Shown here: positions 1 through 64,000 of the stretch, piece after piece
How positions within the stretch are numbered: the first letter of the stretch is position 1
Layout of the letters: each line of letters begins with the position of its first letter
Assembly (NCBI GenBank): GCA_000165345.1
Contig: CM000436.1
Coordinates: 256,001-320,000 of the forward strand
Reading direction: 5' to 3'
Length of the DNA: 64,000 nt
Program-made: the position numbers and the translations under genes
The notes under the pieces: model-generated
The model's database searches: none
What the model saw: the letters and a program-made list of their open reading frames with translations, nothing else
Told to the model about the DNA's origin: nothing

Positions 1-482
1 AAAATCAAACCTCTTCCATCCAACTCAGTAATTACTATAATGACAATAATAATTTATTGAATGGTTTTTCTTTAAAGAATTTCACCATAAAAATTTGATT
101 ATTTTCAACTCGAATTCGAGATTGTTTATTTAATTAACTTTTCTTCTTGAGCTAAACACTTCCTCTTCTCTTCATTATTCAAAAAACTGTGAATCTAAAA
201 TAAACCATTTTGTCTTAAATAATTAACTAAAGTTCTATCGTTTATAAATAATGCAAAATTTTTAAAAAATGCACACAAATTAAGTTGTCCACATGCAACA
301 TTATTATATACCGGTATCAAAAAAATAACAATAATTTGCACGTAACTGCATGACTATTGTCCACATTGAAAAAAACTTTATAAATAAAAATAATGTAATC
401 TAAAAAAAATTATAACTATAACTAAATTTAATGGGAATGAAAATATGATATTAAGTTAAATTAATTGTCTTAAATATAATAA

Positions 483-857
483 TTATCTTCCTTGCTTTTG
501 GAATACCCATTCTGTATTATCTAGAGGACATACATTTCTTGTTTTCAACCATCTAGATATACAGTGCAGGTGAAATGCATGATTACACTGTCCCCAAGTT
601 ACTGTGCATTCCTCGCTTCTTTGAGCAGATCCTGTATTGGCTTGGCATTCTATGCATAAGTCCATAATATGATTCCTACATATTGCGCAGTTATCTACTA
701 CAATATCCCATGACCAAAGTGCAACTGCATTCCATTTCTTTATTTCGAATCTTTTCTGACCAGGTTCTGTGTTTACTGAATTGTTAGCAGTATTATTTTC
801 TTCAATTTTTTGATCAATCATCTCTTCATTAACTTGCTCACAGCTTCTTGTATCCAT
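483..857 (-). CDS. RBX1: RING-box protein 1 (RBX1/ROC1), E3 cullin-RING ligase subunit, 124 aa
   Basis: Full-length match to the RBX1 RING-H2 core ([33 protein letters not shown]...[30 protein letters not shown]). ATG start confirmed on the reverse complement at 857. Confidence 0.9.
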
Positions 858-1494
858 TATACGTATTAATATAATTAAATATAGATATATTTTTTACTAA
901 ATTACCACTCTTATTGTTTTGAAAATGCTCTATTATTAGCTTAAATAACGAGTTGCGCTTTTTGTTTACAAAGATATAGAGAATATAGTACCAACTTACT
1001 TCCTTAAATTTGCATTATAGCTCCTGCTCTTTTTAGAAACGTGCTCTTCTTCTTTTCCTCCCAATAAATTTTCTAAATTATTTTAAGCTTATTTTATTTT
1101 TCTCTCTTCACAATAAACATTTTCCCACATTTTAATTATTAATATTGCAAAGTTACCGCCACAATTAAGGCGGGCCAGTCTGACCGCCTAGAAAGAATGT
1201 CATCGAAGACAATATATAGTTTATATTTTCGTACAAGTTAATTAATTAAACTTAGAAAATCGGTGAATAAATCATTTTTTCACTAACTAGGTTTTATTCT
1301 CCCTGAAGGATTATAAATTTATTCAGTCTGGTTAAAAAATTATTCAATTTTAGTCTTATTGAGCTTTGCAAACTCTGCTCTTTATTCTCTCTTGTTTCCT
1401 TTGGGTTTCAGGAGATAATGTAAAAGACTTAAACTTAAGTAGTTTCGGATAATCTATAAATTGTTCGGGTTTAAAAGCAAGCTATCAAGTAAAT

Positions 1495-2019
1495 ATGGCG
1501 AAGGGTTTGAGAAGTAAGGTAAAGAGAAGGTTTCGTACAGCCAAAAGGCTACTGATTAAGAATACTTTAGAATTAAGTAGAAATACCGAAAAGTCTAATG
1601 CTCTAAGAGAAATTGGAGAAGGTACCTATGTACAAAAAGAAATCCCATTGAATGCCTTCTTGTATCCAGAAAGTAAAAATGCTATTTTTCCACAAAAAAA
1701 CAGAAATGCATCTATTGACTTCAGATCAGAATCTATAAGTAGTATTGCAGGATATATGGGCCCAGGGAATAGACGTAAATACTATCCAGGTGAGGAGATA
1801 CCAATTCTAAGTATTATGGGAGACGGAAATATGACAAATAGTAGAGATGTTGAAATTATAAACACAACTAATATGAATATGAATATTGATAGTACAAATC
1901 AGGTTAAAGATGTAGTTGAGTTCGAAACCGAAAAGAGGCAGGTATCTATTCCTGTGATCAAGGATTCAATTAAAGGAGCATATGAGGCAAGCTTTAAGAA
2001 GAAAAGCAAAAAGAAATGA
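1495..2019 (+). CDS. hypothetical small basic protein (Lys/Arg-rich N- and C-termini), 174 aa
   Basis: Clean ATG ORF (MAKGLRSKVKRRFRTAKR...KKKSKKK). No domain recognised by eye. Sits downstream of a GGCGGG/CCGCC box at about 1161-1195. Confidence 0.5.
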   Translation: MAKGLRSKVKRRFRTAKRLLIKNTLELSRNTEKSNALREIGEGTYVQKEIPLNAFLYPESKNAIFPQKNRNASIDFRSESISSIAGYMGPGNRRKYYPGEEIPILSIMGDGNMTNSRDVEIINTTNMNMNIDSTNQVKDVVEFETEKRQVSIPVIKDSIKGAYEASFKKKSKKK

Positions 2020-2078
2020 GTAAAAGATCTTGTAAAAATTAATATATTTACTTTATTTCAAAGTTAGTAAGCTTTAAT

Positions 2079-3680
2079 TTAAAATAGCCTATAGATATAT
2101 GAATTAGACTGAGTAACATATCTTACCCATCTATAGTTATTTTGCTGTCCATATTTCTCTGAAATCTTTAGATACTTAACTTGTATGTTAGAAAGGTTAA
2201 ACATTGGGATTTCGAAGTTGAGGAAGAGAGGACCAATTTTTTTTCTTATAGAATTTAAATCGGTTTCAAAAGAAAGGCAGATCTTTGATTTTAAAATAAT
2301 CTCTGTGCCACCATGAATCTTCTTGATTTTCCAGATAATCCTCTGGTTCTTATCATCATATTGAGAAGTTTGTTGAACTGGAATAAGAGGATGGATAGTT
2401 TCTAAGGAAACTGTATTGGTTTTTTCTGGTAGTGGACATAGCATAGTTAGATTTGTAGCAAAAGATGATTCAGGAATATCAACCTTAAGTTTAATAACAA
2501 AGTCAAATTTGGATGAATTCTTTTTTGAATTACCCGAAGCCTCAATCAAAGTTGTGAATTTAAAAGGTATATTAAGGGTGCCTTTTGAGATTCTATAATT
2601 CATTACAATAATTTCACCTTCTGGAGGCTTTAATGTAAGTACTTTATCATTTAAAAACTCATTCACATTAACGCTTTCATGGAAATTACAATCATCAATT
2701 ATAGTACTTGGGGCATAGTTGAAAAGATTATTAGATTCTGAAGGGCTGAGTTCGTCATCCTCTTTTAAAACGATACTATTAGAAAACCCTAAAGTAAGTT
2801 CAGGTTGACCTATTAAATAACTTTTCATAAGTATTCCTCCTTCAATATTAAAGCGAGAAATTTCACCCAAATGATTTAAAACCAAGCTAATTCTCTCAAA
2901 TATATCCACAAAAACCTCATTATTTCTGTCAACACATGGACCTGTATTTCCAAGAAAAGTCATTACCTTATTTTCTGCTGAATTATTGGAAACTGTAGTC
3001 ATTGGATTTATTGGTCTCTGAGAAGCATTACTAGAAATAGTTTTTGGACCACTAAAGTTGTTTGTATTATTTGAAATATTACCATGATTTTGTGTAGGTT
3101 TGCCACTAGAAGAAGGAAAGATTCCAATTGGAAGCATGGATAAACCTCCTGATACAGTACTAGTTAATCCAAGTATTTGATTTGTACCAAAAACTTCATT
3201 TCTTCTATTAAAGTTCTCAGAGCTTAGGACTTTTGTTTCGTTATATACACAATATTTAAGTTGATTTGTACTAACTATTTGAGGGTATCCATAGTCAATT
3301 ATTTCGTCAATTAATTCATAAACAAGGATAAAATTTCGTCTTATTGAATCCTCGTTAACTGTCCCACAGAAATCTCTAACTAACTTGATTATTCTGTACA
3401 AAAGTTCAATAATGTATGTTGGACTTACATCATAATAGCTAGTTAATACAAAGAAAAGACTGCTTTGGCGTAGATATATATATATCTGTTCTTCAAAGTA
3501 GATTACTGTTGGTTCATCACTGTTTCCCTGCTTGATTTTTTTGTAGAACACATCTTGAATTTTGATAAGACTCTCACTTAAGCTTTTCTCTCCACGGAAA
3601 TCCCTAAATATGATTGTATCTCCCCTCACATTTAAGATTAAAAACTGGCTGATCATTCCTTCCTTCTCTATTTTCTTCAC
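2079..3680 (-). CDS. AP4M: adaptor protein complex AP-4 mu subunit
   Basis: N-terminus MISQFLILNVRGDTIIFRDFRGE...YDVSPTYIIELLYRIIKLVRDFCGTVNEDSIRRNFILVYELIDEIIDYGYPQ matches the AP-4 mu longin domain. C-terminus ...RWVRYVTQSNSYIYRLF matches the mu-homology domain end. The likely true start is the internal Met at 3656 (MISQF...); the ORF's first Met at 3680 adds MKKIEKEG. Confidence 0.85.
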   Translation of the reverse strand: MKKIEKEGMISQFLILNVRGDTIIFRDFRGEKSLSESLIKIQDVFYKKIKQGNSDEPTVIYFEEQIYIYLRQSSLFFVLTSYYDVSPTYIIELLYRIIKLVRDFCGTVNEDSIRRNFILVYELIDEIIDYGYPQIVSTNQLKYCVYNETKVLSSENFNRRNEVFGTNQILGLTSTVSGGLSMLPIGIFPSSSGKPTQNHGNISNNTNNFSGPKTISSNASQRPINPMTTVSNNSAENKVMTFLGNTGPCVDRNNEVFVDIFERISLVLNHLGEISRFNIEGGILMKSYLIGQPELTLGFSNSIVLKEDDELSPSESNNLFNYAPSTIIDDCNFHESVNVNEFLNDKVLTLKPPEGEIIVMNYRISKGTLNIPFKFTTLIEASGNSKKNSSKFDFVIKLKVDIPESSFATNLTMLCPLPEKTNTVSLETIHPLIPVQQTSQYDDKNQRIIWKIKKIHGGTEIILKSKICLSFETDLNSIRKKIGPLFLNFEIPMFNLSNIQVKYLKISEKYGQQNNYRWVRYVTQSNSYIYRLF

Positions 3681-3826
3681 TCTAAATGTGTCGTAAAAAC
3701 ACCAGAATAGCTTTATTACATTCCATTACAATACCTTTTTTTTCTGTTGAGTGAACCCCACTTTAGTCTTAAATTCTCTCTTCTTTAAAAAAAACACATA
3801 CAAAATAACATATGTTGTATGATAAA

Positions 3827-3856
3827 TTGTGGCGCTTTGGCGCCACAATTTGGCGG
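3827..3856. promoter_or_regulatory. E2F-like inverted repeat TTGTGGCGC-TTTG-GCGCCACAA plus adjacent TTTGGCGG, in the divergent spacer between AP-4 mu (-) and the membrane-protein gene (+)
   Basis: A 9-bp perfect inverted repeat read directly. The GGCGCC core is the Cryptosporidium E2F/DP-type upstream motif family. Confidence 0.65.
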
Positions 3857-4010
3857 TAAAACACGGTACTCGAATTAATTAATGCATTAATTGCAAGGAC
3901 AAAATTTCGATAATAAATAAAATGAAAAGATTGAATAGAAGAGAGATAACTTTTAAGAAAGATTTAAGTTGAATGGATTTCTTAATGAATATTCTCTGTA
4001 AGAAATAGTG

Positions 4011-6050
4011 ATGAATAAATTTAACAGACAAATTCATTTAACTGTTAAAAGTATTTTACATGTACTATTCGTTTTACAAGTGGGAATTACGTGTGTAAAA
4101 TGCATTGTGGAAAAAATTGATTCAAGAACTCCCAGTGGAACAAATGCCTATATTTGGCTAATTAAATCACCAAATATTTTATCTCAGAGTATTAATGAGC
4201 CAACAAGATATTCATATGGATTAATGAAAGGATCAATAATAAGTTTAGATCTAGAATTCGATTTTTGGGAGTATACAGAGGATAAAAATTTAGTAGATTC
4301 CAAAAATGAAACTGAAAAAAAATCATTAAAAAATAATAATAAAGAGCTAATTAGCAAAAGAAATAAAATATATAAAATAAATAAAAGTCAGTTATTAACA
4401 TCAGGAGTTCCTCTAATAAGATTTGAAGATCTTCCAATGAGTTGTGTGTTTTCTCTAAAGTCAGAGGAAGTTAATAGGCTTGTTGGAGATTTAAATATTG
4501 CAAATTCGAATGATGTTTTTATTGGTATTAAGTGGAGAAATCATAGACTAATATTAGTTTTTAAAAGATTAATTAGGCAATTAATATTGTATTGGAAAAG
4601 TATAATAAATTATTTCATGCCAAAAAGTATTTCAAAATCAATAGAAAAAAAGTGCCAGGATTATTTTTCAACAATTTTAAGAAATATCACAAATTCGACA
4701 GAATTAATAAATAGTAATATGATTTCATTAGATTCAGAAAAAAAGAGTTCAAAGAATCATTTGAATAGAGAAACATCTTATCAGGTAACTTCCATTAATA
4801 ATTTTGGTACTAATAAAGTGTTAATAAATGAAAGTAATCAAGCAAGTAAAGAGTTGAAAAATATATTTCTTTTATTATTAAATAGTGAACAACTAGCATC
4901 ATTAAACCATTCTCCAATCCAAGATTTGGCTCTCCTTTCATTTTCGGCAATTTATCCAAGATTTAACATAAGTTCTTATATTAGAAGCGTATTGAGGATT
5001 CCAATTAAAGATCGTACATTAAGACTTGAATATAAAGTTTCAAAAATGGATAGATATACATTATTAATAGTAAATGGAGATCGAATTCCACTTCATATTA
5101 AGGGAAAAGTAGTCGTAAAGAATCCATTTCCATTCAATCATCTCTCATTTGAAAGGAGAATGGATAATTTTGTGGTTGATTTCATGTTGACTTTATATAT
5201 ATCTACTATTTTAGGATATTTAATTTATTCAATATATAGTAACCAAGCTCTAGTACAGACTTATGGAAGTGTGATATATATTAAATTTAATAGTCTTCAA
5301 ATAATTGGTTTAATATTATTACTGATTAAACCAATTTGTTTATATTATGATAAATTAAATATAATTGCATTTACACAATATGGAAATGTAAAATTTTCAT
5401 CTTGGTTTATTCCAAGAATATTAATGAGAAGTTACGAGACTTTATTTATAATGTATATGTTATTAATATCACTTGGCTGGAGGGTGTTAAGAGATAGCTT
5501 ACTCTCTATGGAAGCAAAATTATTAATAGGATTCTTTACACTACTTTTTTATTTGGGAGTTTTTGAAGTAATTTTAGGAATTTTCCAAATTTCAAGGTAT
5601 ATATTCCAAGCTATTGCTTCGTTATGTATAATTATAGCAACAAATATTAATACAACTCTTCTTCAAAACACAATTTCTGATCAGTCAATTTCATCAAGGC
5701 TTGGAATTCTTTACAATATATTGGAAGCTTATTCAAATTTTAAATGGGTATTCGCTATTTTTATTCTTAAACCTTCAATTTTATTTCTATGTAGAGTTTT
5801 CACACTCCAGCCAAATGGATTTGATGATTGGATTTATACTTTTTTTGATTATATGATAGACTACAGTATTTTATTATTTATAATGTTTTTGTTCAGGCCA
5901 TTTAAATCTTTAAAACTTTTTAGTAATGTTCTAGCAAAACATAACAATGAATCGAATAACGGTAATAATCGTAATAATAGCTTTAATATAAATAGTAATA
6001 ACTTCAATAATAGCAATTTGGATGTATCAATGTGGCCAGTTATAATGTAA
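4011..6050 (+). CDS. multi-pass membrane protein with signal peptide and C-terminal 7-TM-like block (possibly GPR107/TMEM87 Lung_7-TM_R-like)
   Basis: ATG at 4011 (the ORF track starts at a GTG at 4008). Hydrophobic N-terminal signal, ~380-aa luminal part, then about seven hydrophobic segments (FVVDFMLTLYISTILGYLIY...LLFIMFLFRP) and an N-rich tail. The family assignment is tentative. Confidence 0.6.
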   Translation: MNKFNRQIHLTVKSILHVLFVLQVGITCVKCIVEKIDSRTPSGTNAYIWLIKSPNILSQSINEPTRYSYGLMKGSIISLDLEFDFWEYTEDKNLVDSKNETEKKSLKNNNKELISKRNKIYKINKSQLLTSGVPLIRFEDLPMSCVFSLKSEEVNRLVGDLNIANSNDVFIGIKWRNHRLILVFKRLIRQLILYWKSIINYFMPKSISKSIEKKCQDYFSTILRNITNSTELINSNMISLDSEKKSSKNHLNRETSYQVTSINNFGTNKVLINESNQASKELKNIFLLLLNSEQLASLNHSPIQDLALLSFSAIYPRFNISSYIRSVLRIPIKDRTLRLEYKVSKMDRYTLLIVNGDRIPLHIKGKVVVKNPFPFNHLSFERRMDNFVVDFMLTLYISTILGYLIYSIYSNQALVQTYGSVIYIKFNSLQIIGLILLLIKPICLYYDKLNIIAFTQYGNVKFSSWFIPRILMRSYETLFIMYMLLISLGWRVLRDSLLSMEAKLLIGFFTLLFYLGVFEVILGIFQISRYIFQAIASLCIIIATNINTTLLQNTISDQSISSRLGILYNILEAYSNFKWVFAIFILKPSILFLCRVFTLQPNGFDDWIYTFFDYMIDYSILLFIMFLFRPFKSLKLFSNVLAKHNNESNNGNNRNNSFNINSNNFNNSNLDVSMWPVIM

Positions 6051-6690
6051 ACTAATTAATAATTTTAATTATTAACTTTGTAACAATATTAATTGTTTAA
6101 GGAATTTTATTTATTTATTTACATATAAATATTTTATTTATTAATTTTTTTTCCACATTAATTAATTACATGAAAATTACGTGTTTAAATGCAAATTTGC
6201 AAATTATTTTTGTTTAATTGCAATACCGTTGCATGCATCCATGTGGATTGAATAGCCGGTATATAATTTTTAGATCAAGAAATACTTTGTAAAGAAGGAA
6301 AAAATGACATAGAGTAGAATCACTTTAAGTATTGAAATGCGTATAGGGTATGGATTTGTTTTGTTTTTTTCTTCAAGTAAAAAAAAAAAAATGGGTTTTT
6401 TAATCCTTAAAAAATTTAATTTTCAACTATAGAAAAATATTAATTATAATTAGAGAAAATCCCCCAACCGCAAATTACAAAAAAAAAAATGTATTGGCGC
6501 CAAAAGCACACAAATACTAATTAGCAACTTTTTGTATAATTTAGACCAAATAAATAATTTGAGGATTGTGCTTAGTTGTTAGATGCCATAATTAGTATAA
6601 CTTTGAGAGCACAGTATACTTCTATGATCTAGCTCTAGCATCAAAAGGTTTCCTTTAAGAGATTTTAGATTGATATGCATTCAGTTCGAG

Positions 6691-9600
6691 ATGTCTTTAA
6701 GAGAACTGGTAGTGGGATCGACTCAGATGCTTGTGGAGAGTGTATTAAGGAGGATAAATGAAAATTTGCTGAATTACTTTATCAATTTGCCAGAAAGTAT
6801 TTGGTTGAGTGGGTTTTTAGACCAAGTAAATTTGAAAGATGTAATGTTAAATACAAGAGCGTTTTCCAATGAATGGTATTCTTTAGATATACCTTTCAGA
6901 CTTAAATATGGACATATAAGAAGAGCAAGTATCCAAGTTTTGTTAGCTCACTCAAAATTGGTGATGGAAGTTGAAGGGGTTGTATTAATTGTAGGCCCAA
7001 ATTTGGCTTATAAATCATACGAGGATGTGATAAGGAATTCAATGGACAATGTATTTGGGTTGGTTGAACTATTTAAGCATATCCAAACAATTAGATACAA
7101 CAATGATAGTTTTGAGGAAGGTTTAGGATCCCAAAAAGGGGAAGTTTCTGAGAATCTACTCAATATTAACTCGTCAAGTAAAGAAGGATTAAACGCACTT
7201 CTTAGATGGCTTTTTAGGTATGTTCCTGATTTGTCCCTTAGTATTAGAAATCTTTACATTCGCTATGAAGATGATGTGTTGGATACTTCTCATCCAATGT
7301 CAGCAGGAATTCATATTAATTCTGTGACTATTAATCCCGCTAGAAACTGTTGGGAATTTCAATGGCCAACTGAAGAGAAAGAACAAGTTGGATTTACTTC
7401 AAAGGGTAGCTCAGACTCTGAGACTGATCCAACCAATTTAGGTAAAACACAGCATCCTCTTTCAATTAATAATTCTAGTGCAGATCCAAGGGGTATTTTC
7501 AGTATTAAAGTTAAAGGTTTAAGCGCCTTTTGGGATGATGAATCTGCTCCATTTATTCCTATTTCATTGCTAGAGCAAACTGAAGCTTCAAATGATAAAT
7601 TTGGAGTATTTTCAGCAGTAACTATTGATGATATCCAGAATCTAGTCAACTCTAATCTACATTATCACACAAGGATTATTTCAAATCTTAATATTTCTGC
7701 TCAGTTTGGGTTTGTAAATCCTTTCATCCACAAGCTTTCTAACGAAAAAAGTCGTCAAAGCAATGATATCAGTGCTAATGGTAGTGATAATAGTAGTAGC
7801 AATAGTATGATTAATGGTAGTAACTTTGGACAAGGCTCTTCCTCTGAACCAATATCTTCTCAAGAATCCTCGTCTTCATCGTCATCTTCTACTTCCAAAA
7901 ATTCAACTGAAAATAATGGTTATATAGCAAAAGATTATTTGAACGATTACTATACTGGTTCTAATATTGCTACATTACTGAATATTAATATACAGAGTGG
8001 ATTTGAAATTAATGTTTATCCACAAATGATTCACGGACTTGTTAGATTCGTAACTCTCTATAATCAGTTTCAATTTTGGACACAAGTAAGGAGGTTTAGA
8101 CCAATTGAAAGGCCAGGAAGTGGTAAAACTCCTGCTGAAGTCAGAGCAATTTGTAGAGATTGGTGGATCTTTAGTCTTAAATATTACAGAAATATCAAAT
8201 ACAAAGACAACAAACAAAATAGTCTTAGAGATGAAATTAACTACAGGGTTGAAAGAAAAAAATATATCAAGATTATCAAAAAATGGAAATGGATCGAATT
8301 TATGATTACTGGCCAAAAACCTATTTTGAACTCTGGGACCATTATACACAGGACTGGTACTAATGAGTATAATGCATGCAAATTTGGCGGGATGAGTGGG
8401 CCCGCCGAATTTGGCAAGATGAATGAATATGCTAAAAGTATTGGAACTTCTATTTCATTTCTGGATTCGAATTTGAATGGTAATCCAAGTTTGTCATCAA
8501 TTCTCGGTCTAAGTTCTCTTATTATTAATCATTTGGGTGTATCTTTTAATTTAAGTAGATATTGGCAATACGATGTTGAAGTCTTACAAAAGGTATCAGA
8601 GAAAAGTGATGATATGAGATGTATATTAACTGTATTGCAACACCATTCTTATTGGGTGGTATCTCAATGGCATATTTTAGCAGAACGTGAGTTTGAAATT
8701 GAGTTTGCTTTATTTCAAAATAGTTCAACTATCCAAAAAAAGCAAAAAGGAGCTATGGATACATTTTCTAATGTAAACCATAATATGGATATCAAAACTA
8801 AGAATATCTTAACTTTACTAGCTTATGGCCTTCATATTCAGACTGATTCATCAGTTTGGGAGTTAATTAGTAAGTTAAGAGATAGTTATATTGATCTTAT
8901 TAGGAGAATAACGCAAGATGACTCTTTGAGTAACCGTATTAAAGAGAGTCTTCAATCTAAATCATCACTTTTGAGTGGAGGATCAGTTTTTGAATTTAAA
9001 CTAACTTCAGGAATTCCATCAACGGTACCGACACAAATATCTAATTTTATACAAGAAAATATTGAAAGACATCCTTATGTTATTTTTGGAACAGGAATCT
9101 TTAAGAAAAGTTTAATTGAAACTGATATTTTATCTGACTTCTTTGGTGTGGGGTTGAATTCTAAGTTACTAATGAAGAGACGAGATTGGCATGCAATCAG
9201 GCTTAGGTTACATTTATGGGGGAGGTTTTATGATGAATATTTTGAAGCCTTTCCATTAGCTATTTCAGAGACTTTAGAGATTAATCAATTAATGAACTTG
9301 AGCTACCACTTAGACTTCCAGCAAATGAACAAATTGTTTAGTATTTCAATGCAAAGTGATTCTTTATGTTTCTCAACTTTAGTTTCTTCTCAGGCTACAT
9401 CTTCAAATCCTATGGAAGATATTGATATGTCAATGGGAGTTACAAATGTGACTATGGCAAGACCAAAGAGTCAACAAATATCGATCATTGAAAGAGATCC
9501 AGAGTTTTCATTATCTTTGTCATCTTCTTCAACTAAACTTGAGAAATCTGAGGAGAATAGGAATGAAATGGATCATATTGGAAAGGATAATCATACAGAT

Positions 9601-12600
9601 AAGTCTGAAATCTATAATTTGTCTAAATCAGGTATCTCTATGAATCAATTAAATAAAGAATACGCAAGTATGGAGTCTAATGAGATGGTAGAGGAGGAAA
9701 GTATTATAAATAGTACATCTGTTAAAAAGAAATCATTCAAGTTTGAGAAAAAGTTACCATATGTCTTTAAAGATTCATCAAATGTTCCAGAATGGCTGAG
9801 TGATTTGGCAGGACCTGGAATTAGCCTTCCTAAGATCATTTCAAATAAAATTATTGGGATTTGTATTCCTAAATTTGAGGTTAATATTTGTCATTTGGTT
9901 AGTGACAGTAAAAAATCTACAGGAAATGGTAAATCTGGACCAAATAATGGTGAATCCAATGTAGAAACTACAGGATTTAGCCCGAATAATTCAAATAGGA
10001 TTGATGGAATCAAAAGAAGTTACCACTCATTAGCAAGATATTTTAGTAGAAATGCTCAGGATACTGGTAATAATACTATGGTAACGAGTGTATTTACTCC
10101 AAGAAAGCTTTTTGGGATTGTGATTACTGGCTTAGGATTTAATATGAGTACATGCACAAGCCTTAGAGTAAGTTCTTGCTTTAAGAGGATGGAGTTGATA
10201 GTTTGGAACTATAATGACAGTAACTTGATGAGAGATTTCATTTCCAGTATCAAGTCGGATAGGTCAGTAAACAAGAAAATGATCAGAGATGATCAAATTG
10301 TCATATTTTCAATGTCTGATGAAAGACAAAATACTAGTAATGAATCATCATCATCATCAAATTATGTACAAAATAAGGGAAATACTTTGGGTAGTAGTAT
10401 TACAACTGTATCCGGATCTATTTCTGTATCAGGATCAGGATCTGGATCTGGATCTGGATCAAGTTCAAGGTTAGAAGTTTTGGGAATAGGAATGGGTCAA
10501 ATGAATAACTTTCCCGAAAACCCTTCAATTGAAGGAGGAGTTGATGGAAATAAAGTCCAAACTCCAAATAGAAGAGGTTCTTCAAGCTTAAATGAATATG
10601 ATAGTTCTCCATCTTTAACTCATTATGTAGACGAAGCACATGGAGGTACATTTTCGTCATATATTGTTGGAAATGGACGACAAGGTGGTTTGACATCTTC
10701 AAAAAGTGTGAGATTTGAAGATTCAAGAGGAATAAGTACTAGTTCAACTTCATTAGGAAAGAATTCTTCAGTCATTTCAGCTTCTTCTGAATTAACTAAT
10801 GAATCAAGTTTTGGTAGTATTAGAAATGATAATAATAATACAACATCAGTATCGGTACCTAGTACTATGAATAATAATCAAACAAATAGTATTATAAGAT
10901 ATATGAGAAGATGGAATTACTTGAGTTTGGTGATGTTACCACCAAATAATTCGACTAATAAAGAAAGTAAAGGAGAAGTGAGAGGAAATGGAGAATCCAA
11001 TTTTTTAAGCTTTGTATTTAAGTTACCTTTTTATTTAAAGATGGATATTAATTTGACGCCTGTAACTATTGTACTTAACGAACAGCTTCTTGATAATATT
11101 CGTGGTGAAATTTTGAAATTAATTCAGGTATGTCTATTGACTATTTGGAGTCAGTATAAAGGACTTGGAGCATTTCCAGTTACTGATGGATTTAGAGAAT
11201 TATTAGTACAAGAAGTTAGTACTAGTGGTAGTGGTAATGGATTAGTAGAGAGTTCTCGAGAAGAGAATAACTTTGAATTACTTCTTTGCCACCCTTTTAA
11301 CTTATCATTAAACAAATATAATGCTATTAATAAGTTAAATAAAATAGAATGGAATAAGATTAATTCATTATTAAATAAAGTACATGTAAGGATTTCAATT
11401 AGGTTACCTTCAGTGGAGTTATTTATGTTAAATGAATCAATCGAATATTTCCGTCAAATGGATGATGATTTATTTATTGAAAGAAATTCAGATGAAAGAT
11501 TTGAAAATGTATCATTTGATTTATCAACATCTTTTAAACTTTCTGTTGAATCTCAAACTATTTTGATTGGGACAATTATTGATAAATTACGTGGGAATAT
11601 CAATAGATTATACTTTAGAGGCTTTCAAATGAAATTCGATACTCAACAAAATATAACTAGTATAATAAGGTTATATTTGAGATTCAAGAATTTAATTTCG
11701 GATAGATACGGTAATATTATTGCTATTATGAACTTATTCAAGGATTACAAATTTGATAATATCTCTAGACACTCTCTAACAAGTTTTACTGACGAGATCT
11801 TGAGGCTTCAATGCGAAAAATTACCTGATACTAACAATATCTTGCTTAAAGAATTTACTTTAAGCTTGGATGAAAAGTCAGGTACTAAAGTTGAAAGAGA
11901 TGAGAAGAAGTCAGTGGAAGTGGAAAAAGTGGGAATGGAAGCGGAGAGAGAGGTGGAAGCAGAGAGAGAGGTGGAAACAGAAAGGGAAGTGGAGACAGAA
12001 AAGACAATGAAAACAGAGAAAGAAATGGATGTGGAAAAGGAAATTGATATGAAAAAGGGAATAGATGTGAGAAAGAAGGTGGAACTGGATAGAGCAGTGG
12101 AGACAGAGGAAAAGAGAATGGGAACGGAGGAAAAAGGAATTGAATCGAAGAAAAAAGAGTCTATAGATTCTTTATCCAAACTTCCAAGGCAAGAATATTC
12201 TCAACACACTGTCCTAATTCAACCTACAGAGCCTATTCCTGCTCCAGTTATAACATCGTATCCATCTCCAACAGTATCTCCTTGTATTTCTCCAACAATT
12301 TCTCCAACACCTATTCCATCTACATTTGTATCTCCAGCATTTTCTGTATATTCTGCTCCAAATCATTCTCAATATCCTCTTCCAACACATATTCATACTT
12401 CTGATGTTACTAATTCAGTTTTGTCCGAAGCCATAACTAGAGCAATCCCAGTAACAACACCACATGAACAGGTAATTACTACTGTCGATAACACACAAAC
12501 ATATTCTGTTAGAGAGGTTAGAACAGAAGACAATGAAATTCGCCGTTCTTCTCAGTATAATAGTGCTAATGTGAAGCCAATAAACTTGCATGAAAACCAA

Positions 12601-13008
12601 ATAGGAACAGAAATTAACAATACAAATGGAAATTTTGAAACTAGAAGAAAGTCTAGCAACCTTATATTAATTAGAGACATTGAGACTCAGAGCCTTAAAG
12701 ATAAGAATGATAACCACAGTCTTACTATAGAAAAACAAGGAACAGAGGAAGAAAAAAGAAACTCAAATGACTATCATCACCTCCGCCTCCATCATCATAT
12801 TCCAACCAAAAACCAAGCAAATTTAGTTCCTCATATTGGTAAAGTATGCGAAGAAAAAGAATCTGAAATTCTTAACAGGGAATTTATACAAAGAAATAAC
12901 AACCATGAATATATTGAAACACAATCTTCACCTCATCAAAACACTAAGAAAATACAAAAAAAGAAGCCTCCAATATCTCTTAGGTCTGGCTTCAATTTTA
13001 ATAATTAA
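6691..13008 (+). CDS. chorein-N domain bridge-like lipid transfer protein (VPS13/BLTP family-like), ~2100 aa with low-complexity inserts
   Basis: N-terminus MLVESVLRRINENLLNYFINLPESIWLSGFLDQVNLKDVML...GHIRRASIQVLLAHSKLVMEVEGVVLIVGP matches the Chorein_N motif of VPS13 (MLESLVANLLNRFLGDYVENL...GHIGSLKLKIPW...LLIVP). The ORF track start at 6670 is TTG; candidate ATGs are 6691 and 6727. Internal (GS)n, EVE/ERE acidic repeats and a Pro/Ser/Thr-rich tail. Confidence 0.75.
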   Translation: MSLRELVVGSTQMLVESVLRRINENLLNYFINLPESIWLSGFLDQVNLKDVMLNTRAFSNEWYSLDIPFRLKYGHIRRASIQVLLAHSKLVMEVEGVVLIVGPNLAYKSYEDVIRNSMDNVFGLVELFKHIQTIRYNNDSFEEGLGSQKGEVSENLLNINSSSKEGLNALLRWLFRYVPDLSLSIRNLYIRYEDDVLDTSHPMSAGIHINSVTINPARNCWEFQWPTEEKEQVGFTSKGSSDSETDPTNLGKTQHPLSINNSSADPRGIFSIKVKGLSAFWDDESAPFIPISLLEQTEASNDKFGVFSAVTIDDIQNLVNSNLHYHTRIISNLNISAQFGFVNPFIHKLSNEKSRQSNDISANGSDNSSSNSMINGSNFGQGSSSEPISSQESSSSSSSSTSKNSTENNGYIAKDYLNDYYTGSNIATLLNINIQSGFEINVYPQMIHGLVRFVTLYNQFQFWTQVRRFRPIERPGSGKTPAEVRAICRDWWIFSLKYYRNIKYKDNKQNSLRDEINYRVERKKYIKIIKKWKWIEFMITGQKPILNSGTIIHRTGTNEYNACKFGGMSGPAEFGKMNEYAKSIGTSISFLDSNLNGNPSLSSILGLSSLIINHLGVSFNLSRYWQYDVEVLQKVSEKSDDMRCILTVLQHHSYWVVSQWHILAEREFEIEFALFQNSSTIQKKQKGAMDTFSNVNHNMDIKTKNILTLLAYGLHIQTDSSVWELISKLRDSYIDLIRRITQDDSLSNRIKESLQSKSSLLSGGSVFEFKLTSGIPSTVPTQISNFIQENIERHPYVIFGTGIFKKSLIETDILSDFFGVGLNSKLLMKRRDWHAIRLRLHLWGRFYDEYFEAFPLAISETLEINQLMNLSYHLDFQQMNKLFSISMQSDSLCFSTLVSSQATSSNPMEDIDMSMGVTNVTMARPKSQQISIIERDPEFSLSLSSSSTKLEKSEENRNEMDHIGKDNHTDKSEIYNLSKSGISMNQLNKEYASMESNEMVEEESIINSTSVKKKSFKFEKKLPYVFKDSSNVPEWLSDLAGPGISLPKIISNKIIGICIPKFEVNICHLVSDSKKSTGNGKSGPNNGESNVETTGFSPNNSNRIDGIKRSYHSLARYFSRNAQDTGNNTMVTSVFTPRKLFGIVITGLGFNMSTCTSLRVSSCFKRMELIVWNYNDSNLMRDFISSIKSDRSVNKKMIRDDQIVIFSMSDERQNTSNESSSSSNYVQNKGNTLGSSITTVSGSISVSGSGSGSGSGSSSRLEVLGIGMGQMNNFPENPSIEGGVDGNKVQTPNRRGSSSLNEYDSSPSLTHYVDEAHGGTFSSYIVGNGRQGGLTSSKSVRFEDSRGISTSSTSLGKNSSVISASSELTNESSFGSIRNDNNNTTSVSVPSTMNNNQTNSIIRYMRRWNYLSLVMLPPNNSTNKESKGEVRGNGESNFLSFVFKLPFYLKMDINLTPVTIVLNEQLLDNIRGEILKLIQVCLLTIWSQYKGLGAFPVTDGFRELLVQEVSTSGSGNGLVESSREENNFELLLCHPFNLSLNKYNAINKLNKIEWNKINSLLNKVHVRISIRLPSVELFMLNESIEYFRQMDDDLFIERNSDERFENVSFDLSTSFKLSVESQTILIGTIIDKLRGNINRLYFRGFQMKFDTQQNITSIIRLYLRFKNLISDRYGNIIAIMNLFKDYKFDNISRHSLTSFTDEILRLQCEKLPDTNNILLKEFTLSLDEKSGTKVERDEKKSVEVEKVGMEAEREVEAEREVETEREVETEKTMKTEKEMDVEKEIDMKKGIDVRKKVELDRAVETEEKRMGTEEKGIESKKKESIDSLSKLPRQEYSQHTVLIQPTEPIPAPVITSYPSPTVSPCISPTISPTPIPSTFVSPAFSVYSAPNHSQYPLPTHIHTSDVTNSVLSEAITRAIPVTTPHEQVITTVDNTQTYSVREVRTEDNEIRRSSQYNSANVKPINLHENQIGTEINNTNGNFETRRKSSNLILIRDIETQSLKDKNDNHSLTIEKQGTEEEKRNSNDYHHLRLHHHIPTKNQANLVPHIGKVCEEKESEILNREFIQRNNNHEYIETQSSPHQNTKKIQKKKPPISLRSGFNFNN
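10431..10460 (+). repeat. GGATCT hexanucleotide repeat encoding (Gly-Ser)n inside the chorein-N gene
   Basis: ggatcaggatctggatctggatctggatc read directly. Protein SGSGSGSGSGS. Confidence 0.8.
11935..12010 (+). repeat. imperfect 18-nt tandem repeat encoding EVEAEREVETEREVETE acidic repeats
   Basis: gaagcggagagagaggtggaagcagagagagaggtggaaacagaaagggaagtggagacagaa read directly. Confidence 0.6.
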
Positions 13009-13230
13009 TAGTTAGGCCATTATATTATTTTCTAGTAATTTTAGCCTTTCCATTAACAATTAATTTATATCTTTTGAATATTTAATCATCTCAATCACTA
13101 CTGAAGCTACTACTCTCAATAATGCATGTGGGGGGCAATTGCATGACTTCCCGCCTAAAAGTTGCATGTGGAGAGAAGAAAAGTGTGATCAATAAATGAG
13201 AGAATAATGAAATAAAATGAATAAATAGAA

Positions 13231-14070
13231 ATGACAACAGTAATTAAGAAGAAGATTAAACTTCCGAGGAATATAACACCTGAATTTGTAAGTTTATTAG
13301 ATTAAGCTTAAAAAAAGAGATTGGTGAGAATTTCTTAATTTAAAAGAATTTCTTTCTTATTAAACAGTAATGATTTCTTAATTCTGGGAGAGTATTGAGA
13401 AATCATTTAATTAATTTTCTCTATTAATTATTGATTAACTTAACTTATTATTTTCTTCAAATAGGCTGTTGAATTGAAGGAATGTTTTGATTGGCAAGAT
13501 AGAAATGGTGATGGATTAGTTTCCAAGGAGTGTTTACTGGTATTATTAAGAGCAACAGGCCAGGTTTGGTCACTTGATGAAATTGACAAAATATGTCATG
13601 GTAAGTTTTTTGTTCTCCATTTGTAAAAAAAAAAAAGAAAAAATTGTTTAATATTGTAATATATTCATCTTTAATATTATAAAATTAAATTAAATAAAAA
13701 AATTCTTATTACTCGCAATGTTAGGACTTGGTTCAAAGGAAGTCGATTTCCAGACATATCTCGATTTAGTATCTCATAAAGTTATGTTAAAGGCTGATAA
13801 GGAAGAGTTAAGAACTGCCTTTAATGTTTTGGATAGATATGGAAATGGTAAAGTTTTGGTTAGTGATTTGAAACATATTTTGTGTAATATTGGAGAGAAA
13901 TTGACTGTAAGTTACATAAATTAACTCTTGTTTTTTAAGCTAAGCTTAAATATTTTGAATTGAATTCTATATTTTAGGAGGATGGTTTCCAAGAACTCTT
14001 GAGTATTTCAGATATTCCTGATGCAAATAGGTTAACATTTTTAACAGAAGAGGAATTTGTGAAAATGTAA
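13231..14070 (+). CDS. ELC1: myosin essential light chain (EF-hand, calmodulin-like; apicomplexan ELC1-like), 4 exons, ~155 aa
   Basis: Exons about 13231..13287, 13465..13600, 13725..13906, 13978..14070. All donors are GTAAGT and the acceptors are ATAG/TTAG/TTTTAG. Phases 0/1/0 join with no stops. Product MTTVIKKKIKLPRNITPEF|AVELKECFDWQDRNGDGLVSKECLLVLLRATGQVWSLDEIDKICHG|LGSKEVDFQTYLDLVSHKVMLKADKEELRTAFNVLDRYGNGKVLVSDLKHILCNIGEKLT|EDGFQELLSISDIPDANRLTFLTEEEFVKM. It aligns with the Toxoplasma MyoA essential light chain ([29 protein letters not shown]...). Only exon 3 is present in the ORF track (13718..13924). Confidence 0.75.
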
Positions 14071-14613
14071 GTTTATAATGGAAGGAATTGGATAAAGAAA
14101 TTGTATATGGGAAAGAAAAAAAATTATGAAAACATAAGAAGTAACTATTTTCACTATAATATTTTTTTTATCCATCCTTTCGTATTCAAAAAAAAACTAT
14201 TATCATTTTAATTATCTAATTTACTATTTTTATTGCTATATAATTTATTTGTGTAGATTTTCAGGAAATGTTAATTAATAGATTTAATTGTCTTTAAGTC
14301 TCGAATTTAAGTCAAAATAGAATTTTTCTTTTTTTGGAGGGAATTTTCTGAATGATATTATTTTGAAATATAATGTTAAATACAGATTGCTTGAATAATT
14401 AGCTGAATAAGATTTTCTATTATTGCTAATAATATTACTGTTACCAATTTGTTAGTATAATTTTCTGACTTCCGGGTTTGTATTGAATAATTTGGCTCCA
14501 AATAAAATCTACAAATTTCAAGCAATACTTACTTGTGATAAGGGTGGTATTAAATTTAGTACCAAAATATATAGGGGAGAAAAAAAAAGGACGGAAGAAT
14601 ATTATACATTATA

Positions 14614-17600
14614 ATGCAAAGTGATTTTCAGTATAAAGATCTTTTGACAGTTTTTAACATTCCAATTTCACTTTGGGTACAAAATGGGACTCATTTATTT
14701 CATAAGAATACTTCAACTTTGGTTGATAAAAATGGTAAAAGACTTTGTATTAAGGTAAGTTAAAAGGTGAAATTAATAAAATTAAATATTATATTATTAA
14801 TAAAATAAATTGATATATAGTGTATTATTGATATGTTTAAAAATAACCAAAAATCAAGTACATATTTATCACAGATTTGTGAAGATTTGATGTTGGTAAG
14901 TTAAAATAGATTAATAAAATTCATTTTCATTAAAAAAAAAAAAAAAAAAATTCAGATGATAAAATGTGAGAGAGGTAAAGGAGTTGTAAGATTTATTATA
15001 AGTGAGATTTTGGGAAATGAAAGTAATTTCATTATTGAAGAAATTAATAAAGTTGACGTAAGTTTTTGAAGTATATTTAAAAAATTATTAATGAAATAAT
15101 AAAAATAATATAATTTAAATGATAAATTTAATAATTAGGATGAAATGTTACTTAATAATCTTATAAATTTGAAGTTAACATTATTAAACAAACATTTTTC
15201 AATATCAGAAAATAAACAAAGACAAAAATTAAATGAAAATATATTAAATATAATAATTAAAAGTGTAAGTAAATTGTAATAAATATTTTATTATAAATAT
15301 TGATTTAATATAATTAATTTAACAAATAATTTTAGATGAATAATTTGAATATAAGAATGAGATCAATGGCAAAATTAATATATATACTATTTGATGATAG
15401 ACTTTCAATATACTCGAATAGTTTAATAGATAGAATAGTGGAAGATACAAAAAATCTATCAAGCTTTGGAAAGATGATTTTGAGAATGGACATAGAGAAT
15501 ATTCAATATTTAATTCCTATAATAGTTAAATTAATAGAATGCAATCCTGAGAAAGTAATAAATAATTTATTGATTGATAAAGGACTACATTTATCAAGAT
15601 TATTATGTGAAGTTACGGATAAGAAGATTTATTTTGAATATATTTTAGAGTTTTATTTACATATATTAAATAACTATCCAAATCAATTTGGAAATTTATT
15701 AATAGATAACAGTAATAGATTGGATATAAAAAGTAATAATAGTAAAGAAGAGTTATCTTTGAACATTTTAGTCGGAATAGAAAAGATGGCAATAATTCTA
15801 GCAAGATCAAGTAAATACTCTAAAAGCAATAATTATCATTCATCCAGAAACTTGGATATTGATAAATTTCAAGATACAGAATTTTCAATGAGTGACTTGG
15901 AATACATGCAGCAGGGAGGTTCTATTCCCAAGATGGGTAATTTTTTAATTAATAATTCTATGAATGAAAATAATATATTAGAGGAGATGGGAGAGCATGG
16001 TGAAAGGAGTTTGAGGATGAATATAAGCAATAGTAGTATTGGAAGTAGCATTATGAACATGAATAATAATCACATAAGTTATGGAAGAAAGGATTTTATG
16101 GAAATAAATGAATTGGAAGAAAAGAAAGTTGTTGATGGAATTAATATGTTTGGATTATTGAGAAATAGGGAAGAAGATGATAATAGATTAATGAAGAAAT
16201 TGATTCAATTTTTTAAAGGTTTTATGCTATATAAAAATAAAATGGAATTATTTTGGAATTCTGATAAAGAAAAGATAGATTTAGAAGATGATGAAGTAGA
16301 TTCAAATATAGATAATAACTGCAAAAAAAACAGATGGATTATGGAAGGAGAGTGTTTTGAAGTTGTTCATAAAATAATTGAATGGATAATAGAATTACTA
16401 AGAAATAGTATAGAAGTTGAATTAGATAACTTAGCTTTAGATTGTATTTTGCAAGTATTCACACAAGAAAAGTGCTGTAATTATGAGGAAGAGAAATCAG
16501 AAGCTGATGAAGAGCTTTCAGACCTTAATATAAATCAAAAAGATAATGATAATAATAAAAACAATTTATTGGAAAAAAATTCCGCAAATATAGAATTAAT
16601 AAATGAAGATAAATCGGAAGATTTTATTTTTAATATGAAACCTTTAAATATGAAATCCAAAAGAGTAACTTTCAAAAGAATTGAAGAAATTCCACCAAAA
16701 AAAAAATTAATAACTTTTAATGATGTGGATAAAAATAAATTACGTGTAAATGCATGCAAGCAAGGCGGGTCAAAATGTGACAATAATACCGGTATAGAAC
16801 AAAATAAATCATGTGGAAAATTATGTTTTCACCAGATTTTTGTAATAAAACATGGCCAGTATTTGTTGGATATTTTTTTAGAACTTTTTGATGATTATTT
16901 AAGAAAATTTGGATTAAATTTTATAAGAAGAAAGAGTGGAAATGCAAAGAGTTTATCATTTTATGACCAAAGTTACAAATATATAATCGATAATGAGCAG
17001 CAGATTGAGGAGGTATTATATAAAATAATTCAGGGAATAAATAATATTTCAGATGGGGTTGCTATTCAATCATGTCCTAGACAGATATTTGCAATAAGTT
17101 GGTTTATGGAATTTATTTTATACGGTTTTTCGAATGAGGAATCTGTATTAAAAAGTAAGCCACCAGTTCCTTTGTATGGTTCATCAAGTATGGATTTAGT
17201 AATGAAAGCTGCTAATATGGATCAACCATTGGAGCATGCACTATTAAGTATTTCTACAAAATTTAGTGAGGAAAGTAATCAAAATAATGAAGAAGTGAAT
17301 CAAATTCAAAAAGGATTAATTAATCAGATTGATACTATAAATCAGGTTCAAGTAGAAGTTGTTAACAAATTAATCTCTCTAACAGAAAGGATGTGTAAAT
17401 GTTTGTATAGCAAGGGTAAAAGAAACTCTAAATTAGAAGGTGAACATTTTAATGGAAGCTTTTATCAAGTGGATATCAAAAAGTTATGGAAACTTAATGG
17501 TACAGTTTACAGTAGGGATCTGCTACTAGAATATTTTTCAAATATCCTCCAAATTACAGAAAAGTTATTCGGTTTTAAAGGTGTTAAAGTTATTCAATTC

Positions 17601-20600
17601 TTAGATTCTACTGATAAGTTATTTGAATTTTATACCCGAGAATTAAAAAATAAGGAACGGAATATAGTTTGTTTGTCCCAACTATACTTAATTCAGCATA
17701 TTTTTGATACAAACTTAACAAGTGAATACGAGGTAAAAGATTCTTTAACTAAAAATAAAGATCCTCAAGCAAATTTAGTATTTAATATTTTTTCTATAGT
17801 ACTTCAAATTGATAAGAGAATTCAAGATAATCTTGAAGATTTGGATGAAGTAAATGACCAAATTCTGCAAAAGGCAGATAGCAAAATTAAGCTATTAATT
17901 AATAATAAGGTTGGAGCTCAGCTAATATTCCAATGGATTAAAAATCCTAATATTGGCGATCAAGAAATTTATGGAATTAAAACTAACATTTTAATAAGAT
18001 GGATAATTCACATTTCTAAACAATTATTACATCCAATTATGAATGAAAATGAGATTAGTAGCAGATTAAAGTATTTAACCAAAGAAAGGATTAAAGCTTC
18101 CTTGCTACTAGACGACTCTGCTTCAAACGATACAATTTCTATTGTAATTTCTCTTTTAACATTTTGTTATGGCTATTTTCCAGATCAAGTTATTCTATTC
18201 ATTTTAAAAAATATTAATCGAGAAGAAATTCAGGATCTTGAATATCCAGGAATATGTAATATTTCTGAAGATATTGCTCAAAAGATTAATAATTATGGAA
18301 AATCATCTGCTTTTGGAAATCTTTCCAATACAAGAAATATCCCAACTAGAGTACTTCTTTATTATTCATCCATACTTTTGGATAATACCAGTAGAAATGG
18401 TAAAAAGAATATTGATTTATTTCAAGATTATTCCTTCCAAAAAGACAAAATTGTTGCTAAGATTATTTCCATATTAGTTAATTCAAATTTAAGACGTAGA
18501 GAATGGCTACTTTGGCATTCAAAAAATTTTGACAAAATTGAACTTTTTTCAAATTCATTACATAATCTTATTCAATCAAGAGGAGAAATAGGAAACTATC
18601 AAGAACAGAAAAAAATTGAAGAGCAAATCTTTAAATGGATCTATGATCGAAATATCGATTATTCAAGATATCAGGTCAGTTCTAGACCTTTTTCAATATC
18701 TTCTTTTTACTTTGGATTGGTTGATTTCTCAATTTCCCCTATTTTAGAGAAATCTATATTGCAAAATGTATCATTTATTAAGTTTCAGATCAAACAATTA
18801 CTAAATCTTAGCTCTATAAAACCCAACACTTGTACTGAATATGAACTTGAGGATTTCATTCAAAAGCTAAGTATGAACTTGAATTTGTTCATCTTTTCAA
18901 TTCAAAGTTATATCGAAAGAAACGATCAACTTAATTTTGCTGATATACTTACTATTGAAGAAGTTACTTTACCTTTAAAACTATTTTTAAATATTAATAG
19001 TGATGAATTTGATTTCAGATTTAAGGCAATTATTGGCCATTTAACTTTAAAATTCATTTCAGTTTTCTTTAAGCCAAGCTGGAGAGAGTCAAACTTTCAA
19101 GAATTAAATAAATCGAATCCGTCCTCACAAGTATTTGGAATTAAAACTTTTACAAGTCTTGATAACTTTGGAAAAAGTTCAAACAGAAAAACTTCAAGTT
19201 TATTATTTATTCTAGTAAATCTGATGGATGAATTAACAAAGTGGTAAGTTTTTTAAATATACTAATTTAATCAAATAGACGAATATATCTTTATATTTGT
19301 ATATACTTTTTTTAATTATTTTTTACCTTCAGGATGAATGAAATTTTCAATATGAACAACTTTGACAAGTTTTATGTATCTGCCTATTTAGAAACGTTTT
19401 CAAGTTTGGTTTTGGAATTAGGAATTAGAGATAACATCCTTTCTCAAAGTATGGATATCGGATCAGGAGGTGAAAAAGGAGAAATATTTAAACTCAAGAT
19501 AAGGCAATCACTAATCAATTTAGTTCAAAGTGACTCTACTGTTTCTTTAATAGAGAAGATATTAAACTATATCATTATTTGCAGAAGAAAAGGTAACAAT
19601 TTGGATGCGGACAAATCAAGTTGTTTAATGGGTATCTCCATATTACTACTTTCCATGTTATCAAGTAAAATCAAAATATTCAGAACTAATGGAAGATTAG
19701 AGAGTCTTATTGATTCTATTTTAGCTCATCCAACATTGTTATTTCATGCTGAAAAAAGCTCAAAATGTGGATTAAATTCTCGCTTTTCGTCTGATGAATA
19801 TGATAATTCGCTTATAGATAACAATACAACGAGTTTCAATCTATGTAACTATTGTCTTAATTTTGGCTTCAATCATAACATAGAAGATATTAAATTAATA
19901 ACCAATGTTTCTATTATTGTGGCATTGCTACGTCTAAATCATGTAAATAGTAGAGCAATATCAAAAAGTAACTTAATTAAAGATATTTTTCTACAAAGCA
20001 TTTCAGGGATTTTAAATACAAATAATAAAGCATCATCAGTAAGTCATGGATATATGGGAATTATATTATCGTCAATATATTTATCATATGACCAAATTCA
20101 GTCTTTGAGCCTTGTACATAATTTGTATATTCAAAAATTCCTTGTAAAGGAGTTTGTTTGTGATGTTTTAAACTTTGACAAGAATCCAGTTGAAAATTTA
20201 AATCTTTCTCCATGTATGATATTTCATTATTCTGTATTATTTTCATATTTGGTTTTTATATTGAAGACTACTCCTTGGTGGCTTAATATTTCTGATTTGA
20301 TCAATCTAACATTCATAAATAAACTTGGAAAGATTTATAAATCATTACAAACTTCCGCAATTATTTATAATGATGAGAATGACAATATTGGAGAATATTT
20401 AATTAGCTTGACAGAGATTCTTTTAAAAATTGTACAAGAAACAATAATGGCTCGCTCTAACTCATCTTCTAGTTATATTCAAGGTAAGTTAATTTCTGAA
20501 TAATTGAAATATATATAGAGCGTGTTTTAAAATATTTGATTAACTTTTTCTTTCTGATTAAGATGAAAAAAACAATGCAGAAAATAACGGAGTAATTATT

Positions 20601-20876
20601 AAATTAATACAAGAAATCCTTAAAAACCAAGAAAATGAAAATATTCAAGACTATAATATAACATTAGTAAGAGAACATGCAAATTCAAGAAATGGAAATA
20701 TTCTTAAAAATACCTCAAATTGTAGAAATAATAGAGGATCTGGATGCTTTATCTGTGGTTTTAAATACAAATTCAAATACTTTGAAAGTAAAGAGAGTTT
20801 TATAAGTAACTTTTTTATTTCTCAAGTATTAAAGTTTTCAACTATGGAGATATTTAAAAGAATTATTGAAAATTAG
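14614..20876 (+). CDS. very large alpha-helical protein of unknown function, 7 exons, ~1940 aa (joins ORF-track ORFs 15336..19247 and 19334..20503 plus 5 further exons)
   Basis: Exons 14614..14754, 14821..14895, 14956..15057, 15139..15264, 15336..19243, 19333..20483, 20563..20876. Every donor is GTAAGT. Acceptors are TATAG, TTCAG, AATTAG, TTTAG, CTTCAG, TTAAG. Exons 1-4 are all phase 0 and open. Exon 5 ends ...ACA AAG TG|gtaagt and exon 6 starts cag|G ATG, which restores TGG and continues in frame. Exon 6 ends CAA G|gtaagt and exon 7 (G+AT GAA AAA...) is a 104-codon open frame to TAG at 20874-20876. No conserved domain recognised. Confidence 0.65.
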
Positions 20877-21137
20877 TATCAAATTCAAATATTTACTCAA
20901 AATTTTGAATTTTTTATTCTTAATATATATTGCTAAAATTTCCAACCCACTCATAATATTTGCAAGTGGACAAATGCATGCAATGCAAATGCATGCATGT
21001 GCATGTATTTGCATTATGACATCCAAGCCTGACAAAAAGAAAATGTATATTATACATAGGAGGAAAAAAAATCAAGTTTTAACAATATAAACAAACATAT
21101 TAAAGATAGACAGAATTAATTATTCAAAAGGTTAAAA

Positions 21138-23571
21138 ATGGAATCAAGAATATTAAAGTTTGAGAGTAAGTTTCAAATAATAAAAAGAGGAGATTATAGT
21201 AGAAAATAAAATTTCTGCTTATTGGAAATATATCATTGAAGGAAAAAAATTTTAGAATAAAGTGATTAACTATTTTTCTGTTTCTTTTTAATAAATTTAG
21301 CTAGTGCAGGTAGATTGTGGATTGCAGGAACATATGGAATAAACAAAAAACCTTTTAACAAGAAGATAATTCAGGAAGTAGTCGTAAAGTCAGAAGTGGC
21401 AGATTTTGTTACTTTGGCGAATAATATGAGTTATTCTTTAAGAGTTTCAGCTACACTGTTGAGAGGATTGATGCTCATTTATGATAAGCAATGGATATAT
21501 TTGGGTAAGTTTGGCCTTTAATTCCAATTTGGGGATGATTCTTATAAGAAAGTTTAATACTAAATCGTTATTTTATCTCATTCAGAATCAGATTTGGATA
21601 ATTTATATTTGAGGGTAAGTCTAAAAATAATTACAAATTTTTTTTTGATCATCATTATTAACAAATCATTACTAAAAATAGTTTAGGGAAGGAAGAAATG
21701 AGACAGAAAATAAAAATAATTGTAACACATTAGTTAGGAGGAATAGAGGAGAAAAGAAGAATTCTTTATTGACTGAGTTAATTTCAATAAATTCATCACT
21801 TAGTTTGAATGGCGATAATTTGAGTAATAGCAGTAATAATGATCGAAATGGTGAATTGGTTTTGTCATTGGATGCTGAGAATTTTGTTTTGGACTTAGCA
21901 AACAAAAGTATTGATGAATTGAATTTTGAAAATATTCTTTTCAAAGGTAATGGAAATAGTTCAAATATTGGAAGGATTGAGGATATTACTCTTCCTGAAA
22001 TTAATAGAAATAAATCCAACTTGTCAAGAGATTTTGGAGTTGAGCAGGATTTCGTAAGTCTAGAGGAGAGTAATAATGAAGAAAATGAAGATGAAAGTGG
22101 AAATAGTGGAGGAAAAAATAGCATAAAAAATTCATCAGATAGAAGAGGAGAAAGCCAGATAGTACTATGGTCTTCAATAAATAATGAGGATTTTATGTTT
22201 CAGGGAGAAGAAAGTGAAGAATTACTTGAACAATTAGAAAGAAAAAAGTTAAATGCTGAAAGAAGCAAATTATCGGATCGAGATAAAGAAAATCAGTTTA
22301 TGGAGGAGACTACTGAGATAGTTTGTGAAGCTCAAAATAGAGGAGAAAATAGAAAAAGATCTAGATGTTTAAGTCATCTTGATGTTGATTTAAAGTTTAA
22401 AGGAATTAGCTCTATTAATAAGAATCAGCTTGAAATGTTGGTATTTAATGATGAAATAATTGCTGGTATGGATGAAAGATTAAGAGGTTGGGACTCATAT
22501 AAGTGGTGGCAAACAGAAACCCAAAAAAATGAGAAAAGTCAATTTCTAATAAAGTTCCAAAGCCTTGCAATACGTAGTATGAAAAAATCCAAGAGAATCT
22601 CAGTATCAAACCAAAATGGTAGTAATTTAGACATGTATGAAGCAATAGAAAAACATAGAGGTGAATATGATACAGGAGTTGAGTATAGTAACGTTGATTT
22701 GGGATTTGACCATTTTAATTTGGATAATGGTTTTGTTGGATCTCCAAGTAATCGTTTTAGAAATGGCCGTGATACTATTGAAAGCTCAGTTAATTATTAT
22801 GGAGATGGTGCAAATTCTTCAGGTGGAGCAAGATTACAAAGTGGAAGAGAGTCTATGATTTTCTCAGATAGTAGACGAGGTTCCAATGATGGAGTTAGGT
22901 TATCAACCATGTTAGAAACTGGGTCAGTATTATCATACAATAGTTCTCCTTTCCAGTTTGAAAAAAACTTAATGGGTATCCGAAGAGATTCGTCTAATTC
23001 TGAATTACAAAGAATTGTGAGATCTGGAAGGCTTAGTGGATCAATAGTAGGTAATAGCTACGATAAACAATACAGAACAAATTCTATTGCAACCAGTATT
23101 AGTGATATATTTTGTATGGAGGAAATTAAATCATCTAATTGGAGCAAAAGTGGAATCACTACAAGTAGTGGAACTTATAATTTGAAGACTTATACTGTTC
23201 AGAAATTCATTGCAACTAGAATGAAAGAAATTAGAGAAATTAGAAAGATTAATGAAGAAAATGGCTACTTAATGGACAATAATACTTCAAACAAAGAAAA
23301 TATAGGTAGCCATAATAGAGAGGAAGAAAATTCTGGAACTTTCAATAAGAAAAAAGACAATAGAAATGTTGAATCTGATGATAATGAAGAAGAAATGTCA
23401 ATTTACTTAAGTGAATTATTACCAGAAAAAACTGCTACAAAATGTACTGCTGCAGTTTTTTTCTATCATCTATTAGTTCTTGCAACATATAATGAAATCA
23501 AACTCACTCAAAGTACACCTGGGGGTAATATTAAGATTACAAAAACTAGCTCATTTAATGAAGAAAGTTAA
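21138..23571 (+). CDS. RAD21: Rad21/Rec8-like cohesin kleisin subunit, 4 exons, ~717 aa
   Basis: Exons 21138..21165 (MESRILKFE), 21301..21504, 21586..21614, 21682..23571. Donors GTAAGT x3. Phases 1/1/0 join cleanly. The N-terminus ...SAGRLWIAGTYGINKKPFNKKIIQEVVVKSEVADFVTLANNMSYSLRVSATLLRGLMLIYDKQWIYL matches the Rad21_Rec8_N domain (LAKIWLAAHWEKKLTKAQ...[24 protein letters not shown]). The C-terminus KCTAAVFFYHLLVLATYNEIKLTQSTPGGNIKI matches the Rad21/Rec8 C-terminal winged helix ([27 protein letters not shown]). The ORF track shows only fragments, with TTG 'starts' at 21315 and 21769. Confidence 0.75.
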
Positions 23572-23943
23572 GAATAAAGCTGGTATTGTATTAATTTATA
23601 TATTTTATGGGTACTATTTAAGAAAAAGGCGGTAACTTCTGGCAAATTTATTGTCAATATTTTAGCCTAATAAATTACGTGTTATATTAATATTTATATT
23701 ATACAGGAATAATTAAAACTTGATCACGAAAACAAAAATCAATTTATTAAAAATTGAAAGGAAAAAATAAACTTAAAGTGGGAGATTATTTTCTTCATTA
23801 CCTTTTTGTTATTTTTTGGAGATATTTATTATAGTTTATAAAAATAAGGGATTGAAGGATAATTAAAGAATTCAATCATTGACTGAGATTAATATAATAA
23901 TATCAAACATTATTAATTTGAATAAGTACATTTAAATTAAAGA

Positions 23944-25914
23944 ATGAATCGGAAAACACTTATAGAAAGAAGAGAAGCACTTGAGAATCTTTTAAAGAGA
24001 AGGTTTTTTATAGCTCCATCTTTTGAAATATATGGAGGAGTAGCAGGACTATTTGACTATGGTCCTCCAGGATGTGCATTAAAGTCAGAAGTTGAGAGTT
24101 TCTGGAGAAGACATTTTGTATTAGCTGAAGATATGTTGGAGATTAGTGCAACTTGTTTAACTCCATATAACCCTTTAAAGGCATCGGGTCATGTTGATAG
24201 ATTTACTGATTCAATGATAACAGATATAAAAACTAATGAATATTATAGAGCTGATAAAGTTTTAGAAGAGTATGTTGAAAATAGATTAAAGGAAAAATCT
24301 TCAAATCCCCCAAAGTCAGAGGAAGAGAAGAATGAATTAGAAACTTTGGGAATTAAGGCAGGTTCAATGAGTATTGATGAGATAAAAGAAAGTTTAAATA
24401 AGTACCAAATTAAGCCACCAAGTGGTGGAGAATGGTCAGAACCATATCCATTCAATTTAATGTTCAGAACAAAAATTGGCCCTAAAGAGGTTGAAGGAAA
24501 GAATGATAGTGTTGGTTTTATGAGACCTGAAACCGCACAAGGAATTTTTGTGAATTTTAAAAGATTATATGAATATAATGGAAAAAAACTACCATTTTCA
24601 GTAGCTCAAATTGGTTTGGGATTTAGAAATGAAATTGCTCCTAGAAATGGACTTTTAAGAGTTAGAGAATTCCAGATGGCAGAAATTGAACATTTTATAC
24701 ATCCTGATAGAAAGGATCATCCTAAATTTGATGATGTTGCCTTAAAATGTCTTCCATTATATTCAAGTAAGACTCAACTTAATAATGGTGAAATTGAGAG
24801 AAATATTACATTAAAAGAAGCAGTACATGGTGAAGAAAAGATTATTAATAATGAAACTTTAGCTTATTTCTTATCTAGAACTTATGATTTTCTTATTTCT
24901 ATTGGTATTAATCCAGATGGAATAAGATTTAGACAACATTTAAGTACTGAAATGGCACATTATGCAAGCGATTGCTGGGATGCTGAAGTATTGACATCAT
25001 ATGGTTGGATTGAATGTGCTGGTCATGCTGATAGATCATGTTATGACTTATTACAACATTCAAAAGCAACAAAAACTGATTTATTTGCATCTGAAAAGTA
25101 TGATGAGCCTCAATTCAAGACAGTTTTAGTATTAACATTAAATAAACCATTAATAGGAAAAACATTTAAACAGGAGGCATCATTAGTAACAGAAGCATTA
25201 CAAGAGATTGCAAATAAAGGAGATATTAGTTTCCAGGAAAAGCTCAATCAATCTAATAAGGCTCTTTTAAAATATAAATCATGCGAAAATGGAAAAGAAT
25301 ATCAATGGGAGATATCATCAGAAATGGCCAAATTTGAATTCCAGACAAAGAAAGTAACAGAAGAGCAATTTACTCCTGGTGTTATTGAACCTTCATTTGG
25401 AATTGGAAGAATAATATATTGTTTATTGGAACATAGTTTTAAAATTAGAGAGGATTTATCTGAAATTCAAGATCAGAGTACTGGTAATAAAAATACAAAT
25501 AATTCACCTGATAACGAAATGCAGAGAAGTTATTTATCTTTACCAGCTTTAATTGCTCCAGTAAAATGTTCAATATTACCTATAAGTTCTAATGCAATTT
25601 TTAATGATTTGATAAATCTTTTACATAAAAGTTTTATTAATCATGGTATTTCATGCAAAGTAGATACATCATCTGCTTCAATTGGAAGAAGATATGCAAG
25701 AACTGATGAAATTGGTATTCCTTTTGGTATTACTATAGATTTTCAAAGTGTAAAAGATGATACTGTAACATTAAGAGAGAGAGATTCAATGAAACAAGTT
25801 AGAATATCATCATCAGAAGTTCCATCTGTAATTTCAAAGATTATTAATCAACAAATTACTTGGGAAAATGTTTTAGAGAATTATCCATTATTCACTCAAC
25901 AATCAAATGAATAG
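23944..25914 (+). CDS. GARS: glycyl-tRNA synthetase (class II, eukaryotic dimeric type), 656 aa
   Basis: FEIYGGVAGLFDYGPPGCALKSEVESFWRRHFVLAEDMLEISATCLTPYNPLKASGHVDRFTD and downstream class-II motifs match eukaryotic GlyRS closely. Single exon with ATG start. Confidence 0.95.
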   Translation: MNRKTLIERREALENLLKRRFFIAPSFEIYGGVAGLFDYGPPGCALKSEVESFWRRHFVLAEDMLEISATCLTPYNPLKASGHVDRFTDSMITDIKTNEYYRADKVLEEYVENRLKEKSSNPPKSEEEKNELETLGIKAGSMSIDEIKESLNKYQIKPPSGGEWSEPYPFNLMFRTKIGPKEVEGKNDSVGFMRPETAQGIFVNFKRLYEYNGKKLPFSVAQIGLGFRNEIAPRNGLLRVREFQMAEIEHFIHPDRKDHPKFDDVALKCLPLYSSKTQLNNGEIERNITLKEAVHGEEKIINNETLAYFLSRTYDFLISIGINPDGIRFRQHLSTEMAHYASDCWDAEVLTSYGWIECAGHADRSCYDLLQHSKATKTDLFASEKYDEPQFKTVLVLTLNKPLIGKTFKQEASLVTEALQEIANKGDISFQEKLNQSNKALLKYKSCENGKEYQWEISSEMAKFEFQTKKVTEEQFTPGVIEPSFGIGRIIYCLLEHSFKIREDLSEIQDQSTGNKNTNNSPDNEMQRSYLSLPALIAPVKCSILPISSNAIFNDLINLLHKSFINHGISCKVDTSSASIGRRYARTDEIGIPFGITIDFQSVKDDTVTLRERDSMKQVRISSSEVPSVISKIINQQITWENVLENYPLFTQQSNE

Positions 25915-26061
25915 AGATAATTTTGGATACTTGTTATTGAAAAAAATATGTAAATTTTAAAGGGATAAATAAAAGAAAATTGTTATTATAAATGATTTAA
26001 AATAAAGTCTATTTACTTATTTATTGATCTATCTCTCCAAGCAGATTTTCCTTTAATCATT

Positions 26062-26878
<817 letters not shown>

Positions 26879-27712
26879 TTAAATAGTAATCAAAATGTAT
26901 CAAAATTCAAGCCAAGCTCCACTTCATATATATTATTAATTAAATGGTGAAAGAAAAATCCAAATATCAAGTTTGAAAGAAATTATTAATTAATTTGATA
27001 AATGACTTTTCAGATTATCAATTTTAACTTCACACTAAGATAAAAAAAATTAATTTGTGGCAAATTTCGGAATTAAAGACAAATTTCTACGCCTTTTTCA
27101 AACTTACCTAGAATATATTGAAAAAAGAATTTAAGAGAAGCCAATGCAATACTGAACTTCCTTTTTCAAAATACTTTAATTCATAAAAATCCCCACAGAT
27201 ATTCCTCTTTTTTTTAATTTCCTCTTTTTTTTTTTTTAATCTCTTTCTCCTTTCTTTACAATTTCCTTATTTAATTTTGTGTTTATTTTTTACATTTAGA
27301 CTCACAAAATCAGTTTTTGGCGCCGAGTAGCGCCAACAGATCAAAGAAATTTATTATAAAATAATTTTATGACAAGTTATGTAAGAATGGAAATAAAAAT
27401 TTTTAACAAGATTTAACAATTTCAGAAAAAATTCAGAGTTGCATATAAAAACAGTTTTGAGAAATTATATTCTATTTAACATTTTTGATCATTTTACCAT
27501 TTATTTTTGATATCTATCAACTTTATTTAAAAAAAAAAAAAAAAAGCCCCCACAAACGCACTTTAGCTGATACCGGCATTATTTCATAATTATCCACATG
27601 CATTAATTATTAATAATAATTTTCATGTGGACGCATGCATTAATTGTCAAAGTCTGCAAATAAAAAGCACCGGCATATAATTTTAGTTTGATAAATGTTT
27701 GTACGTGTGGGT

Positions 27713-27765
<53 letters not shown>

Positions 27766-28842
27766 ATAATATTCTTTACAGAAATTAAGAGATTGAAATA
27801 TATTTTGTAGGAAATGGAAGAATATCAATGGAATATATAAGTGAGAAACTTTATTATTGTGAATAAAGAGGAGGAAATGGGAATGATATGTGAAAAGAAG
27901 ATTTAAAAAAAATTAAGTAAAAAGTTTTCTATTAATATTCAAAACAAGTATTTATTAAATTAACAAATCACGAATTCATATTATTTAATTGGTAAAAGTA
28001 TTTAAATTAAATTATTAATCATTTTACTAAGCAAAAATTCACTTAATTATATCAAGATACCAAAATTCCGTTTTGGCGGCAAACACACAAAATTATGATA
28101 CTTGGGAATTGGATTGAATAGAGGGTGGATGTGGAAGGATATTATATGATGCATTGGATTTTATTTTAATGATCTTAACATCAATATCATTTATTAATAA
28201 TATTATTATTATTTATAATAACAATAATATACCTATAAATAAATATTATTTTATTGCTATTTAATTGCAATATTTTTTCTTATTGGTTTTATTTCAAAAA
28301 AGTTGATACTTGAGTAATAAATACAAAGTAGGAAAGAAATTGTGATTAAGATAAAATATTAAAGTGTATTTTATGGCAAATAATATGGTATAAAGATCGG
28401 TATAAAAAGGGGAATATACGTGAACTAAGGTTATTTTTCATATGTAAACAGGTAATAAAGTGTGTGAATTTAAAGATTTGTTTTGTTTTTTATTGTCAAG
28501 CACAAAATTTAATGGTGCTCAATATATTTTAGTAAGGCCAAGGTAATTTTGGATCAATTTTAAGGGTTTAATAGTTATATAAATCAGGTATATTTAGAAA
28601 CAGGGTTAAAGCAAAAGTTAAACCTATATGAAACTCATTATTAAAAGGAAATCCAAATAAAGTTATTAAGATACATATAAGGGAGTGTAATTGATAATTA
28701 GGGTGTTTTTAAACATAACAGAAATAATAAAAGGTAACAGGTTCAGATTCAGGTTAATTTCAGGTTGGGAATTATAATCAAAAGTGTCGTTTATTTTAAT
28801 TTTTAATATTTTACATTTAAGAAATTTTTAGAATTAGAGAAA

Positions 28843-30939
28843 ATGAAGTTTAATTCAAAGAATGAACGAACAAAAGAGTTAAAATGTGACGAAGATGTGA
28901 AAATAGTTATGCATTCAAATGAATTAGGAGTGGAGCTTCCAACATTAGAAACTACTGATTCCATTGATAGACAATCCAATGATTCAATCAGTTCAGCTCA
29001 AATTATTAGCTTAACTCCTAAAAGGTGTTCCAAAGGAAAAGAAATGTCAAATATTGAATATATGGCCTCTTTTGGAAAAGAAAATAGAGATTTAAATCAT
29101 GGAGATGTTACAAATAATATGTTTGGATCACAATCTTCTTCTTTGGTTAATAGTGTTGAAAGAACAACAGCTCCCTCATCTATGATGGGTAGTCTATCTA
29201 GATATGATAGTTGTTATCACTCAAATTTAAGTCCAAACACAAATTTTCAAACTCCTTCTGGAAGAGATCCAAAGAGAAGAAATATCTCAAATATATCATC
29301 TTTAGGTGAAAGTTTTCAAAATAGGGAAAATGAAAAATCAAATAACTCAAATTTTTTGGGGTCCAGGAAAGACTTAGTGGAATCTAATGGTTTGACAAAT
29401 ATTTCGGGAGCATCGAATAGTACGATTCAGTCTAATCAGATTAATAATTCAGTTCTTCTTTCGGCCGTTCTTCAAGTTATAGCTTCTATTCAGAAACTGA
29501 AGAATGGAGAACAAGCAAATGCAGTTAGTAGAGGTAGAATGGCAACGAATACAGCAAATATAAATAATGCTAATACCGTCATGAGCAATGGAGCAATTAT
29601 TAACAATAATGCTGCAACACAAATCCTTGGTTCAAAGCTCCCTGGAGTACATCCAACTACAGCAGCTTTGGCTCTGGCCTATTCTCTTTCAGTTGCGGCT
29701 TCTGCAAAGAGGACTTTAAGCGGAACACCAGTAAACTCTGATGACATCATTCAAGGTTTGAATCAGATAATTTCAGAAAAAAATTCTAGTAATAGTCTTG
29801 CAATGAATACAGAAAATACTGATAATCTGAAAATCACTGGCGAGCTCATACAAAGTATTGTTTCGTCCTTGAGTTCTTTGATTTCTAATTCTCAAGGAGA
29901 ATCTGCAAATACTATTCAAAAAAAAGATAAAGATTGTTTAATTTCTCCAAAAAGGACAAATGAATTGAGTGACATTTCCAAGGTATCAAAACTAGGGGGA
30001 ATAGATTCCAGAACTTCAGGATCCTCATATAACTTGAAGCTACCACCGATGGATTTTATAATAAACGAAAAATCATTATGCAACGATTTTAGAAAAGCCA
30101 ATAACTTCCAAAATGTGGGGAATAATAATTTTAATCTGAATAAGTCAGTTCTTTTAGACGTAACTAATAATATTAGCAATGCTAATAATTATAAGTTTCA
30201 ATCATATTTAGAAGCAGAATCGAGTTTGGGTATGGAGCCTAGAATTGAGGATTCTTTTAGTCAGATTGAGTATGTAAATCAAGCTTCTCAAATGAACAGA
30301 TTAAATCATTCTAAAAGTATGGCTAGTAATACTGAAAATATTCAAAATGAGATTAATAATAATTCTCGATTATTACGTGAGAATAATTATAATCCTTTAT
30401 TATCCGAAATTTCTAGATGTTCAGAAAAGAAAATTATTCTCGAATCTAGCAATAATTGTATATGGAATGATTTGTTATATAACCAAGTATTTGATCATGT
30501 TGATTTTGAAACTCCATTTACTCGTAAACACGCTTATATGAGAAATGAGCTGGTATTTTGTAATAAGCCAATATTGGAAATTGATCATGGAGGAGATTCA
30601 TTCTCAATGCCAAGTTATATACGTATCCCAAGCAATAATTTTCCAAATTCTAATAATAGAAATGGATATTCAAATAATAATAATATAAATCATTCCAATA
30701 TATATAACAATTCCAAGCCTAATTTTACTCATTCATCTAAATATCCGCCTCCAAATAATTTTGATTTTTATAATTTGCATAAGTACAACCCCAGAATTCA
30801 GTCATTCTGTGACGATCTTCTCGTAAACACGAATAGCCGAAGAAATTCCCAGATATTTAATTCCATTAACTACTTAATGCAAATAGTTGGCGATGGAAAC
30901 ATGAATAATAATAATAATAGTAATAATAATGGTAAATAA
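28843..30939 (+). CDS. hypothetical Ser/Asn-rich low-complexity protein, 698 aa
   Basis: Long ATG ORF with no recognisable domain; the composition is biased (S, N, I). It lies downstream of an unusually long ~2-kb spacer carrying multiple GGCGCC-type boxes. Confidence 0.5.
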   Translation: MKFNSKNERTKELKCDEDVKIVMHSNELGVELPTLETTDSIDRQSNDSISSAQIISLTPKRCSKGKEMSNIEYMASFGKENRDLNHGDVTNNMFGSQSSSLVNSVERTTAPSSMMGSLSRYDSCYHSNLSPNTNFQTPSGRDPKRRNISNISSLGESFQNRENEKSNNSNFLGSRKDLVESNGLTNISGASNSTIQSNQINNSVLLSAVLQVIASIQKLKNGEQANAVSRGRMATNTANINNANTVMSNGAIINNNAATQILGSKLPGVHPTTAALALAYSLSVAASAKRTLSGTPVNSDDIIQGLNQIISEKNSSNSLAMNTENTDNLKITGELIQSIVSSLSSLISNSQGESANTIQKKDKDCLISPKRTNELSDISKVSKLGGIDSRTSGSSYNLKLPPMDFIINEKSLCNDFRKANNFQNVGNNNFNLNKSVLLDVTNNISNANNYKFQSYLEAESSLGMEPRIEDSFSQIEYVNQASQMNRLNHSKSMASNTENIQNEINNNSRLLRENNYNPLLSEISRCSEKKIILESSNNCIWNDLLYNQVFDHVDFETPFTRKHAYMRNELVFCNKPILEIDHGGDSFSMPSYIRIPSNNFPNSNNRNGYSNNNNINHSNIYNNSKPNFTHSSKYPPPNNFDFYNLHKYNPRIQSFCDDLLVNTNSRRNSQIFNSINYLMQIVGDGNMNNNNNSNNNGK

Positions 30940-31224
30940 ATAAAATCTATTTCTTCCGAGATATTCATTCCATCTCACACATTGTAGTATTTTTTATATT
31001 TTCATTTGAATGTATAAAATCAAAATAAATATTAACACATCTTTTTCATTGATTAAATATTATTATACCCATGTATATTCCATAGTCCATTAAAATAAGT
31101 AAATATTTAACTAATAACTTATTGTATTTTCTCTTTAAAAGATTGATATATAGAACCCTTATTCATTTGTATAACTATTTTTCTTTGTATTCCAACATAA
31201 TAAATCTACTCTCCATCACCTTGT

Positions 31225-33276
31225 TTAATATTTATTCCCATAACACGGAAAATTTGGACCTCCAGGAATCGAACCTGGATGCACGCCCATGCTCATAAAA
31301 TTTCCATTGCCGGTGCCACTTTCGCATGCAAAATTGGAATTGGCGCCGTTATTATTATTATTGTAAATGTATGGATTATTTAAACCTCCATTTCCATTAT
31401 TATATTGATTATTTACTGAATATTGATTACCTTCAAAATTTGCTGTCATTTGATTTGGATTTCCATTTTGATACGGTAACTGCGTGTGATGTAGTTGTAA
31501 TTTATCTGAATGTGAAAAGTATTGTGAATGAATATGTGAATTTTGACTTGAATTTGGGTACATTTGTTGCGCTTGCGTCTGAGAATGGAAAGAGGCGGTA
31601 AAGTCATGTCCATTATTATGGTTATAGAATGGAATTCTTCCCCTATTTTGTTGAATATCTTGTGCAATATATGCATTATTTGGGGCACTATATGAAAATT
31701 GTGAATAGTTATTTTGAAAGTTTTGGAATAATAAATTGCCTTGATTGTAACCAAATTCAGTTTCTGAAGTTCGTCTTGTTATTTGATTTTGGTGATTATC
31801 TTTTCTTAAGCTTAGGTCAAAATTAGAAAGGGAATTTTGTCCATAAATATTTCCGCTTCCAAATTGTTTAAATCGATTAAAGTTCTTATCTTTATTGTAT
31901 TGAAATTTTCCACTTGAGTTTGTAAGATTTTGGTTTGATGCTCTTCTATTGTTTTTGTTCTTAATGTAGTGACCCTGGTTATTGTTATTAGGCTTCTTTT
32001 GATATTCTTTTTGCTTTTTAAGTGAGATATTATTTGTAATAGAATCCTCAACAGCAGATTCTTGAATATTACCCAAATTATCATACTTTTCTACAAACTT
32101 CTTGATTGAAACTTCGTTTAAATTAACACTAATATCATCACCACTCTCTTCTTGTCCATCATCATCATCTTCATCTTCATCATATCCATCAGGAATAACT
32201 TCTCCATTTTCAATTTCAGGTTTTAAAGAAGAACCATCTTTCATATTAGAGTTAGTAGCACTTGATACTTTAGTTTTAGGGTCTTTTTTAAACTCCTTGT
32301 TAGAGAAAGGAGATTTTGATGTACTTGAAGTAAATACTGTACTTTTCCTATTTCCATGGCTTGTACTTGATAAATAACTACATTGTATTTTACCTGCCTT
32401 ACCTAATATAGTAGAATGTCTACGATCACAATATATTTTGGTACCTTTTTTAAGTAAGTCATTATTTACATTACTTTGTTTAGATAAGACGTAGAATGGA
32501 GATGAAATTGGACCAAATGTGTCTATAATTGCTCCTACTATTGTCTTATCCTCCAAACATAAAACTGATCCCAAATCTAACATTATAGTGGATGGGTCAC
32601 TTTTTACTATAAAGATTCCCTCCATGCCAAATATTGCTCCGTCATCAATAATGGAGTAAATTTCTCCAACAAACTCACAAGGAAGAGTAAGATCTACCTT
32701 TTCTGGCATATCCAAAATCTCAATATTTGGTAGCCAGCTTAATTTTTCTTCAAAGTTGTCTAATTGACCATCTTTTCTTATGTTACTATGCTTTCCTTTC
32801 TTAATCACCTCTTCTTCTGATTCTGCCATCTCATTTTCGCATTCACTAATATCAGATAAAGTACTCTTAGTACATTTATTATTATCCAGAATAATACCAA
32901 ATTGAGATAAATAATCATCAGATAGCTTCTCACCCAAAATTTCATTTTTAGATTCATGAACTTCAGAAACTTTATGGCGGTAAATCATCTCCTTCCTAAT
33001 TAACTCCTTAATCTCGTTATCCTCATTTTCGCTGGATTCATAGCCATCATCTTCAGAATTATTCAACTCATCATCTGTTAAGATAATATCAACATTATCG
33101 GATGTCTTCTCATTTTGTATTTTCCTACCTCTTGAAGAATCTATCGCAGATAGAATGGAAGCAGACTTGTAATTTTCTAGTTCTGCGAACTTGGATGCAA
33201 GTAATAAATCGTCAATTTCTGTTTCTCCATCAATAATTATCTCACCTCCACATAACTCATCAGCTTGAACTTCCAT
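31225..33276 (-). CDS. NAF1: NAF1-like H/ACA snoRNP assembly factor (Gar1-type beta-barrel domain) with Q/N/Y-rich C-terminal tail, 683 aa
   Basis: Core LTLPCEFVGEIYSIIDDGAIFGMEGIFIVKSDPSTIMLDLGSVLCLEDKTIVGAIIDTFGPISSPFYVLSK matches the NAF1/Gar1 domain (…VIFKSDRQAAGKIFEIFGPVAHPFYVLRF). Acidic N-terminus; prion-like N/Q/Y-rich C-terminus. Confidence 0.7.
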   Translation of the reverse strand: MEVQADELCGGEIIIDGETEIDDLLLASKFAELENYKSASILSAIDSSRGRKIQNEKTSDNVDIILTDDELNNSEDDGYESSENEDNEIKELIRKEMIYRHKVSEVHESKNEILGEKLSDDYLSQFGIILDNNKCTKSTLSDISECENEMAESEEEVIKKGKHSNIRKDGQLDNFEEKLSWLPNIEILDMPEKVDLTLPCEFVGEIYSIIDDGAIFGMEGIFIVKSDPSTIMLDLGSVLCLEDKTIVGAIIDTFGPISSPFYVLSKQSNVNNDLLKKGTKIYCDRRHSTILGKAGKIQCSYLSSTSHGNRKSTVFTSSTSKSPFSNKEFKKDPKTKVSSATNSNMKDGSSLKPEIENGEVIPDGYDEDEDDDDGQEESGDDISVNLNEVSIKKFVEKYDNLGNIQESAVEDSITNNISLKKQKEYQKKPNNNNQGHYIKNKNNRRASNQNLTNSSGKFQYNKDKNFNRFKQFGSGNIYGQNSLSNFDLSLRKDNHQNQITRRTSETEFGYNQGNLLFQNFQNNYSQFSYSAPNNAYIAQDIQQNRGRIPFYNHNNGHDFTASFHSQTQAQQMYPNSSQNSHIHSQYFSHSDKLQLHHTQLPYQNGNPNQMTANFEGNQYSVNNQYNNGNGGLNNPYIYNNNNNGANSNFACESGTGNGNFMSMGVHPGSIPGGPNFPCYGNKY

Positions 33277-33817
33277 TTCCTGATTTTGATGAGGAAGTCC
33301 TTCAAATGAAAGTTCTCTTTTAACTTTCGATTAAATATTTATTAATAATTTATTTACTTACGTGTCAAATTTGACATGTCTGGCGCCTAAATGGGAATGT
33401 ATCTTTAATTTTACAAGGGTAAGAGGCGTAAAGAAATTTTAGGGTTAAAATAAAACGAGAAAAGATGAAGAGAGTTAAGAATGGAGAAAAATGAGCACTT
33501 TTGGTTAAGGTTTGTTCATGTTTAGATTAAAGGATGAATTTTTTTTTTAGATATATAAATATAGATATATATATTAAATTTTCCTTTTTGTTAGTTACAA
33601 TTTGGATTAAAAAAAAATAATTCAAAATAGTTGGCGCCATTTGTTTTAATATGTTTTCAATTGATAAATTCTTTAATTAATAGTATATATTAATATATTT
33701 TCAATTATAATAAAAATCAGGAAAGAAAACGCAGAATTAGCATGAAATTGTGTGTGAGACAAAAATAGTTAACTAATAACAAAGATAATCTAGAAGTGGG
33801 AAAAGGTGCATAAGAAG

Positions 33818-34987
33818 ATGGATGAAATAGGAACAAATAAAAACTATATAATAATATTACTTGGAAGACGGCATGTAAAAGCAGGATTTTCTAAAAAAAT
33901 GGAACCATTTGTAATTTTGCAGACAAGTGAGCTCTTTTCTAAGTGTGTGGATGTATTAGAAATATCAGAAAATGATAATACAAATTTTTCTAAAGAATCA
34001 AATTATGTGACAGTTTTTAAAGATCCCATAAACTGGAAAAGAAGCTGGAGTTCTTTGATACGTATGTTGTACACTGATTATTTGATGTCAAATCCTAAGG
34101 ATTATCCAGTAATACTATTAGAAAGACCATTTTTTCCAATAGAACTTTCAAATTATATTAAACAGATTCTATTGGAGAACTATCAGGTTCCTGGTGTTAA
34201 GAGAATTAGTGAGCCAATAGTAAGTCTTTTCACCACAGGATTTAAAACAGGAATAGTGGTTGATATAGGAACAAATGAGACAATAGTTTGTCCTATTTAC
34301 GATGGATATCCAATTGAATATAATGTTAAAATAATTAATTGTGGATATGATGATTTTAAGAAGAAATTTATGAATGAATTATTTTCTCAATATAAAGAAA
34401 AACCAGAAGAAGACATAATTAAAGAAATAAGTAACGATTTAATGGATGATATTATCTTTCAGAGCGGAATAGTAAACCACGAATTTAACGATAATATTGA
34501 AAGTAATCCCAATATTACAGATTTTACATATGAGAATTTAATAGTTAAAGATAAATACATTAATTTAGTTGTTGATAAAAATACCAGAACCAAACCATTC
34601 GAGATTTTCTTTGGAGATAAAGCATTTCCCAATTCAGAAGTCATTCATCATATTGTTTTAGATGGAATCATCCAAGTTTTATTAAATTCTAATATTGAAA
34701 CAAGAAAAGAGCTTTCTCAAAATATATTAATTTGTGGCGGGCTTGCATCCGTACCAGGTTTTGAAAGAAGAGTCTCTTCTGAACTTGGAGAACTAATTTC
34801 AAATGAAAAAATACTAAAACCTTTAGCAGATCATTTCTTCGTTACTTGTCCCCCCATTTCTCCTTTTATCAGATCATACTATGGTGCAGCTCTTATGTTA
34901 CAACATGAAAAAATTAATTATAATTTTGAAAACACTAATTTACAAAGAATTTCCTCTAAAATTAACTCAAAATTAGAAATTGCATAA
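33818..34987 (+). CDS. divergent actin-related protein (actin-fold ATPase), ~390 aa
   Basis: [35 protein letters not shown] aligns with actin [60 protein letters not shown] aligns with [24 protein letters not shown]. The ORF track start at 33806 is GTG; the first ATG is 33818 (MDEIGTN...). The ARP subclass was not resolved. Confidence 0.75.
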   Translation: [389 protein letters not shown]

Positions 34988-35226
34988 ATGCCAATTACGT
35001 GGTGCATGCGCATGATTTGCGCGCCTCAAAGTTTCTCCCCACACTTTTGGAGGCAGTGTATAATTTTAGGAATAATTAGTCAAAAAAAGGGGAATTATTC
35101 GATATAGAAAATTTAAAAGCTGATTAAATAACTGGTCATTTTTATTACATATGATATCATGTAGAAACTGTGTATGACACTTTTTTTGGTTTTTCTTTTT
35201 TCTCCCAAAATTTCAACAAGGAAGAC

Positions 35227-37215
35227 ATGAGTTTACTTAATCATTGTAAGAGGAGGATCATAGAGGAGATCATTTCACCGGTACGTGCAATGTCTGCTTC
35301 TGGAAGTGATGGATATTTAACTATGGTAGTTGATCAATTTACACTTAAAGTAATTTCCTCATGTTGTTCATTCTATGATATTATTGAGGCAGGAGTTACC
35401 ATTGTCGAGCAGTTACATTCAAAAAGGCAGCCATTAAGAAAAATGGATTGTATTTACTTTGTAACAAACGAGAAGAGAAATCTTGAACGGATTCAGAAAG
35501 ATTTTGAAGGTGAAGGGATGTATAGGTCAGCTCATTTGTTTGTTACTGGTTTTAGGGGAGAAAGAATGGCAGGTTTTGATATACTTTCTAATCACGAAGG
35601 TCTTTTGAAGAAGTTATTAGCTTTTAAAGAAGTCAATTTAGACTTTATTCCATATGATAGCAGAACCTTCTACATTGATATTGATGGTTTATTTACAACT
35701 AGTCTTGATCTTTCTGAAAAGCTTCAACAACAAATTATGTCTGGAATTAATACATTATGTAAGACTCTTGGAGTTAATAGTAAGCCAGTAATAAGATATC
35801 AAGCATCAGGAAGAGTAGAAGTGTCAACAGAATGTAAGAACTTGGCTGAAAAGCTCAATTACTTGCAGAATGGAGGAGCCGAAAGCAATGAAGAATGTAC
35901 AATATTATTATTAGATAGAAGTTTTGATACTGCTCCATTGTATATACATGATTATCACTATCAAGCATTAGCTTATGATTTATTGAATATTCCAGTATCT
36001 ATTAGTAATCCTGATCATTATAACATTTTATCAAGTACTAGACTTGACAACACTAACTTGAAGAATAAGGACGAAAACCAAAAGATGGATGATGTATATG
36101 AGTACGAAGTCTCTAGTACAGGAGGAAAAAAGGAAATAAAGAAGGCAGTGCTTGATGAAAGGGATTCAAAATGGGTATTATATAGGCATGAACATATTGG
36201 AAATGTAAACCAGGCAATTACGGATGAAACTTTAAAGTTTACTCATAATAATGTTACTGCAAAGATCCATAGAGGGGAAAATAAAGGGTCAAATTTTTCA
36301 ACAAGTGAGACAATACAAGCAGTTAGAACTCTTCCTCAATATCAACAAACTCTTTCCCGATACTGGACACATATTAGTTTGATCGGAGAATGTTTTAATA
36401 TTTTAAAGAAGAATGATATTACATCAATAGGGGAAATTGAGCAATGTATTACAACAATGTTAGATTCTGATGGGAAATCCTTAACTGCAAATAAGCAAAG
36501 AAGTAATCTGCTTACTGTGTTGGATCAATCTGCATTGGGAAAATCGGAAGGAGAATTTCCAATAATTAATAACAATAATGACAAACTTAGATTGATCTTA
36601 CTATATATCTCGCATTATACAGGAATAAATAATGATGATTTGAATCAATTAATTGAGCATGGAAGGCTCTCGAATAACGATCAAATTGTACTTAAAAAAC
36701 TTCTTGGACTTGGCTTGTGTAACTCATTTGATGATATTGCAGCTGGAAATGGAAAACATATTCACAAATACGAGCTTAATAATAAAGAAAGAGTTAAATA
36801 CTATAAACAAAGATTGAGAAATATAGAAATCAATCTTTCCAGATTTGAGCCTTTAATAAAGACAATAATCTATCACCTTCTTTGCCAACTCAATATTGGA
36901 AACAACTCATTAATTTCTTATAATAGTTTTAATCAAAATAGTTTTAACGAAGAATTTCCTTGCATCAGTAAATATTATGCTAATGAAGGTTCACATTACT
37001 TGCTTGGAAACTTGAACCAAATACAATCTCATTCTTCTATTCCTAGGTATTCTTTAAAAAACAAACTTGTGATTGTATTTGTGATAGGGTCTATTACATT
37101 TCCCGAAATTAGATGCGTTTACGAACTTATGAATGAATCCAATTCAAATATTTATATTGGAGGAATTAATATTACTACTCCTACTCAACTTATAAGGCAA
37201 GTTCTACACTCATAA
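35227..37215 (+). CDS. Sec1/Munc18-family (SM) vesicle-fusion regulator, ~660 aa
   Basis: The N-terminus ...YLTMVVDQFTLKVISSCCSFYDIIEAGVTIVEQLHSKRQPLRKMDCIYFVTNEKRNLERIQKDF matches the Sec1 domain-1 signature ([57 protein letters not shown]). The ORF track start at 35170 is GTG; the first ATG is 35227 (MSLLNHCKRR...). Which SM paralogue (Sec1, Sly1, Vps45 or Vps33) was not resolved. Confidence 0.8.
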   Translation: MSLLNHCKRRIIEEIISPVRAMSASGSDGYLTMVVDQFTLKVISSCCSFYDIIEAGVTIVEQLHSKRQPLRKMDCIYFVTNEKRNLERIQKDFEGEGMYRSAHLFVTGFRGERMAGFDILSNHEGLLKKLLAFKEVNLDFIPYDSRTFYIDIDGLFTTSLDLSEKLQQQIMSGINTLCKTLGVNSKPVIRYQASGRVEVSTECKNLAEKLNYLQNGGAESNEECTILLLDRSFDTAPLYIHDYHYQALAYDLLNIPVSISNPDHYNILSSTRLDNTNLKNKDENQKMDDVYEYEVSSTGGKKEIKKAVLDERDSKWVLYRHEHIGNVNQAITDETLKFTHNNVTAKIHRGENKGSNFSTSETIQAVRTLPQYQQTLSRYWTHISLIGECFNILKKNDITSIGEIEQCITTMLDSDGKSLTANKQRSNLLTVLDQSALGKSEGEFPIINNNNDKLRLILLYISHYTGINNDDLNQLIEHGRLSNNDQIVLKKLLGLGLCNSFDDIAAGNGKHIHKYELNNKERVKYYKQRLRNIEINLSRFEPLIKTIIYHLLCQLNIGNNSLISYNSFNQNSFNEEFPCISKYYANEGSHYLLGNLNQIQSHSSIPRYSLKNKLVIVFVIGSITFPEIRCVYELMNESNSNIYIGGINITTPTQLIRQVLHS

Positions 37216-37404
37216 AGTAATTACAATTAAAAATAAATACTAAATAGTTAATAAATAACATTATCAAAGTTTAGTTTAATTACTTTTATACTCACTGTGT
37301 TGTTTCATATTTAAGTAAAAATATTAATTTCCTAATTCAGATTTATCAGTTCATTCGAAATTAATATTACATTTTTTGTCCACATGCAAATATGCAATGG
37401 CCAT

Positions 37405-37425
37405 GGCGGGCAATTTTTGCCGCCC
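37405..37425. promoter_or_regulatory. inverted pair of GGCGGG boxes (GGCGGGCAA-TTT-TTGCCGCCC) upstream of the 37600 gene
   Basis: Direct read; flanked by CCACATGCAAATATGCAATGG. Confidence 0.6.
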
Positions 37426-37599
37426 GAAATTTATAAGCAAGGTCTAGAGATCTTATTTGACATTCAATGTGTAAAATTGGATGAAATAAGGAGAAAAAAA
37501 GATAATAGTAGGAGAGAAAAAAATAAGGAAATATTAATTGAGCAAATTCTAGTATTATCAAATAAAAAGATTAAGAGAGAGGTATAAAATTGATTAAAA

Positions 37600-38694
37600 A
37601 TGGGGAGAAAAAGTAGTGATGGATCCGGAATGGGAGCGGATATTCTGCATGCATTGGGGTTTAATAAGACCTCAAACTCAGATAATTCTGATACTGCAGA
37701 TAATAAAAGCAAGGGTCAGACAAAATTAGGTAGACTTAAATTTCCTAAGAATAAAAAAAAATCAAAAAAACATAATATTGAGGTGGATTCTGCTAAATTT
37801 AGCACAGAAATTGATTTAAAAGCAAATGACAATAGTGAGATAGAGCAAGCAAGTGAAAAGCCTACAAATTCAAGTTTAATGGATGTTCAATTATCTTTTG
37901 AAGGAGTTCTTACTGAGCTAGAAAAATCTTTGGAAAATATTAAAAAGAATGTAGATCATGCAGAATCTTGTTTGGAGAATATTTATATATCTGTAGATAA
38001 GCTGGAGAAGTTTTCTGAACTTTGTAAAGTGGAAAATAAAGATGTTATATTAGGTTTGCATAAACTAGTAAATGTACACAAAGGAGCAGCATTACTTTCA
38101 ACATTTTCTAGTGACCCTACATTTAAAAAGAATTGCGATTACAACGTAAGTGATGAATCAAAATCTGCTGAAAAAAGGCTTGAAAGCAAAAGATCTGGTG
38201 ATACTAATGTAGTGGAATCTGAGCATGAATCAAATGTTGCAACAGTAATAGAAACTCATAATTCAAATAACTCGGAAACTAAACCAGCTTTTGTTAAATC
38301 AAATTCTAAGACTTATAATGTAAAGAACAGTCTATCAAATAATGTTTTTAATAAGACAGAAATGGTTACACCTAGTAAAAGCAATAATAATTTTAATTCT
38401 GAATCTCCTAGTGCTAAAAGCACTATGAAAAGTGAACCAATTAATAAAGAATTGGAAATAACAAAAGATGTTAATGCTTCATATTCTGACAAAAATAATA
38501 GTGAAAAGTCACCAAAGGAAGGTAAAATTAGTAAAACTGAAAAATTTAAAGAGAAGCTTAACCTCAAAATGAGGAAGAAAAAAGACAGTACACATGAGTC
38601 CAACGATCCAGATTCAGCTGATGCAGAAAATAGTACTGGTATTCAAACCAGAATGGAAAGGTTTAAGAAAAAGTTTGACCGAAAAAGTAAATAA
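37600..38694 (+). CDS. hypothetical Lys/Ser/Asn-rich protein with N-terminal MGxxxS (possible N-myristoylation) motif, 364 aa
   Basis: ATG ORF MGRKSSDGSG... with Gly2 and Ser6. Extremely K/S/N/E-rich with no recognisable domain. An inverted pair of GGCGGG boxes lies 180 bp upstream (37405-37425). Confidence 0.5.
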   Translation: MGRKSSDGSGMGADILHALGFNKTSNSDNSDTADNKSKGQTKLGRLKFPKNKKKSKKHNIEVDSAKFSTEIDLKANDNSEIEQASEKPTNSSLMDVQLSFEGVLTELEKSLENIKKNVDHAESCLENIYISVDKLEKFSELCKVENKDVILGLHKLVNVHKGAALLSTFSSDPTFKKNCDYNVSDESKSAEKRLESKRSGDTNVVESEHESNVATVIETHNSNNSETKPAFVKSNSKTYNVKNSLSNNVFNKTEMVTPSKSNNNFNSESPSAKSTMKSEPINKELEITKDVNASYSDKNNSEKSPKEGKISKTEKFKEKLNLKMRKKKDSTHESNDPDSADAENSTGIQTRMERFKKKFDRKSK

Positions 38695-39051
38695 TTTCTA
38701 CTTTCTTTTCTCCATTATATTTTAATATAATGCATGTAGTCAACAACATGTGGCGCGTGTTTGGCGCTGGCGGGCTACTGTATGTCAAGAAAAAACTGAA
38801 TTTAGTGAATTAAATCTAATTAGGAAATAGCTTGAAACTAAAACGAAGGAGAATAATCTTAATTGAAAAGAATACTGGAATTTAGACAAAAGGTTATAGA
38901 TTTCTTGTATTTTTTTTAGTTTTAACTCCTTTATCTTTAATTTTATAATTTTGTTATTTTCAATTAAGCTTAATAGTTTTTGAGACCATAATTATTATAC
39001 GATAAGTCTATAAGGTTAGAAAAGTATAGAGAGAGCTTGAAAGGTTGGAAA

Positions 39052-42000
39052 ATGAAGCAAAGTAAGCCTCAAGATAAAAGACAGGTGAGGCAGAGGTACA
39101 AACAGCATGCAAAGGATGCAAATGATATATTTGAGTTAAATTCTCCTATTGGAGTTAGTTGTTTGGATTCTGCATTACAAGATAGGCTAAATATTATTCT
39201 TCAAAAGTATAAGGATTATGGGACAGAATCTAAGAATATGGTATTGGGAGCTTTGCCTTATATTGTTTCTATGTTAAAAAAGGTGGGATATTTAGAGTTT
39301 AAGACTCCATTAAAGAGTACTATTAGAGAGAATAGTAAAACAATGCTATTTGCAGATATTTTGAAACTTGATGAGGAGTTTGGATTGTCCGGTACCTTTC
39401 AAGGATTGTTGGGAGAAAATATTCCCATAAGCAATTTAAGATTAAAGAGTCCGATAAGATTAATGAACGTGGAATTTGCTATTAATCAGGAATCTGTTGT
39501 GGATTTAGTTTTTGATCTTCCAGGATCCTTGATAGAATCCAAAGATTATACTAACTATTCTTATTTTATTAAGAGGGGAGCATTAGTTATGGACTTATTT
39601 CATAAGTTACTTAGCAAAAATAAGGATAATAAGATACAAAACATTGCAGAAAATGAGGCAGAAATGATAAATAGAGAATTATTATCTAAGGAAGATCTTC
39701 AAACTATGGGTAAGAATGGATTACCTACGCTTTTGTCAGTCAATCAAATCAAGGAAATTCAAATAGAAATTGACTATTTGTATGATCTAAGGTATATTCC
39801 AGTTGTTTCAATTGTATTAGTATTAAAATCAGGTAAAGAGTCGAAAGATTTATTTCTATCAAAATTTAGATTCAGAATCCTACCAAGTATTCCTGAATCA
39901 TCCAAATTGAGTAAAGATTCTATCTCAGTATATAGAAATTGCGTAAGAAGGAGTTTTATGAATTACGATACCTTCAAATATTATCAAGATCAATTAAATT
40001 CATGTTTTTTACCACCAACACCACAATATAATGGGGCTATTTTGAGTAATACCAAAAATCAAATGCTTAAATTATCTCAAATTATTAATGAAGTTTTATC
40101 TTCTGTTATGCTTGAAGATACTTTCCTACTTCTCAAACTTTGGTGTATAAGATGGAAGATTTGGAATCACTTAAAAGTTAATGATCAATTTAGACTTTCT
40201 GGTCAGTTTGATGAAGAAATTCTCTTATATCTTTTGTTTCATACTCTGGAATTAAATAGAGATGTATTAAATTCAAGAAAAACTAGCTCATTACAATTAT
40301 TTAAGCTTGTATTAATGACTCTACAAAAAATGATCACAAATTGGAAATCTCAAGATAAAGATCAACCCGGTACCTATTACGTGTTTGGCGAATTATCACC
40401 AAAATATTATGAGAAAATATTTGTACAAGGTAAAGACTTTAAGAGGACGAATTTATTACATTTATTTAATAGAGATTATATTGGAAACCAAGTTTTTATT
40501 TTAACAGATGAAGAAGATCAAGTATATAATGTATTTTGGAGATGTCAAGATTTACTCAAGGAGGAGTTACCTGAGATATTAAATAAAACTTTGTCACTTT
40601 TTGACAATAAAGAAATTCTTGGTTATTCTGAAACTATTTCTGATATATTTAGTCTTGGAGTTGAGCTTGATAATAAGTTAAGAGTTCAAGGACATGATCA
40701 AAATAAGATTTTGAATGATACTCCTTTAATGCTTACATTATTGGAATTTGATTCTTGTATAATGATATCTTATCCAAATTCTTTTCATAATATTCAACTT
40801 AGTTATTTAATTTCACCAGATAACAATATTCCAAAAGAAATTAGTCTAGGTGAAGATTCAAATCCAAAAACTATCAAGAGAAATTTTGATTCAATTTGGG
40901 AAAATTGTCAGAGTTCAAATTTGGTTGAGATCACGAGACGAATCTTAATTAGAAGCTACACCGATAGAGTCAAAAATATAAATTTGAGAGAAATAGTCTC
41001 AAAAGAAAAGTTTGGATGTATTATTGGTATTCAATTCGCTTCAAAAATTACAAGATCTATAGATAAAGGTCCTTTTGTTGATACTTTTGAGGCAAAATTA
41101 TTTAAAGAATTTTGGGGTAATGATAAAATTGAGACAAGAAGATTTAGAGACGGTACCGTATTAGAAACATTAATTTGGAATAATGAAATTGATTCAAATA
41201 ATGAATTTATTACAAATAAAGGGATTAATGAAGATATTTTAAAATATACATTAAGTAGACATCTCCCACAAGTTAAATTAAATTCAGAAACAATAACAGG
41301 TACCAAAGATAATAATAATATTACTTATTCTATGACACCTTTTGGATCTATTAATCCTTATTTAAGCCGAGAAAAAAATGTACATGAAGAATTCTCCAAC
41401 TTTAAATCTATTATTACTGGATTAACTTCTCTTCCTTTAAGTATTAAATCAATTCAATCATCCAATTCAATTTTGAGATTTATGAAATTTTATACCAACT
41501 TAAATTCTGATCTAAATGAAGGAGAAGGAGAAGAAATACAATGTGTAATAGAAATGGAACAATCTAATAAATGGCCAAAAACAAAAGAATCTATTGAAAA
41601 GATTAAAATTGCATTTTTATTATCAATACAAAAAGAATTAGGAGAATTACATTCTATTTCTTCTGATATTATACCAGAATATAATTATTTAGAAGGTACC
41701 GATAATCCTGATTTAAAAGGCTTTGCTCCATTTTTAGATGTATATTGGAAAGGAGATATCACTTTTAGAATTAGTATATTTCATCCAACAGAATTAGAAC
41801 AAATTGCAAAAATTACTATTGAACCTGAAAATATGTCAGAAAAAGTTATTGAAGAAAATATTAAATTTCCACAGGAAAACCTTTCCCAATTACGTAATTT
41901 GTGGTGGAAAACACAAACTGGAGCAAAATTACTCAATCTAAGTAATTATTTCCCTTCTTTAAGACAAACTATTAAGAAATTAAAACAATTTGCCTCAGTT

Positions 42001-42957
42001 AATAAGATCCCAGATTCTCAAGAATTCTTAGAACATGTTGCTGCTTATGTATATACAAATAATGATCTAATGAATTCTATATATAAGGTACCCGGTACTT
42101 CTACTACTGGATTCTTAAGATCTTTATGGTTAATTTCAAGATTTGATTGGGAAAAAAAACCATTAATTGTAGATTTTGATTTTCAAATTAATGAAGATTC
42201 TGAAATTAAAAGAATTTCTACTTCAGAATTTCAAAAGCTTGATCAGATTCATTCAATTCAGTATAATTATATTAAAAAGCATAAATTACCAAAGAATTTT
42301 TTTTATGTATCATCACAATATGATCCACAATCTTTGTTGATTAAACTACCAAGTTTCTATAATTCTACTAGATTAGTTCATTTTTCAAAATTATATATTA
42401 ATATTATTGTTTATCAGAATTCATTCAATCTGCCAATTAAAGAGATTAAATCATCATTCTTAACTCAGCCTAAAAATGACATTATTATTTGTCTTCAACA
42501 AGATTATATGAGTCTTATTAATCCTCAATCAAAAAAGTTTAAATCTTCAAATGTACTAGCACTTAAAAAACAATATGTTAATTTGAATTCTACTCAAGAG
42601 TTATTAAGTAACTGTAATATCAAAGCTTCACCTTATAATGTTGCTAAAGAGATTTTTGAGAGTTTTATATTGGAAATTAAATCACTTTGGAATCATCAAG
42701 TTGATATAATTTATGATTCTTATGTACTTCCTTATCCAGAAAAGATTTATCTTAAAGTAAGAACAAGTCAATTCTTTCCTTCAAAAATTACTGAAAGTCA
42801 AAATAAAAAAAGAAAGAATCATCTTCCTGGTTGTATTATTTCCTATTCTAATAATTCCACTGGAAATTACAATATTTTTACAATACCTAATTTACCTCTT
42901 ATTTTAAGTACAATTTGGAGTAGATATTCTGGTTTTATCACTGATATACAGATATAG
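39052..42957 (+). CDS. NOL6: nucleolar protein 6 / Nrap (UTP22-like SSU processome component), ~1300 aa
   Basis: SLWLISRFDWEKKPLIVDFDFQINEDSEIKRISTSEF matches human NOL6 FLVSTFDWKNNPLFVNLNNELTVEEQVEIRSGF. FKEFWGNDKIETRRFRDGTVLETLIWN matches FRQFWGSRSELRRFQDGAIREAVVWE. LLLKLWCIRWK matches LLKVWLRQRELD. The ORF track start at 39037 is TTG; the first ATG is 39052 (MKQSKPQDKRQ...). Confidence 0.75.
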   Translation: MKQSKPQDKRQVRQRYKQHAKDANDIFELNSPIGVSCLDSALQDRLNIILQKYKDYGTESKNMVLGALPYIVSMLKKVGYLEFKTPLKSTIRENSKTMLFADILKLDEEFGLSGTFQGLLGENIPISNLRLKSPIRLMNVEFAINQESVVDLVFDLPGSLIESKDYTNYSYFIKRGALVMDLFHKLLSKNKDNKIQNIAENEAEMINRELLSKEDLQTMGKNGLPTLLSVNQIKEIQIEIDYLYDLRYIPVVSIVLVLKSGKESKDLFLSKFRFRILPSIPESSKLSKDSISVYRNCVRRSFMNYDTFKYYQDQLNSCFLPPTPQYNGAILSNTKNQMLKLSQIINEVLSSVMLEDTFLLLKLWCIRWKIWNHLKVNDQFRLSGQFDEEILLYLLFHTLELNRDVLNSRKTSSLQLFKLVLMTLQKMITNWKSQDKDQPGTYYVFGELSPKYYEKIFVQGKDFKRTNLLHLFNRDYIGNQVFILTDEEDQVYNVFWRCQDLLKEELPEILNKTLSLFDNKEILGYSETISDIFSLGVELDNKLRVQGHDQNKILNDTPLMLTLLEFDSCIMISYPNSFHNIQLSYLISPDNNIPKEISLGEDSNPKTIKRNFDSIWENCQSSNLVEITRRILIRSYTDRVKNINLREIVSKEKFGCIIGIQFASKITRSIDKGPFVDTFEAKLFKEFWGNDKIETRRFRDGTVLETLIWNNEIDSNNEFITNKGINEDILKYTLSRHLPQVKLNSETITGTKDNNNITYSMTPFGSINPYLSREKNVHEEFSNFKSIITGLTSLPLSIKSIQSSNSILRFMKFYTNLNSDLNEGEGEEIQCVIEMEQSNKWPKTKESIEKIKIAFLLSIQKELGELHSISSDIIPEYNYLEGTDNPDLKGFAPFLDVYWKGDITFRISIFHPTELEQIAKITIEPENMSEKVIEENIKFPQENLSQLRNLWWKTQTGAKLLNLSNYFPSLRQTIKKLKQFASVNKIPDSQEFLEHVAAYVYTNNDLMNSIYKVPGTSTTGFLRSLWLISRFDWEKKPLIVDFDFQINEDSEIKRISTSEFQKLDQIHSIQYNYIKKHKLPKNFFYVSSQYDPQSLLIKLPSFYNSTRLVHFSKLYINIIVYQNSFNLPIKEIKSSFLTQPKNDIIICLQQDYMSLINPQSKKFKSSNVLALKKQYVNLNSTQELLSNCNIKASPYNVAKEIFESFILEIKSLWNHQVDIIYDSYVLPYPEKIYLKVRTSQFFPSKITESQNKKRKNHLPGCIISYSNNSTGNYNIFTIPNLPLILSTIWSRYSGFITDIQI

Positions 42958-43653
42958 GATTTTGTTTTAATTTCAAACTACTTAATTTACTTGGATAATT
43001 TTAGATAGATAGAAAAAGAGAGATAATGAAGGAAAAAGAAAAAAAAACAAGAAACAAATCAATTCAATATTAATCGCTATATTACTAGTCCATAGGAATA
43101 ATCTGTCAATTTTACGATTTGTACTCCAATTTTACTTTCTTTCATTATATTATTCATTTAAATATATTATTTCTATAATCTTATTCAACGAATCCTTTTT
43201 TTTATTTTTCTTTCAAATTTGATCTTAATTCATCTTTTTTTTTCCCCTATTGAAATTAACCGATATAATCAATAAATTAAAAAAAAGTTTCCCACATGCG
43301 GCGGGAAAATATTGGCGCCTCATGCCAGATTAATTTATATAATTTTATATAATGGATCATTAAGTTAAATAATAGTGCAGTTAATAATAATAAAAGTTAA
43401 TAATTGTAATATAATAATAATATTAATATTTGAAAAATTAGTATTAAAAATATATTTATATATAAATAAATATACATAAATATATAAACATTTATTTATA
43501 AATATATATTGGAGTTTAGTGGGAAAGAAAAAAGATCAAGTAAATAAGAAGGTTTGTAGAAGATTGTGTGCAAAGAATTTAAGTAATATTAGGATAGTGT
43601 AAATAAGTTTGGATATTATATATAAATATAGAAAAGTAAGTGTTTGGTAGAAA

Positions 43654-44313
43654 ATGAATGGGTTTAGATTGTGTGGTGATATGCTCCACCTTTTGAGCAT
43701 TTTTCTTCTTTTAAAAAAGTTAAGAAAGAGTAAGAGTTGTTTGGGTATTTCATGTAAGATGCAGGAAATCTATTTGATAGTATTTTGTAGTAGATATATT
43801 GATTTATTATGGAGTTTTGTATCAGTATATAATACTTTAATGAAAGTTGTATTTATTGCAAGTACTAGTTATTGTATATATTTAATGAGATATCAAATTC
43901 CAATCAGTAGAACTTACGATTCAAATGCAGATAGTTTTCCATATCATAAATATTTATTATTACCAGCCCTATTATTGGGTTTTATTACTTCTGAAAAATG
44001 GATAGTTTCTGAGATATTATGGAGTTTTTCAATCTGGCTTGAATCTGTTGCAATTTTGCCCCAATTAGTACTTTTACAACAATTAAGAGAAGTAGAAAAT
44101 TTAACATCAAATTATGTTGTAACTATGGGACTTTATAGATTATTTTATATTTTTAACTGGATTTACCGTTTCTATGCTCAACATTATGTAAACTGGGTTG
44201 GCTGGATTGGAGGACTAATTCAAACAGCAATTTATGTGGATTTCTTTTACTATTATGCAATGAGTAAATGGTATGGCCAGAAATTGATACTTCCTTATTC
44301 TATTGAGATTTAG
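43654..44313 (+). CDS. ERD2: ER lumen protein-retaining receptor (KDEL receptor, ERD2), 219 aa
   Basis: [40 protein letters not shown]...[23 protein letters not shown]...[17 protein letters not shown] is colinear with human KDELR1 ([37 protein letters not shown]...[20 protein letters not shown]...LGLYRALYLANWIRRY). Confidence 0.9.
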   Translation: [219 protein letters not shown]

Positions 44314-44409
44314 TTCATGTAATTATTTATATTTTCTGCAGTATATATTGAATATTGAGTATAAGTAGAATAAATAAGATGAATTTCTAAGGAAGACTTT
44401 CAGATAAGT

Positions 44410-44429
44410 GAGGGGAGGGGGGAGGGAGG
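44410..44429 (+). repeat. G-rich tract GAGGGGAGGGGGGAGGGAGG (G-quadruplex-capable; resembles the Cryptosporidium G-box motif class)
   Basis: Read directly. It is the only strongly G-rich 20-mer in the window and lies in the convergent 3' spacer between ERD2 and the Pam16-like gene. Confidence 0.7.
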
Positions 44430-44693
44430 CATCGGAGTGTAGGTCAAATTCACGATCCTCTGCTTTTTTTTTTCTATTTTTTAATATTCTTTCTCTTCCA
44501 ATTAGCATCTAAACTGAGTATAAATTAAGAATCTCATTCTTTTAGTATCAAAAAGAGAAAAAGAAGAAATAAAGGAAGAGAAGTAAAAACATATATTACT
44601 TAGTATTAATTTGGACAAAGTTGAATAAAATAGAGAAAGAATTAGTGACCTATTATTTCATGTTCACTCTAATTAAAAAGTATATTTTCAATA

Positions 44694-45360
44694 TTAAATC
44701 TTTGAGTTTTTGATGATTTGGTCCAACATAAGTTTTTCAGCTATAATAAGTTTTTCTTGTATATATGGAGATCCTCTATATTTTCCACTTGCTTCATTCA
44801 ATTCAAGCATTCTTCTTGCAATCTAAAGAACAATATGAATAATTCAAGTTAGAAATAATGCCAATATATGAAGATACATTTTTTTAAAAATTTCTTTATT
44901 AGTTGAGAAAGATTTGAACCATATTTCAACAGAAATTTGGTTATACAAACTTTCAGAAGAGATTGATATAATGATATTTATTATAAACTACAACACTTAC
45001 CTTTTGTATATCTTCTACAGAATACTTCTTCCCAAATTCGGTACCTAGGATTTTGTTTGCTTCTCCAAGAGTCATTTTACTTCCAAAATTGATAGATCGA
45101 ATTGCTTTAATACCATCTAAATCAATTTTAAAGTTTTAATGATAGAATTATATTTGAATATTTAACAAATTTTAGATAAACAAACCTTTATATGAATCTT
45201 TAAAACATTGCTTTACAACACTTTGTAAGGATCCTGAAGTAATCTTAATTAACTTAGTTATTACTCTGGAAATAGTTATTATTAATTATTATGAGTCAGA
45301 AATTTTGGTAAATTATTCAAGTCAACACATCTTAGCTTACCTTAAAGTCCTCGGAGACAT
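44694..45360 (-). CDS. PAM16: Pam16/Tim16 (Magmas)-like J-like-domain protein lacking the HPD motif, 4 exons, ~123 aa
   Basis: Minus-strand exons 45341..45360 (MSPRTLK), 45186..45265, 45001..45116, 44694..44822. Donors GTAAGC, GTTTGT, GTAAGT; acceptors CCAG, TTTAG, TTTAG; phases 2/1/0 with no stops. Product ...DGIKAIRSINFGSKMTLGEANKILGTEFGKKYSVEDIQKIARRMLELNEASGKYRGSPYIQEKLIIAEKLM. It aligns with yeast Pam16 ITLDEACQILNIKEP-LTKEKIEERYTRLFKINSPEKGGSFYLQSKVYRAAERL. The HPD tripeptide of true J-domains (Pam18/Tim14) is replaced by NEA, which is the Pam16 hallmark. The second donor (GTTTGT) is weak. Confidence 0.6.
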
Positions 45361-45962
45361 TCTTATTGAAATACCATAAAATTAATAATATGCTTATTTT
45401 TCTATCTTTCCATGTATTTATTAGATTTATATATAATATATATTATATAGCCAAAATGTACTAATATAAGCATTAATTGTTTATATTACCATTTCTTTCT
45501 TAAATAGAAATTCAAAATCCAATAAGAAATAATGCAAAGAAAAGATATAAATTCAATATTAAGAACTGAAATTAATATGAATGAATGTGAAGTAGAAAAA
45601 CTATTATTGTAATCACTTGATAACTTGTATTATTTGTGGGGAAAAGTAAAAAGCTGAAAAATTAAGAAATCTATAATTTATTAACCAATTATTTTATAAA
45701 TGAAATAGACCATTAAAAAAATGAATCTAATTAATGATTTAAATCCTTATTTTATTTCCTTCTTACAATCAAAATTTATTATTAAAATTATAAATGATTA
45801 CCCCCCAACCGCTTTTATAGAAAGAATTTGCGATTTAGGCGGGAAAGATTGCATGCAGAAATGTAGTAGAGAATAACAATAATAACAGTGGTAATAGTAA
45901 TAATAATAATAGTAATAATAATAAAAATAATAATTAATTAATTAATTAAACAATTAAAAAAT

Positions 45963-47561
45963 TTAATGAAAGATCATTTCTCCAATAAGAACGGTGATTC
46001 CAAAAAATCGAACTGAGACTTTACTTAGATTAGTATTATCATTACATGAACATTTATTATATGAAACAATTTCTTTTTCAGTTTCAAAATAAAATATGTC
46101 ATCCCTGACACTAAGTAAAATGGCGGGAGAAGCTTCACAATGGTAATAAATCATAAAAGATTGACCAGGAACATTCCAAAATATATTTTTGGAACTTAAA
46201 AGAATTTCATTCAAGAATTTAAGACATTTTACTTTAAGTTTTGTGGAAATTTGTATTGGATATAAACTTGAAAGTAGAGATGTAATAGGTGTGTTACTAT
46301 TACGTCTTGTATTATTTTTAGAAGAAATAGTTGATACAATAATATTACCAATGCTAGGATGAATATTGCAATTAAATGTTGCAGAAGAGATATAAATGGG
46401 TCCATTACATGTATTGTATGTATGATCATGAATAGAAATAGCTTTACATTTAACAGATTCACTGAAAGGGAGTACATGATAAGATTGACCAACTTTAAGT
46501 TGACCATATTCAATATATAATGATGCTTTAAATTCAGATGAAGATACTGAGATGATTTCTAGAATACATGCAGAAAAAGAAGTAAATTGTTTAGATTCTT
46601 TATGACAATGACATTCAATAGGGCGTGGTATAGATCTTTTTGAACTTTGATTAATGCTTGATAGAATTTCAAACAAACTAGGCCCTTGATACCAAGAAGA
46701 AAGTTCTTTGGGAAAGGTGTTATTTTTATCATTAAGAATATTGACTCCATGATATGCACTTATTGGTAAAAAAATAATATTTGAATCATTTTTAATATCA
46801 GCAAGTTCTAAATTTATATAATTACTTATTGTATTAACAATATTTGAATAAACTTGTTCATCCCAATTACATAGATCCAATTTATTAACAGCAAAAATAA
46901 TATTCGATACATCTGCTAGAAGTGAATAAATAATATGTTCAATAGTTTGGCCTTTTTGAAATCCTGAATCAAATCCTGAGCTATCAATAACTACAATAAT
47001 ATTATCAGAAAACATTGATATTGAAAAGCTGTTAGGTATAAATTCAGAATGTCCTGGTGCATCCAATATTGTAACAAGTTTTTTTTCAATCATCATACTT
47101 TTAGCTGATATATTGATTGTAATTCCTCTTTCCCTTTCATCATCACAATCATCAAATATCCAAGCATATGCAAAAGATCCTTTTCCAATGATCTCACTTT
47201 CTTTCTTGTACTTTCTCATCACTCCCTCACTAATTAGTCCCAAACTCACAAATAAATGACCCATCAAAGTTGATTTACCAGAATCAACATGGCCTAACAC
47301 TACACAGCTGTAATTATCTATTGTAGGTGTTGATATTATTTCATTTTTCATCTGAATTTTTACTCCTTTATCCTGATTTTGTTTAGCCACATGTTTTTTA
47401 TCTGTTTGTACTGTAGGTTTTGTCTTTACTGTTTTTGTTATTGTTTCTCTTTCATATGCCACATTATCATCATCATCTGAATAGTAATCAGAGTCATAGG
47501 CATCATAATAATCATCATCTGTCAATTCCACATACTTTGATCGTGTACGTGCCATTGTCAC
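45963..47561 (-). CDS. HBS1: HBS1-like translational GTPase (eEF1A/eRF3 superfamily; Dom34/Pelota partner), 532 aa
   Basis: G-domain [91 protein letters not shown] matches HBS1L ([91 protein letters not shown]). Acidic, Tyr-rich N-terminal extension. Domains II/III are divergent, so eRF3 is less likely. Confidence 0.8.
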   Translation of the reverse strand: [532 protein letters not shown]

Positions 47562-47760
47562 CTATTGACAGTTTCTTCAACTAATAATAATAATAAACAG
47601 ATAATTATGTTGCTCTGGTTTTGTTATAGATTTGTATTATTCTATATTTCATTCACCCTTTCTTCTTTTTTTACTGATTTTTATTCCACACTTTTATCTT
47701 GTTTTCTTTTTTTACCTTTAATAACGTAATTATAATAAATATATTATTTTAAACAAATGT

Positions 47761-47782
47761 CGGCGCCAAACATTTGGCGCCG
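47761..47782. promoter_or_regulatory. perfect 10-bp inverted repeat CGGCGCCAAA-ca-TTTGGCGCCG (double E2F-like site) in the divergent promoter between HBS1-like (-) and the Sec14-like gene (+); TGCATGCA box at ~48052
   Basis: Direct read. Confidence 0.7.
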
Positions 47783-48256
47783 GTTCGGTGTAAAGTCTAA
47801 TTTTAATATTATTGCATTGAATAGTGCATGGAGGGAAAGAAAGAAAAAAAGATATTATGAAAATGGAAGTTAACAAGTAGATAAAGTAAAAATTGAAAAA
47901 TTTGTATATATTTATAAGTAAATTTATATTAGTTATAGATTTGTAATGGATTTATAAGAGAAAATAATCACAAATTAAAGAATAATAATTTAGACTTTAA
48001 AAAAAAAAAAATTATATTAAAAAAATTTTAGGGGTAAATATTAAAAAAAAAATGCATGCAGAGTACCGGCATTATAATTATTAGTATTTTTATTAAAAAA
48101 AAAACAAATAAATAAATAAATTTTTATTAATATAAATTTAGGATTAGAAATATTAATATAAATTAAAATTAACTAATTAAATAATAAATACAATTTCTTA
48201 GAATGATAATAAAGTTTAAAAACTTTGATTTACTTGATTAAAAAGTTAATACAAAA

Positions 48257-49556
48257 ATGGAGAGTATAAATAAAAGATCAAATAGAATAGAGTTAGCATT
48301 GGATGATTGGGCAAAGCTCGTGAAAAAATCATATTCAGTAGAAATTGATCAAATTAAAAAGAAACACTCAAAAATATTAAATCAATATAAACCTGATCGA
48401 ACAATATATATGGAAAATGTATTATCATATCAATATACTAAAAATATTTGTTTATTAGCAAGTGAAATAATTCGAAGAAATGGTGTATCATATTTAATAA
48501 TTGATTTCTTGAAACAAATGTTATTTTTAAGAGGTTTTTTTGCATTAACAAAAGACAGTATACTAATGCAACTTACAAGATTTTCAACATATATGAAATT
48601 AGTAGAGGTAAGTTTTCCTATTATTATATTAATAAAGTAAATGAAATAATTACATTTTTATTACTTATTTAAAATATTAGGATGGAATGAATGCTATATT
48701 TGAATCAAATAATAGTCAACATAAATCAACATTAAATATGATCAAGGAAAATAGAAGAAGAATTCTGATATATAATCTTAGAAAAGTTCTAGGGAGTGGT
48801 ATTGGTCTTAAACATGATAAACAACCAGTATTTTATATTAGAGTAGTTGATCTACATTTGAAAACAACTTTATCATTTGGATCAATCAGTGAACTTAGAC
48901 AATTGATTGTTTGGGAATTAGAAAAAGTAATATATTCTTTTTCAGAAATATCAATGAAAGAAAAGAATTTTATATCTCATATTTCATTAGTTTTAGATTT
49001 TAGTGAAATGGGGATTTATACTTGTAAAGTGGAATTTCAATCTTTTATGAGATTAATTTCAGAAATTTTAGATTTTTATTCTCCTTTATTAATTAATACA
49101 ATAATAATTCACAAATCAAAATCTTTAAAAGAGAATTTATGGTATTCTATTGAGCCAATTATTTCATTATTATATGATAGAGAAATTATTACAATTTTTA
49201 CTGATACGGAAGAAGAACTTTGGAAACTTTTGAAACCTATGAATAATGCTATTCTTCATTCAAGGGGTGGATTTATACCAAATACTTGTTTATACCCAGT
49301 TTGTTCTAGATCAACTGTTGTTCCAAATATTGAATTATGTATTCAAAAAGAAAATGATCAACAACATGAAACTTGCAATAAATATTCTACATATAAAAGT
49401 TTCTTTTTATCATTTAAACCAGATTTATCAATTAAAAAATTCATTAATAATTGTGTAAGTATAGAATGTAAATCTATTGATAGATCATATTGGACTGAAG
49501 AACAAAATGTAATAAAGACTGAACAAGTTCAGAAAAATTTTATTTATGATATTTAA
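48257..49556 (+). CDS. Sec14/CRAL-TRIO-like lipid-binding domain protein, 2 exons, ~409 aa
   Basis: Exon 1 is 48257..48607 and ends ...MKLVE|gtaagt. Exon 2 is 48681..49556 and starts ttag|GATGGAATGAAT in phase 0, in frame with the ORF-track ORF 48687..49556. PVFYIRVVDLHLK, VLDFSEMGI, MRLISEILDFYSPLLINTIIIHKSKSLKENLWYSIEPIISLLYDREIITIF and ELWKLLKPMNNAILHSRGG follow the order and spacing of the CRAL-TRIO signatures (PVLYIRPGKFDPK; VIDLKGFSL; ILQDHYPERLGKIYIINAPWIF...KPFLDEKTRSKIHFL; ...GG). Confidence 0.6.
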
Positions 49557-49870
49557 TGATTGATTGCTCAGTACCCTTAGATATTATATTAATTATTATA
49601 CTAAATTTATAGAATATGTTGCAACAAAAACAATATGATAGTTGAATAATTTATATATTAAATTCAGGCATTTGAGTTAGTTTTTTGTTTGTAATAAAAC
49701 ACTAATAATTGGATTAAAATATGTTTACTTTAAATAGTTTTAATTAATTAAAAATCAACCTGTTTATTTTACTCTTCTATTTCACACTTTTTTTCTACAT
49801 TTATTCTTTTCATTCTATATTATTTTTTTTCTATTATTAATTATTTTGATTCATAATTTACATGCAAAAA

Positions 49871-49890
49871 GGCGCCAAATAATTGGCGCC
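49871..49890. promoter_or_regulatory. inverted repeat GGCGCCAA-ATAA-TTGGCGCC upstream of the roadblock-like small gene
   Basis: Direct read. Confidence 0.65.
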
Positions 49891-50230
49891 ACAAACTTTA
49901 TGTCACAATTTAATAGAGGTTAGAACTAGTTGATAAAAAAGAAAAAAGAAAGAAAGAAAGAAATTAGAACACAATATATATGTATTTGGTAGAAAAGGTT
50001 GAGTTATACTTGGAATGCTATAAATATGAACAAGCAGTAAGTTTTAACAAATATATTTTAAATAGTGATCTATTTGTACATTTTCTTTTTTTTTTTGAAA
50101 ATCAAAATATCATATTAATTGAAAAGAGTATAATTAGATCAAATATATATAATAAATATTTATTGTTTTAACTTGTTATATTAGTGTAATTATAATTGAT
50201 TATAAATCAAAAGAATTAGCAAATATAGTA

Positions 50231-50475
50231 ATGGAATGTATTAAGCCTGATTTTATTTTATCTAAAAATACGAAAGATTCAAGAAGAGAAATAATGGTAG
50301 ACAACACAGAATTAATAGTGTAAGTTAACTTTACATGCTTTTTGTTTTTCAGTTTATCAATAACTTCAGTGAAATAGAAAGTTCTAATGTTCAAATTCTA
50401 AGAAAAACAGTAAATGCAATATATGGAGCTTTAATTTTGTCGACTAAAACAATTGAAGAGTTTAGTAATATATAA
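50231..50475 (+). CDS. small spliced gene, tentatively roadblock/LC7-type dynein light chain (3' two exons only; 5' exon(s) unresolved)
   Basis: Exon 50231..50319 (MECIKPDFILSKNTKDSRREIMVDNTELIV, donor GTAAGT) joins in phase 2 to exon 50370..50475 (acceptor CTTCAG; VEIESSNVQILRKTVNAIYGALILSTKTIEEFSNI*). KDSRREIMVDNTELIVVEI resembles roadblock [23 protein letters not shown]. Upstream, ORF 49980..50171 contains MYLVEKVELYLECYKYEQA|gtaagt and ...QNIILIEKSIIRSNIYN (compare roadblock GVQGIIVVNTEGIPIKST). I could not find a consistent splice path between these pieces. Confidence 0.35.
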
Positions 50476-50881
50476 GAGTGAATTCTTCACAATTTATATC
50501 TTTATTGAATTTGAGTATGAATCAAGTTCTTTAAAAATAGGTCTAATAAGTAAAAAGTATTAATAATAGATATTAATATTCCAATGAAATTTAATAACTT
50601 TTTAAAAATATATATCTTTATGTATGTAAATATATCTATATGCATAAATAAAAATGTTAAAGCTTGGAAATATATAATATTTATCTATTTACCTGTATTC
50701 ATACATATATATAGATAAATAGGTAAATATTTATTAGTTTTATTTCTTTCCACTTGTGAATGGATATTATCCGTGATTATATCAACTTTTCCCCTTCCCC
50801 TCATATTTGGCGCTCAAAGGTACCGTTGTATGTAATAATTTACTGAGGGAAAAAAAGGATTATTAAGCATTAAATAAATAA

Positions 50882-50919
<38 letters not shown>

Positions 50920-51081
50920 TTATATATATATTAAAGGTAAATCAGGAAAGTAGTAAAATTACGAGGATTAATAGTTCTTCACTAATACTTGCATATTTTC
51001 AGTCAGAAAGCCAATATAAAAGAATCTAATATATGTGGATGTAAATAAGTATATACTAAAGGAAAATAAAGTCTTAGATAT

Positions 51082-52199
<1,118 letters not shown>

Positions 52200-52970
52200 A
52201 TGCATTAATTAGTCATTTTGGTAGACGATATACTGCTACTATTACTACTATTCCTATATCTATTACCTATAATAATTTACTGTCTTTCTTCGAAAAATTC
52301 CCGGCTGCAAACATGCATTTTACCTGCATGCGTTTTTTTCAATGTGGACAAAAAAGGATAATGCTTACGTGTTTTTTTTAGTGGATAAAAAGAGTCTGAT
52401 ACCGGTATGCAAGTGCACACATTTTTTTTTTTTTAACTAATTTCATAATTTTTTTTTTTAAATCGATAATAAAAAATTAGGAATAGCAAATGAATTAATT
52501 GTTTTAATTTTTGTTATTAAGAAGAAATTAAATGGCAATGAGTGAATTAATATTTGTCGAGCAATGTGTTATAGTTATCAGAGATCTCTAAACAAAAATT
52601 CGAGTAATAATGAGGGGTGAAAGTGGATATTCATTATATATAAAGTATATAGGAGATATATATTATAAATATAATTTAAGATATAGTACTCTTCGACCGA
52701 TAATGGCGGGAAGATCTACTGAAGTTATTTAAATATTGCAAATTTGCACCATACCCACAGTGGAAATGAATACAAGGGAATAATTATTTTGAATAGAATT
52801 CGAAAAAACAAGTATAATAATAAAGAAAATAAATCTTGAGTGTAATTCAAGTATAAACAAATATTATTAATAAATAAATATATTTTTATTTATATATATT
52901 TATCTATATACATATTTGCATATATTCGGTGTTTCTGAAATACATTAATATAATTTTAAAAAACAAAAAG

Positions 52971-54533
<1,563 letters not shown>

Positions 54534-55243
54534 ATATTTTCTTTAAGAGAGATTAAATAAATATTTGCTATTCAAAATACATCATAAAGAAAAATATTTA
54601 AAAGATTAAATATTAATAATAATAATAATAATTTACAATTTAAAAACATTTTCAGATTTAAACCAAATTACTTTGATTAATATTTAATTTAAGTAGTATG
54701 TAAACAATACACATATTATTATTATTATTATTATTATTATCATTATTAATACTCATATGCTTCTTTTTTCTTCAATCTTTTAATTCTGTCTCATTTTTAT
54801 TTGCATTTATTAATAAAGTTGTAAAATTTGGTTTCCACATTAATTTTTTTATATTTATATACCGGTATATTACGTAATACAATAACGGTATTATTTATGT
54901 GGATATTAAATATATTACGTTTAAATTGCATGTACATGTACATGCAAATGCAAATACGTATGAATACATAAATCTAATATTCTGTATATATTTATGGTTG
55001 ATAATTGGCTTAGAAATATACAAAAAATGTAAGAAAAAAAAATTGTATTGACTAAATAGGAAAGAAATTATTTATTTATACAAAGTAAAATCATCAATGC
55101 TAATTTATAAATATTCAAAGAACTTAACTAAACCTTCTTTTTAATAATTCACATTTTATTGCTTACTTTCTTTGTAATATAAAGTGCCAAAATAAAGCTT
55201 TTAATATATTAAATTTGATTCAAATTGGAAATATGGGACGATT

Positions 55244-56632
55244 CTAGTGGTAAAATAATTTTAACAGTGAATTTACTGATCCAAGTACTGAAATAATGAA
55301 AAATAATGAAAATAATAATCTGACTGGGCTTGAAGTAAATTTCTCCTTTTTATTATAAATTACTCTATGATGAATTAAAGCAGGGAATAAGAAGACAAAA
55401 ATCGAGTCAACAAATCCACCAGCCATAATTACAAGTGAACTTGGCTTATTCTGGAAACATATACCAATAATACATGATAAAAATAAAATTAAGGTAAGTA
55501 ATGAAATTCTTCCAGTTTTTGTTCTAATAAAAGTAGTTTTTTTATTAATAGTACCAGAAGCAATAACATTATTACCGTTATTAATCAATGGCATTCCTTG
55601 TTCATTAAAACCACTCTGGACATTTCTTGAACCTAACATTTCATTCAAATAGTCATTATCAATAAAATTTGTAAGGGCATCCAACATAGGATATATGTGA
55701 AGTGGAATTATAAAGAATAAAGATACCACAACCAGTAATCTTGAAATAAAGAATAAATATGATGTATCAGTCAAACTGTTAAGGAGAAATTCTTCAGTTC
55801 TATCTCCAAGAAATGAAAATGATATCAATGACATTATTGAATATGTAAATACTATTATAATACCAGTTACAGCTGTTAATATACGTAATCTACTTTTGCT
55901 TGGATTATTAAGATTAGATGCTGCTTGAATTATATTGAATTGTGCAAAGAATGCAAAAATACAAATATTCAATAATGAAAAGTAACTTGAAATTGAGTTA
56001 CTGTTGAAAGATATATTTGAAATTTCTTTAATAATATTATTAATACCAAAACCTGATGAAATTGATTGGCTAATTACTGATGCAAAGCATAGGAAAATGG
56101 AAATTACTGATAAAAATGTAAGTCCAATCCAATTAAAGCATCCTGAAGGAATACATATTGGAAAGAATAATAGTGAAAATAATGATATTATTGCAGTTTT
56201 TGAACTAAACATAAATAAATAGTCATTCACAAACCCAAAATATGAAATTAGCGCTGGTATTAAGTCTGATAAAACAATTAAAAATAATGGTATGCAAAAT
56301 AAACAATCTAAAAATACCAGAAAATCAAATAATCTTGGTATAGAAAAAAATGGATTTTCCGATCTCTGAATTCTTAAACTTGTTGTTATCTCTTCACTAT
56401 ATGCCATAAATAATAATGATCCATACGATTCTGCACCTGATTTCACACTTGCATTTGCCAAAGTCTTCATTGATAATACTGAAAATGTACCAACTATTAA
56501 TGAAATTATCAATCCTGCCATTGCACCACAATTCTTAAATGCTGCTGGAATATAAAAACATCCAACTCCAACTGAAGTTGCAACAACTATTAAAATTGTA
56601 GTTAACATTGAACTCTTCTCGTGGGAAAACAT
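55244..56632 (-). CDS. amino acid transporter (Aa_trans / SLC38-like, ~11 TM), 462 aa
   Basis: N-terminus MFSHEKSSMLTTILIVVATSVGVGCFYIPAAFKNCGAMAGLIISLIVGTFSVLSMKTLANAS...SYGSLLFMAYS matches the Aa_trans family signature (…GSGILGLPYAFKQSGWILGLILLLLVAILSLYSLHLLV…SYGDL). Multiple hydrophobic segments throughout. Confidence 0.8.
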   Translation of the reverse strand: MFSHEKSSMLTTILIVVATSVGVGCFYIPAAFKNCGAMAGLIISLIVGTFSVLSMKTLANASVKSGAESYGSLLFMAYSEEITTSLRIQRSENPFFSIPRLFDFLVFLDCLFCIPLFLIVLSDLIPALISYFGFVNDYLFMFSSKTAIISLFSLLFFPICIPSGCFNWIGLTFLSVISIFLCFASVISQSISSGFGINNIIKEISNISFNSNSISSYFSLLNICIFAFFAQFNIIQAASNLNNPSKSRLRILTAVTGIIIVFTYSIMSLISFSFLGDRTEEFLLNSLTDTSYLFFISRLLVVVSLFFIIPLHIYPMLDALTNFIDNDYLNEMLGSRNVQSGFNEQGMPLINNGNNVIASGTINKKTTFIRTKTGRISLLTLILFLSCIIGICFQNKPSSLVIMAGGFVDSIFVFLFPALIHHRVIYNKKEKFTSSPVRLLFSLFFIISVLGSVNSLLKLFYH

Positions 56633-57918
56633 TATTGTAAACAGTTCTTTATATACTAGTGATAATTTTCCAATTTATTTCTAATAATAATTAAAATATT
56701 AATATTAATAATAATACTAATATTAATATTAATATACCCTTGATTAATTTTCTCTTTTTTTATCAACTAGATTATTATAAATTATATATTTATTTTCTTT
56801 AAATCACTATTTCATACAATATTACATCTTACATATTTCATTAATTAATTATATTATTATTTCTTTATTAAATTTTAATATTCGCCGGTACTAAATTAAT
56901 TTGTGGGAGCATTTCCCGCCCAACTCCTCATATTTCTATTATATCTTTTGCATTATAATTTATATATTTTATTAATACTATTTATCCCGCCAAATTCTCA
57001 AAATTGTGCTTGCTTATCAACCAAATGGAAAAATTACTATAAAGAAATAAGGTTAAAGAAACTAGAGTTTACAAAAAAAAGTAAAATACTGAAAGAATAA
57101 ATCCAAACCAGATTTTATTCATAATTTTCTATATATATTCTAGTCATGGAATGAAAGAAAAGGTCGAATTTTTATCTTAATATTCATATTTACTTGTTAT
57201 AATTAACATTTTTCCTTTAATTTATGTAAAATGTGCACATAATTCAATTATTCTGATTTTGCCGCCCAAATATTCTTTAATTTCTGTTGTGTGTATGTTT
57301 TGTTTTCGTGTAATTTGCATGAATGTATAAATAACAAAGGGCGGCAGCATGTAAAATTTTAATAAGATTACTAATTAAAAGCTATAATTATATTAAAAAA
57401 TATCTATAAAGTTAAACATAATGAAAGTAATATAAGATAATTTAATTTTTAAATTAAATATAAATATTATATTTTTTACTTTTTTCGAGAAAATAAAGTT
57501 AATTTTTATACAAAATATTCGAATATTGCAAATAATTTAATAAAATACAAAAATGCATGACTTTGCCGCCTACACCGGTATATAATTTTGAATTAAAAAA
57601 AAAATTACACGTAATATTAAGAGGAAAAGAATAGGATTTTCTCTTTATTGAAATAACGATGACGATTATTAATATTATCATTATTGTTACTATTACTGTT
57701 GTAAGTGTTACTAATATTAATTTAAGAGTTGTTAATTATTATTGATTTCAATGCATTCAATATAAATGCTATCAAATGATAATAATAAGAGTTTTTTATT
57801 AATATTAGTAATAAAGGAAGCTACATTAATAGTATTTTTCACTTTTTTAATAGTTTTTAGTAGGAAAAAAAAAGTTACAATTAGATTTCCTTCTACTTGA
57901 ATATTACTGTTGTTTTAC

Positions 57919-60399
57919 TTAGAGTTTCTCAGCTGCAACTTTCTTCATACCATTGAATGATTCAGCTAAAATATCTTCAAGTTCTCCATAAAATTCTTTG
58001 TAAAGGCCAAATAAAGCGGATTGTTGTCTATAAGCAGTATTAAGGTCATAGTATTCTGAACTTAATCTTGAAAGTTCGTCTCTAAGTTTAGTAAGTTCTG
58101 CAGATTTATTCTCAATATCTTGTTTTTCTTTAATAGCTTTATGCTTAGAAGGAATATAATTAGATTTTATAGCTTGATCTAGTTGTGAAATCCTCTTGTT
58201 TGCATCTTCTAGATCTCTTCTGATACTGGTAATAATATTTGTTGAAATTGATTCAAAATCTGAACAAGTTGAACTTTTTGAAATAATTGAAAGAGTATCT
58301 AAAGATGCATTACTTGGACTTCTATGAGGAAGACTTTGTTTACAGAGTTTAGCTCTATTAAATCCACAACTTTCAAGCTGAGAAGTTGCAGGATTACAAT
58401 TTGCTGAATTGATTATTTCTACCATTCTTTTAACAAATCCTTTATTACTTAAGGAATTAAAATCTGTATTACATTTTGGACTGTTTAAAGATGAAAGATT
58501 ACATGGTATTTCTGGTTTTCCAAGACTGAAATGGCATGCTGGGAGATCAACAACTGATGTATTTCCTGAATATTCTGCTCTATAGTCAAGTATATCACTA
58601 TATTCAAGTTCCTTCTTTTCAAATAAATTACAGTCTTTTGGATTTGGTGCAACTTTACAAGGTGAATTAAACAGTGAACCAAAATCAGTCACTGGATTGT
58701 AATAACTAGATTTTGTTGATCCTTGAATTGAATTCTTTTCTGAAGGGGTATTGAATATATCATCTTCAATTAAAAGCTCTTCTTTTGGTAGTTCAAAACT
58801 CTTTTTAGATGTAATCTTAACGTTACTAGAACTCTTTTTACCAAATGATAACATTGACCCTAATTTTGAAAAGAAACCTGATGATTTTGATCCTTTTCTA
58901 AGTGATGAAGATCTTCTACTTAAAGAATTTACATCATTCAATTGATCTTCACTTTCTTCAAGAATATGTGGGAGCTCATTAAGATAATTAAAAGATCTAC
59001 TGGAATTTATTGAAAATTGTTTATTTAGTGAATTAATTCTGCTTAAATTAATAGAAGATCCTGATTCACTTCTTTGTATAGATTTTGACCTGATAGAAAG
59101 TTGTTTTGCTAGATCATCTTCATCTTTTGGTAGATATGGCTTTTTCTCAGATTCTGGATTCATTGAAACAAGAACTGGTGGATTTGAAACTCCTTTTCTC
59201 CAATCATCAGAAGTACATGATGGTATACCTGCAAAACAATCAGGGAATAAATCTTCAGAGTATGAATGTTGTTTTCTAGGTAAACAAATACTAACAACAT
59301 CAATAGAATCGGTGTTAACAGCTTTAAATAAGCGAATTACTTCGGATTTTGATACATCTAAACATCTTGTTGGTAAAAAGCAGACTCCTCTTTGTGGTTT
59401 AGTTGTTCTAACTTCTTCCATTAAAGTTAAAGAATCTTCTTCATTATCAAATTTAAAGACTCTGAAATTTCCATCACCTTTACCAAAAACAGTTAATAAT
59501 TTAAAGTTATCATCAAAATTTGGATATAAAGTACTTGACATTATATCTAATTGTATATCAATAATTGGTGATTCTATATTACGTATATCCCAAAGTTTTA
59601 CTGATCTAGATCCTGCTTTAGTAAATCCTGTGGTTACAAATTTATTTTGTATAGTACCAAAGCCACCCATCCAAGTACATTTACCAATACGGGTACCTTC
59701 ATGTGCTAAGAAATTTAATGCTGTCGTTTGTTCTCTAGGATCTACAATTCTAACTAATCTATCTTTATTAGTAGTAGCTAAGATATTACCAAAATAGTTC
59801 CATTTAATATCATAGCAAAGATTCTTGTTTTCTTGATAAGAGAAGATTTTTAAAGATCTTTCAAGATCCCAAATAGCTATTTCTCCATCGCTAGATGTTG
59901 AAGATAAGATATTATTAGCATTTCTATTAAACTCAATCAAAGTTACTCTCTTTTCATGGCCATGTAAACTTGCTATAGGTGAAGCTATTTTTTCAATAAA
60001 TTCTCCTCTTTTTATATTTTGAGAATCATTCATATCACTTTCCAAAACATCAAAGAATTCTCCATTATTTGGTAATTTCCATGTTTTGATACTTCTATCA
60101 TCAGAACTGGTTGCCAAAAAGTTATTATAAAATGGAGAGAATTTCATATCGGTGATTCCTGCTGAGTGACCAGAAACCATCATTATTGGAGGTTTTCTAA
60201 TACCTATTGAATCCATTGATATAATGCTTGCAGACCCTCCTCCTCCATCATTTGCAAAAGCTATGAACTTGGATGAACATGTTAATCCTGGTCCTTCATT
60301 TAGTCTAGTACCTATTCTTAGATCAGTATAGTTTTCCTTGAGTATTTTACTTGACAGGGTTTTGAAGCTATTAACTCCTGATTGCATTCTAAGTGTCAT
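57919..60399 (-). CDS. CORO: coronin (WD40 beta-propeller actin-binding protein) with long C-terminal extension and coiled-coil tail, 826 aa
   Basis: KFIAFANDGGGGSASIISMDSIGIRKPPIMMVSGHSAGITDMKFSPFYNNFLATSSDDRSIKTWKLP...LHGHEKRVTLIEFN...GKCTWMGGFG...TTGFTKAGSRSVKLWD...TVFGKGDGNFRVFKFD is colinear with the coronin-1 propeller ([68 protein letters not shown]...). The C-terminal ~60 residues (LTKLRDELSRLSSEYYDLNTAY...) look like a coiled coil. Confidence 0.9.
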   Translation of the reverse strand: MTLRMQSGVNSFKTLSSKILKENYTDLRIGTRLNEGPGLTCSSKFIAFANDGGGGSASIISMDSIGIRKPPIMMVSGHSAGITDMKFSPFYNNFLATSSDDRSIKTWKLPNNGEFFDVLESDMNDSQNIKRGEFIEKIASPIASLHGHEKRVTLIEFNRNANNILSSTSSDGEIAIWDLERSLKIFSYQENKNLCYDIKWNYFGNILATTNKDRLVRIVDPREQTTALNFLAHEGTRIGKCTWMGGFGTIQNKFVTTGFTKAGSRSVKLWDIRNIESPIIDIQLDIMSSTLYPNFDDNFKLLTVFGKGDGNFRVFKFDNEEDSLTLMEEVRTTKPQRGVCFLPTRCLDVSKSEVIRLFKAVNTDSIDVVSICLPRKQHSYSEDLFPDCFAGIPSCTSDDWRKGVSNPPVLVSMNPESEKKPYLPKDEDDLAKQLSIRSKSIQRSESGSSINLSRINSLNKQFSINSSRSFNYLNELPHILEESEDQLNDVNSLSRRSSSLRKGSKSSGFFSKLGSMLSFGKKSSSNVKITSKKSFELPKEELLIEDDIFNTPSEKNSIQGSTKSSYYNPVTDFGSLFNSPCKVAPNPKDCNLFEKKELEYSDILDYRAEYSGNTSVVDLPACHFSLGKPEIPCNLSSLNSPKCNTDFNSLSNKGFVKRMVEIINSANCNPATSQLESCGFNRAKLCKQSLPHRSPSNASLDTLSIISKSSTCSDFESISTNIITSIRRDLEDANKRISQLDQAIKSNYIPSKHKAIKEKQDIENKSAELTKLRDELSRLSSEYYDLNTAYRQQSALFGLYKEFYGELEDILAESFNGMKKVAAEKL

Positions 60400-60523
60400 C
60401 TTTAATAGAATTTTGTTTTATTTAACGCTTCTTATTAAGAATTTCTATTATTAGCAATTTATTTGCTTTACTCATTCATTTCTATGTGTATGTTTATTTA
60501 TATATATTATATATATTATATAT

Positions 60524-60571
<48 letters not shown>

Positions 60572-60784
60572 GTATATGTATTAGTTTTTAATGCTTTCAC
60601 TGAATATATTTATCAATAAACACTCTTTTCTTTGATACAATTGACTCACTACTTTTCTTACCTTTCAATGTTCTTATTTTTCTCTTTTAAAATCTTAAGT
60701 ATTATTATTATTTTTTTTTTTTGCCTTTACCCTTTTTTCTTGTATGATCACTCCCTGACACCTGGTATCTTATGATCATGCACT

Positions 60785-60826
60785 TCCCGCCAAAATGCGT
60801 ATGCATGCAGAAAATCTGGCGCCAAT
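60785..60826. promoter_or_regulatory. motif cluster TTCCCGCCAAAA / TGCATGCA / TGGCGCCAAT upstream of coronin (-)
   Basis: Direct read. Three distinct known motif classes within 42 bp. Confidence 0.65.
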
Positions 60827-61197
60827 ACTGTACAAATTAATAATAAAATTATTATTAAAAATGTTTAATTTAATTAATCAAATCAAATCATTTTAAAATT
60901 AAGAAAAAACAAAAAAAAAGAAAATATAAAAATTTTCTTTATTATGCTTTGCTCCATTTTTCCTGTTTGAATCACAAATCTTTTTTTTTCAAAGAAAGTA
61001 AATTATTCATATAATTTTGTAGATAAAGCGCGCAAAACATGAGAGTAGTTTACATATAAAATGTAGGAAAGATGAATACTTGATGTTGAGTGGAAAAGAA
61101 GGGAGGATGGTAAAAAAAAAAAGTTGTAGAATAAAAAGCTTAAGTAAGTGATTATTTCTCCTTTTTTTTTAGAAAAAAAAAGAAATAACTATTTGAA

Positions 61198-61904
61198 TTA
61201 ATTATAGTTAGTTTCAATAGATAATGATTCATTTAAAGAGTAATCAGAAAGATCATCAATAATATCGTCTAACTCATATAAATACCTTTCTTTTTTATTT
61301 TTCCATTTTTCTTTAAGTTCATTTAGAACTAATTTCTTTTTATTATTTATTATATTTCTTTTATCTATTGTAGTATTATTTAAAGAAGAATTCAAAGTTT
61401 CTTCTGAAATAGTTGATTCTATACTATTTTCAGCATGTAATGTTTCTTCTGATTTAGTTAAAGTTTCTTCCAATTGTTCATTTCCTGCTTTAACATGCAT
61501 TTCCATCCTTGTATATTGTAATAATCCACATGTTCTACATCTGCAAATACTAGTATCTAAAAATTTACAAATATTAAAGTTGAAAATTTTAATCTAGCTT
61601 AGAAAGTTCTTGGAATTAATCTCATTTCAAGACTTTCCCGCCATTTCTAAATTACTCTTACCTTTTGGTACTATGGTATATGCAATACATCTAGGACATA
61701 ATACTTTTATGCATTGAAAGGCTTTACCAAAATATGGATATCCAACAAAATTAATGCATTGACAGAAATAACATTTAATAAAAATACCCACTAATTATTT
61801 ATATATAGTTATAGGTTTTATAATAATTCTTATTTTTTTTTTTTTAACTTACTAACATATTCATTCTTAGTATTACATTCAGAGCAAACCACTACATTAA
61901 CCAT
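61198..61904 (-). CDS. Cys-rich zinc-ribbon protein (four CxxC-type pairs) with acidic/Ser-rich tail, 3 exons, ~179 aa
   Basis: Minus-strand exons 61853..61904 (MVNVVVCSECNTKNEYV), 61662..61790 (MGIFIKCYFCQCINFVGYPYFGKAFQCIKVLCPRCIAYTIVPK), 61198..61556 (DTSICRCRTCGLLQYTRMEMHVKAGNEQ...). Donors GTAAGT and GTAAGA; acceptors AATTAG and TTTTTAG; phases 1/1. The alternative GTTAGT donor after TAT would put a stop in exon 2, which supports the model given. The ORF track shows only the 3' exon (61198..61506). Confidence 0.55.
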
Positions 61905-62089
61905 GGTTTCCCCTCCATTTGTTTTATTTTTTTCATAGAATACTCCTATTTTAATTAATTTATTCTTCTCTAAAAACTCTAATCTCTCTTTTATTTGTTT
62001 TAATTTCCTTTTTTTTCTTTCCTTTAATTTTTTTTATTTTTAATTTTATATTATATCCATAAATTATTATCTTTATTGCAAATTCAGAT

Positions 62090-62144
62090 TTTCCCGCCAT
62101 TTGTGAGGTATCTAAAATTTGCATTTCCACGCTTTGGCGCCAAT
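62090..62144. promoter_or_regulatory. TTTTCCCGCCATTT and TTTGGCGCCAAT boxes in the divergent promoter between the zinc-ribbon gene (-) and the 62410 gene (+)
   Basis: Direct read. Confidence 0.65.
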
Positions 62145-62409
62145 ATGAGGGGAAAATTATGGGTAACTGATTAAAAGAAATTGAATTGGAATTAAATTGG
62201 AGGAAAAAAAAGGAAAAAAAAAAAAAAGCAAAATTAAGAGAAGAAGAATTAGAAAGTTAAAGTTTGGAATTTGAGATCCATTTAAGGAGTAAATATTGAA
62301 GGAGGAAAATATAAACAAAAATAAATAAATAAAAATCCAACTATAAATTGATTCATATGTATAAAAAATAAGTGATCAATCACTTTAATTTTGGATTATA
62401 GTATTAATA

Positions 62410-64000
62410 ATGTTTGGGAAACCAAATAGTAAAGGAGTGGGGGGTAACAAATTAGTTATTGGTGCTAATGTGAGAAATAACAAAGATTTAGATATTCCAA
62501 TATCTTTTGGAAGATCTTCTAAGGACTATATAATAGAAAAAAAGAAAGAAAAAGAAAAGAGGATTTATGAAAGAATTAAAGGAAATAAAATGAAAATTAT
62601 ATCTTATTATGTATTACAATACAATTCATATAAACTTAAAAAAAGAGAATTTTGTAATGATTTGATTCATTTAATATCACAAAATCATAAAGACATAAAC
62701 AAATTGATTCAAATCTTTAGATTCACTCTAAAAATTAGTTCTAATGGTATTGAACAAGATATTGAAAGATTTAATATGATTATTGAGAATATTCATACAA
62801 ATTTTGAGAAAGTTTCTATTGAAATATCATTCAGTAATCTTTTATTTCTCTTTAGAAATTGTCTAATATTAATATTTCTTAATGATCAAAATAAAATTCA
62901 TAATATTAATAAAAATTTGGTAAAAAATCTTGCTGATCAAATATTTTACTCATTTTTTTCAAGATCTAATTTTCAAGATCAAAAGGTACCGAATATGCAA
63001 ATTAATAAGAAAAATTTTATTAACATGATTTTTAATTTTTTAATGATTGATTTATTTTTTATTAGATATTTTGAATTAAAAATCTTAAATAAAGAACTTG
63101 AAAATGAAATTATTATTGATATATTTAATGAAGTTTTTCAACTTTGTATATCCAAATTATCCAGCAAAGATAAATTGAATTTTTATTATATGGGTAAAGA
63201 TTTAATAGATTTTCCTAAAAGTGATCACTTTCTATTAGAAAAATCTAAAAAATTGAGTAAATACAATAATTCTCAAATGGAAATATTTTTTAAAAATAGA
63301 TATTTTTGGATTATATCTTGTTTATTTACTATTTTATTTAAAACTAACAATATTATTACAAAAGTTAAAACTCAAGAATTATTTCAAACTTATTTAGAAC
63401 TTTTGGATTTGGATTCTTTTCAAAATTGGATCATGAATGAAAATCAATATTCTATTAGAGTTATTAAAAGTCCATTTCAACAAATTCCTCCAAATTCACC
63501 CTTTTCTTTACTATTACTAAATTATTCTTTCTTTAATTATATTCAAGTTAATAAGAATTATTGTAAATTATCCAAAGTTATCAAACTTAATGAATTAAAG
63601 AAAATGAAAGAAACTGATCAAAAAGAATTTGTAAATACTATTGAAAATAATCTTTTGTCTATTTACTATATAATCAGTTCTTGGAATTTCTCACCAGATA
63701 CTTTAATTACTATAGACGAGACAATTTCTAACAAGAATTATACTAATAGAGATGAAATTATTCAAATGATTAGTTTTTTATTTCAAATAATTATACAAAA
63801 TAATAATACACAAATCAATTCAGATCAATCAAAATTTATCAAAGAAAAATTAAAGATTATGTATTTGATTCGTTTATATACTTTATTTTTAGATTTTCAA
63901 GGGAAATTCTTACTATTAAGTACTTATATAAAAAATACAGATATTATTAAAGATCAAAATATATTTTTTGGAATAAATAATCAACAATTAAATGAAAATC
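62410..64000 (+). CDS. hypothetical protein, 5' part only (ORF open to the window edge, >530 aa)
   Basis: ATG at 62410 (MFGKPNSKGVGGNKLVIGANVRNNKDLDIPISFGRSSKDYII...). No in-frame stop through 64000. Absent from the ORF track, presumably because it runs off the window. Preceded by a TTTCCCGCC / TTTGGCGCCAAT box pair at 62090-62144. Confidence 0.55.
   Translation, partial: MFGKPNSKGVGGNKLVIGANVRNNKDLDIPISFGRSSKDYIIEKKKEKEKRIYERIKGNKMKIISYYVLQYNSYKLKKREFCNDLIHLISQNHKDINKLIQIFRFTLKISSNGIEQDIERFNMIIENIHTNFEKVSIEISFSNLLFLFRNCLILIFLNDQNKIHNINKNLVKNLADQIFYSFFSRSNFQDQKVPNMQINKKNFINMIFNFLMIDLFFIRYFELKILNKELENEIIIDIFNEVFQLCISKLSSKDKLNFYYMGKDLIDFPKSDHFLLEKSKKLSKYNNSQMEIFFKNRYFWIISCLFTILFKTNNIITKVKTQELFQTYLELLDLDSFQNWIMNENQYSIRVIKSPFQQIPPNSPFSLLLLNYSFFNYIQVNKNYCKLSKVIKLNELKKMKETDQKEFVNTIENNLLSIYYIISSWNFSPDTLITIDETISNKNYTNRDEIIQMISFLFQIIIQNNNTQINSDQSKFIKEKLKIMYLIRLYTLFLDFQGKFLLLSTYIKNTDIIKDQNIFFGINNQQLNEN

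What the first reader, a model, noticed from the sequence alone, without database searches (positions are those of the whole stretch)
1..64000. GGCGCC-core E2F-like palindromes and TGCATGCA boxes mark almost every intergenic spacer and identify the genome type
Boxes of the form TTTGGCGCCAAA, GGCGGGAAA/TTTCCCGCC and TTTGCCGCC occur at about 1161-1195, 3827-3856, 6494-6505, 13146-13154, 27316-27324, 28072-28084, 33381-33387, 33631-33639, 35017-35026, 37405-37425, 38751-38775, 43299-43319, 45838-45856, 47761-47782, 49871-49890, 50807-50819, 56913-56995, 57257-57270, 57339-57347, 57561-57569, 60785-60826 and 62090-62144. TGCATGCA/GCATGC boxes are often within 30 bp of them. Many are perfect inverted repeats, for example 47761-47782 and 3827-3856. 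They concentrate in divergent promoters: RBX1/1495, AP4M/4011, NAF1/ARP, HBS1/Sec14 and Znf/62410. This is the promoter grammar reported for Cryptosporidium (E2F/DP-like and AP2-like motifs). It makes a Cryptosporidium-like apicomplexan origin very likely despite the unusually high intron density seen here.
Basis: partly seen in the sequence, partly recalled or inferred. Interest (0 to 1): 0.55.

Follow-up and report, generated by a model that had tools for sequence, protein, structure and literature searches.

The report
Known Cryptosporidium E2F and AP2 promoter boxes
The window is a stretch of Cryptosporidium parvum chromosome 8, and the GC-rich GGCGCC-type and TGCATGCA boxes between its genes are real, conserved promoter elements, but this promoter grammar has been published since 2003-2013, so the finding is correct and ordinary.

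Summary
All 22 listed sites exist and lie between genes. GGCGCC occurs 13 times against 0.22 expected, TTTSSCGC 18 against 0.69, and TGCATGCA 9 against 0.34. In a 27-gene model, 12/13 GGCGCC and 17/18 TTTSSCGC fall in the 24% of bases that are intergenic. E2F-like boxes sit in 18/22 promoter-bearing spacers and in 0/5 convergent spacers, a median 276 bp upstream of the ATG. They are the top non-repetitive words in an unbiased k-mer ranking. They are conserved in orthologous spacers of C. ubiquitum, C. canis and C. felis, and more weakly in C. bovis and C. andersoni. The source is C. parvum chromosome 8, shown by exact protein matches and 99.8-100% nucleotide identity.

The interpretation (E2F/DP-like plus ApiAP2 promoter grammar) is supported and already published. 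Three details need correction:
- The exact word TTTGGCGCCAAA never occurs.
- Divergent promoters are not preferred over tandem ones.
- TGCATG lies within 30 bp of 12/32 boxes, and full GCATGC of only 4/32.

The intron remark is partly right: 9/27 gene models have introns, against about 11% genome-wide.

I did not find three side leads in the papers read:
- Paired boxes sit at a fixed 13-14 bp spacing.
- A conserved TACCGGTA palindrome clusters with TGCATG and ATGTGGA.
- Promoter-like motif clusters lie inside long coding regions.

The parts
1169..1174 (.). E2F-like box GGCGGG, flanked by ACCGCC half-boxes at 1161-1195, in the RBX1(-)/174-aa(+) divergent spacer
   Evidence: about 300 bp from both ATGs
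3824..3856 (.). E2F-like boxes TTTGGCGCC and TTTGGCGG inside a 12-nt-arm inverted repeat, in the AP-mu(-)/679-aa(+) divergent spacer
6494..6505 (.). E2F-like box TTGGCGCCAAAA, 186 bp upstream of the 2105-aa gene
6230..6237 (.). AP2_1 box TGCATGCA, followed by CATGTGG and CCGGTA at 6240-6261
13146..13155 (.). E2F-like box TTCCCGCC flanked by three TGCATG boxes (13123, 13140, 13163), upstream of the EF-hand gene
20975..20997 (.). Two TGCATGCA boxes 15 bp apart in the Rad21 promoter spacer, which has no E2F-like box
27316..27324 (.). E2F-like box TTTGGCGCC in the 2-kb Rab/Arf(-)/694-aa(+) spacer, at a local conservation peak (0.87-0.92 identity to C. ubiquitum)
28072..28084 (.). E2F-like box TTTGGCGGCAAAC, at a second conservation peak (0.90-0.92) in the same spacer
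33381..33387 (.). E2F-like box TGGCGCC in the NAF1(-)/ARP(+) divergent spacer, 105 bp from the NAF1 ATG
   Evidence: aligned to TTTGGCGCC in C. ubiquitum
33631..33639 (.). E2F-like box TTGGCGCCA, 179 bp upstream of ARP
35004..35026 (.). GCATGC followed by TTGCGCGCC (SGCGCS core), upstream of Sec1
37405..37424 (.). Paired boxes GGCGGGCAA-N-TTGCCGCC with cores 14 bp apart, upstream of the 364-aa gene
38752..38774 (.). Triple box GGCGCG / TTTGGCGC / GGCGGG, upstream of Nrap
43300..43319 (.). Paired boxes GGCGGGAAAATATTGGCGCC with cores 14 bp apart, upstream of ERD2
   Evidence: orthologous pairs in C. ubiquitum and C. canis
45838..45857 (.). GGCGGGAAA plus TGCATGCA composite, upstream of the 114-aa gene (-)
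   Evidence: GCATGC plus CCCGCC conserved in C. ubiquitum and C. canis; CCCGCC in C. felis and C. andersoni
47761..47782 (.). Paired inverted boxes CGGCGCCAAA-CA-TTTGGCGCCG (cores 14 bp apart) in the HBS1(-)/Sec14(+) divergent spacer
   Evidence: the only invariant island in the 5-species alignment A1
48053..48069 (.). TGCATGCAGAGTACCGG block, conserved as GCCGGTACTCTGCATGCA in C. ubiquitum and C. canis
49871..49890 (.). Paired inverted boxes GGCGCCAA-ATAA-TTGGCGCC with cores 14 bp apart, 136 bp upstream of Pcc1
50806..50819 (.). E2F-like box TTTGGCGCTCAAAG, upstream of the cytidylyltransferase gene
52705..52710 (.).
   Evidence: conserved in C. ubiquitum
56912..56991 (.). TTTCCCGCC and CCCGCCAAA boxes, upstream of the amino-acid transporter gene (-)
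57258..57570 (.). Three GCCGCC-type boxes (57258 TTTGCCGCC, 57340 GGCGGC, 57562 TTTGCCGCC) in the 1.3-kb transporter/coronin spacer
   Evidence: weakly conserved
60786..60823 (.). Composite CCCGCCAAAA - TGCATGCA - GGCGCC with cores 32 bp apart, upstream of coronin (-)
   Evidence: same 32-bp composite in C. ubiquitum
62090..62141 (.). TTTCCCGCC and TTTGGCGCC boxes in the 179-aa(-)/HECT(+) divergent spacer
8373..8406 (.). Intragenic promoter-like cluster inside the 2105-aa CDS: TGCATGCA plus a GGCGGG/CCCGCC pair 15 bp apart
16724..16816 (.). Intragenic cluster inside the cgd8_990 CDS: ATGTGGA, TACGT, TGCATGCA, GGCGGG, TACCGGTA, CATGTGG
   Evidence: (88% identical, ungapped, in C. ubiquitum with all boxes kept)
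31324..31347 (.). GCATGC plus GGCGCC in the 3' end of the NAF1 CDS. This is the only genic GGCGCC
   Evidence: not aligned in C. ubiquitum

Best explanation
The window is Cryptosporidium parvum chromosome 8. It starts at about 247.6 kb in CP029787.1 coordinates and covers the cgd8_990 neighbourhood.

The GC-rich boxes are GGCGCC, TTTSSCGC, GGCGGGAAA/TTTCCCGCC and GCCGCC. They are the genus-wide E2F/DP-type promoter elements. They sit about 110-480 bp upstream of start codons, in the AT-rich spacers that carry promoters. Where two genes diverge they serve both genes. Their most likely mode of action is recruitment of the parasite's E2F/DP winged-helix heterodimers to an open-chromatin promoter core. 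The TGCATG(CA) boxes nearby are ApiAP2 sites (the AP2_1 class) and add stage-specific control.

Shown here: the boxes are enriched, restricted to promoter-bearing spacers, positioned in a window upstream of the ATG, and under purifying selection.

Inferred or taken from the literature: which proteins bind the boxes, and that the boxes lie in open chromatin.
For: Source organism:
- Exact protein matches to C. parvum.
- 99.8-100% nucleotide identity to C. parvum chromosome 8 assemblies.

Enrichment:
- GGCGCC 13 against 0.22, TTTSSCGC 18 against 0.69, TGCATGCA 9 against 0.34.
- TGGCGC(CA) and TGCATG(CA) are the top non-low-complexity words in an unbiased k-mer ranking of intergenic DNA.

Location:
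- 12/13 GGCGCC and 17/18 TTTSSCGC are intergenic.
- E2F-like boxes are in 18/22 promoter-bearing spacers and 0/5 convergent spacers. At promoter-spacer density 3.7 would be expected in the convergent ones, P(0)=0.024.
- C. ubiquitum likewise has no cores in its 4 convergent spacers.
- Distance to the nearest ATG transcribed away from the box: median 276 bp, IQR 192-365, minimum 109.

Conservation:
- Every species shows the same restriction to intergenic DNA.
- 21/28 C. parvum sites align to an E2F-like core in C. ubiquitum.
- Core hexamers are perfectly conserved in 16/26 cases, against 8.6% of other spacer hexamers and 17% of GC-rich ones (Fisher p=2e-11 and 2e-6).
- In the 5-species alignment of the Sec14|HBS1 spacer (57% mean column identity), the only runs of adjacent invariant columns (5 and 6 long) are GCGCC and GGCGCC.
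- Conservation peaks in the 2-kb spacer coincide with the two boxes there.

Literature:
[quoted passage not shown] C. parvum keeps E2F and DP genes that other apicomplexans lack (PMC3734150; PMC4117751; PMC12246861).
- Sporozoite ATAC-seq peaks at gene 5' ends are dominated by E2F motifs, and more than half are annotated as bidirectional promoters (bioRxiv 10.1101/2025.01.17.633476).
- TGCATGCA is bound by the AP2 domains of cgd2_3490 and cgd1_3520 on protein-binding microarrays.
Against: - The papers I read report no ChIP, CUT&RUN or reporter mutagenesis for E2F/DP in Cryptosporidium. The 2025 review states that most regulatory components lack functional validation.
- GCCGCC-type variants also resemble the plant AP2/ERF GCC box (my own knowledge), so a different binder is possible for some boxes.
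- Four promoter-bearing spacers have no E2F-like box: 1-482, 14071-14613, 20877-21137 and 23572-23943 (the last is the GlyRS promoter). The element is therefore not obligatory.
- Seven of the 39 E2F-like site clusters and 3 of 9 TGCATGCA lie inside annotated coding spans.
- Transcription start sites were not available, so position is measured from the ATG only.
- The conservation figures come from alignments that may be drawn towards GC-rich words. The GC-matched control only partly addresses this.
Confidence: 0.85

Rival explanations
1. The GC-rich boxes are real promoter elements but are bound by a factor other than E2F/DP. Candidates are an ApiAP2 domain with GCC-box-like specificity, or a zinc-finger protein. 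On this reading the resemblance to E2F sites is coincidental for some or all variants.
For: The papers I read contain no occupancy data. GCCGCC/GGCGGC variants (28075, 37419, 57258, 57340, 57562) match the plant ERF GCC-box core (my own knowledge). They are the least conserved class in C. ubiquitum.
Against: The T-rich and A-rich flanks fit the E2F consensus: TTTSSCGC occurs 18 times against 0.69 expected. Protein-binding microarrays of C. parvum AP2 domains recovered TGCAT, CACACA and G-box specificities. That paper lists the E2F motif among upstream motifs recognised by non-AP2 proteins. C. parvum is the apicomplexan that retains E2F/DP, and it is also the one with this motif dominating its promoters.
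Confidence: 0.1
2. The boxes act mainly as structural chromatin signals rather than as activator binding sites. They could exclude nucleosomes, act as boundary elements, or mark replication origins in an AT-rich genome.
For: They are isolated GC-rich palindromes in 23% GC spacers. They coincide with open chromatin in the sporozoite ATAC-seq study.
Against: Conservation is specific to the sequence of the 6-9 bp core rather than to local GC content. GC-rich control hexamers are conserved at 17%, against 62% for the cores. The boxes are absent from convergent spacers of comparable composition. In the published expression-cluster analysis the motif is over-represented upstream of co-expressed gene clusters.
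Confidence: 0.04
3. The pattern is a chance or compositional artefact, or the boxes are 3'-end signals (terminator or polyadenylation) rather than promoter signals.
For: None beyond the small sample. Some boxes lie close to an upstream stop codon: 35017 is 30 bp and 38751 is 57 bp from the stop.
Against: None of 100 shuffles reaches the observed counts. There are no boxes in the 5 spacers that contain only 3' ends, and none in the 4 such spacers of C. ubiquitum. The boxes are conserved across species.
Confidence: 0.01

Closest known systems
C. parvum E2F-like upstream motifs (Motif 3 DTTGSCGCCH, Motif 4 TTTGGCGGGAAV; Bankier 2003 as cited, Oberstaller 2013 PMC3734150; ATAC-seq preprint 10.1101/2025.01.17.633476)
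   Same: The sequences, the organism and the location upstream of genes all match. The dominance over other motifs and the link with bidirectional promoters and open chromatin also match.
   Different: Nothing essential differs. Neither the fixed 13-14 bp spacing of paired boxes nor its conservation across species appears in the passages I searched. PMC7840661 reports that some lncRNA promoters have two occurrences of the motif. It found no clear pattern in motif spacing relative to the start site.
ApiAP2 AP2_1 site TGCATGCA / TGCATGYR (Oberstaller 2013 and 2014; PMC11078545)
   Same: The palindrome and the upstream enrichment are the same. The extended form TGCATGTG(G), i.e. CCACATGCA, found here matches the TGCATGYR motif reported for macrogamont-specific promoters.
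   Different: In this window it is less strictly intergenic than the E2F-like box. 3 of 9 TGCATGCA and 19 of 52 TGCATG/CATGCA lie in coding spans.
Canonical eukaryotic E2F/DP sites (TTTSSCGC; plant TTTCCCGCC/TTTGGCGGG), including paired inverted sites in the adenovirus E2 and mammalian E2F1 and DHFR promoters
   Same: The core and its T/A flanks match. The plant-type variants are quoted in PMC3734150. Inverted double sites in promoters are a classic E2F arrangement (my own knowledge).
   Different: Here the element marks a large share of all promoters rather than a cell-cycle regulon. Spacing is 13-14 bp centre to centre. [quoted passage not shown]

Membership tests
E2F/DP binding site | 6-bp CG core (SGCGCS or CCCGCC-type) flanked by T-rich and A-rich sequence (TTTSSCGC) | tested here: met
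   18 TTTSSCGC against 0.69 expected. 37 GGCGSS positions (50 strand hits) against 1.92 expected strand hits. Sequences are listed. The ideal 12-mer TTTGGCGCCAAA itself has 0 hits.
E2F/DP binding site | Located in promoters, upstream of transcription units | tested here: met
   17/18 are intergenic. Present in 18/22 promoter-bearing spacers and 0/5 convergent ones. Median distance to the ATG is 276 bp. Start sites are not mapped here.
E2F/DP binding site | The box itself is under purifying selection | tested here: met
   16/26 cores are perfectly conserved in C. ubiquitum, against 8.6% (all) and 17% (GC-rich) control hexamers. The boxes form the only runs of adjacent invariant columns (GCGCC, GGCGCC) in alignment A1.
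E2F/DP binding site | The organism encodes E2F and DP winged-helix proteins | not tested
   The genes are not in this window. The literature reports two or three E2F and two DP genes in C. parvum.
E2F/DP binding site | Physical occupancy by E2F/DP and dependence of transcription on the box | not testable with these tools
   The papers read contain no ChIP or reporter data. The only indirect support is the dominance of the E2F motif in ATAC-seq peaks.
ApiAP2 AP2_1 site (TGCATGCA) | Palindromic TGCATGCA/GCATGC word enriched upstream of genes | tested here: met
   9 against 0.34 expected. Intergenic density is 6.4 times genic density for the 8-mer and 5.6 times for TGCATG. It ranks second in the k-mer ranking.
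ApiAP2 AP2_1 site (TGCATGCA) | Conserved in orthologous spacers | tested here: met
   14/26 TGCATG hexamers are perfectly conserved in C. ubiquitum, against 8.6% for controls. GCATGC is retained in the Sec14|HBS1 spacer of 5 species.
ApiAP2 AP2_1 site (TGCATGCA) | Bound by an ApiAP2 domain | not testable with these tools
   The literature reports protein-binding microarray results for cgd2_3490 and cgd1_3520.
Cryptosporidium parvum nuclear genome | Sequence identity to reference assemblies and conserved genus-wide synteny | tested here: met
   Exact protein matches to C. parvum Iowa II entries. 100% identity over 12,019 bp to CP029787.1 and 99.8-99.99% to other C. parvum chromosome 8 assemblies, against about 97% to C. 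hominis. Gene order is conserved in C. ubiquitum, C. canis, C. felis, C. bovis and C. andersoni.

The most novel reading that the evidence does not exclude
Two architectural features may add to the published motif lists.

(1) Many C. parvum promoters use a fixed double box, GGCGSSAAA-N2-TTTGGCGCC, rather than a single E2F-like box. The cores are 14 bp apart in C. parvum, C. canis and C. felis, and 13 bp apart in C. ubiquitum. The spacing is kept while the bases between the cores change. This suggests cooperative head-to-head binding of two E2F/DP dimers.

(2) A second promoter class is built from a conserved TACCGGTA palindrome together with TGCATG(TGG), ATGTGGA and TACGT. It occurs in spacers, in one convergent spacer, and inside a long coding region. 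It may drive sexual-stage or non-coding transcripts.

Neither feature appeared in the texts I searched.
Probability: 0.4. Interest if true: 0.4.

Novelty: already known. Interest (0 to 1): 0.15.

Why it matters
The finding shows that a reader can identify a Cryptosporidium genome from its promoter words alone, and that those words are functional elements under selection. Both facts are already in the literature, so the result adds a clean local confirmation rather than new biology. Two things could matter for the open question of how two E2F and two DP proteins control a large share of promoters in this parasite. One is the fixed 13-14 bp pairing of boxes. The other is the unreported TACCGGTA module. 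Each gives a concrete, testable site architecture for binding and reporter experiments.

Tried and rejected
- Chance or base composition. Rejected by shuffles and because intergenic DNA is more AT-rich than coding DNA.
- 3'-end signal. Rejected because convergent spacers have none, in C. parvum or in C. ubiquitum.
- Preference for divergent promoters. Rejected: 2.12 against 2.47 sites per kb.
- Hidden RNA genes in the spacers as an explanation of the conserved islands. No Rfam family reached its gathering score in the window. Nothing reached E<=0.1 in the 2-kb spacer, and there are no tRNAs.
- Independent C. parvum loci on other chromosomes, sought through paralogues of the amino-acid transporter. 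The search returned only orthologues. The spacing and TACCGGTA leads therefore rest on this locus and its orthologues only.
- Literature search for ACCGGT with Cryptosporidium. It returned only primer sequences. CCGG and CCGGTA are absent from the text of PMC3734150 and PMC4117751, but motifs shown only in figures would not be found this way.
- A fixed orientation of the asymmetric GGCGGGAAA variant relative to the gene. By inspection both orientations occur. This was not analysed formally.

Full report
**What the window is**

The sequence is 27.4% GC and is packed with long ORFs of eukaryotic type. These include an AP-complex mu subunit, Rad21, GlyRS, NAF1, an actin-related protein, Sec1, Nrap, ERD2, an HBS1-like GTPase, Sec14 and coronin.

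- The GlyRS ORF's best matches are all Cryptosporidium, then other alveolates.
- Three ORFs are exact matches to C. parvum database entries: XP_627007.1 (C. parvum Iowa II), GlyRS EAK89327.1, and coronin QOY39869.1/WRK33865.1.
- Nucleotide identity is 100% over 12,019 bp to CP029787.1 and 99.8-99.99% to three other C. parvum chromosome 8 assemblies. It is about 96.9-97.0% to C. hominis.

The window is therefore C. parvum chromosome 8, starting at about 247.6 kb in CP029787.1 coordinates.

**Gene model**

I built a 27-gene model from gene calls on public assemblies, mapped to the window and checked for start and stop codons. It leaves 27 spacers totalling 15,198 bp, or 23.7% of the window, at 22.9% GC. 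Six spacers are divergent, 16 tandem and 5 convergent.

**Check of the observation**

Every one of the 22 listed ranges contains the stated box, and all lie between genes.

| Word | Observed | Expected from dinucleotide shuffles |
|---|---|---|
| GGCGCC | 13 | 0.22 |
| TTTSSCGC | 18 | 0.69 |
| GGCGSS (strand hits) | 50 | 1.92 |
| TGCATGCA | 9 | 0.34 |

- 12/13 GGCGCC and 17/18 TTTSSCGC are intergenic, a density 40-55 times that in genic DNA. TGCATG/CATGCA is enriched 5.6-fold.
- In an unbiased ranking of all 6- to 8-mers in intergenic DNA against a Markov expectation, TGGCGC(CA) and TGCATG(CA) are the top words that are not simple repeats.
- Corrections: the ideal 12-mer TTTGGCGCCAAA never occurs. 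Strict GGCGCC is present in 9 of 22 promoter-bearing spacers, while the wider family is present in 18 of 22.

**Evidence that the boxes are promoter elements**

- None of the 5 convergent spacers (1,581 bp, 3' ends only) has an E2F-like box. At promoter-spacer density 3.7 would be expected, P(0)=0.024. The 4 convergent spacers of C. ubiquitum also have none.
- The boxes lie a median 276 bp from the nearest ATG transcribed away from them (IQR 192-365, none closer than 109 bp).
- Density is the same in divergent (2.12/kb) and tandem (2.47/kb) spacers. The boxes mark promoters in general, not divergent promoters in particular.
- TGCATG/CATGCA lies within 30 bp of 12 of 32 boxes, against 3.2 expected when the AP2 sites are shuffled within their own spacers (p about 6e-4). 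Full GCATGC does so for only 4 of 32.

**Conservation across species**

I fetched syntenic loci from C. ubiquitum (52.3 kb after merging), C. canis, C. felis, C. bovis and C. andersoni. Gene order is conserved in all of them.

- In every species the E2F-like words are essentially confined to intergenic DNA. In C. ubiquitum GGCGCC is 11 intergenic against 0 genic. In C. bovis GGCGC is 7 against 0, and in C. andersoni GGCGG is 7 against 0. Density is lower in the two distant species, and the preferred variant shifts.
- In C. parvum/C. ubiquitum spacer alignments (48-70% identity), 21 of 28 C. parvum sites align to an E2F-like core.
- Core hexamers are perfectly conserved in 16/26 cases. The rate is 8.6% for all other spacer hexamers and 17% for GC-rich ones (Fisher p=2e-11 and 2e-6). 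TGCATG is conserved in 14/26 cases.
- The five-species alignment of the Sec14|HBS1 spacer has 57% mean column identity. Its only runs of adjacent invariant columns (5 and 6 long) are GCGCC and GGCGCC of the double box, which lies 155-206 bp upstream of the HBS1 ATG in all five species.
- In the 2-kb Rab/Arf|694-aa spacer, the two conservation peaks (0.87-0.92 identity) sit exactly on the boxes at 27316 and 28072.

**Mechanism**

Shown here: the boxes are selectively maintained cis-elements restricted to promoter-bearing spacers, at a constrained distance from the ATG.

Taken from the literature:
- C. parvum retains E2F and DP genes that other apicomplexans lack (PMC3734150; PMC4117751; PMC12246861).
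- Sporozoite ATAC-seq peaks at 5' ends are dominated by E2F motifs, and more than half are annotated as bidirectional promoters (bioRxiv 10.1101/2025.01.17.633476).
- TGCATGCA is bound by the AP2 domains of cgd2_3490 and cgd1_3520 on microarrays. TGCATGYR marks macrogamont-specific promoters.

Inferred: E2F/DP heterodimers bind these boxes and set up the promoter core, serving both genes where they diverge. ApiAP2 factors on the nearby TGCATG boxes add stage specificity. The papers I read contain no occupancy or mutagenesis data, so the identity of the binder remains the weakest step.

**Comparison with what is known, and novelty**

The boxes are the published C. parvum E2F-like motifs (DTTGSCGCCH, TTTGGCGGGAAV) and AP2_1 (table). 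The finding is a correct rediscovery and its novelty is 'already known'.

The remark about intron density is partly right. Nine of 27 gene models here contain introns: the EF-hand gene, cgd8_990-1020, Rad21, Rab/Arf, the 114-aa gene, Sec14, Pcc1, the cytidylyltransferase and the 179-aa gene. These follow from span against product length. The genome-wide figure is 10.8% (PMC4637869), giving binomial p=0.0015. Most genes are still single ORFs, which is typical of Cryptosporidium.

**Side leads**

(a) Paired boxes
- Among adjacent GGCGSS cores no more than 40 bp apart, 4 of 7 in the window are exactly 14 bp apart: 37405, 43300, 47762 and 49871. The chance that any one distance is shared this often is about 8e-4.
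- Across all species, 14 of 23 close pairs are 13-14 bp apart. All four short pairs in C. ubiquitum are 13 bp apart.
- The spacing is kept while the bases between the cores differ (AAACATTT, GTTTTAT, AAACTTTT, AATTATTT).
- Many of these pairs are orthologous, so there are only about five independent loci.

(b) A third palindrome
- TACCGGTA/ATACCGGT is enriched: TACCGGTA 4 against 0.06 expected, and ATACCGGT 7 intergenic against 0.10.
- It is conserved in C. ubiquitum, with 6/8 hexamers intact.
- It clusters with TGCATG(TGG), ATGTGGA and TACGT.
- It is not in the 25-motif table of PMC3734150, nor in the texts I searched.

(c) Promoter-like clusters inside coding regions
- These lie at 8373-8406, 16724-16816 and 31324-31347.
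- The second keeps all its boxes in C. ubiquitum.
- They fit the report that antisense lncRNAs of C. parvum have E2F and AP2_1 motifs within 100 bp upstream (PMC7840661).

**Limits**

- Transcription start sites, chromatin data and binding data for this locus were not available to me.
- All conservation statistics depend on pairwise alignments of AT-rich spacers.
- The side leads rest on about 64 kb and its orthologues, because no independent C. parvum loci could be fetched.

Noticed in passing
window 37405-37424, 43300-43319, 47762-47781, 49871-49890; L013 9800/9813, 14020/14033, 19882/19895; L014 766, 2801; L015 8032, 9832: Paired E2F-like cores sit at a fixed distance: exactly 14 bp apart in C. 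parvum, C. canis and C. felis, and 13 bp in C. ubiquitum. The consensus is GGCGSSAAA-N2-TTTGGCGCC. 14 of 23 close pairs across species are 13-14 bp apart. The spacing is conserved while the intervening bases vary.
   Followed up: partly
window 289-316, 6230-6262, 27568-27640, 48053-48069, 52333-52413, 57554-57581: A third conserved palindrome, TACCGGTA/ATACCGGT, is enriched: TACCGGTA 4 against 0.06 expected, and ATACCGGT 7 intergenic against 0.10. It clusters with TGCATG(TGG), ATGTGGA/TCCACAT and TACGT. 6/8 hexamers are intact in C. ubiquitum. It is absent from the published motif tables and texts I could search.
   Followed up: partly
window 54829-54946: The 710-bp convergent spacer between the 520-aa gene and the amino-acid transporter carries a TACCGGTA/TACGT/ATGTGGA/TGCATG module. 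The module is conserved in C. ubiquitum (L013 2641-2750). This could be the promoter of an unannotated transcript in a spacer that should hold only 3' ends.
   Followed up: partly
window 8373-8406, 16724-16816, 31324-31347: Promoter-like motif clusters lie inside long coding regions: TGCATGCA plus paired GGCGGG/CCCGCC, and a full TACCGGTA module. The cgd8_990 cluster keeps every box in C. ubiquitum (88% identity, ungapped). These are candidate internal or antisense lncRNA promoters, in line with PMC7840661.
   Followed up: partly
window 26861-28842: A 2-kb spacer between the Rab/Arf-like gene and the 694-aa gene has no ORF longer than 36 aa, no Rfam hit and no tRNA. Its length is conserved in C. 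ubiquitum (1,943 bp) at 65% identity. It may hold a long non-coding transcript.
   Followed up: partly
window 13400-14070, 14614-20876, 21138-23571, 26062-26860, 44694-45360, 48257-49556, 50026-50475, 51082-52199, 61198-61904: Nine of 27 gene models in the window contain introns, about three times the 10.8% reported genome-wide for C. parvum.
   Followed up: partly
L016 (C. bovis) and L017 (C. andersoni), whole loci: In the two distant species the E2F-like words are still exclusively intergenic, but they are 3-5 times less dense. The preferred variant also shifts, to GGCGG/CCGCCA-type in C. andersoni and GGCGC in C. bovis.
   Followed up: partly
window 14614-23571: Gene models for cgd8_990 to the Rad21-like gene disagree strongly between assemblies. 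Versions include 1303+389 aa, 1375 aa, 1744 aa and 1760 aa, and a 2515-aa fusion with Rad21 in one C. hominis annotation.
   Followed up: no
window 47783-47800 (minus-strand view in alignment A1, columns about 517-535): A block AGACYTTACAC directly beside the double E2F-like box of the Sec14|HBS1 spacer is conserved in C. parvum, C. ubiquitum, C. canis and C. felis. Many boxes also carry an ACA(T) flank (GGCGCCACAT / ATGTGGCGCC).
   Followed up: no
window 60786-60823; C. ubiquitum merged sequence 46373-46410: A 38-bp composite, CCCGCCAAAA - TGCATGCA - GGCGCC with cores 32 bp apart, lies upstream of coronin. It is conserved almost base for base in C. ubiquitum.
   Followed up: partly

Follow-up and report, generated by a model that had tools for sequence, protein, structure and literature searches.

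Short GT-AG introns in nine genes of a 51-kb stretch of Cryptosporidium parvum chromosome 8

How many introns lie in the genes of Cryptosporidium parvum, and how much of this exon-intron structure is lost when genes are called from open reading frames (ORFs)? The published intron count for this organism has risen from 237 in 2004 to 688 in 2015 and to 1364 in 2023, the last figure being that for CDS introns in CryptoDB release 63, where their mean length is 87 nt (PMC13125899, Table S1). Reannotation using RNA-seq raised the share of intron-bearing genes from 4.3% to 10.8% (PMC4637869), and the introns of the IOWA-ATCC annotation are stated to be 100% supported by RNA-seq (PMC8744675). GTAAGT starts 84% of Cryptosporidium introns, and a clear branch point has not been found (Irimia & Roy 2008, PMC2483917).

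The window analysed here is a 64,000-nt stretch of C. parvum chromosome 8, and the region studied within it spans 13.2-64 kb (50.8 kb); coordinates are those of the window. Rebuilding the genes of this region yielded 22 GT-AG introns, spread over 9 of its approximately 23 genes (the whole window has approximately 28). These introns confirm the claim of an initial annotation that intron density lies above what an ORF-based view suggests. The intron numbers given there for ELC (three), the large protein (six), Rad21 (three), Rab4 (one), the Pam16-like gene (three), the Sec14-like gene (one), CCT (one) and the zinc-ribbon gene (two) are all correct. It had counted at least 10 of about 27 genes as spliced; all nine genes that it named are spliced, but the total is nine, not ten. 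The gene that it called roadblock-like, with one or more introns, does have two introns, but its family is Pcc1 (PF09341). With high confidence, these 22 introns of C. parvum are ordinary spliceosomal introns of the U2 type (GT-AG), and the large protein (14614-20876) is most likely the product of one seven-exon gene. Short AT-rich GTAAGT introns are ordinary, already published Cryptosporidium biology; the sole gain is a better model of one large gene, as a single gene with six introns.

Eight spliced genes and the evidence for their introns

Three of these genes lie between 13 and 27 kb. The calmodulin-like EF-hand gene ('ELC'; 13231..14070, forward strand) has four exons and encodes a 155-aa protein that equals QOY39848.1/WRK33845.1 exactly and whose residues 14-155 align to calmodulin in one stretch. 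Its introns, 13288..13464 (177 nt, phase 0), 13601..13724 (124 nt, phase 1) and 13907..13977 (71 nt, phase 0), all run from GTAAGT to TAG and are all kept in C. ubiquitum; the third is spanned by an EF-hand_7 domain (aa 90-154). The Rad21/Rec8 gene (21138..23571, forward strand; four exons, 716 aa, exactly QOY39851.1/WRK33848.1) carries a Rad21_Rec8_N domain (aa 4-96) that extends over all three of its introns. The first (21166..21300; 135 nt, GTAAGT..TAG) follows a 28-nt first exon, the second lies at 21505..21585 (81 nt, GTAAGT..CAG), and the third (21615..21681; 67 nt, GTAAGT..TAG) follows a 29-nt internal exon; the position of the first, after nt 28, and those of the other two are shared with C. 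ubiquitum and C. ryanae. The Rab4-like GTPase gene (26062..26860, reverse strand; two exons, 216 aa) matches deposited models exactly, and the best PDB match of its product is Rab4A (E 1.3e-84), in one stretch over aa 6-187. Its coding intron (26604..26751; 148 nt, GTAAGT..TAG, phase 1) leaves the Ras domain unbroken and is kept in C. ubiquitum. (On the same strand there is a candidate 5'-UTR intron of the Rab4 gene at 27035..27107, of 73 nt with GTAAGT..TAG, whose splice sites and flanks are kept in C. ubiquitum; it was missing from the initial list.)

Five further spliced genes lie between 44 and 62 kb. The 'Pam16-like' gene (44694..45360, reverse strand) has four exons and encodes 114 aa, exactly QOY39862.1/WRK33858.1. 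Its label stands for a putative resemblance, a J-like domain without HPD; searches of Pfam and of PDB sequences, at lax thresholds as well, gave no match. The first intron (45266..45340; 75 nt, GTAAGC..CAG) follows a 20-nt first exon and is kept in C. ubiquitum, as is the third (44823..45000; 178 nt, GTAAGT..TAG); at the position of the second (45117..45185; 69 nt, GTTTGT..TAG), C. ubiquitum has GTCAGT..TAG. The CRAL-TRIO/Sec14-like gene (48257..49556, forward strand; two exons, 408 aa, exactly QOY39864.1/WRK33860.1) has a single phase 0 intron (48608..48680; 73 nt, GTAAGT..TAG) that is also kept in C. ubiquitum. The gene for the KEOPS subunit Pcc1 (50026..50475, forward strand; three exons, 83 aa, exactly WRK33861.1) is identified by the Pfam family Pcc1 (E 2.4e-13, aa 4-78). 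Intron 1 (50037..50184; 148 nt, GTAAGT..TAG) follows an 11-nt first exon that is kept, together with the GTAAGT, in C. ubiquitum, which also keeps intron 2 (50320..50369; 50 nt, GTAAGT..CAG). In the gene for choline-phosphate cytidylyltransferase (CCT; 51082..52199, forward strand; two exons, 346 aa, exactly QOY39866.1/WRK33862.1), the intron (51106..51182; 77 nt, GTAAGT..CAG) follows a 24-nt first exon and is kept in C. ubiquitum. Finally, the Cys-rich 'zinc-ribbon' gene (61198..61904, reverse strand; three exons, 179 aa, exactly QOY39870.1/WRK33866.1), whose product gives only faint Pfam zinc-ribbon matches, has one intron that is kept in C. ubiquitum (61791..61852; 62 nt, GTAAGT..TAG) and a second (61557..61661; 105 nt, GTAAGA..TAG) at whose position C. 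ubiquitum has GTATGT..TAG.

Deposited-protein identity, unbroken domains, conserved position and phase, and intron-like divergence indicate that these introns are real. Eight of the nine spliced translations are identical, residue for residue, to deposited C. parvum proteins; for the ninth, that of the large gene, the deposited pieces likewise match exactly, and the whole product is colinear with its orthologues. The Ras, Rad21_Rec8_N, Pcc1 and EF-hand domains continue unbroken over the junctions, as do the PDB alignments to Rab4A and calmodulin. In aligned C. ubiquitum DNA there is a GT..AG intron at the same place in all 22 cases. Between the two species, exons share 82% identity and have 20 indels, none of them off-frame; for introns the identity is 66%, and 40 of their 45 indels are not a multiple of 3. 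The Rad21 and large-gene introns keep their positions and phases in the orthologues from both C. ubiquitum and C. ryanae, except that C. ryanae is without large-gene intron 6. One could argue that the intervals only look spliceable and stem from frameshifts, assembly errors or pseudogene decay. However, the 22 intervals are present in four independent C. parvum assemblies, each at least 99.9% identical to the window, C. ubiquitum keeps both the GT..AG ends and frame-preserving exons, and the products have complete conserved domains; an artefact or pseudogene origin thus has a negligible probability and, from these comparisons, appears effectively refuted. Logan contigs gave no source for a single one of the nine spliced proteins in complete form, and the Logan-derived members of the protein clusters are unspliced genomic ORFs; a scan of metagenome contigs with the ELC exon 2-exon 3 junction sequence likewise gave no match. 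The splice-site anatomy and the restored frame are seen here; removal of the 22 introns from mRNA is a prediction that rests on the literature.

Splice sites, intron placement and regional density

Each of the 22 introns begins with GT and ends with AG. There are 19 GTAAGT donors and one each of GTAAGC, GTTTGT and GTAAGA, exactly the variants that the initial annotation had listed, and the GTAAGT share (19/22, 86%) compares with 84% in PMC2483917. A U12-type (minor) class with an RTATCCTT donor was considered and rejected, as 0 of the 22 donors resemble GTATCC or ATATCC. The near-invariant GTAAGT allows full pairing with the U1 snRNA 5' end, which may be the reason for the strong consensus. 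Intron lengths of 50-178 nt (median 79, mean 95, using the AAG acceptor for large-gene intron 6) and a GC content of 8-28% (mean 18%, versus approximately 27% for the window) agree with the 50-180 nt and the AT-richness first noted for this locus and with published Cryptosporidium introns, which have a mean length of approximately 87-99 nt and a GC content of approximately 22% (PMC4637869 Table 1; PMC13125899 Table S1). The acceptors had been described as YAG after a T-run; most are indeed YAG, but one is probably AAG, and a T-run (at least 4 T) is present within the last 30 nt of just 13 of the 22 introns; T makes up 47% and A 40% of the intron tails. The tail before TAG or CAG would be only loosely T-rich, and an obvious branch-point motif may be lacking.

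Such short, very AT-rich introns would belong to a class typical of compact, intron-poor genomes. Intron-poor eukaryotes have a strong 5' splice-site consensus (PMC2483917); likewise, 19 of the 22 introns here start with GTAAGT, and they are short and AT/T-rich, probably without an evident branch-point motif. There is no material difference from the pattern described in that work, and the rare donors GTAAGC, GTAAGA and GTTTGT, as well as the AAG acceptor, fall within sister-species annotation. Counts of the donor hexamer are also in line with the number of introns. GTAAGT is present 46 times on both strands of the window versus 23.6 +/- 4.9 times in dinucleotide shuffles, an approximately twofold enrichment; the excess of approximately 22 is near the number of donors found, and the approximately 25 sites left over are in line with the shuffle expectation. 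A GTAAGT lying 18 nt before the start of ERD2 (43636) was rejected as a donor for want of a usable acceptor, and those at 14067, 14532, 57701 and 61144 resemble background. An Rfam search of the window returned zero RNA families.

The introns are placed unevenly along their genes: 13 of the 22 lie within the first quarter of the CDS (p = 7e-4 at this locus). Mourier and Jeffares reportedly described such 5'-biased intron placement in intron-poor genomes in 2003. The bias seen here, tested at this locus only, matches it. Four genes open with a first exon of 11-28 nt; the start-codon micro-exons previously proposed for CCT (24 nt), the Pam16-like gene (20 nt) and Rad21 (28 nt) are confirmed, and that of Pcc1 (11 nt) is added. 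Because introns near the 5' end leave such 11-28 nt exons with little beyond the start codon, ORF-based calling loses N-termini or splits genes.

It might be asked whether 13-64 kb is a real intron-dense island, formed by non-random regional retention of introns instead of ordinary scatter. The 22 introns in 50.8 kb exceed an expectation of 7.6, given 1364 introns over 9.12 Mb, and 9 of 23 genes are spliced here while the adjoining upstream 21 kb has 8 genes and zero introns. However, introns cluster within genes, so the gene is the proper unit for a test. With a genome-wide share of spliced genes of 17-20%, itself an estimate from published counts, the probability of at least 9 spliced genes among 23 is 0.01-0.03 for a region chosen post hoc; it becomes 0.04-0.15 when the flank or the other genes of the window are taken in, which makes 9 of 28-31. 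The gene content suggests no mechanism. An island appears unlikely.

A large gene with most likely seven exons

The remaining spliced gene, a large uncharacterised gene (14614..20876, forward strand), would have seven exons and encode 1938 aa, or 1932 aa if the other intron 6 acceptor is used; the public C. parvum models break it up. Introns 1 (14755..14820; 66 nt, GTAAGT..TAG) and 2 (14896..14955; 60 nt, GTAAGT..CAG) are both of phase 0; the former is in CPATCC_0001030 and at the same place in C. ubiquitum and C. ryanae, and the latter is in deposited and orthologue models. Intron 3 (15058..15138; 81 nt, GTAAGT..TAG, phase 0) has counterparts in the orthologues from C. ubiquitum and C. ryanae, and intron 4 (15265..15335; 71 nt, GTAAGT..TAG, phase 0) is also kept in orthologues. 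Between them lies exon 4 (15139..15264; 126 nt). All deposited C. parvum models compared are without intron 3, exon 4 or the intron 4 donor. Intron 5 (19244..19332; 89 nt, GTAAGT..CAG, phase 2) is exact in cpbgf_8001020 and kept in C. ubiquitum and C. ryanae. Intron 6 (20484..20562; 79 nt, GTAAGT..AAG, phase 1) has an alternative CAG acceptor at 20580 (97 nt); both are in frame, so the choice is ambiguous. The AAG at 20562, which cpbgf_8001020 uses, is most likely the acceptor, as this form matches the deposited 1744-aa and 487-aa models exactly and the 18 nt between the two sites align to C. ubiquitum exon sequence.

In place of one gene, there could be two or more, a small upstream ORF followed by one of approximately 1750 aa, perhaps on one polycistronic transcript, with exons 3-4 and introns 3-4 unused. 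The public models do divide the locus: CPATCC has 109 aa + 1760 aa, CpBGF has 58 aa + 1744 aa, and two further model sets have 1374/1375 aa + 487 aa. CPATCC and CpBGF are RNA-seq-informed and leave exons 1-4 unjoined to the rest; the CpBGF model begins at an internal Met (15474), which could reflect transcript evidence, and there is a report of polycistronic transcripts from C. parvum (bioRxiv 10.1101/2025.01.17.633476). However, these four model sets are mutually inconsistent, and the region that they leave out has diverged as coding sequence would. Relative to C. ubiquitum, identity is 84% for exon 3 and 91% for exon 4, with zero indels in either, versus 65-70% for the flanking introns. Exon substitutions are concentrated at third codon positions: by codon position they number 1:2:8 in exon 4 and 9:10:43 in exons 1-4 (p = 1e-8). 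In addition, all four upstream introns have GTAAGT..YAG ends and phase 0 in C. parvum, and the same positions have GT..AG in three species.

The orthologues point the same way. C. ubiquitum cubi_03324 (1947 aa) is a single-gene orthologue that matches 6 of 6 introns in codon and phase, and C. ryanae FG386_002142 (1949 aa) is another, matching 5 of 6 (intron 6 is missing); with C. xiaoi, each of the three species is annotated with one colinear protein of 1937-1949 aa. The C. parvum gene is thus annotated as two or three genes, unlike its single-gene counterparts in C. ubiquitum and C. ryanae. Taken together, the orthologues and the codon-position evidence argue that the large protein is most likely encoded by one seven-exon gene, and a division into two or more genes is improbable. 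Pfam has no family for three orthologues and PDB no relative of the protein, and the main texts of papers searched for evidence on this individual gene and for lists of polycistrons make no mention of the gene identifiers.

Annotation of the locus and its implications

The expectation that annotation by longest ORFs would truncate or split these genes is borne out by the 2004 Iowa II models, in which this happened to five of the nine spliced genes. ELC was a 76-aa partial, Rad21 had 458 aa where it should have 716, the Sec14-like gene was divided into 127 + 289 aa where it should have 408, the large gene into 1303 + 389 aa, and CCT was a 341-aa partial. Three small genes were without a record: there were no Iowa II records in the protein clusters of the Pam16-like, Pcc1 and zinc-ribbon genes. 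Later RNA-seq-based annotations have already mended most of these models. Deposited C. parvum models, among them those of IOWA-ATCC (CPATCC, GCA_015245375.1) and the telomere-to-telomere IOWA-BGF (cpbgf, GCA_035232765.1), together account for 20 of the 22 introns. Some differences persist: the CPATCC model of Pcc1 (49 aa) is without intron 2, other model sets fuse Pcc1 with CCT (386 aa), and in one C. hominis set the large gene and Rad21 form a single model (2515 aa).

Each of the newest C. parvum reference annotations misses 2-3 of the 22 CDS introns in this 51-kb stretch. On balance, these annotations probably still under-call introns, such that 15058-15138 and 15265-15335, which flank the exon 15139-15264 and are in no deposited model, would be genuine, cpbgf_8001020 would be a seven-exon gene of approximately 1938 aa, and the conserved Rab4 5'-UTR intron would exist. 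If this is true and the stretch is typical, genome-wide introns would lie approximately 10% above the listed 1364.

The result leaves the understanding of splicing and of the parasite unchanged. The locus is an example of small multi-exon genes being cut short, split, fused or overlooked when they are called in ORF style, a problem already acknowledged in the field and, with RNA-seq, for the most part put right. The practical yield is a corrected model of one large conserved protein of unknown function and a few flagged mis-annotations; correct exon-intron structure is needed for work on full-length proteins, including CRISPR tagging, lists of vaccine candidates, orthology calls and proteomics databases.

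Nine spliced genes and their introns

Splice models were enumerated for each gene from annotated start to stop, and the compiled results give 22 introns in the nine genes named by the initial annotation: three in a calmodulin-like EF-hand gene ('ELC', 13231..14070, +), six in a large uncharacterised gene (14614..20876, +), three in Rad21 (21138..23571, +), one in the Rab4-like gene (26062..26860, -), three in the 'Pam16-like' gene, one in the Sec14-like gene, two in the 'roadblock-like' gene (Pcc1, 50026..50475, +), one in the choline-phosphate cytidylyltransferase (CCT) gene (51082..52199, +), and two in the Cys-rich 'zinc-ribbon' gene. All nine named genes contain introns, and nine, not 'at least 10', is the number spliced. 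The introns are 50-178 nt long (median 79), with a GC content of 8-28% (mean 18%) in a window whose own GC is 20-32% throughout. Their donors (GTAAGT in 19, and GTAAGC, GTTTGT, and GTAAGA once each) agree exactly with those first listed, as do the sizes of the start-codon micro-exons of CCT (24 nt), the Pam16-like gene (20 nt), and Rad21 (28 nt); Pcc1 has another, of 11 nt. The acceptors are TAG in 15 and CAG in 7 when the acceptor originally proposed for intron 6 of the large gene is taken; the T-run said to precede them is present in 13 of the 22 and absent from the remainder. The two strands of the window together contain 46 copies of GTAAGT, versus 23.6 ± 4.9 in dinucleotide-preserving shuffles, and subtraction of the 19 CDS donors leaves roughly the number expected by chance. 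Because the introns are strongly 5'-biased (13/22 within the first quarter of the CDS, 9/22 within the first tenth), ORF-based calling drops start codons and N-terminal domains.

That these introns are real is indicated by four lines of evidence, each independent of the others. First, the spliced translations of eight of the nine genes are identical, residue for residue, to deposited C. parvum proteins (QOY398xx, IOWA-ATCC; WRK338xx, BGF). Second, domains run unbroken over the junctions: the Ras domain is present as a full profile (aa 14-174), Rad21_Rec8_N (aa 4-96) spans all three Rad21 introns, the Pcc1 domain (aa 4-78) spans both introns of its gene, and EF-hand_7 crosses ELC intron 3; in addition, the Rab protein aligns with human Rab4A (PDB) in a single stretch (aa 6-187, E 1.3e-84) and the EF-hand protein with calmodulin over aa 14-155. 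Third, when orthologous C. ubiquitum DNA was aligned for each gene region, ignoring its annotation, GT..AG was found at the aligned site for 22/22 introns. Exons are 82% identical between the two species, with none of 20 indels off-frame, versus 66% for introns, where 40 of 45 indels have lengths not divisible by 3. Fourth, intron position and phase agree in annotated orthologues; in C. parvum, C. ubiquitum, and C. ryanae alike, the Rad21 introns follow nt 28, 232, and 261, and the ELC introns follow nt 57, 193, and 375 in both C. parvum and C. ubiquitum. Taken together, these sequence comparisons support the splicing interpretation. A Logan (read-assembly) look-up of the spliced proteins returned no source, the Logan members of their protein clusters being unspliced genomic ORFs, and a scan of metagenome contigs for the ELC exon 2-exon 3 junction sequence gave no match.

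The large gene at 14614-20876

The large gene is the one place where the initial annotation exceeds the databases, since its six-intron, seven-exon model is deposited for C. parvum in neither acceptor variant (1932 or 1938 aa). The public models are mutually inconsistent. Iowa II (2004) has bare ORFs of 1303 and 389 aa; the IOWA-ATCC annotation (CPATCC) has 109 aa (exons 1-3 running into intron 3) and a 'partial' 1760 aa; the IOWA-BGF annotation (CpBGF) has 58 and 1744 aa, with an internal Met (15474) as start; two other sets have 1374/1375 aa (exons 1-2 spliced directly to 15336, with a stop in intron 5) and 487 aa; and one C. hominis set over-fuses the gene with Rad21 (OLQ18329.1, 2515 aa, 14614-23571). 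The 109-, 487-, and 1744-aa products, rebuilt from the window, match exactly.

The C. ubiquitum orthologue is one colinear protein (1947 aa, 74% identity, 100% coverage), and colinear single orthologues are also annotated in C. ryanae (1949 aa) and C. xiaoi (1937 aa). Mapped to their own DNA, the orthologues show six introns in C. ubiquitum and five in C. ryanae, all of them at codons and in phases shared with C. parvum. Substitutions in exons 1-4 relative to C. ubiquitum fall 9:10:43 by codon position (p = 1e-8), and the third-position excess extends to exons 3 and 4, used correctly in none of the C. parvum models. These observations argue for the single-gene, seven-exon model, which is very probably right. 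At intron 6, where a YAG acceptor had been proposed, reproducing the 1744- and 487-aa deposited models requires AAG at 20562 (79 nt) in place of CAG at 20580. The intervening 18 nt align to C. ubiquitum coding sequence and, because both acceptors are in frame, alternative use is possible. Searches of Pfam and PDB gave neither a family nor a relative for the protein (~1938 aa); its orthologues were found only in Cryptosporidium species, among which (C. parvum, C. ubiquitum, C. ryanae, and C. xiaoi) the first 148 aa (exons 1-4) are best conserved.

Gene labels, annotation faults, and surrounding features

Best-hit ranking upholds the 'Rab4' label, only 'calmodulin-like' is justified for 'ELC', and a Pfam domain match identifies the 'roadblock-like' gene as Pcc1 instead; Pfam and PDB sequence searches left 'Pam16-like' and 'zinc-ribbon' unconfirmed. 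The 114-aa J-like ('Pam16-like') protein (44694-45360) is deposited as 'ER lumen protein-retaining receptor' (QOY39862.1, TRY50112.1, KAK9170789.1), a name that appears to have been transferred from the adjoining ERD2 gene (43654-44313). An over-fused 'CCT' of 386 aa (KAL5366845.1, WKS79364.1) begins where Pcc1 starts and ends at the stop of CCT (50026-52199). In C. ubiquitum, the 64-aa Pcc1 model omits a conserved 11-nt first exon, ATGAATAAACA followed by GTAAGT (L017 9003-9016), that matches the C. parvum exon.

A 73-nt candidate intron (27035-27107, -; GTAAGT..TAG) precedes the start codon of Rab4 by ~175-250 nt; its two splice sites and their flanks are conserved in C. ubiquitum, and it is probably a 5'-UTR intron of the Rab4 gene. 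At 33300-33376 (-), ATGTCAAATTTGACAC followed by GTAAGT lies upstream of the annotated ATG (33276) of a Gar1-domain gene, and an AAG acceptor ~59 nt downstream would join in frame (MSNLT-RLPHQNQE-MEVQ), suggesting a possible missed start micro-exon.

Four C. parvum assemblies (GCA_015245375.1, IOWA-ATCC; GCA_035232765.1, IOWA-BGF T2T; GCA_031892065.1; GCA_048859185.1) are 99.86-99.99% identical to the window, none completely; exact-protein matches put it on a chromosome of ~1.33-1.38 Mb in these assemblies, and the names of its genes, for example cpbgf_8001010 and CPHLJ_8g980, identify this as chromosome 8. The window may derive from the Iowa II reference of 2004. There are ~23 genes in the region and ~28 in the whole window; the HECT gene at the right edge is open from 62410 to the window's end. 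The Rab4 (-) and 698-aa (+) genes diverge from a ~1.9-kb intergenic gap (26861-28842), which is several times the published mean intergenic length (~550 bp) and contains no ORF of at least 40 aa and no Rfam match. A mucin-like secreted protein (52971-54533) has a His-rich run (HHHHHHHHNHHHH) and then ~100 residues that are nearly all threonine; the antisense and shifted-frame ORFs over it (53236-53703, 53420-53878) are repeat artefacts. Directly upstream of ELC (13120-13175), Rad21 (20965-21015), and CCT (~50800-50815) are clusters of the repeat (T)GCATG(C), together with motifs like GGCGGGAA/TTTGGCGC, which we take to resemble the AP2-type and E2F-type promoter motifs described for Cryptosporidium.

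Intron density and annotation history

The 22 introns compare with 7.6 expected from the genome average. Because introns cluster within genes, the gene is the fair unit of test; 9/23 spliced genes gives p = 0.01-0.03, assuming that 17-20% are spliced genome-wide, a share estimated from published counts rather than itself published. The 21 kb directly upstream hold 8 genes and no introns, and with flanks included the excess of spliced genes has p = 0.04-0.15. The case for an intron-rich locus is not compelling, as the region was picked after the fact.

The introns are very probably of the standard spliceosomal type found in intron-poor genomes, having a predominant donor, GTAAGT, that is fully complementary to U1 snRNA. 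Such genomes are described in the literature as having a near-invariant GTAAGT 5' splice site; in Cryptosporidium it is found in 84% of introns (86% at this locus), with no clear branch-point motif (PMC2483917). The share of C. parvum genes with introns rose from 4.3% (237 introns, 2004 annotation) to 10.8% (688 introns, RNA-seq reannotation) (PMC4637869) and further with the 2022 reannotation (PMC8744675); for IOWA-ATCC, CryptoDB release 63 counts 3892 genes, with 1364 CDS introns averaging 87 nt (PMC13125899, Table S1). The damage predicted from ORF-based calling is exactly what the 2004 records show at this locus. Given these records and the rising intron counts, the message of the initial annotation, which is in effect the annotation history of the C. 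parvum genome, is true and already known. What is new here is limited to a better model of one gene and the flagging of a few annotation errors.

Follow-up and report, generated by a model that had tools for sequence, protein, structure and literature searches.

A locus on Cryptosporidium parvum chromosome 8 deposited as separate hypothetical proteins is very probably one seven-exon gene

Do two adjacent long open reading frames (ORFs) on the forward strand of Cryptosporidium parvum chromosome 8, deposited as two proteins, belong together with short open stretches around them to a single gene? C. parvum is an important cause of diarrhoeal disease; gene models feed proteomics databases and are used to design knockouts and to analyse orthology and selection, and the value of a correction is practical. 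The DNA analysed here (64,000 nucleotides, the window) is from C. parvum chromosome 8, and both long ORFs match Iowa II records exactly: the 1303-aa ORF is identical to EAK89323.1 and the 389-aa ORF to EAK89324.1 of the 2004 Iowa II annotation. These matches bear out the Cryptosporidium-like genome that the initial annotation had suggested. That annotation had also proposed a seven-exon gene of ~1940 aa, which stands as well: every coordinate checks, full-length orthologue models are colinear with it, and each exon group is under purifying selection. We conclude that positions 14614-20876 (+) are very probably one protein-coding gene of seven exons with a 1938-aa product.

Reading frame and splice signals

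The features of the gene are as follows.

14614..14754, forward strand: exon 1, 141 nt, 47 codons, from ATG, ends in phase 0
14755..14820, forward strand: intron 1, 66 nt, GTAAGT…TAG, 11% GC
14821..14895, forward strand: exon 2, 75 nt, 25 codons
14896..14955, forward strand: intron 2, 60 nt, GTAAGT…CAG, run of ~19 A ahead of the acceptor; position kept in 8/8 species
14956..15057, forward strand: exon 3, 102 nt, 34 codons
15058..15138, forward strand: intron 3, 81 nt, GTAAGT…TAG
15139..15264, forward strand: exon 4, 126 nt, 42 codons
15265..15335, forward strand: intron 4, 71 nt, GTAAGT…TAG; position kept in 8/8 species
15336..19243, forward strand: exon 5, 3908 nt, the EAK89323.1 ORF minus its false stop; phase 2 end with TG
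19244..19332, forward strand: intron 5, 89 nt, GTAAGT…CAG; its donor creates the TAA at which the 1303-aa ORF seems to end
19333..20483, forward strand: exon 6, 1151 nt, one base plus the EAK89324.1 ORF; phase 1 end
20484..20562, forward strand: intron 6, 79 nt, GTAAGT…AAG
20563..20876, forward strand: exon 7, 314 nt, 104 codons plus TAG (20874-20876)

Joined, the seven exons make 5817 nt, a length divisible by 3 that reads in conceptual translation as 1938 codons and a single terminal stop. The locus would be transcribed as a single pre-mRNA, and this coding sequence would result from the excision of six short introns of the U2 type, whose GTAAGT donors are typical of the genus. The six introns all begin with GTAAGT and end in AG, and they have 8-20% GC. 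In donor, length and composition they fit the published values for Cryptosporidium, in which 84% of introns begin with GTAAGT, the median length is 61 nt and the mean 82 nt (PMC2483917), with published means spanning 82-99 nt at 22% GC (PMC2483917, PMC4637869). The six predicted introns are probably spliced out of C. parvum mRNA, for which the evidence-based ATCC and BGF models give indirect support through their use of introns 1, 2, 5 and 6.

The two deposited ORFs both run into introns, as the initial annotation had recognised. The TAA of the 1303-aa ORF lies inside a donor (AAG TG/GTAAGT), and the following acceptor (cag/G) rebuilds the TGG codon; the 389-aa ORF contains the donor CAA G/GTAAGT, and past the acceptor (ttaag/) there are 104 open codons to a TAG. 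The 389-aa ORF itself reads beyond the intron 6 donor, its own TAA lying ~20 nt into intron 6. The T-rich tract that had been described before each acceptor is present in introns 5 and 6 and weakly in intron 4; the claim fails for intron 2, with its A run, and for introns 1 and 3, which are merely AT-rich. Six introns had been called unusual for such a genome, a fair remark: ~89% of re-annotated C. parvum genes are intronless, and those with introns range from 2 to 10 exons, 2.6 on average (PMC4637869), which places seven exons in the upper tail, yet within the known range.

Could the frames agree by coincidence, with open stretches that have nothing to do with each other and GTAAGT hexamers that arose at random? 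In this AT-rich genome, ~24 chance occurrences of GTAAGT are expected in the window. However, at the stop probability given by the window's composition (0.089 per codon), the five short exons would be jointly open with a probability of ~7e-11. GTAAGT occurred 7 times on the forward strand of the 6.3-kb span compared to ~1.2 expected from shuffles. Further, the chain is open in six species, with substitutions biased to third codon positions, and these comparative data refute coincidence as an explanation. A GTAAGT at 20039, within exon 6, was rejected as an alternative donor, since conserved protein sequence (SSVSHGYMG) continues across it. A scan of the 5' intergenic region for bacterial promoters and terminators gave nothing above shuffles, and bacterial models are irrelevant to a eukaryote.

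Deposited models and the origin of the split

All C. parvum and C. hominis records retrieved are fragments of the locus. The deposited C. parvum models agree in sequence with the gene described here wherever they overlap it, and all are incomplete. EAK89323.1 and EAK89324.1 cover 1303 + 389 aa; the evidence-based IOWA-ATCC annotation has CPATCC_0001030 and CPATCC_0001040 (109 aa + 1760 aa, partial); cpbgf_8001020 (BGF, 1744 aa) begins at an internal start; and CPHLJ_8g990 (1374 aa) contains exons 1, 2 and 5 only. The proposed exon 1 start is also that of CPATCC_0001030, CHM_8g990 and cubi_03324. Intron 1 is spliced out in CPATCC_0001030 and CPHLJ_8g990, and introns 5 and 6 in cpbgf_8001020 and CPATCC_0001040; across the deposited C. 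parvum models combined, introns 1, 2, 5 and 6 are used exactly as proposed. No retrieved C. parvum protein record contains exon 4 or splices out introns 3 and 4, and a collection of ~15 billion proteins lacks the exact 1938-aa product. A full-text literature search for cgd8_990, cgd8_1000, cgd8_1010 and cgd8_1020 returned no paper on them; these tags occur only in a supplementary dN/dS table, as separate genes (PMC4637869).

The 2004 split can be traced to the sequence. It arose because the donors of introns 5 and 6 bring in a stop, either directly in frame or within the first few intron codons, because exons 5 and 6 happen to begin with or beside an ATG, and because exons 1-4 are too short to show as ORFs. 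Both the deposition as pairs (EAK89323.1/EAK89324.1 and CPATCC_0001030/CPATCC_0001040) and these ATGs would also suit two or three separate genes (1303 + 389 aa, or 109 + 1760 aa), with the small upstream exons being a separate short gene or non-coding. Against this, there is no spacer between the putative genes: the intervals between them measure 60-89 nt and run from GTAAGT to AG, compared to ~260-540 nt for the true flanking intergenic regions. The conservation data below weigh further against separate genes, which we regard as extremely unlikely.

The IOWA-ATCC form invites a different interpretation. CPATCC_0001030 runs into intron 3 and then meets a stop (…VD/VSF, stop), and this two-model form might reflect either observed retention of intron 3 or missing coverage; the ATCC re-annotation paper describes some genes without expression data, and it reports alternative splicing for C. 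parvum (10.1101/2021.01.29.428682). The locus could be one gene in which regulated intron retention or exon skipping makes truncated products (~109 aa, ~1451 aa, or an isoform without exons 3 and 4) beside or in place of the full-length form in some life-cycle stages. Any retained intron would stop translation within 1-7 codons, and exons 3 and 4 can be removed together in frame because both are in phase 0, a form that two deposited models show (CHM_8g990 and CPHLJ_8g990 both lack exons 3 and 4). However, an early stop after the 5' splice site is normal in any AT-rich intron and needs no regulation, and all exons, including 3, 4, 6 and 7, are conserved genus-wide and under purifying selection. 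The latter indicates that the full-length form is the selected product, and we consider regulated truncation very unlikely.

Conservation across Cryptosporidium

The seven-exon chain reads as a single open frame in C. hominis (1937 aa), C. meleagridis (1940 aa), C. ubiquitum (1947 aa), C. canis (1895 aa) and C. muris (1685 aa). When models were mapped onto genomic DNA, introns 1-5 fell at identical codon positions in 8 species. Intron 6 was found in the same five species, while C. xiaoi and C. ryanae retain introns 1-5 and lack intron 6; these last two have single, colinear, full-length models (1937 and 1949 aa, respectively). Exons 2-4 measure 75/102/126 nt in seven intestinal-clade species and 69/105/126 nt in C. 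muris. Intron lengths vary between species by indels that are not multiples of three, and exons 1-4 are free of indels. Intron 1, for example, keeps its position in 8/8 species examined at lengths of 53 to 73 nt, and intron 3 its conserved position at 58 to 213 nt. All 47 residues of exon 1 align in the C. hominis, C. meleagridis, C. ubiquitum and C. canis orthologues, the exon 3 protein is 100% identical to that of C. hominis, and the exon 7 C-terminus (…KRIIEN, stop) is common to C. hominis, C. meleagridis and C. ubiquitum.

Substitutions in exons 1-4 were concentrated at third codon positions (1/3/15 at first, second and third positions vs C. meleagridis; 9/10/43 vs C. ubiquitum). Taken separately, exons 1-4, 5, 6 and 7 gave dN/dS values of 0.08-0.27, indicating purifying selection on each; exons 1-4 together gave 0.076-0.09 and exon 7 gave 0.13-0.25.

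These data bear on whether the parts are separate genes. The ATGs that could start such genes are not kept in orthologues: the first codon of exon 5 is ATT in C. ubiquitum and C. canis and encodes Val in C. xiaoi, and the ATG of the 389-aa ORF (WMNE in C. parvum) is replaced in C. canis (WVND), C. xiaoi (WINS) and C. muris (WLSK). By contrast, the split Trp codon (TG/G) at intron 5 is invariant in all species, C. muris included, and the first residue of exon 7 is an invariant Asp among orthologues. Exon 4, missing from every retrieved C. parvum model, is nevertheless 126 nt in 8/8 species; the dN/dS of exons 1-4 (~0.08) is that of coding sequence under constraint, and full-length single models exist in four other species. 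The orthologous group cubi_03324/CmeUKMEL1_09540/CMU_024900 matched with E = 0 to all members and 91-100% coverage by full-length models, and the order of an upstream EF-hand gene, this gene and a downstream Rad21/Rec8-like gene was found at 7/7 other loci as well as in the window.

The protein and its nearest counterparts

The initial annotation could name no domain in the product, and our searches agree: there was no Pfam match and no match among PDB sequences. The assembled C. parvum protein hit no Pfam family at E ≤ 1 and five orthologues gave sub-threshold noise only, a profile of seven orthologues found no PDB sequence at E ≤ 10, and HEAT/ARM repeat profiles were not recognisable in either the Pfam scans or the PDB profile search. 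An exhaustive HMMER profile search with residues 251-1450 against 1.84 billion representative proteins returned Cryptosporidium proteins only and added C. muris CMU_024900; a word-seeded full-length profile including C. muris, run against 5.8 billion proteins, again returned Cryptosporidium only. In both searches the sequence is restricted to the genus Cryptosporidium. An Asn/acid-rich, poorly conserved stretch lies at about residues 250-650. A hydropathy scan picked out residues 1546-1564 and 1742-1760 as borderline hydrophobic (Kyte-Doolittle ~1.6-1.7), and neither stretch was called a transmembrane helix.

AlphaFold2 on shallow alignments gave a mean pLDDT of 48.3 for residues 251-1450 and 47.7 for residues 1451-1938, and at a mean of ~48 the models are unreliable. 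These low-confidence models predict an all-alpha product, and their fold matches were generic helical repeats whose TM-scores did not exceed 0.3 and were mostly no higher than 0.2. For a HEAT/ARM solenoid, which the initial annotation had suggested looking for, the closest known counterparts would be helical-repeat (HEAT/ARM-like) scaffolds such as importin-13, TEX10, the Not1 C-terminal domain, the HUWE1 N-terminal solenoid and Nup192/205. With low confidence, we infer that the product would most likely be a non-enzymatic helical scaffold acting via protein-protein contacts. Four introns cluster in the first 650 nt and have been kept since the split between gastric and intestinal Cryptosporidium. 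It is conceivable, if unlikely, that the protein is a very divergent orthologue of a eukaryotic helical scaffold (a large nucleoporin, a ribosome-biogenesis factor or a trafficking adaptor), or alternatively that the 5' introns serve stage-specific intron retention or skipping of exons 3-4 that switches the full-length protein on or off.

The locus is a matter of annotation correction on an ordinary spliced gene; the merged model reveals no new mechanism or other new biology. With it, two or three 'hypothetical proteins' would become a single conserved protein specific to the genus, and a genome in which ~89% of genes are intronless would gain one of its more intron-rich members.

Full-length equivalents of the gene are already deposited for orthologues, under hypothetical or uncharacterized annotation only. 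CmeUKMEL1_09540 (POM83867.1, C. meleagridis UKMEL1, 1940 aa) is a syntenic orthologue with 91% identity, colinear throughout, and its protein is also colinear with the seven-exon chain mapped in another C. meleagridis assembly. The syntenic C. ubiquitum orthologue cubi_03324 (1947 aa, 74-75% identity, 100% coverage) maps to its own genomic DNA as seven exons, with six GTAAGT introns placed as in C. parvum but of other lengths (54-133 nt). C. muris RN66 is more distant, its protein being shorter and ~24-29% identical to that of C. parvum, with exons 2 and 3 of 69 and 105 nt. Its deposited models, CMU_024900 (1268 aa) and an adjoining 408-aa model, are split at the same site as those of C. parvum: CMU_024900 ends TGG/TAA within a GTAAGT donor, and once the two are joined over an intron of 123 nt, a single frame of 1685 aa results, in which introns 1-6 occupy homologous positions.

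Reading frame and splice signals of the proposed gene

The gene under study and the two ORFs that form its fifth and sixth exons lie in the inspected region (window 14000-21500) as follows.

14614-20876 (+): proposed seven-exon gene, with junctions 1-6 at 14754/14821, 14895/14956, 15057/15139, 15264/15336, 19243/19333 and 20483/20563
15336-19247 (+): 1303-aa ORF of the mechanical ORF list (exon 5)
19334-20503 (+): 389-aa ORF of the same list (exon 6)

Joined, the seven exons came to 5817 nt, a multiple of three, and translated into 1938 residues with a stop only at the end, which bears out the frame agreement claimed in the initial annotation. All six introns (GC 8-20%) began with GTAAGT and ended with AG. 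As had been proposed, the TAA closing the 1303-aa ORF is that of the donor …TG|GTAAGT; the stop TAA of the 389-aa ORF lies about 20 nt inside intron 6. The T-rich tract described before each acceptor was present in introns 5 and 6, and weakly in intron 4, and was missing from the others, intron 2 having a run of about 19 A. At the base composition of the window, the chance of a random codon being a stop is 0.089, and the joint probability that all five short exons (47, 25, 34, 42 and 104 codons) stay open is about 7e-11. GTAAGT occurred 46 times in the window compared to 24 ± 5 in shuffles, and seven times on the + strand of the 6.3-kb gene span compared to about 1.2 expected. The seventh copy (20039-20044, +) falls within exon 6, where it is part, in frame, of the codons for the conserved peptide SSVSHGYMG, and apparently does not serve as a donor.

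Table. Peptides across exon junctions in the 1938-aa product
Exons 2/3: SSTYLSQICEDLMLMIK
Exons 3/4: VDDEMLLNNLINLK
Exons 4/5: SMNNLNIR
Exons 5/6: WMNEIFNMNNFDK
Exons 6/7: SNSSSSYIQDEK

Deposited models and splice-site conservation

Exact look-up identified the two ORFs as EAK89323.1/XP_627007.1 (1303 aa) and EAK89324.1/XP_627008.1 (389 aa) of C. parvum Iowa II, annotated as separate 'hypothetical proteins', which places the window on chromosome 8 of this species. Deposited C. parvum models of the gene were fragments in every case, and the exact 1938-aa product was not present in a collection of about 15 billion sequences.

Table. Deposited models of the gene
CPATCC_0001030 (IOWA-ATCC): 109 aa; exons 1-3, introns 1 and 2 removed as proposed, then into intron 3 (…VD|VSF*)
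CPATCC_0001040 (IOWA-ATCC): 1760 aa, 'partial'; exons 5-7, introns 5 and 6 removed as proposed
cpbgf_8001020 (BGF): 1744 aa; begins at a Met inside exon 5 and ends at the true stop
CPHLJ_8g990: 1374 aa; exons 1, 2 and 5 joined, ending at the false TAA
CHM_8g990 (C. hominis): 1375 aa; exons 1, 2 and 5 joined, ending at the false TAA
CmeUKMEL1_09540 (C. meleagridis UKMEL1): 1940 aa; full-length, colinear
cubi_03324 (C. ubiquitum): 1947 aa; full-length, colinear
C. xiaoi: 1937 aa; full-length, colinear
C. ryanae: 1949 aa; full-length, colinear

Since the C. parvum models are fragmentary and those of four other species full-length, the seven-exon model is right, and among the C. parvum records retrieved none is as full. 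The structure itself has already been deposited for orthologues and in part for C. parvum too. In two recent models, CHM_8g990 and CPHLJ_8g990, exon 2 is joined straight to exon 5, so that the conserved exons 3 and 4 (14956-15264) are left out with the frame kept. The skip reflects either an artefact of annotation or a genuine isoform; retention of introns or skipping of exons 3-4 at this gene is possible.

For seven species we retrieved the orthologous locus and placed protein models, or the peptides of single exons, on its DNA. Introns 1-5 occupied identical codon positions in 8/8 species, gastric-lineage C. muris included, and exons 2, 3 and 4 measured 75, 102 and 126 nt in seven species and 69, 105 and 126 nt in C. 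muris. The seven-exon chain formed one open frame in C. hominis (1937 aa), C. meleagridis (1940 aa), C. ubiquitum (1947 aa), C. canis (1895 aa) and C. muris (1685 aa). Length differences of the introns between species were not multiples of three (introns 1-6 are 66, 60, 81, 71, 89 and 79 nt in C. parvum vs 61, 51, 79, 71, 88 and 79 nt in C. hominis). The 'start' codons of the ORFs were not conserved: exon 5 opens with ATT in C. ubiquitum and C. canis, and exon 6 starts with WMNE, WVND, WINS or WLSK depending on the species. Both the split Trp codon and the Asp just after junction 6 were invariant. The common exon chain and conserved splice positions support the initial claim of one seven-exon gene of ~1940 aa, and with it an ordinary spliced gene fragmented by annotation.

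Intron 6 was found in C. parvum, C. hominis, C. meleagridis, C. ubiquitum, C. canis and C. muris. Because C. xiaoi and C. ryanae (loci L002 and L003) lack it, have no GTRAGT near junction 6, and carry extra divergent exon 6 sequence at this junction that is read straight through, we suggest intron loss or exonisation in their lineage.

Selection on the exons and properties of the product

Exons 1-4 showed no indels, and their differences fell mainly at third codon positions (positions 1/2/3: 1/3/15 vs C. meleagridis, 9/10/43 vs C. ubiquitum). For exons 1-4, 5, 6 and 7, Nei-Gojobori dN/dS was 0.09, 0.18, 0.27 and 0.25 vs C. meleagridis and 0.08, 0.17, 0.21 and 0.16 vs C. ubiquitum.

A protein search returned homologues of the assembled product from Cryptosporidium only; neither an exhaustive search of 1.84 billion representatives with a profile nor a second, word-seeded profile search found non-Cryptosporidium homologues. 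Pfam matched neither the C. parvum protein nor any of five orthologues, in keeping with the earlier statement that no domain could be named, and a seven-sequence profile matched no PDB sequence. For residues 251-1450 and 1451-1938, AlphaFold2 gave all-helical models at low confidence (mean pLDDT 48.3 and 47.7, respectively), with about residues 250-650, which are Asn- and acid-rich and poorly conserved, essentially unmodelled. The C-terminal part contains the conserved motifs HP..L.H, C..C..G.N, N.Y.QK and SPWW, and the product has two borderline hydrophobic stretches. From these results the product may be called 'all-alpha, possibly solenoid', and nothing beyond; a non-enzymatic helical scaffold is a tentative and rather doubtful guess.

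Neighbouring genes, annotation errors and genome norms

Two genes flank the locus.

13232-14069 (+): EF-hand gene of four exons, ATG 13232, stop at about 14067-14069, GTAAGT donors at 13288, 13601 and 13907
21139 onward (+): Rad21/Rec8-like cohesin gene, ATG 21139, first GTAAGT donor 21166, acceptor near 21310, further GTAAGT sites at 21505, 21615 and 22054

Orthologues of the EF-hand gene are annotated at 154-166 aa with weak EF-hand_7 matches; the GTAAGT at 14067, overlapping the stop codon of this gene, is no donor. The short intergenic regions ahead of both genes contain clusters of TGCATGCA-type motifs, at 13120-13170 (EF-hand gene) together with an TTCCCGCC (E2F-like) element, and at 20960-21015 (Rad21 gene). 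They look like apicomplexan promoter motifs.

In one record from C. hominis, OLQ18329.1 (2515 aa), the gene is run together with the downstream Rad21/Rec8-like gene. In C. canis, a separate 143-aa gene is annotated for exons 1-4, and the deposited model reads in frame through intron 6 (L004, the C. canis locus, 7964-8064), adding about 33 hydrophobic residues, even though the intron (GTAAGT…CAG, 99 nt) is present. The C. muris RN66 annotation is split at a TGG|TAAGT trap identical to that of C. parvum: CMU_024900 (1268 aa) stops at TGG|TAA within the GTAAGT donor (L007, the C. muris locus, 4001-9580), and the single 1685-aa frame results when it is joined, over a 123-nt intron, to the 408-aa model that follows, within which the 77-nt intron 6 lies.

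Crowding of introns at the 5' end, here four, is usual in intron-poor genomes. RNA-seq-based re-annotation put the share of C. parvum genes with introns at 10.8%, and these genes have 2-10 exons, 2.6 on average (PMC4637869); a seven-exon gene therefore belongs to the upper tail, yet is inside the known range. The same re-annotation showed fourteen once-separate coding regions to be exons of adjacent genes (PMC4637869), and the fragmentation error at this gene is of a known kind.

Follow-up and report, generated by a model that had tools for sequence, protein, structure and literature searches.

Rec8, the meiosis-specific alpha-kleisin described from fission and budding yeast, from animals and, as SYN1/DIF1, from Arabidopsis, is built of a Rad21_Rec8_N domain, a long disordered linker and a Rad21_Rec8 winged helix. 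Lineage-specific meiotic kleisins have reportedly also arisen by separate duplications, as RAD21L in mammals and COH-3/4 in C. elegans (PMC3172173, PMC4174578). Among the alveolates, Tetrahymena has a streamlined cohesin in which Rec8 is the single kleisin for both mitosis and meiosis (PMC3610610). The inventory of Malik 2008 recorded Rec8 in no protist, and neither Scc3 nor Pds5 in Cryptosporidium (PMC2488364). Here we describe how the kleisin gene cgd8_1020 compares with these systems.

Locus and gene model

The window, by which we mean the whole 64,000-nucleotide stretch of DNA analysed (positions are counted from its first letter), was compared over 8.4 kb with three assemblies and is identical at 8434 of 8434 bp to Cryptosporidium parvum chromosome 8. 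The supposition of a parasitic source whose sexual cycle is obligate was thus correct. The gene at 21138-23571 is cgd8_1020, 'Rad21/Rec8-like', and it adjoins the downstream open reading frame of the glycyl-tRNA synthetase cgd8_1030. In the initial annotation the kleisin gene was described as hidden and liable to be missed by naive annotation. This is true of the Iowa II model of 2004: called 'hypothetical protein', it begins at an internal ATG (22195, Met259), comprises just the C-terminal 458 aa and is the sole model noted as missing the N-terminus. It is not true of current GenBank, where the exact 716-aa protein is on record for three C. parvum assemblies (QOY39851.1, WKS79349.1 and WRK33848.1) and where the NCBI gene has the same 2434 bp span as the four-exon model. 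The name 'Rad21/Rec8-like' is present in the Tandel 2019 table as well, and the gene model, family name and female-specific expression of cgd8_1020 are already public. None of the papers searched refers to cgd8_1010, cgd8_1020 or cgd7_290 in the body of the text; cgd8_1020 is absent from the lists in the AP2-F knock-out supplements, and the Malik 2008 supplement gives no accession for its Cryptosporidium entries.

All features of the gene lie on the forward strand. Exon 1 (21138..21165, 28 nt) runs from the ATG to a GTAAGT donor and encodes MESRILKFE plus one base. It is followed by intron 1 (21166..21300, 135 nt, GTAAGT...TTTAG, 19% GC) and by exon 2 (21301..21504, 204 nt), which carries the core of Rad21_Rec8_N (GRLWIAGTYG...LRVSATLLRGLMLIYDKQWIYL). 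Intron 2 (21505..21585, 81 nt, GTAAGT...TTCAG) and intron 3 (21615..21681, 67 nt, GTAAGT...AATAG) flank the 29-nt micro-exon 3 (21586..21614), which encodes ESDLDNLYLR. Exon 4 (21682..23571, 1890 nt including the TAA) supplies the end of the N-domain, a long and poorly conserved linker and a conserved helix, followed by the winged helix of the C-terminus. All three introns are of the form GTAAGT...AG, and in C. parvum read-through of every one meets an in-frame stop, at 21207, 21519 and 21684, respectively. When the exons are joined, a coding sequence of 2151 nt is obtained in frame, which yields 716 aa and ends with the TAA stop at 23569-23571. The proposed exon sizes of 28, 204 and 29 nt and their GTAAGT donors therefore hold at every coordinate. 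It had also been observed that the open reading frame track shows TTG-started pieces only, and this is so: in the bacterial-code list, both 21315..21521 (68 aa) and 21769..23571 (600 aa) start within exons, and the TTG 'start' of the former, inside exon 2, is an artefact. We rejected an antisense 150-aa open reading frame (21672-22124) as a gene, and found no Rfam family or tandem repeat between 20000 and 24500.

The same 28/204/29 pattern with GTAAGT donors occurs in C. meleagridis, chipmunk genotype I, C. ryanae, C. bovis and C. muris, such that the lengths of exons 1, 2 and 3 are invariant across six Cryptosporidium species. Intron lengths in the other species vary over 60-149 nt (intron 1), 68-108 nt (intron 2) and 61-70 nt (intron 3). 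Compared with C. ryanae, exons 1-3 are 75-89% identical without gaps, whereas intron identity is 41-54% and the alignment has numerous gaps; the difference is exemplified by exon 1 (89%, gap-free) and intron 1 (41%, 68 gap columns). The N-terminal MES(R/K)ILKF is kept in all full-length orthologues, the exon 3 peptide is conserved genus-wide, and use of the first AG of intron 3 gives a junction peptide, ...LR/FREG..., that is kept from C. muris to C. parvum. We conclude that the four-exon Rad21/Rec8-family gene at this locus is real, as first observed.

Domains, fold and a candidate cleavage site

On the assembled protein, both Pfam families of the Rad21/Rec8 type score above their cut-offs. 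Rad21_Rec8_N (PF04825) is found at aa 4-96 with 36.6 bits (E 5.5e-9, cut-off 23.1), and Rad21_Rec8 (PF04824) at aa 664-710 of 716 with 32.4 bits (E 5.6e-8, cut-off 22.7), which places the C-terminal motif at the far end of the large exon, where the initial annotation had it. The initial annotation had named a failure of HMM searches on these two domains as a refutation, and no such failure occurred. The N-terminal domain is indeed split over three small exons, but its designation as a winged helix is not sustained. In solved cohesin structures, Rad21_Rec8_N is helical and lies against the Smc3 neck; the winged helix is the C-terminal domain, as the Foldseek comparison described below shows.

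A full-length AlphaFold model is too poor for a fold search (mean pLDDT 32.8, with values below 50 for residues 1-590), and the usable AF2 model is that of the C-terminal 149 residues (aa 568-716), whose ordered parts reach pLDDT 75-87. Within this model, the C-terminal winged helix (23398..23550, aa 660-710), presumed to be the Smc1-head-binding module, appears as a strand-helix-helix-strand-strand unit with pLDDT 78-87. The top 22 Foldseek matches of the C-terminal model in the PDB are without exception C-domains of kleisins bound to SMC heads, comprising Scc1-C (6qpq, 1w1w), RAD21-C (8ro*) and ScpA-C (4i99, 5h66), with rmsd values of 1.2-3.0 A over 47-63 columns, 24-38% identity and probabilities of 0.97-1.00, although the E-values are modest (2e-3 to 0.15). 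In a sequence search of the PDB, Scc1 and RAD21 chains were matched directly, if weakly, and we found no Rec8 structure in the PDB. Ahead of the winged helix, a conserved block, WSKSGITTSSGTYNLKTYTVQKFIATR, and a long helix occupy 23140..23259. The block (aa 574-600) has a conservation of 0.93, with T585-F596 invariant, and the helix (aa 588-613) is modelled with pLDDT 75-83. Conservation blocks in the genus alignment are limited to aa 7-86, 574-600 and 680-697, and the linker between the terminal domains is long, poorly conserved and, to judge from the model, disordered. The coordinates, the placement of the domains and the C-terminal fold of the proposed four-exon kleisin gene all hold, and cgd8_1020 is a Rad21/Rec8-family alpha-kleisin.

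One ExxR motif in the linker, at aa 410-413, is kept in all seven aligned species and is the sole genus-invariant one, the other five [ED]xxR motifs being kept in 2-5 of the seven. The surrounding I409-E-K-H-R-G414 (codons 22645..22662, forward strand) is a candidate separase cleavage site. Known separase sites include SIEVGR, SLEVGR and IEEPSR, to which IEKHRG is similar, and separase genes have been reported in C. parvum, C. hominis and C. muris (PMC4626109). This resemblance at the level of the motif suggests IEKHR413/G as the best candidate for cleavage.

Expression, proposed role and alternatives

Expression values are those of Tandel 2019, supplementary file 4, which covers sorted asexual and female cells (PMC6877471). 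In the four asexual samples, cgd8_1020 has log2 CPM values of 0.74, 2.29, 0.23 and 0.58 (average 0.96), which in four of four samples equal the detection floor common to other undetected genes, and the female averages are 7.58 in vitro and 7.50 in vivo (PMC6877471). The log2 fold change is 6.62, or about 100-fold, for females versus asexual stages and -0.08 for in vitro versus in vivo (PMC6877471). A gene with the product name 'Rad21/Rec8-like protein', cgd7_290, averages 6.20 in asexual stages, 7.53 in females in vitro and 6.50 in females in vivo, and the text of the same paper names cohesins among the female-upregulated meiosis genes (PMC6877471). We regard cgd7_290, which is known here by its product name and expression row, as a probable second kleisin, expressed constitutively. 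It had been considered impossible to decide by eye between Rad21 and Rec8, and a comparison of sexual with asexual stages had been proposed. The published data provide an empirical answer: cgd8_1020 is silent in asexual stages and active in females, and the probable second kleisin, cgd7_290, is constitutive.

Upstream of the gene, a pair of palindromic TGCATGCA motifs (20975-20982 and 20990-20997), which lie at -163 and -148 relative to the ATG, is a candidate promoter element. There are nine matches to TGCATGCA in the window versus 0.34 expected by chance, and a double motif is present at -146 to -211 in five of six Cryptosporidium species. TGCATGCA has been described as the ApiAP2 binding motif 'AP2_1', to which cgd2_3490 binds (PMC3734150), and the pair may exert promoter control over cgd8_1020.

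Given that cgd8_1020 lies at the asexual floor and rises about 100-fold in females, and that cgd7_290 is constitutive, a Rec8-like role is probable: we believe that cgd8_1020 works like Rec8, as the meiotic kleisin, and that cgd7_290 serves mitosis. We infer SMC binding, a meiotic role and a division of labour with cgd7_290, for which the following scheme can be drawn. By analogy with solved cohesins, the helical domain at the N-terminus (aa ~4-96) would attach to the Smc3 neck and the winged helix at the C-terminus (aa ~660-710) to the ATPase head of Smc1, and the disordered linker (~470 residues) would close a tripartite ring that encircles DNA. Transcription of the gene is off in the asexual, mitotic stages and takes place in female gametes before fertilisation, equally in culture and in mice, so the female would provision the zygote with a kleisin reserved for post-fertilisation meiosis. 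Mitosis would meanwhile be served by the probable second kleisin, which is constitutive, and release at anaphase might be achieved by separase cleavage in the linker, for which the site proposed above is the best candidate.

Several other readings of these data should be weighed. That the spliced model arose by chance, or that this is a pseudogene, is effectively refuted by the identical protein in three independent annotations, by splice sites, exon lengths and peptide that are conserved across the genus, by the significance of both Pfam domains and by the abundance of transcripts in females. It could also be argued that cgd8_1020 is the general mitotic Rad21/Scc1, used in all divisions and lacking a dedicated meiotic role. 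In Malik 2008, Cryptosporidium is entered as 'Rad21 present, Rec8 absent' and the role of Rec8 in protists is proposed to fall to Rad21 (PMC2488364), the alveolate Tetrahymena employs one kleisin in mitosis and meiosis alike (PMC3610610), and the N-domain HMM leans very slightly towards Rad21, by -4 to -5 bits. However, the gene is at the detection floor in all four sorted asexual samples and about 100-fold higher in females, the second Rad21/Rec8-like gene is expressed in asexual stages, and in none of six Cryptosporidium species do the 400 bp upstream contain an E2F-like cell-cycle motif, all of which makes a general Rad21 very improbable. Cohesin has roles beyond cohesion in other systems, and cgd8_1020 might be a female-gamete kleisin that acts mainly outside meiosis, in the organisation of chromatin loops or in transcription within the macrogamete nucleus, which is large and highly active, or in DNA repair, and leaves meiotic cohesion to cgd7_290. 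Its transcripts are maximal in unfertilised cultured females, where meiosis never occurs (the log2 fold change between culture and mice is -0.08), and the level of cgd7_290, too, is somewhat raised in females (7.53 versus 6.20). Yet many undisputed meiotic genes, among them DMC1, Spo11, HOP2 and HORMA, have the same pre-fertilisation female expression (PMC6877471). Because these genes are expressed by the female ahead of fertilisation, pre-loading is what would be expected of a meiotic factor in a haploid parasite, and we consider a mainly non-meiotic function unlikely.

The origin of this probable meiotic kleisin is a separate matter. A full-length word-seeded homologue search returned Cryptosporidium proteins only, the family being too divergent for a search of this kind. 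Word-seeded reference searches gave short fragments only with the N+C domain profile, and Cryptosporidium only with a 20-sequence alignment that included bait sequences. In an exhaustive profile search of 1.84 billion representatives, the closest protein outside Cryptosporidium is Vitrella brassicaformis CEM29315.1 (E 3e-15), and two of the best-scoring full-length matches thereafter bear the source name REC8 (Sycon, 1.3e-6; Pseudohyphozyma, 1.1e-5). Rad21-type proteins occur at similar E-values in the same search, and we therefore rejected the top matches as proof of Rec8 identity; a label like 'Rec8 like protein-domain-containing' probably does no more than repeat the name of the Pfam domain. 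The references for tree and HMM comparisons were a small set assigned by source names (partly automatically), two PDB-derived Rad21 N-termini and four provisional sequences. In a neighbour-joining tree of the N-domain, the animal, fungal and plant Rec8 clade has 63% bootstrap support and excludes Cryptosporidium and Vitrella, which group together at 56% and are otherwise placed among long branches with less than 30% support. Thus, the phylogeny suggested as a check does not group the N-domain with the Rec8 clade, in what is a weak test of ~88 columns with partly provisional or automatic reference labels. Differences between Rec8-type and Rad21-type HMM scores are -9 to +5 bits for the Cryptosporidium kleisin and +16 to +76 bits for true members, and the discriminant misclassifies the Arabidopsis SYN1 control (-12 bits), itself a provisional sequence. 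By these sequence comparisons, cgd8_1020 is not placeable in the animal, fungal and plant Rec8 orthologue group.

As regards origin only, cgd8_1020 could be a true, fast-evolving orthologue of the ancestral eukaryotic Rec8 and not an independent alveolate duplicate of Rad21. This descent is conceivable, if somewhat doubtful. In its favour are positions held in common with Rec8-type sequences, namely WxAxT-x-G, in which three residues are inserted behind the conserved Trp, Y-x-x-Q in place of Y-x-R-K and FYH-LLVLA in the winged helix, as well as the REC8-named Sycon and Pseudohyphozyma proteins among the best matches after Vitrella. Against it stand the tree position outside the Rec8 clade among poorly supported long branches, HMM log-odds near zero (a weak test that the provisional SYN1 control also fails) and the Rad21-type proteins in the same E-value range. 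We propose, quite tentatively, a distinct and very divergent alpha-kleisin lineage that comprises Cryptosporidium, the chrompodellid Vitrella and two environmental fragments, serves zygotic meiosis only and is pre-loaded by the female. If true, a protist lineage would possess a dedicated meiotic kleisin, contrary to the 2008 inventory; it would be either an extremely diverged Rec8 or the product of an independent duplication.

As a discovery, cgd8_1020 adds little, and its value is that of a practical handle on Cryptosporidium meiosis. This process occurs inside the host cell straight after fertilisation, is needed for the transmissible oocyst and is not yet reproducible in standard culture. 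A kleisin expressed in females and silent in asexual parasites is a natural marker, and also a knock-out target by which meiotic could be separated from mitotic chromosome segregation, CRISPR tagging being available. Furthermore, the gene qualifies the oft-repeated view of protists as lacking a meiotic kleisin.

Comparison with known kleisins

With Rec8, cgd8_1020 has in common the domain plan given at the outset, several Rec8-type sequence positions and confinement to the sexual stage that enters meiosis, beside a probable constitutive paralogue (here cgd7_290, with the basis stated above). However, it falls outside the Rec8 clade in the N-domain tree, the profiles do not discriminate, and identity to any Rec8 is only ~25%. 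Moreover, Rec8 is expressed in diploid meiocytes, whereas cgd8_1020 is expressed in the haploid female gamete before fertilisation. Rad21/Scc1/Mcd1 proteins (6wg3, 8ro*, 1w1w, 6qpq) belong to the same Pfam families and provide the best structure matches, since both sequence and fold lead to their Smc1-head-bound C-domains. They differ in being expressed in mitosis, whereas cgd8_1020 is not expressed in the mitotic asexual stages, and their N-domain signature, WLAAHW-KKL, is absent from cgd8_1020. The Rad21/Rec8-like protein of Vitrella (CEM29315.1, 748 aa) has WLAGT-G-(K/R) and FYH-LVL in common with Cryptosporidium, but its linker is not alignable with that of cgd8_1020.

The mammalian RAD21L and the C. 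elegans COH-3/4 proteins establish a precedent, in that a meiosis-specific kleisin need not be an orthologue of Rec8. Even so, they coexist with a bona fide Rec8, whereas two kleisins only are listed for Cryptosporidium. Tetrahymena offers an alveolate counterpart with a similarly streamlined cohesin, but where its Rec8 carries both kinds of division alone, Cryptosporidium appears instead to divide the work between two kleisins by stage.

Gene model and locus

The four exons proposed for cgd8_1020 in the initial annotation (all on the + strand: 21138-21165, 28 nt; 21301-21504, 204 nt; 21586-21614, 29 nt; 21682-23571, 1890 nt) join in frame to encode 716 residues, and all three introns begin with GTAAGT and end with AG. 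The coordinates, donors and reading frame all hold, and an exact-sequence look-up at NCBI retrieves the identical 716-aa protein as QOY39851.1 (CPATCC_003905), WKS79349.1 (cpbgf_8001010) and WRK33848.1 (CPATCC_0001050), whose gene spans 2434 bp in those C. parvum assemblies, as it does in the window. The TTG 'starts' at 21315 and 21769 indeed lie within exons, and a bacterial-code ORF list gives only these TTG-started pieces.

We located annotated orthologues on their own genomes and, in addition, ran a de novo scan for the exon pattern. The 28/204/29-nt exons, the GTAAGT donors and the junction of ...LR with FREG recur in five further Cryptosporidium species. Introns 1/2/3 measure 135/81/67 nt in C. 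parvum, 133/81/69 nt in C. meleagridis, 149/80/61 nt in chipmunk genotype I, 67/101/70 nt in C. ryanae, 75/108/62 nt in C. bovis and 60/68/67 nt in C. muris, and most of the length differences between species are not divisible by three. Exons 1-3 give gap-free alignments and are conserved far above the introns (89/75/83% identity for exons 1/2/3 between C. parvum and C. ryanae, versus 41/49/54% for introns 1/2/3), and read-through of each C. parvum intron meets an in-frame stop. The deposited models for C. bovis (647 aa; 1501-3671 of its locus, L006) and C. canis (710 aa, partial; 145-2277 of its locus, L007) either read across the small introns or splice them wrongly; with the conserved 28/204/29 architecture, C. 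bovis yields a cleaner 641-aa protein with genus-typical junctions.

The description of this gene as hidden applies to the 2004 Iowa II model (EAK89326.1 / XP_627010.1), a 'hypothetical protein' of 458 aa that begins only at Met259 in exon 4 (internal ATG at 22195) and lacks the N-domain, but not to current C. parvum annotations, which match the proposed protein. Because of the Met259 start, older inventories saw only the C-terminal Rad21/Rec8 domain for this locus. The C. tyzzeri orthologue carries the name 'Rad21/Rec8-like', as did cgd8_1020 by 2019 in tables of Tandel et al. (PMC6877471). The original observation and family assignment are correct, for a gene that is already annotated and whose female-specific expression is already known.

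The window is AT-rich (27% GC), and the 8434 bp centred on the gene are base-for-base identical to chromosome 8 of three C. parvum assemblies (CP029787.1, CP141125.1 and CP044415.1; ~266-274 kb). Directly downstream lies the glycyl-tRNA synthetase ORF (23944-25914), so that the gene order is that given for cgd8_1020 and cgd8_1030 by Oberstaller 2013. The upstream neighbour (~18138-20876; positions 1-2739 of the matching loci L001-L003) has three models in the three sequence-identical assemblies, namely two genes (1375 aa and 487 aa), a single 1744-aa gene or a 1760-aa gene, and at least one must be wrong. Searches of 20000-24500 found no Rfam families and no tandem repeats. Inside exon 4, a 150-aa antisense ORF with an ATG start (21672-22124, - strand) has been called as a gene in the annotations of two out of the three C. 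parvum assemblies. It is probably spurious, given its composition (56% Leu/Ser/Phe), its lack of a Pfam match and an open length that varies among species from 72 to 201 codons without being conserved. Its open frame would be a side effect of purine richness in the sense strand.

Domains and fold

Both domains on which the kleisin identity was proposed exceed the Pfam curated thresholds on the assembled protein, with Rad21_Rec8_N at 36.6 bits (aa 4-96) and Rad21_Rec8 at 32.4 bits (aa 664-710), so that the gene passes the HMM check set in the initial annotation. Conservation among seven species peaks in three blocks: aa 7-86 (the N-domain), aa 574-600 (WSKSGITTSSGTYNLKTYTVQKFIATR) and aa 680-697 (FFYHLLVLATYNEIKL). 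Sequence matches in the PDB are weak and exclusively to Scc1 and RAD21. The full-length AlphaFold model is poor (mean pLDDT 32.8), which is unsurprising because the alignment is shallow and most of the protein is disordered. Modelled separately, aa 568-716 reach pLDDT 75-87 in the ordered parts, and the chain runs from a long helix through a disordered insert to a strand-helix-helix-strand-strand unit. The 22 best Foldseek matches of this partial model in the PDB are without exception C-terminal winged helices of kleisins bound to SMC heads (yeast Scc1-C, human RAD21-C on SMC1A and bacterial ScpA-C; rmsd 1.2-3.0 A, identity 24-38%).

The C. parvum protein has six [ED]xxR motifs, of which just one, IEKHR (aa 409-413), is retained throughout the seven species. 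This sequence resembles known separase sites, and separases are reported in Cryptosporidium (PMC4626109); we regard it as a candidate cleavage site only.

Expression and a probable two-kleisin system

Expression was taken from supplementary file 4 of Tandel 2019 (PMC6877471), which gives log2 CPM for sorted asexual and female cells. Transcripts of cgd8_1020 average 0.96 in asexual cells in vitro, 7.58 in females in vitro and 7.50 in females in vivo (log2 fold change female vs asexual, 6.62). The four asexual values (0.74, 2.29, 0.23 and 0.58) are common to other undetected genes and thus represent the detection floor, and an in vitro vs in vivo log2 fold change of -0.08 implies that the gene is transcribed specifically in females and before fertilisation takes place. 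The file also has a row for another 'Rad21/Rec8-like protein', cgd7_290, with transcripts in asexual cells too (asexual in vitro 6.20, female in vitro 7.53, female in vivo 6.50; log2 fold change 1.33). This pair of patterns is that expected of a meiotic kleisin alongside a mitotic one. An older view holds that Cryptosporidium has Rad21 only (Malik 2008, PMC2488364), but the female-specific expression of cgd8_1020 and the presence of cgd7_290 in asexual cells argue against it. The useful addition made here is the explicit reading of cgd8_1020 as the kleisin that probably serves meiosis in a two-kleisin system, whose other member, cgd7_290, is known from its table entry.

Tandel 2019 also places cohesins among 37 female-upregulated meiosis-category genes. 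An SCC2-domain protein of the cohesin-loader family, cgd5_2080, appears on the same sheet of supplementary file 6 as both kleisins, which hints that further cohesin machinery is regulated in females.

Two TGCATGCA palindromes (20975-20982 and 20990-20997) lie ~150 bp upstream of the kleisin gene. This sequence is the known ApiAP2 'AP2_1' site (PMC3734150) and occurs nine times in the window, versus 0.34 expected from shuffles (6230, 8373, 16751, 20975, 20990, 37646, 45850, 48053 and 60802). In five of six species, the orthologue is likewise preceded by a double copy at a distance of 146-211 bp, and an E2F-like site is absent within 400 bp upstream in all six.

Relationship to Rad21 and Rec8

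When a Cryptosporidium profile was run exhaustively with HMMER against 1.84 billion representatives, only 25 proteins reached E <= 1e-3. Outside the genus, Vitrella brassicaformis CEM29315.1 scores best (3e-15), ahead of two short, unassigned environmental fragments whose N-domain resembles that of Cryptosporidium; Rec8-type and Rad21-type proteins follow, intermixed between 1e-6 and 1e-3. The fragments, P0021 (78 aa; 1-kb Logan contig) and P0022 (138 aa; 4.9-kb JGI contig), carry the Cryptosporidium/Vitrella-type sequence LWLAGTVGV(R/K)(R/K)RPF and group with Cryptosporidium in the N-domain tree (59% bootstrap); their source may be gregarines or other early apicomplexans.

A neighbour-joining tree was computed from 88 columns of the N-domain with a small and partly uncurated reference set. 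In it, the animal, fungal and plant sequences labelled Rec8 make up one clade (63% bootstrap). Cryptosporidium and Vitrella, together at 56%, fall outside it, and the Cryptosporidium group is placed among Rad21-type and long-branch sequences with <30% support. Rec8-type and Rad21-type HMMs, from a similarly small and partly uncurated set, differ by -9 to +5 bits on Cryptosporidium domains, versus +16 to +76 bits for true members in leave-one-out comparisons. Tree placement and these near-equal scores do not discriminate between Rad21 and Rec8 orthology. The case for cgd8_1020 working like Rec8 rests on its expression, and these comparisons do not support calling it a Rec8 orthologue. Several Rec8-type positions are common to Cryptosporidium and Vitrella: a Thr and a Gly that follow the conserved WxA, together with an insertion of three residues, next Y-x-x-Q, and FYH in the winged helix. 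In our reading, cgd8_1020 belongs to a divergent kleisin lineage that also includes Vitrella.

Follow-up and report, generated by a model that had tools for sequence, protein, structure and literature searches.

A four-exon gene on chromosome 8 of Cryptosporidium parvum very likely encodes the J-like protein Pam16/Tim16 (Magmas)

Does the interval between the genes for a KDEL receptor and an EF-Tu-type GTPase on chromosome 8 of Cryptosporidium parvum contain a gene of its own, and is its product the J-like protein Pam16? Pam16 is a J-like protein without the ability to stimulate Hsp70; it forms a heterodimer with the J protein Pam18, which it anchors and regulates at the TIM23 translocon (PMC3044749, PMC3237618, PMC5455965). 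A sequence-only reading of this DNA had proposed such a gene on the minus strand, within a window of 64,000 nucleotides to which all positions below refer, and had guessed that the organism was Cryptosporidium. The guess was correct: both the spliced product and the 219-residue KDEL-receptor open reading frame (ORF; 43654-44313, plus strand, Pfam E 3e-54) are identical to C. parvum proteins. Our analysis makes it very likely that the locus is the C. parvum gene for Pam16/Tim16 (Magmas), with four exons and a product of 114 amino acids.

The gene order at the locus is EF-Tu-type GTPase, Pam16 gene (minus strand) and KDEL receptor, and the same order was found at the orthologous loci of C. ubiquitum and Cryptosporidium sp. 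chipmunk genotype. The GTPase appears as a minus-strand ORF of 532 amino acids (45963-47561; Pfam GTP_EFTU, E 6e-34). It was called mechanically from a GTG start and has no exact match in the protein collection; its orthologues are 533-534 amino acids long, and therefore its true start is probably slightly different. No ORF of at least 60 amino acids covers the Pam16 locus on either strand, and at this length the earlier statement that the region carries no ORF call holds. It does not hold at a cut-off of at least 20 amino acids, where ORFs of 38 and 40 amino acids with exon sequence appear (exon 4; exon 3 running into intron 3). A plus-strand gene at the locus was ruled out, the longest plus-strand ORF there having at most 44 amino acids.

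Four minus-strand exons of 20, 80, 116 and 129 nt were located where they had been proposed. When joined they form 345 nt of uninterrupted frame whose sole stop is the terminal TAA. The product, MSPRTLRVITKLIKITSGSLQSVVKQCFKDSYKDGIKAIRSINFGSKMTLGEANKILGTEFGKKYSVEDIQKIARRMLELNEASGKYRGSPYIQEKLIIAEKLMLDQIIKNSKI, is thus 114 amino acids long (345/3 - 1) rather than the 123 given in the sequence-only reading, and it contains no HPD. Exon 1 (45341..45360) supplies the ATG, codons 1-6 and two bases of codon 7 (MSPRTL R), and its ATG and GTAAG/GTAGG donor are kept in C. ubiquitum and the chipmunk genotype. It is followed by intron 1 (45266..45340, 75 nt, GTAAGC...TTCCAG) and by exon 2 (45186..45265), which encodes a basic amphipathic N-terminal segment, RVITKLIKITSGSLQSVVKQCFKDSYK. 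Intron 2 (45117..45185, 69 nt) has a non-canonical-looking donor, GTTTGT, and the acceptor ATTTAG. Exon 3 (45001..45116) encodes a linker and the first half of the J-like domain, MTLGEANKILGTEFGKKYSVEDIQK, and contains the codon for M48, which begins at 45075. Intron 3 (44823..45000, 178 nt, GTAAGT...CTTTAG) separates it from exon 4 (44694..44822, TAA included), which encodes the second half of the domain with a degenerate HPD loop (LELN-EAS-GKYRGSPYIQ) and helix III. All three acceptors are AG, with T-rich tracts upstream. We also observed a four-codon upstream ORF, ATGGTATTTCAATAA (45362-45376, minus strand), which stops 1 nt ahead of the Pam16 ATG. In C. ubiquitum and the chipmunk genotype, a 6-nt deletion removes its ATG.

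The gene model was tested in a DNA alignment of three species, C. parvum, C. ubiquitum and Cryptosporidium sp. chipmunk genotype. The four exons have no gap columns and are 75-89% identical to C. parvum (85% for exon 2 and 88% for exon 3, both with zero gaps); the three introns have 4, 1 and 31-38 gap columns and 60-77% identity. Substitutions per codon position were 16/8/25 and 10/10/24, that is, third positions were the commonest. All three splice positions are conserved. Intron lengths vary between the species, with 75, 71 and 79 nt for intron 1 (4 gap columns, 62-75% identity), 69, 68 and 70 nt for intron 2, and 178, 142 and 149 nt for intron 3. The GTTTGT junction had been described as the weakest part of the model, and the donor does look non-canonical in C. 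parvum; however, the alignment supports an intron at this place. At an unchanged position, C. ubiquitum has GTCAGT and the chipmunk genotype GTTAGT as the donor, the length differences of the intron are not multiples of 3, and its retention would lead to a stop after 5 codons.

Is the 114-residue protein the main product of the gene? Deposited models of the orthologues vary (67, 85, 99, 103 and 114 amino acids), and the shorter ones of 67, 99 and 103 amino acids in C. hominis, C. meleagridis and Cryptosporidium sp. 43IA8 raise the possibility that the gene is real and that a 99- or 67-residue isoform predominates. The 67-residue form, deposited in other assemblies, starts at M48 and consists of the J-like domain alone. 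The 99-residue form, seen in some assemblies, ends intron 1 at an AG lying 45 nt further downstream (45222-45221) and loses RVITKLIKITSGSLQ. When GT..AG alternatives were enumerated, it was the only other splice of intron 1 that keeps the frame free of stops, and many other in-frame combinations are possible for introns 2 and 3. However, the segment missing from the 99-residue form is gap-free and kept in the three species, aligns with the conserved N-terminal segment of Pam16 and includes an Arg that is invariant in a 16-sequence alignment. In addition, exons 1 and 2 show a coding-type substitution pattern, a 13-nt deletion right after GTAAGT in the other two species eliminates the alternative intron-3 donors, and the 114-residue model is present in three independently annotated species. 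A shorter main product is therefore unlikely, and judged from these alignments the 114-residue model appears to be the best supported among the gene models.

Downstream of the gene, the convergent intergenic region from the KDEL-receptor stop to the Pam16 stop (44314-44693) is 79% identical across the three Cryptosporidium species, a higher value than that of the Pam16 introns. It probably contains overlapping 3'UTRs. One conserved block, TTTTAATTAGAGTGA(A/G)CATGAAATAATAGGTCACTAAT, lies about 20 nt 3' of the Pam16 stop, and a second, CAGAGGATCG(T/G)GAATT(T/A)GACCT..TCCGATGCCTCCC, may form a hairpin (GAGGATCG/CGATGCCTC). An RNA gene was considered for this region, and neither Rfam nor ARAGORN gave anything significant. 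The region also carries a G-rich run, GAGGGGAGGGGGGAGGGAGG (44410-44429, plus strand), which is unique in the window of about 27% GC (0/100 shuffles match) and is expanded in C. parvum only, when compared with C. ubiquitum and the chipmunk genotype.

The sequence-only reading had considered the gene invisible to annotation. This is outdated, as current GenBank assemblies include the 114-residue model: our sequence is identical to C. parvum QOY39862.1 (CPATCC_003916; locus-tag series 8g1115) and WRK33858.1, and CPHLJ_8g1115 is 99% identical to it. All three records are labelled 'hypothetical' or 'uncharacterized'. Orthologues were found in the chipmunk genotype (84% identity) and C. ubiquitum (82%), the former under the name 'mitochondria-associated granulocyte macrophage CSF signaling molecule', that is, Magmas or Pam16. 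The gene model is thus public already and does not represent a new kind of system; with the orthologue of a sister species named Pam16/Magmas, we regard it as one of the known members of an established family, under a poor label in the reference records of C. parvum. Records of C. tyzzeri, C. meleagridis and C. felis, and one of C. parvum, give the orthologue the wrong name 'ER lumen protein-retaining receptor', which appears to have been carried over from the adjoining KDEL-receptor gene. Accessions of the first Iowa II annotation are lacking in the Pam16 protein cluster and the KDEL-receptor cluster has one (EAK89671.1), which would fit a gene added on re-annotation. The papers searched in full text do not explicitly mention Pam16 or Pam18 of Cryptosporidium, and localisation or proteomic results on the gene were not found either.

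Direct searches with the C. parvum protein were of little help. An HMM check against Pam16 (PF03656), proposed with the original model, gave no match to this family or to DnaJ (PF00226) in a Pfam scan of the 114-residue protein, even at E <= 10. Among ten orthologues from Cryptosporidium, a single one matches Pam16 in Pfam (E 0.008), below the threshold, the gathering score of PF03656 being 30.3 bits. Nothing relevant was found with phmmer among PDB sequences. A profile built from ten Cryptosporidium sequences retrieved yeast Tim16 (2guz_B) from the PDB in the correct register, at an E-value of only 0.34. When the same profile was run against 1.84 billion representative proteins without a word index, 21 matches at E <= 1e-3 were obtained. 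Some of these are exon-fragment ORFs, or a mis-modelled gene, of other Cryptosporidium species. The full-length matches all lack HPD, and none is an HPD-bearing Pam18 at this threshold; those whose source could be identified are all alveolate, namely Neospora 'Magmas', Vitrella PAM16, Perkinsus TIM16 and proteins of Theileria and Digyalum. Ten of the full-length matches were scanned with Pfam; six reach the gathering score of Pam16 (34-45 bits) and two fall just under it. Two of the 21 matches, the long repeat proteins P0029 (3004 amino acids, E 8e-19) and P0039 (845 amino acids, E 2e-5), were discarded as false positives. Their scores add together as many as 14 weakly matching stretches of a short motif resembling ANKILG of the query, and they should be left out of any automated expansion of the Pam16 family.

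Profile-profile comparison of the Cryptosporidium set with the alveolate set (hhalign) gave a probability of 99.3% and E 8.8e-21 over residues 6-111, and the N-terminal 46 residues scored 14.3 bits against an HMM of the alveolate Pam16 N-terminus (0/2000 shuffles reach this score, maximum 4.5), although both values are partly circular because the alveolate set was selected by the Cryptosporidium profile. The exon 2 product aligns with the N-terminal segment of alveolate Pam16, and the N-terminal segment gave no signal against the N-terminus of vertebrate Pam16. The earlier claim that the C-terminal 60 or so residues align with Pam16 is therefore borne out by profile-profile comparison and, as described below, by fold, but not by a direct Pfam scan.

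Against vertebrate profiles, the Cryptosporidium protein gave E 1.4e-6 for Pam16 and E 5.9e-7 for Pam18 in hhalign, and 15.7 and 20.9 bits, respectively, in HMM scoring; these profiles alone do not separate the two families, and the assignment thus runs by way of the alveolate proteins. The alveolate set itself is closer to vertebrate Pam16 (E 2.3e-15 over 103 columns, N-terminus included) than to vertebrate Pam18 (E 8.1e-11). Its profile matches yeast Tim14 and Tim16 about equally, because alveolate Pam16 retains a Pam18-like GSPY(L/I)Q motif. In Toxoplasma, a separate Pam18 is located in the mitochondrion (PMC9490983), and therefore the HPD-less alveolate set represents the Pam16 lineage.

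The slightly greater nearness of the J-like domain to vertebrate Pam18 in both comparisons, together with its Pam18-like RRM..LN....GSPYI motif, could also indicate a degenerate Pam18/Tim14 (DNAJC19-like) paralogue that has lost HPD and the transmembrane anchor and is not a Pam16 orthologue. We consider this quite improbable. The Pam18-like motif is common to the whole alveolate set, most scanned members of which pass Pfam Pam16; the search of 1.84 billion proteins gave no HPD-bearing match at E <= 1e-3; the N-terminus aligns with N-termini of the Pam16 type; and the loop has the length found in alveolate Pam16. As for a Pam18 partner, tblastn found none within the 64-kb window, and a protein database search with human DNAJC19 gave vertebrate sequences only among its best 120 matches.

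The features of the protein favour the assignment to Pam16. The sequence-only reading had HPD replaced by NEA. The tripeptide is indeed absent, but the register was off by one: in hhalign, HPD of vertebrate Pam18 aligns to E82-A83-S84, and N81 corresponds to the conserved Asn ahead of HPD. The loop from N81 to G89 is as long as in alveolate Pam16; vertebrate Pam16 and Pam18 both have two residues fewer there. The maximum Kyte-Doolittle mean over 19 residues is 0.92 (1.74 in human DNAJC19), that is, the protein has no transmembrane-grade stretch.

The N-terminal segment (residues 1-45) is basic and amphipathic, with a net charge of +7; residues 48-112 make up a three-helix J-like domain that has EAS in the loop between helices II and III and is almost invariant over ten Cryptosporidium sequences. 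An AlphaFold2 model was generated with a 16-sequence alignment that included Pam16 homologues. It has pLDDT values of 85-92 for residues 48-112, with helices at 50-57, 67-81 and 91-112; helices in residues 1-45 are predicted at low confidence. Among 48,164 PDB chains, the top structural match of the model was yeast Tim16 (2guz_B; 64/65 residues aligned, score 10.9, 2.0 A, 30% identity), followed by yeast Tim14 (2guz_A; 8.8, 2.0 A, 23%), with generic J domains at 5-8; 2GUZ may itself have been among the structures on which the network was trained. Foldseek found no significant match of the model in the PDB. On the basis of the predicted structure, a C-terminal three-helix J-like domain of the Tim16 type is present. 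Thus, the Pam16 assignment is supported by E-A-S in place of HPD, the loop length, the N-terminal score, the lack of a transmembrane-grade stretch and the modelled structure. The identification made in the sequence-only reading was upheld: the exact model is deposited, the orthologue of a sister species is named Magmas, the alveolate matches lack HPD and the closest structure is yeast Tim16.

In size (about 115-150 amino acids) and in layout, with an N-terminal segment ahead of a three-helix J-like domain that lacks HPD, the Cryptosporidium protein resembles yeast and human Pam16, and it shares with them (yeast J-like domain: PDB 2GUZ chain B) the Asn ahead of the loop and a G-S-x-Y-(L/I)-Q motif. 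According to PMC3044749 (Fig. S7 legend), a Leu of the Pam16-Pam18 interface pocket is conserved; the corresponding position is I93 here (SPYIQ versus SFYLQ in yeast), a conservative change, and the alveolate homologues have Leu, with Ile in the Perkinsus protein P0048. Unlike opisthokont Pam16, the Cryptosporidium protein lies beneath the reach of the Pfam model, has two additional residues in the loop and GSPY for GSFY, and its N-terminal segment is more basic (net +7) and far less hydrophobic (Kyte-Doolittle maximum 0.92 versus 1.30) than that of human Pam16. The likeness to alveolate Pam16 (Neospora caninum 'Magmas' XP_003886203.1, Vitrella brassicaformis PAM16, Perkinsus olseni TIM16 and unnamed proteins of Theileria and Digyalum) extends to architecture, loop length and aligning N-termini, and includes the common motif N-(A/E/S)-(P/A)-S-G-x-(F/Y)-x-G-S-P-Y-(L/I)-Q. 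However, identity to these proteins is only 23-30%, the Cryptosporidium protein has no C-terminal tail, and its N-terminus has lost the hydrophobic signature G-P-L-x-R-I-x-A-Q-V, except for the Arg. HPD, a transmembrane anchor and a DnaJ (PF00226) signature characterise Pam18/Tim14 (DNAJC19; PDB 2GUZ chain A), the true J protein of the motor; none of the three is present in the Cryptosporidium protein.

What might such a protein do in C. parvum? The mitosome of this parasite has no DNA and relies on protein import (PMC12691609), and a conserved Pam16 would be in keeping with an Hsp70 import motor that has been retained. From its homology to the yeast and human proteins, we infer that C. parvum Pam16 would be located in the mitosome, pair with Pam18 and act as a regulator. 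It would not stimulate the ATPase of Hsp70 by itself; it may keep Pam18 at the translocon and restrain its stimulation of mitochondrial Hsp70, and could thereby help to power the uptake of presequence proteins by the relict mitochondrion, a process that depends on ATP.

A Pam16-derived J-like protein might also have left import and have been repurposed, or be decaying. There is a precedent in T. brucei, where Pam16 and Pam18 have been turned to the replication of mitochondrial DNA (PMC11349236). The Cryptosporidium protein has also diverged too far for Pfam's Pam16 model to detect it, other Pam16 proteins are far more hydrophobic at the N-terminus, and about half of the codons changed between species are non-synonymous. 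However, the mitosome has no DNA to replicate and still needs protein import (PMC12691609), the J-like domain is nearly invariant in the ten Cryptosporidium sequences, and the frame, splice sites and gene order are all retained. A loss of the import function therefore seems very improbable to us, and a Pam16 active in import is the preferred reading. Also unlikely is the idea of a distinct alveolate subclass of Pam16, with a Pam18-like GSPY motif and two extra residues in the helix II-III loop, of which Cryptosporidium Pam16 would be a member with altered function; in Cryptosporidium, a strongly basic amphipathic helix would stand in for the usual hydrophobic N-terminal segment that docks to the translocon. 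If true, this could mean a different way of docking to, or import by, a reduced mitosomal TIM23 machinery, or a motor that operates without a canonical Pam18.

The practical value of these findings is in annotation: the evidence justifies the name Pam16/Tim16 for the gene and a preference for the 114-residue model. Beyond this, the inventory of the C. parvum import motor bears on how the drug-relevant mitosome is built, because an organelle without DNA must import all of its proteins (PMC12691609).
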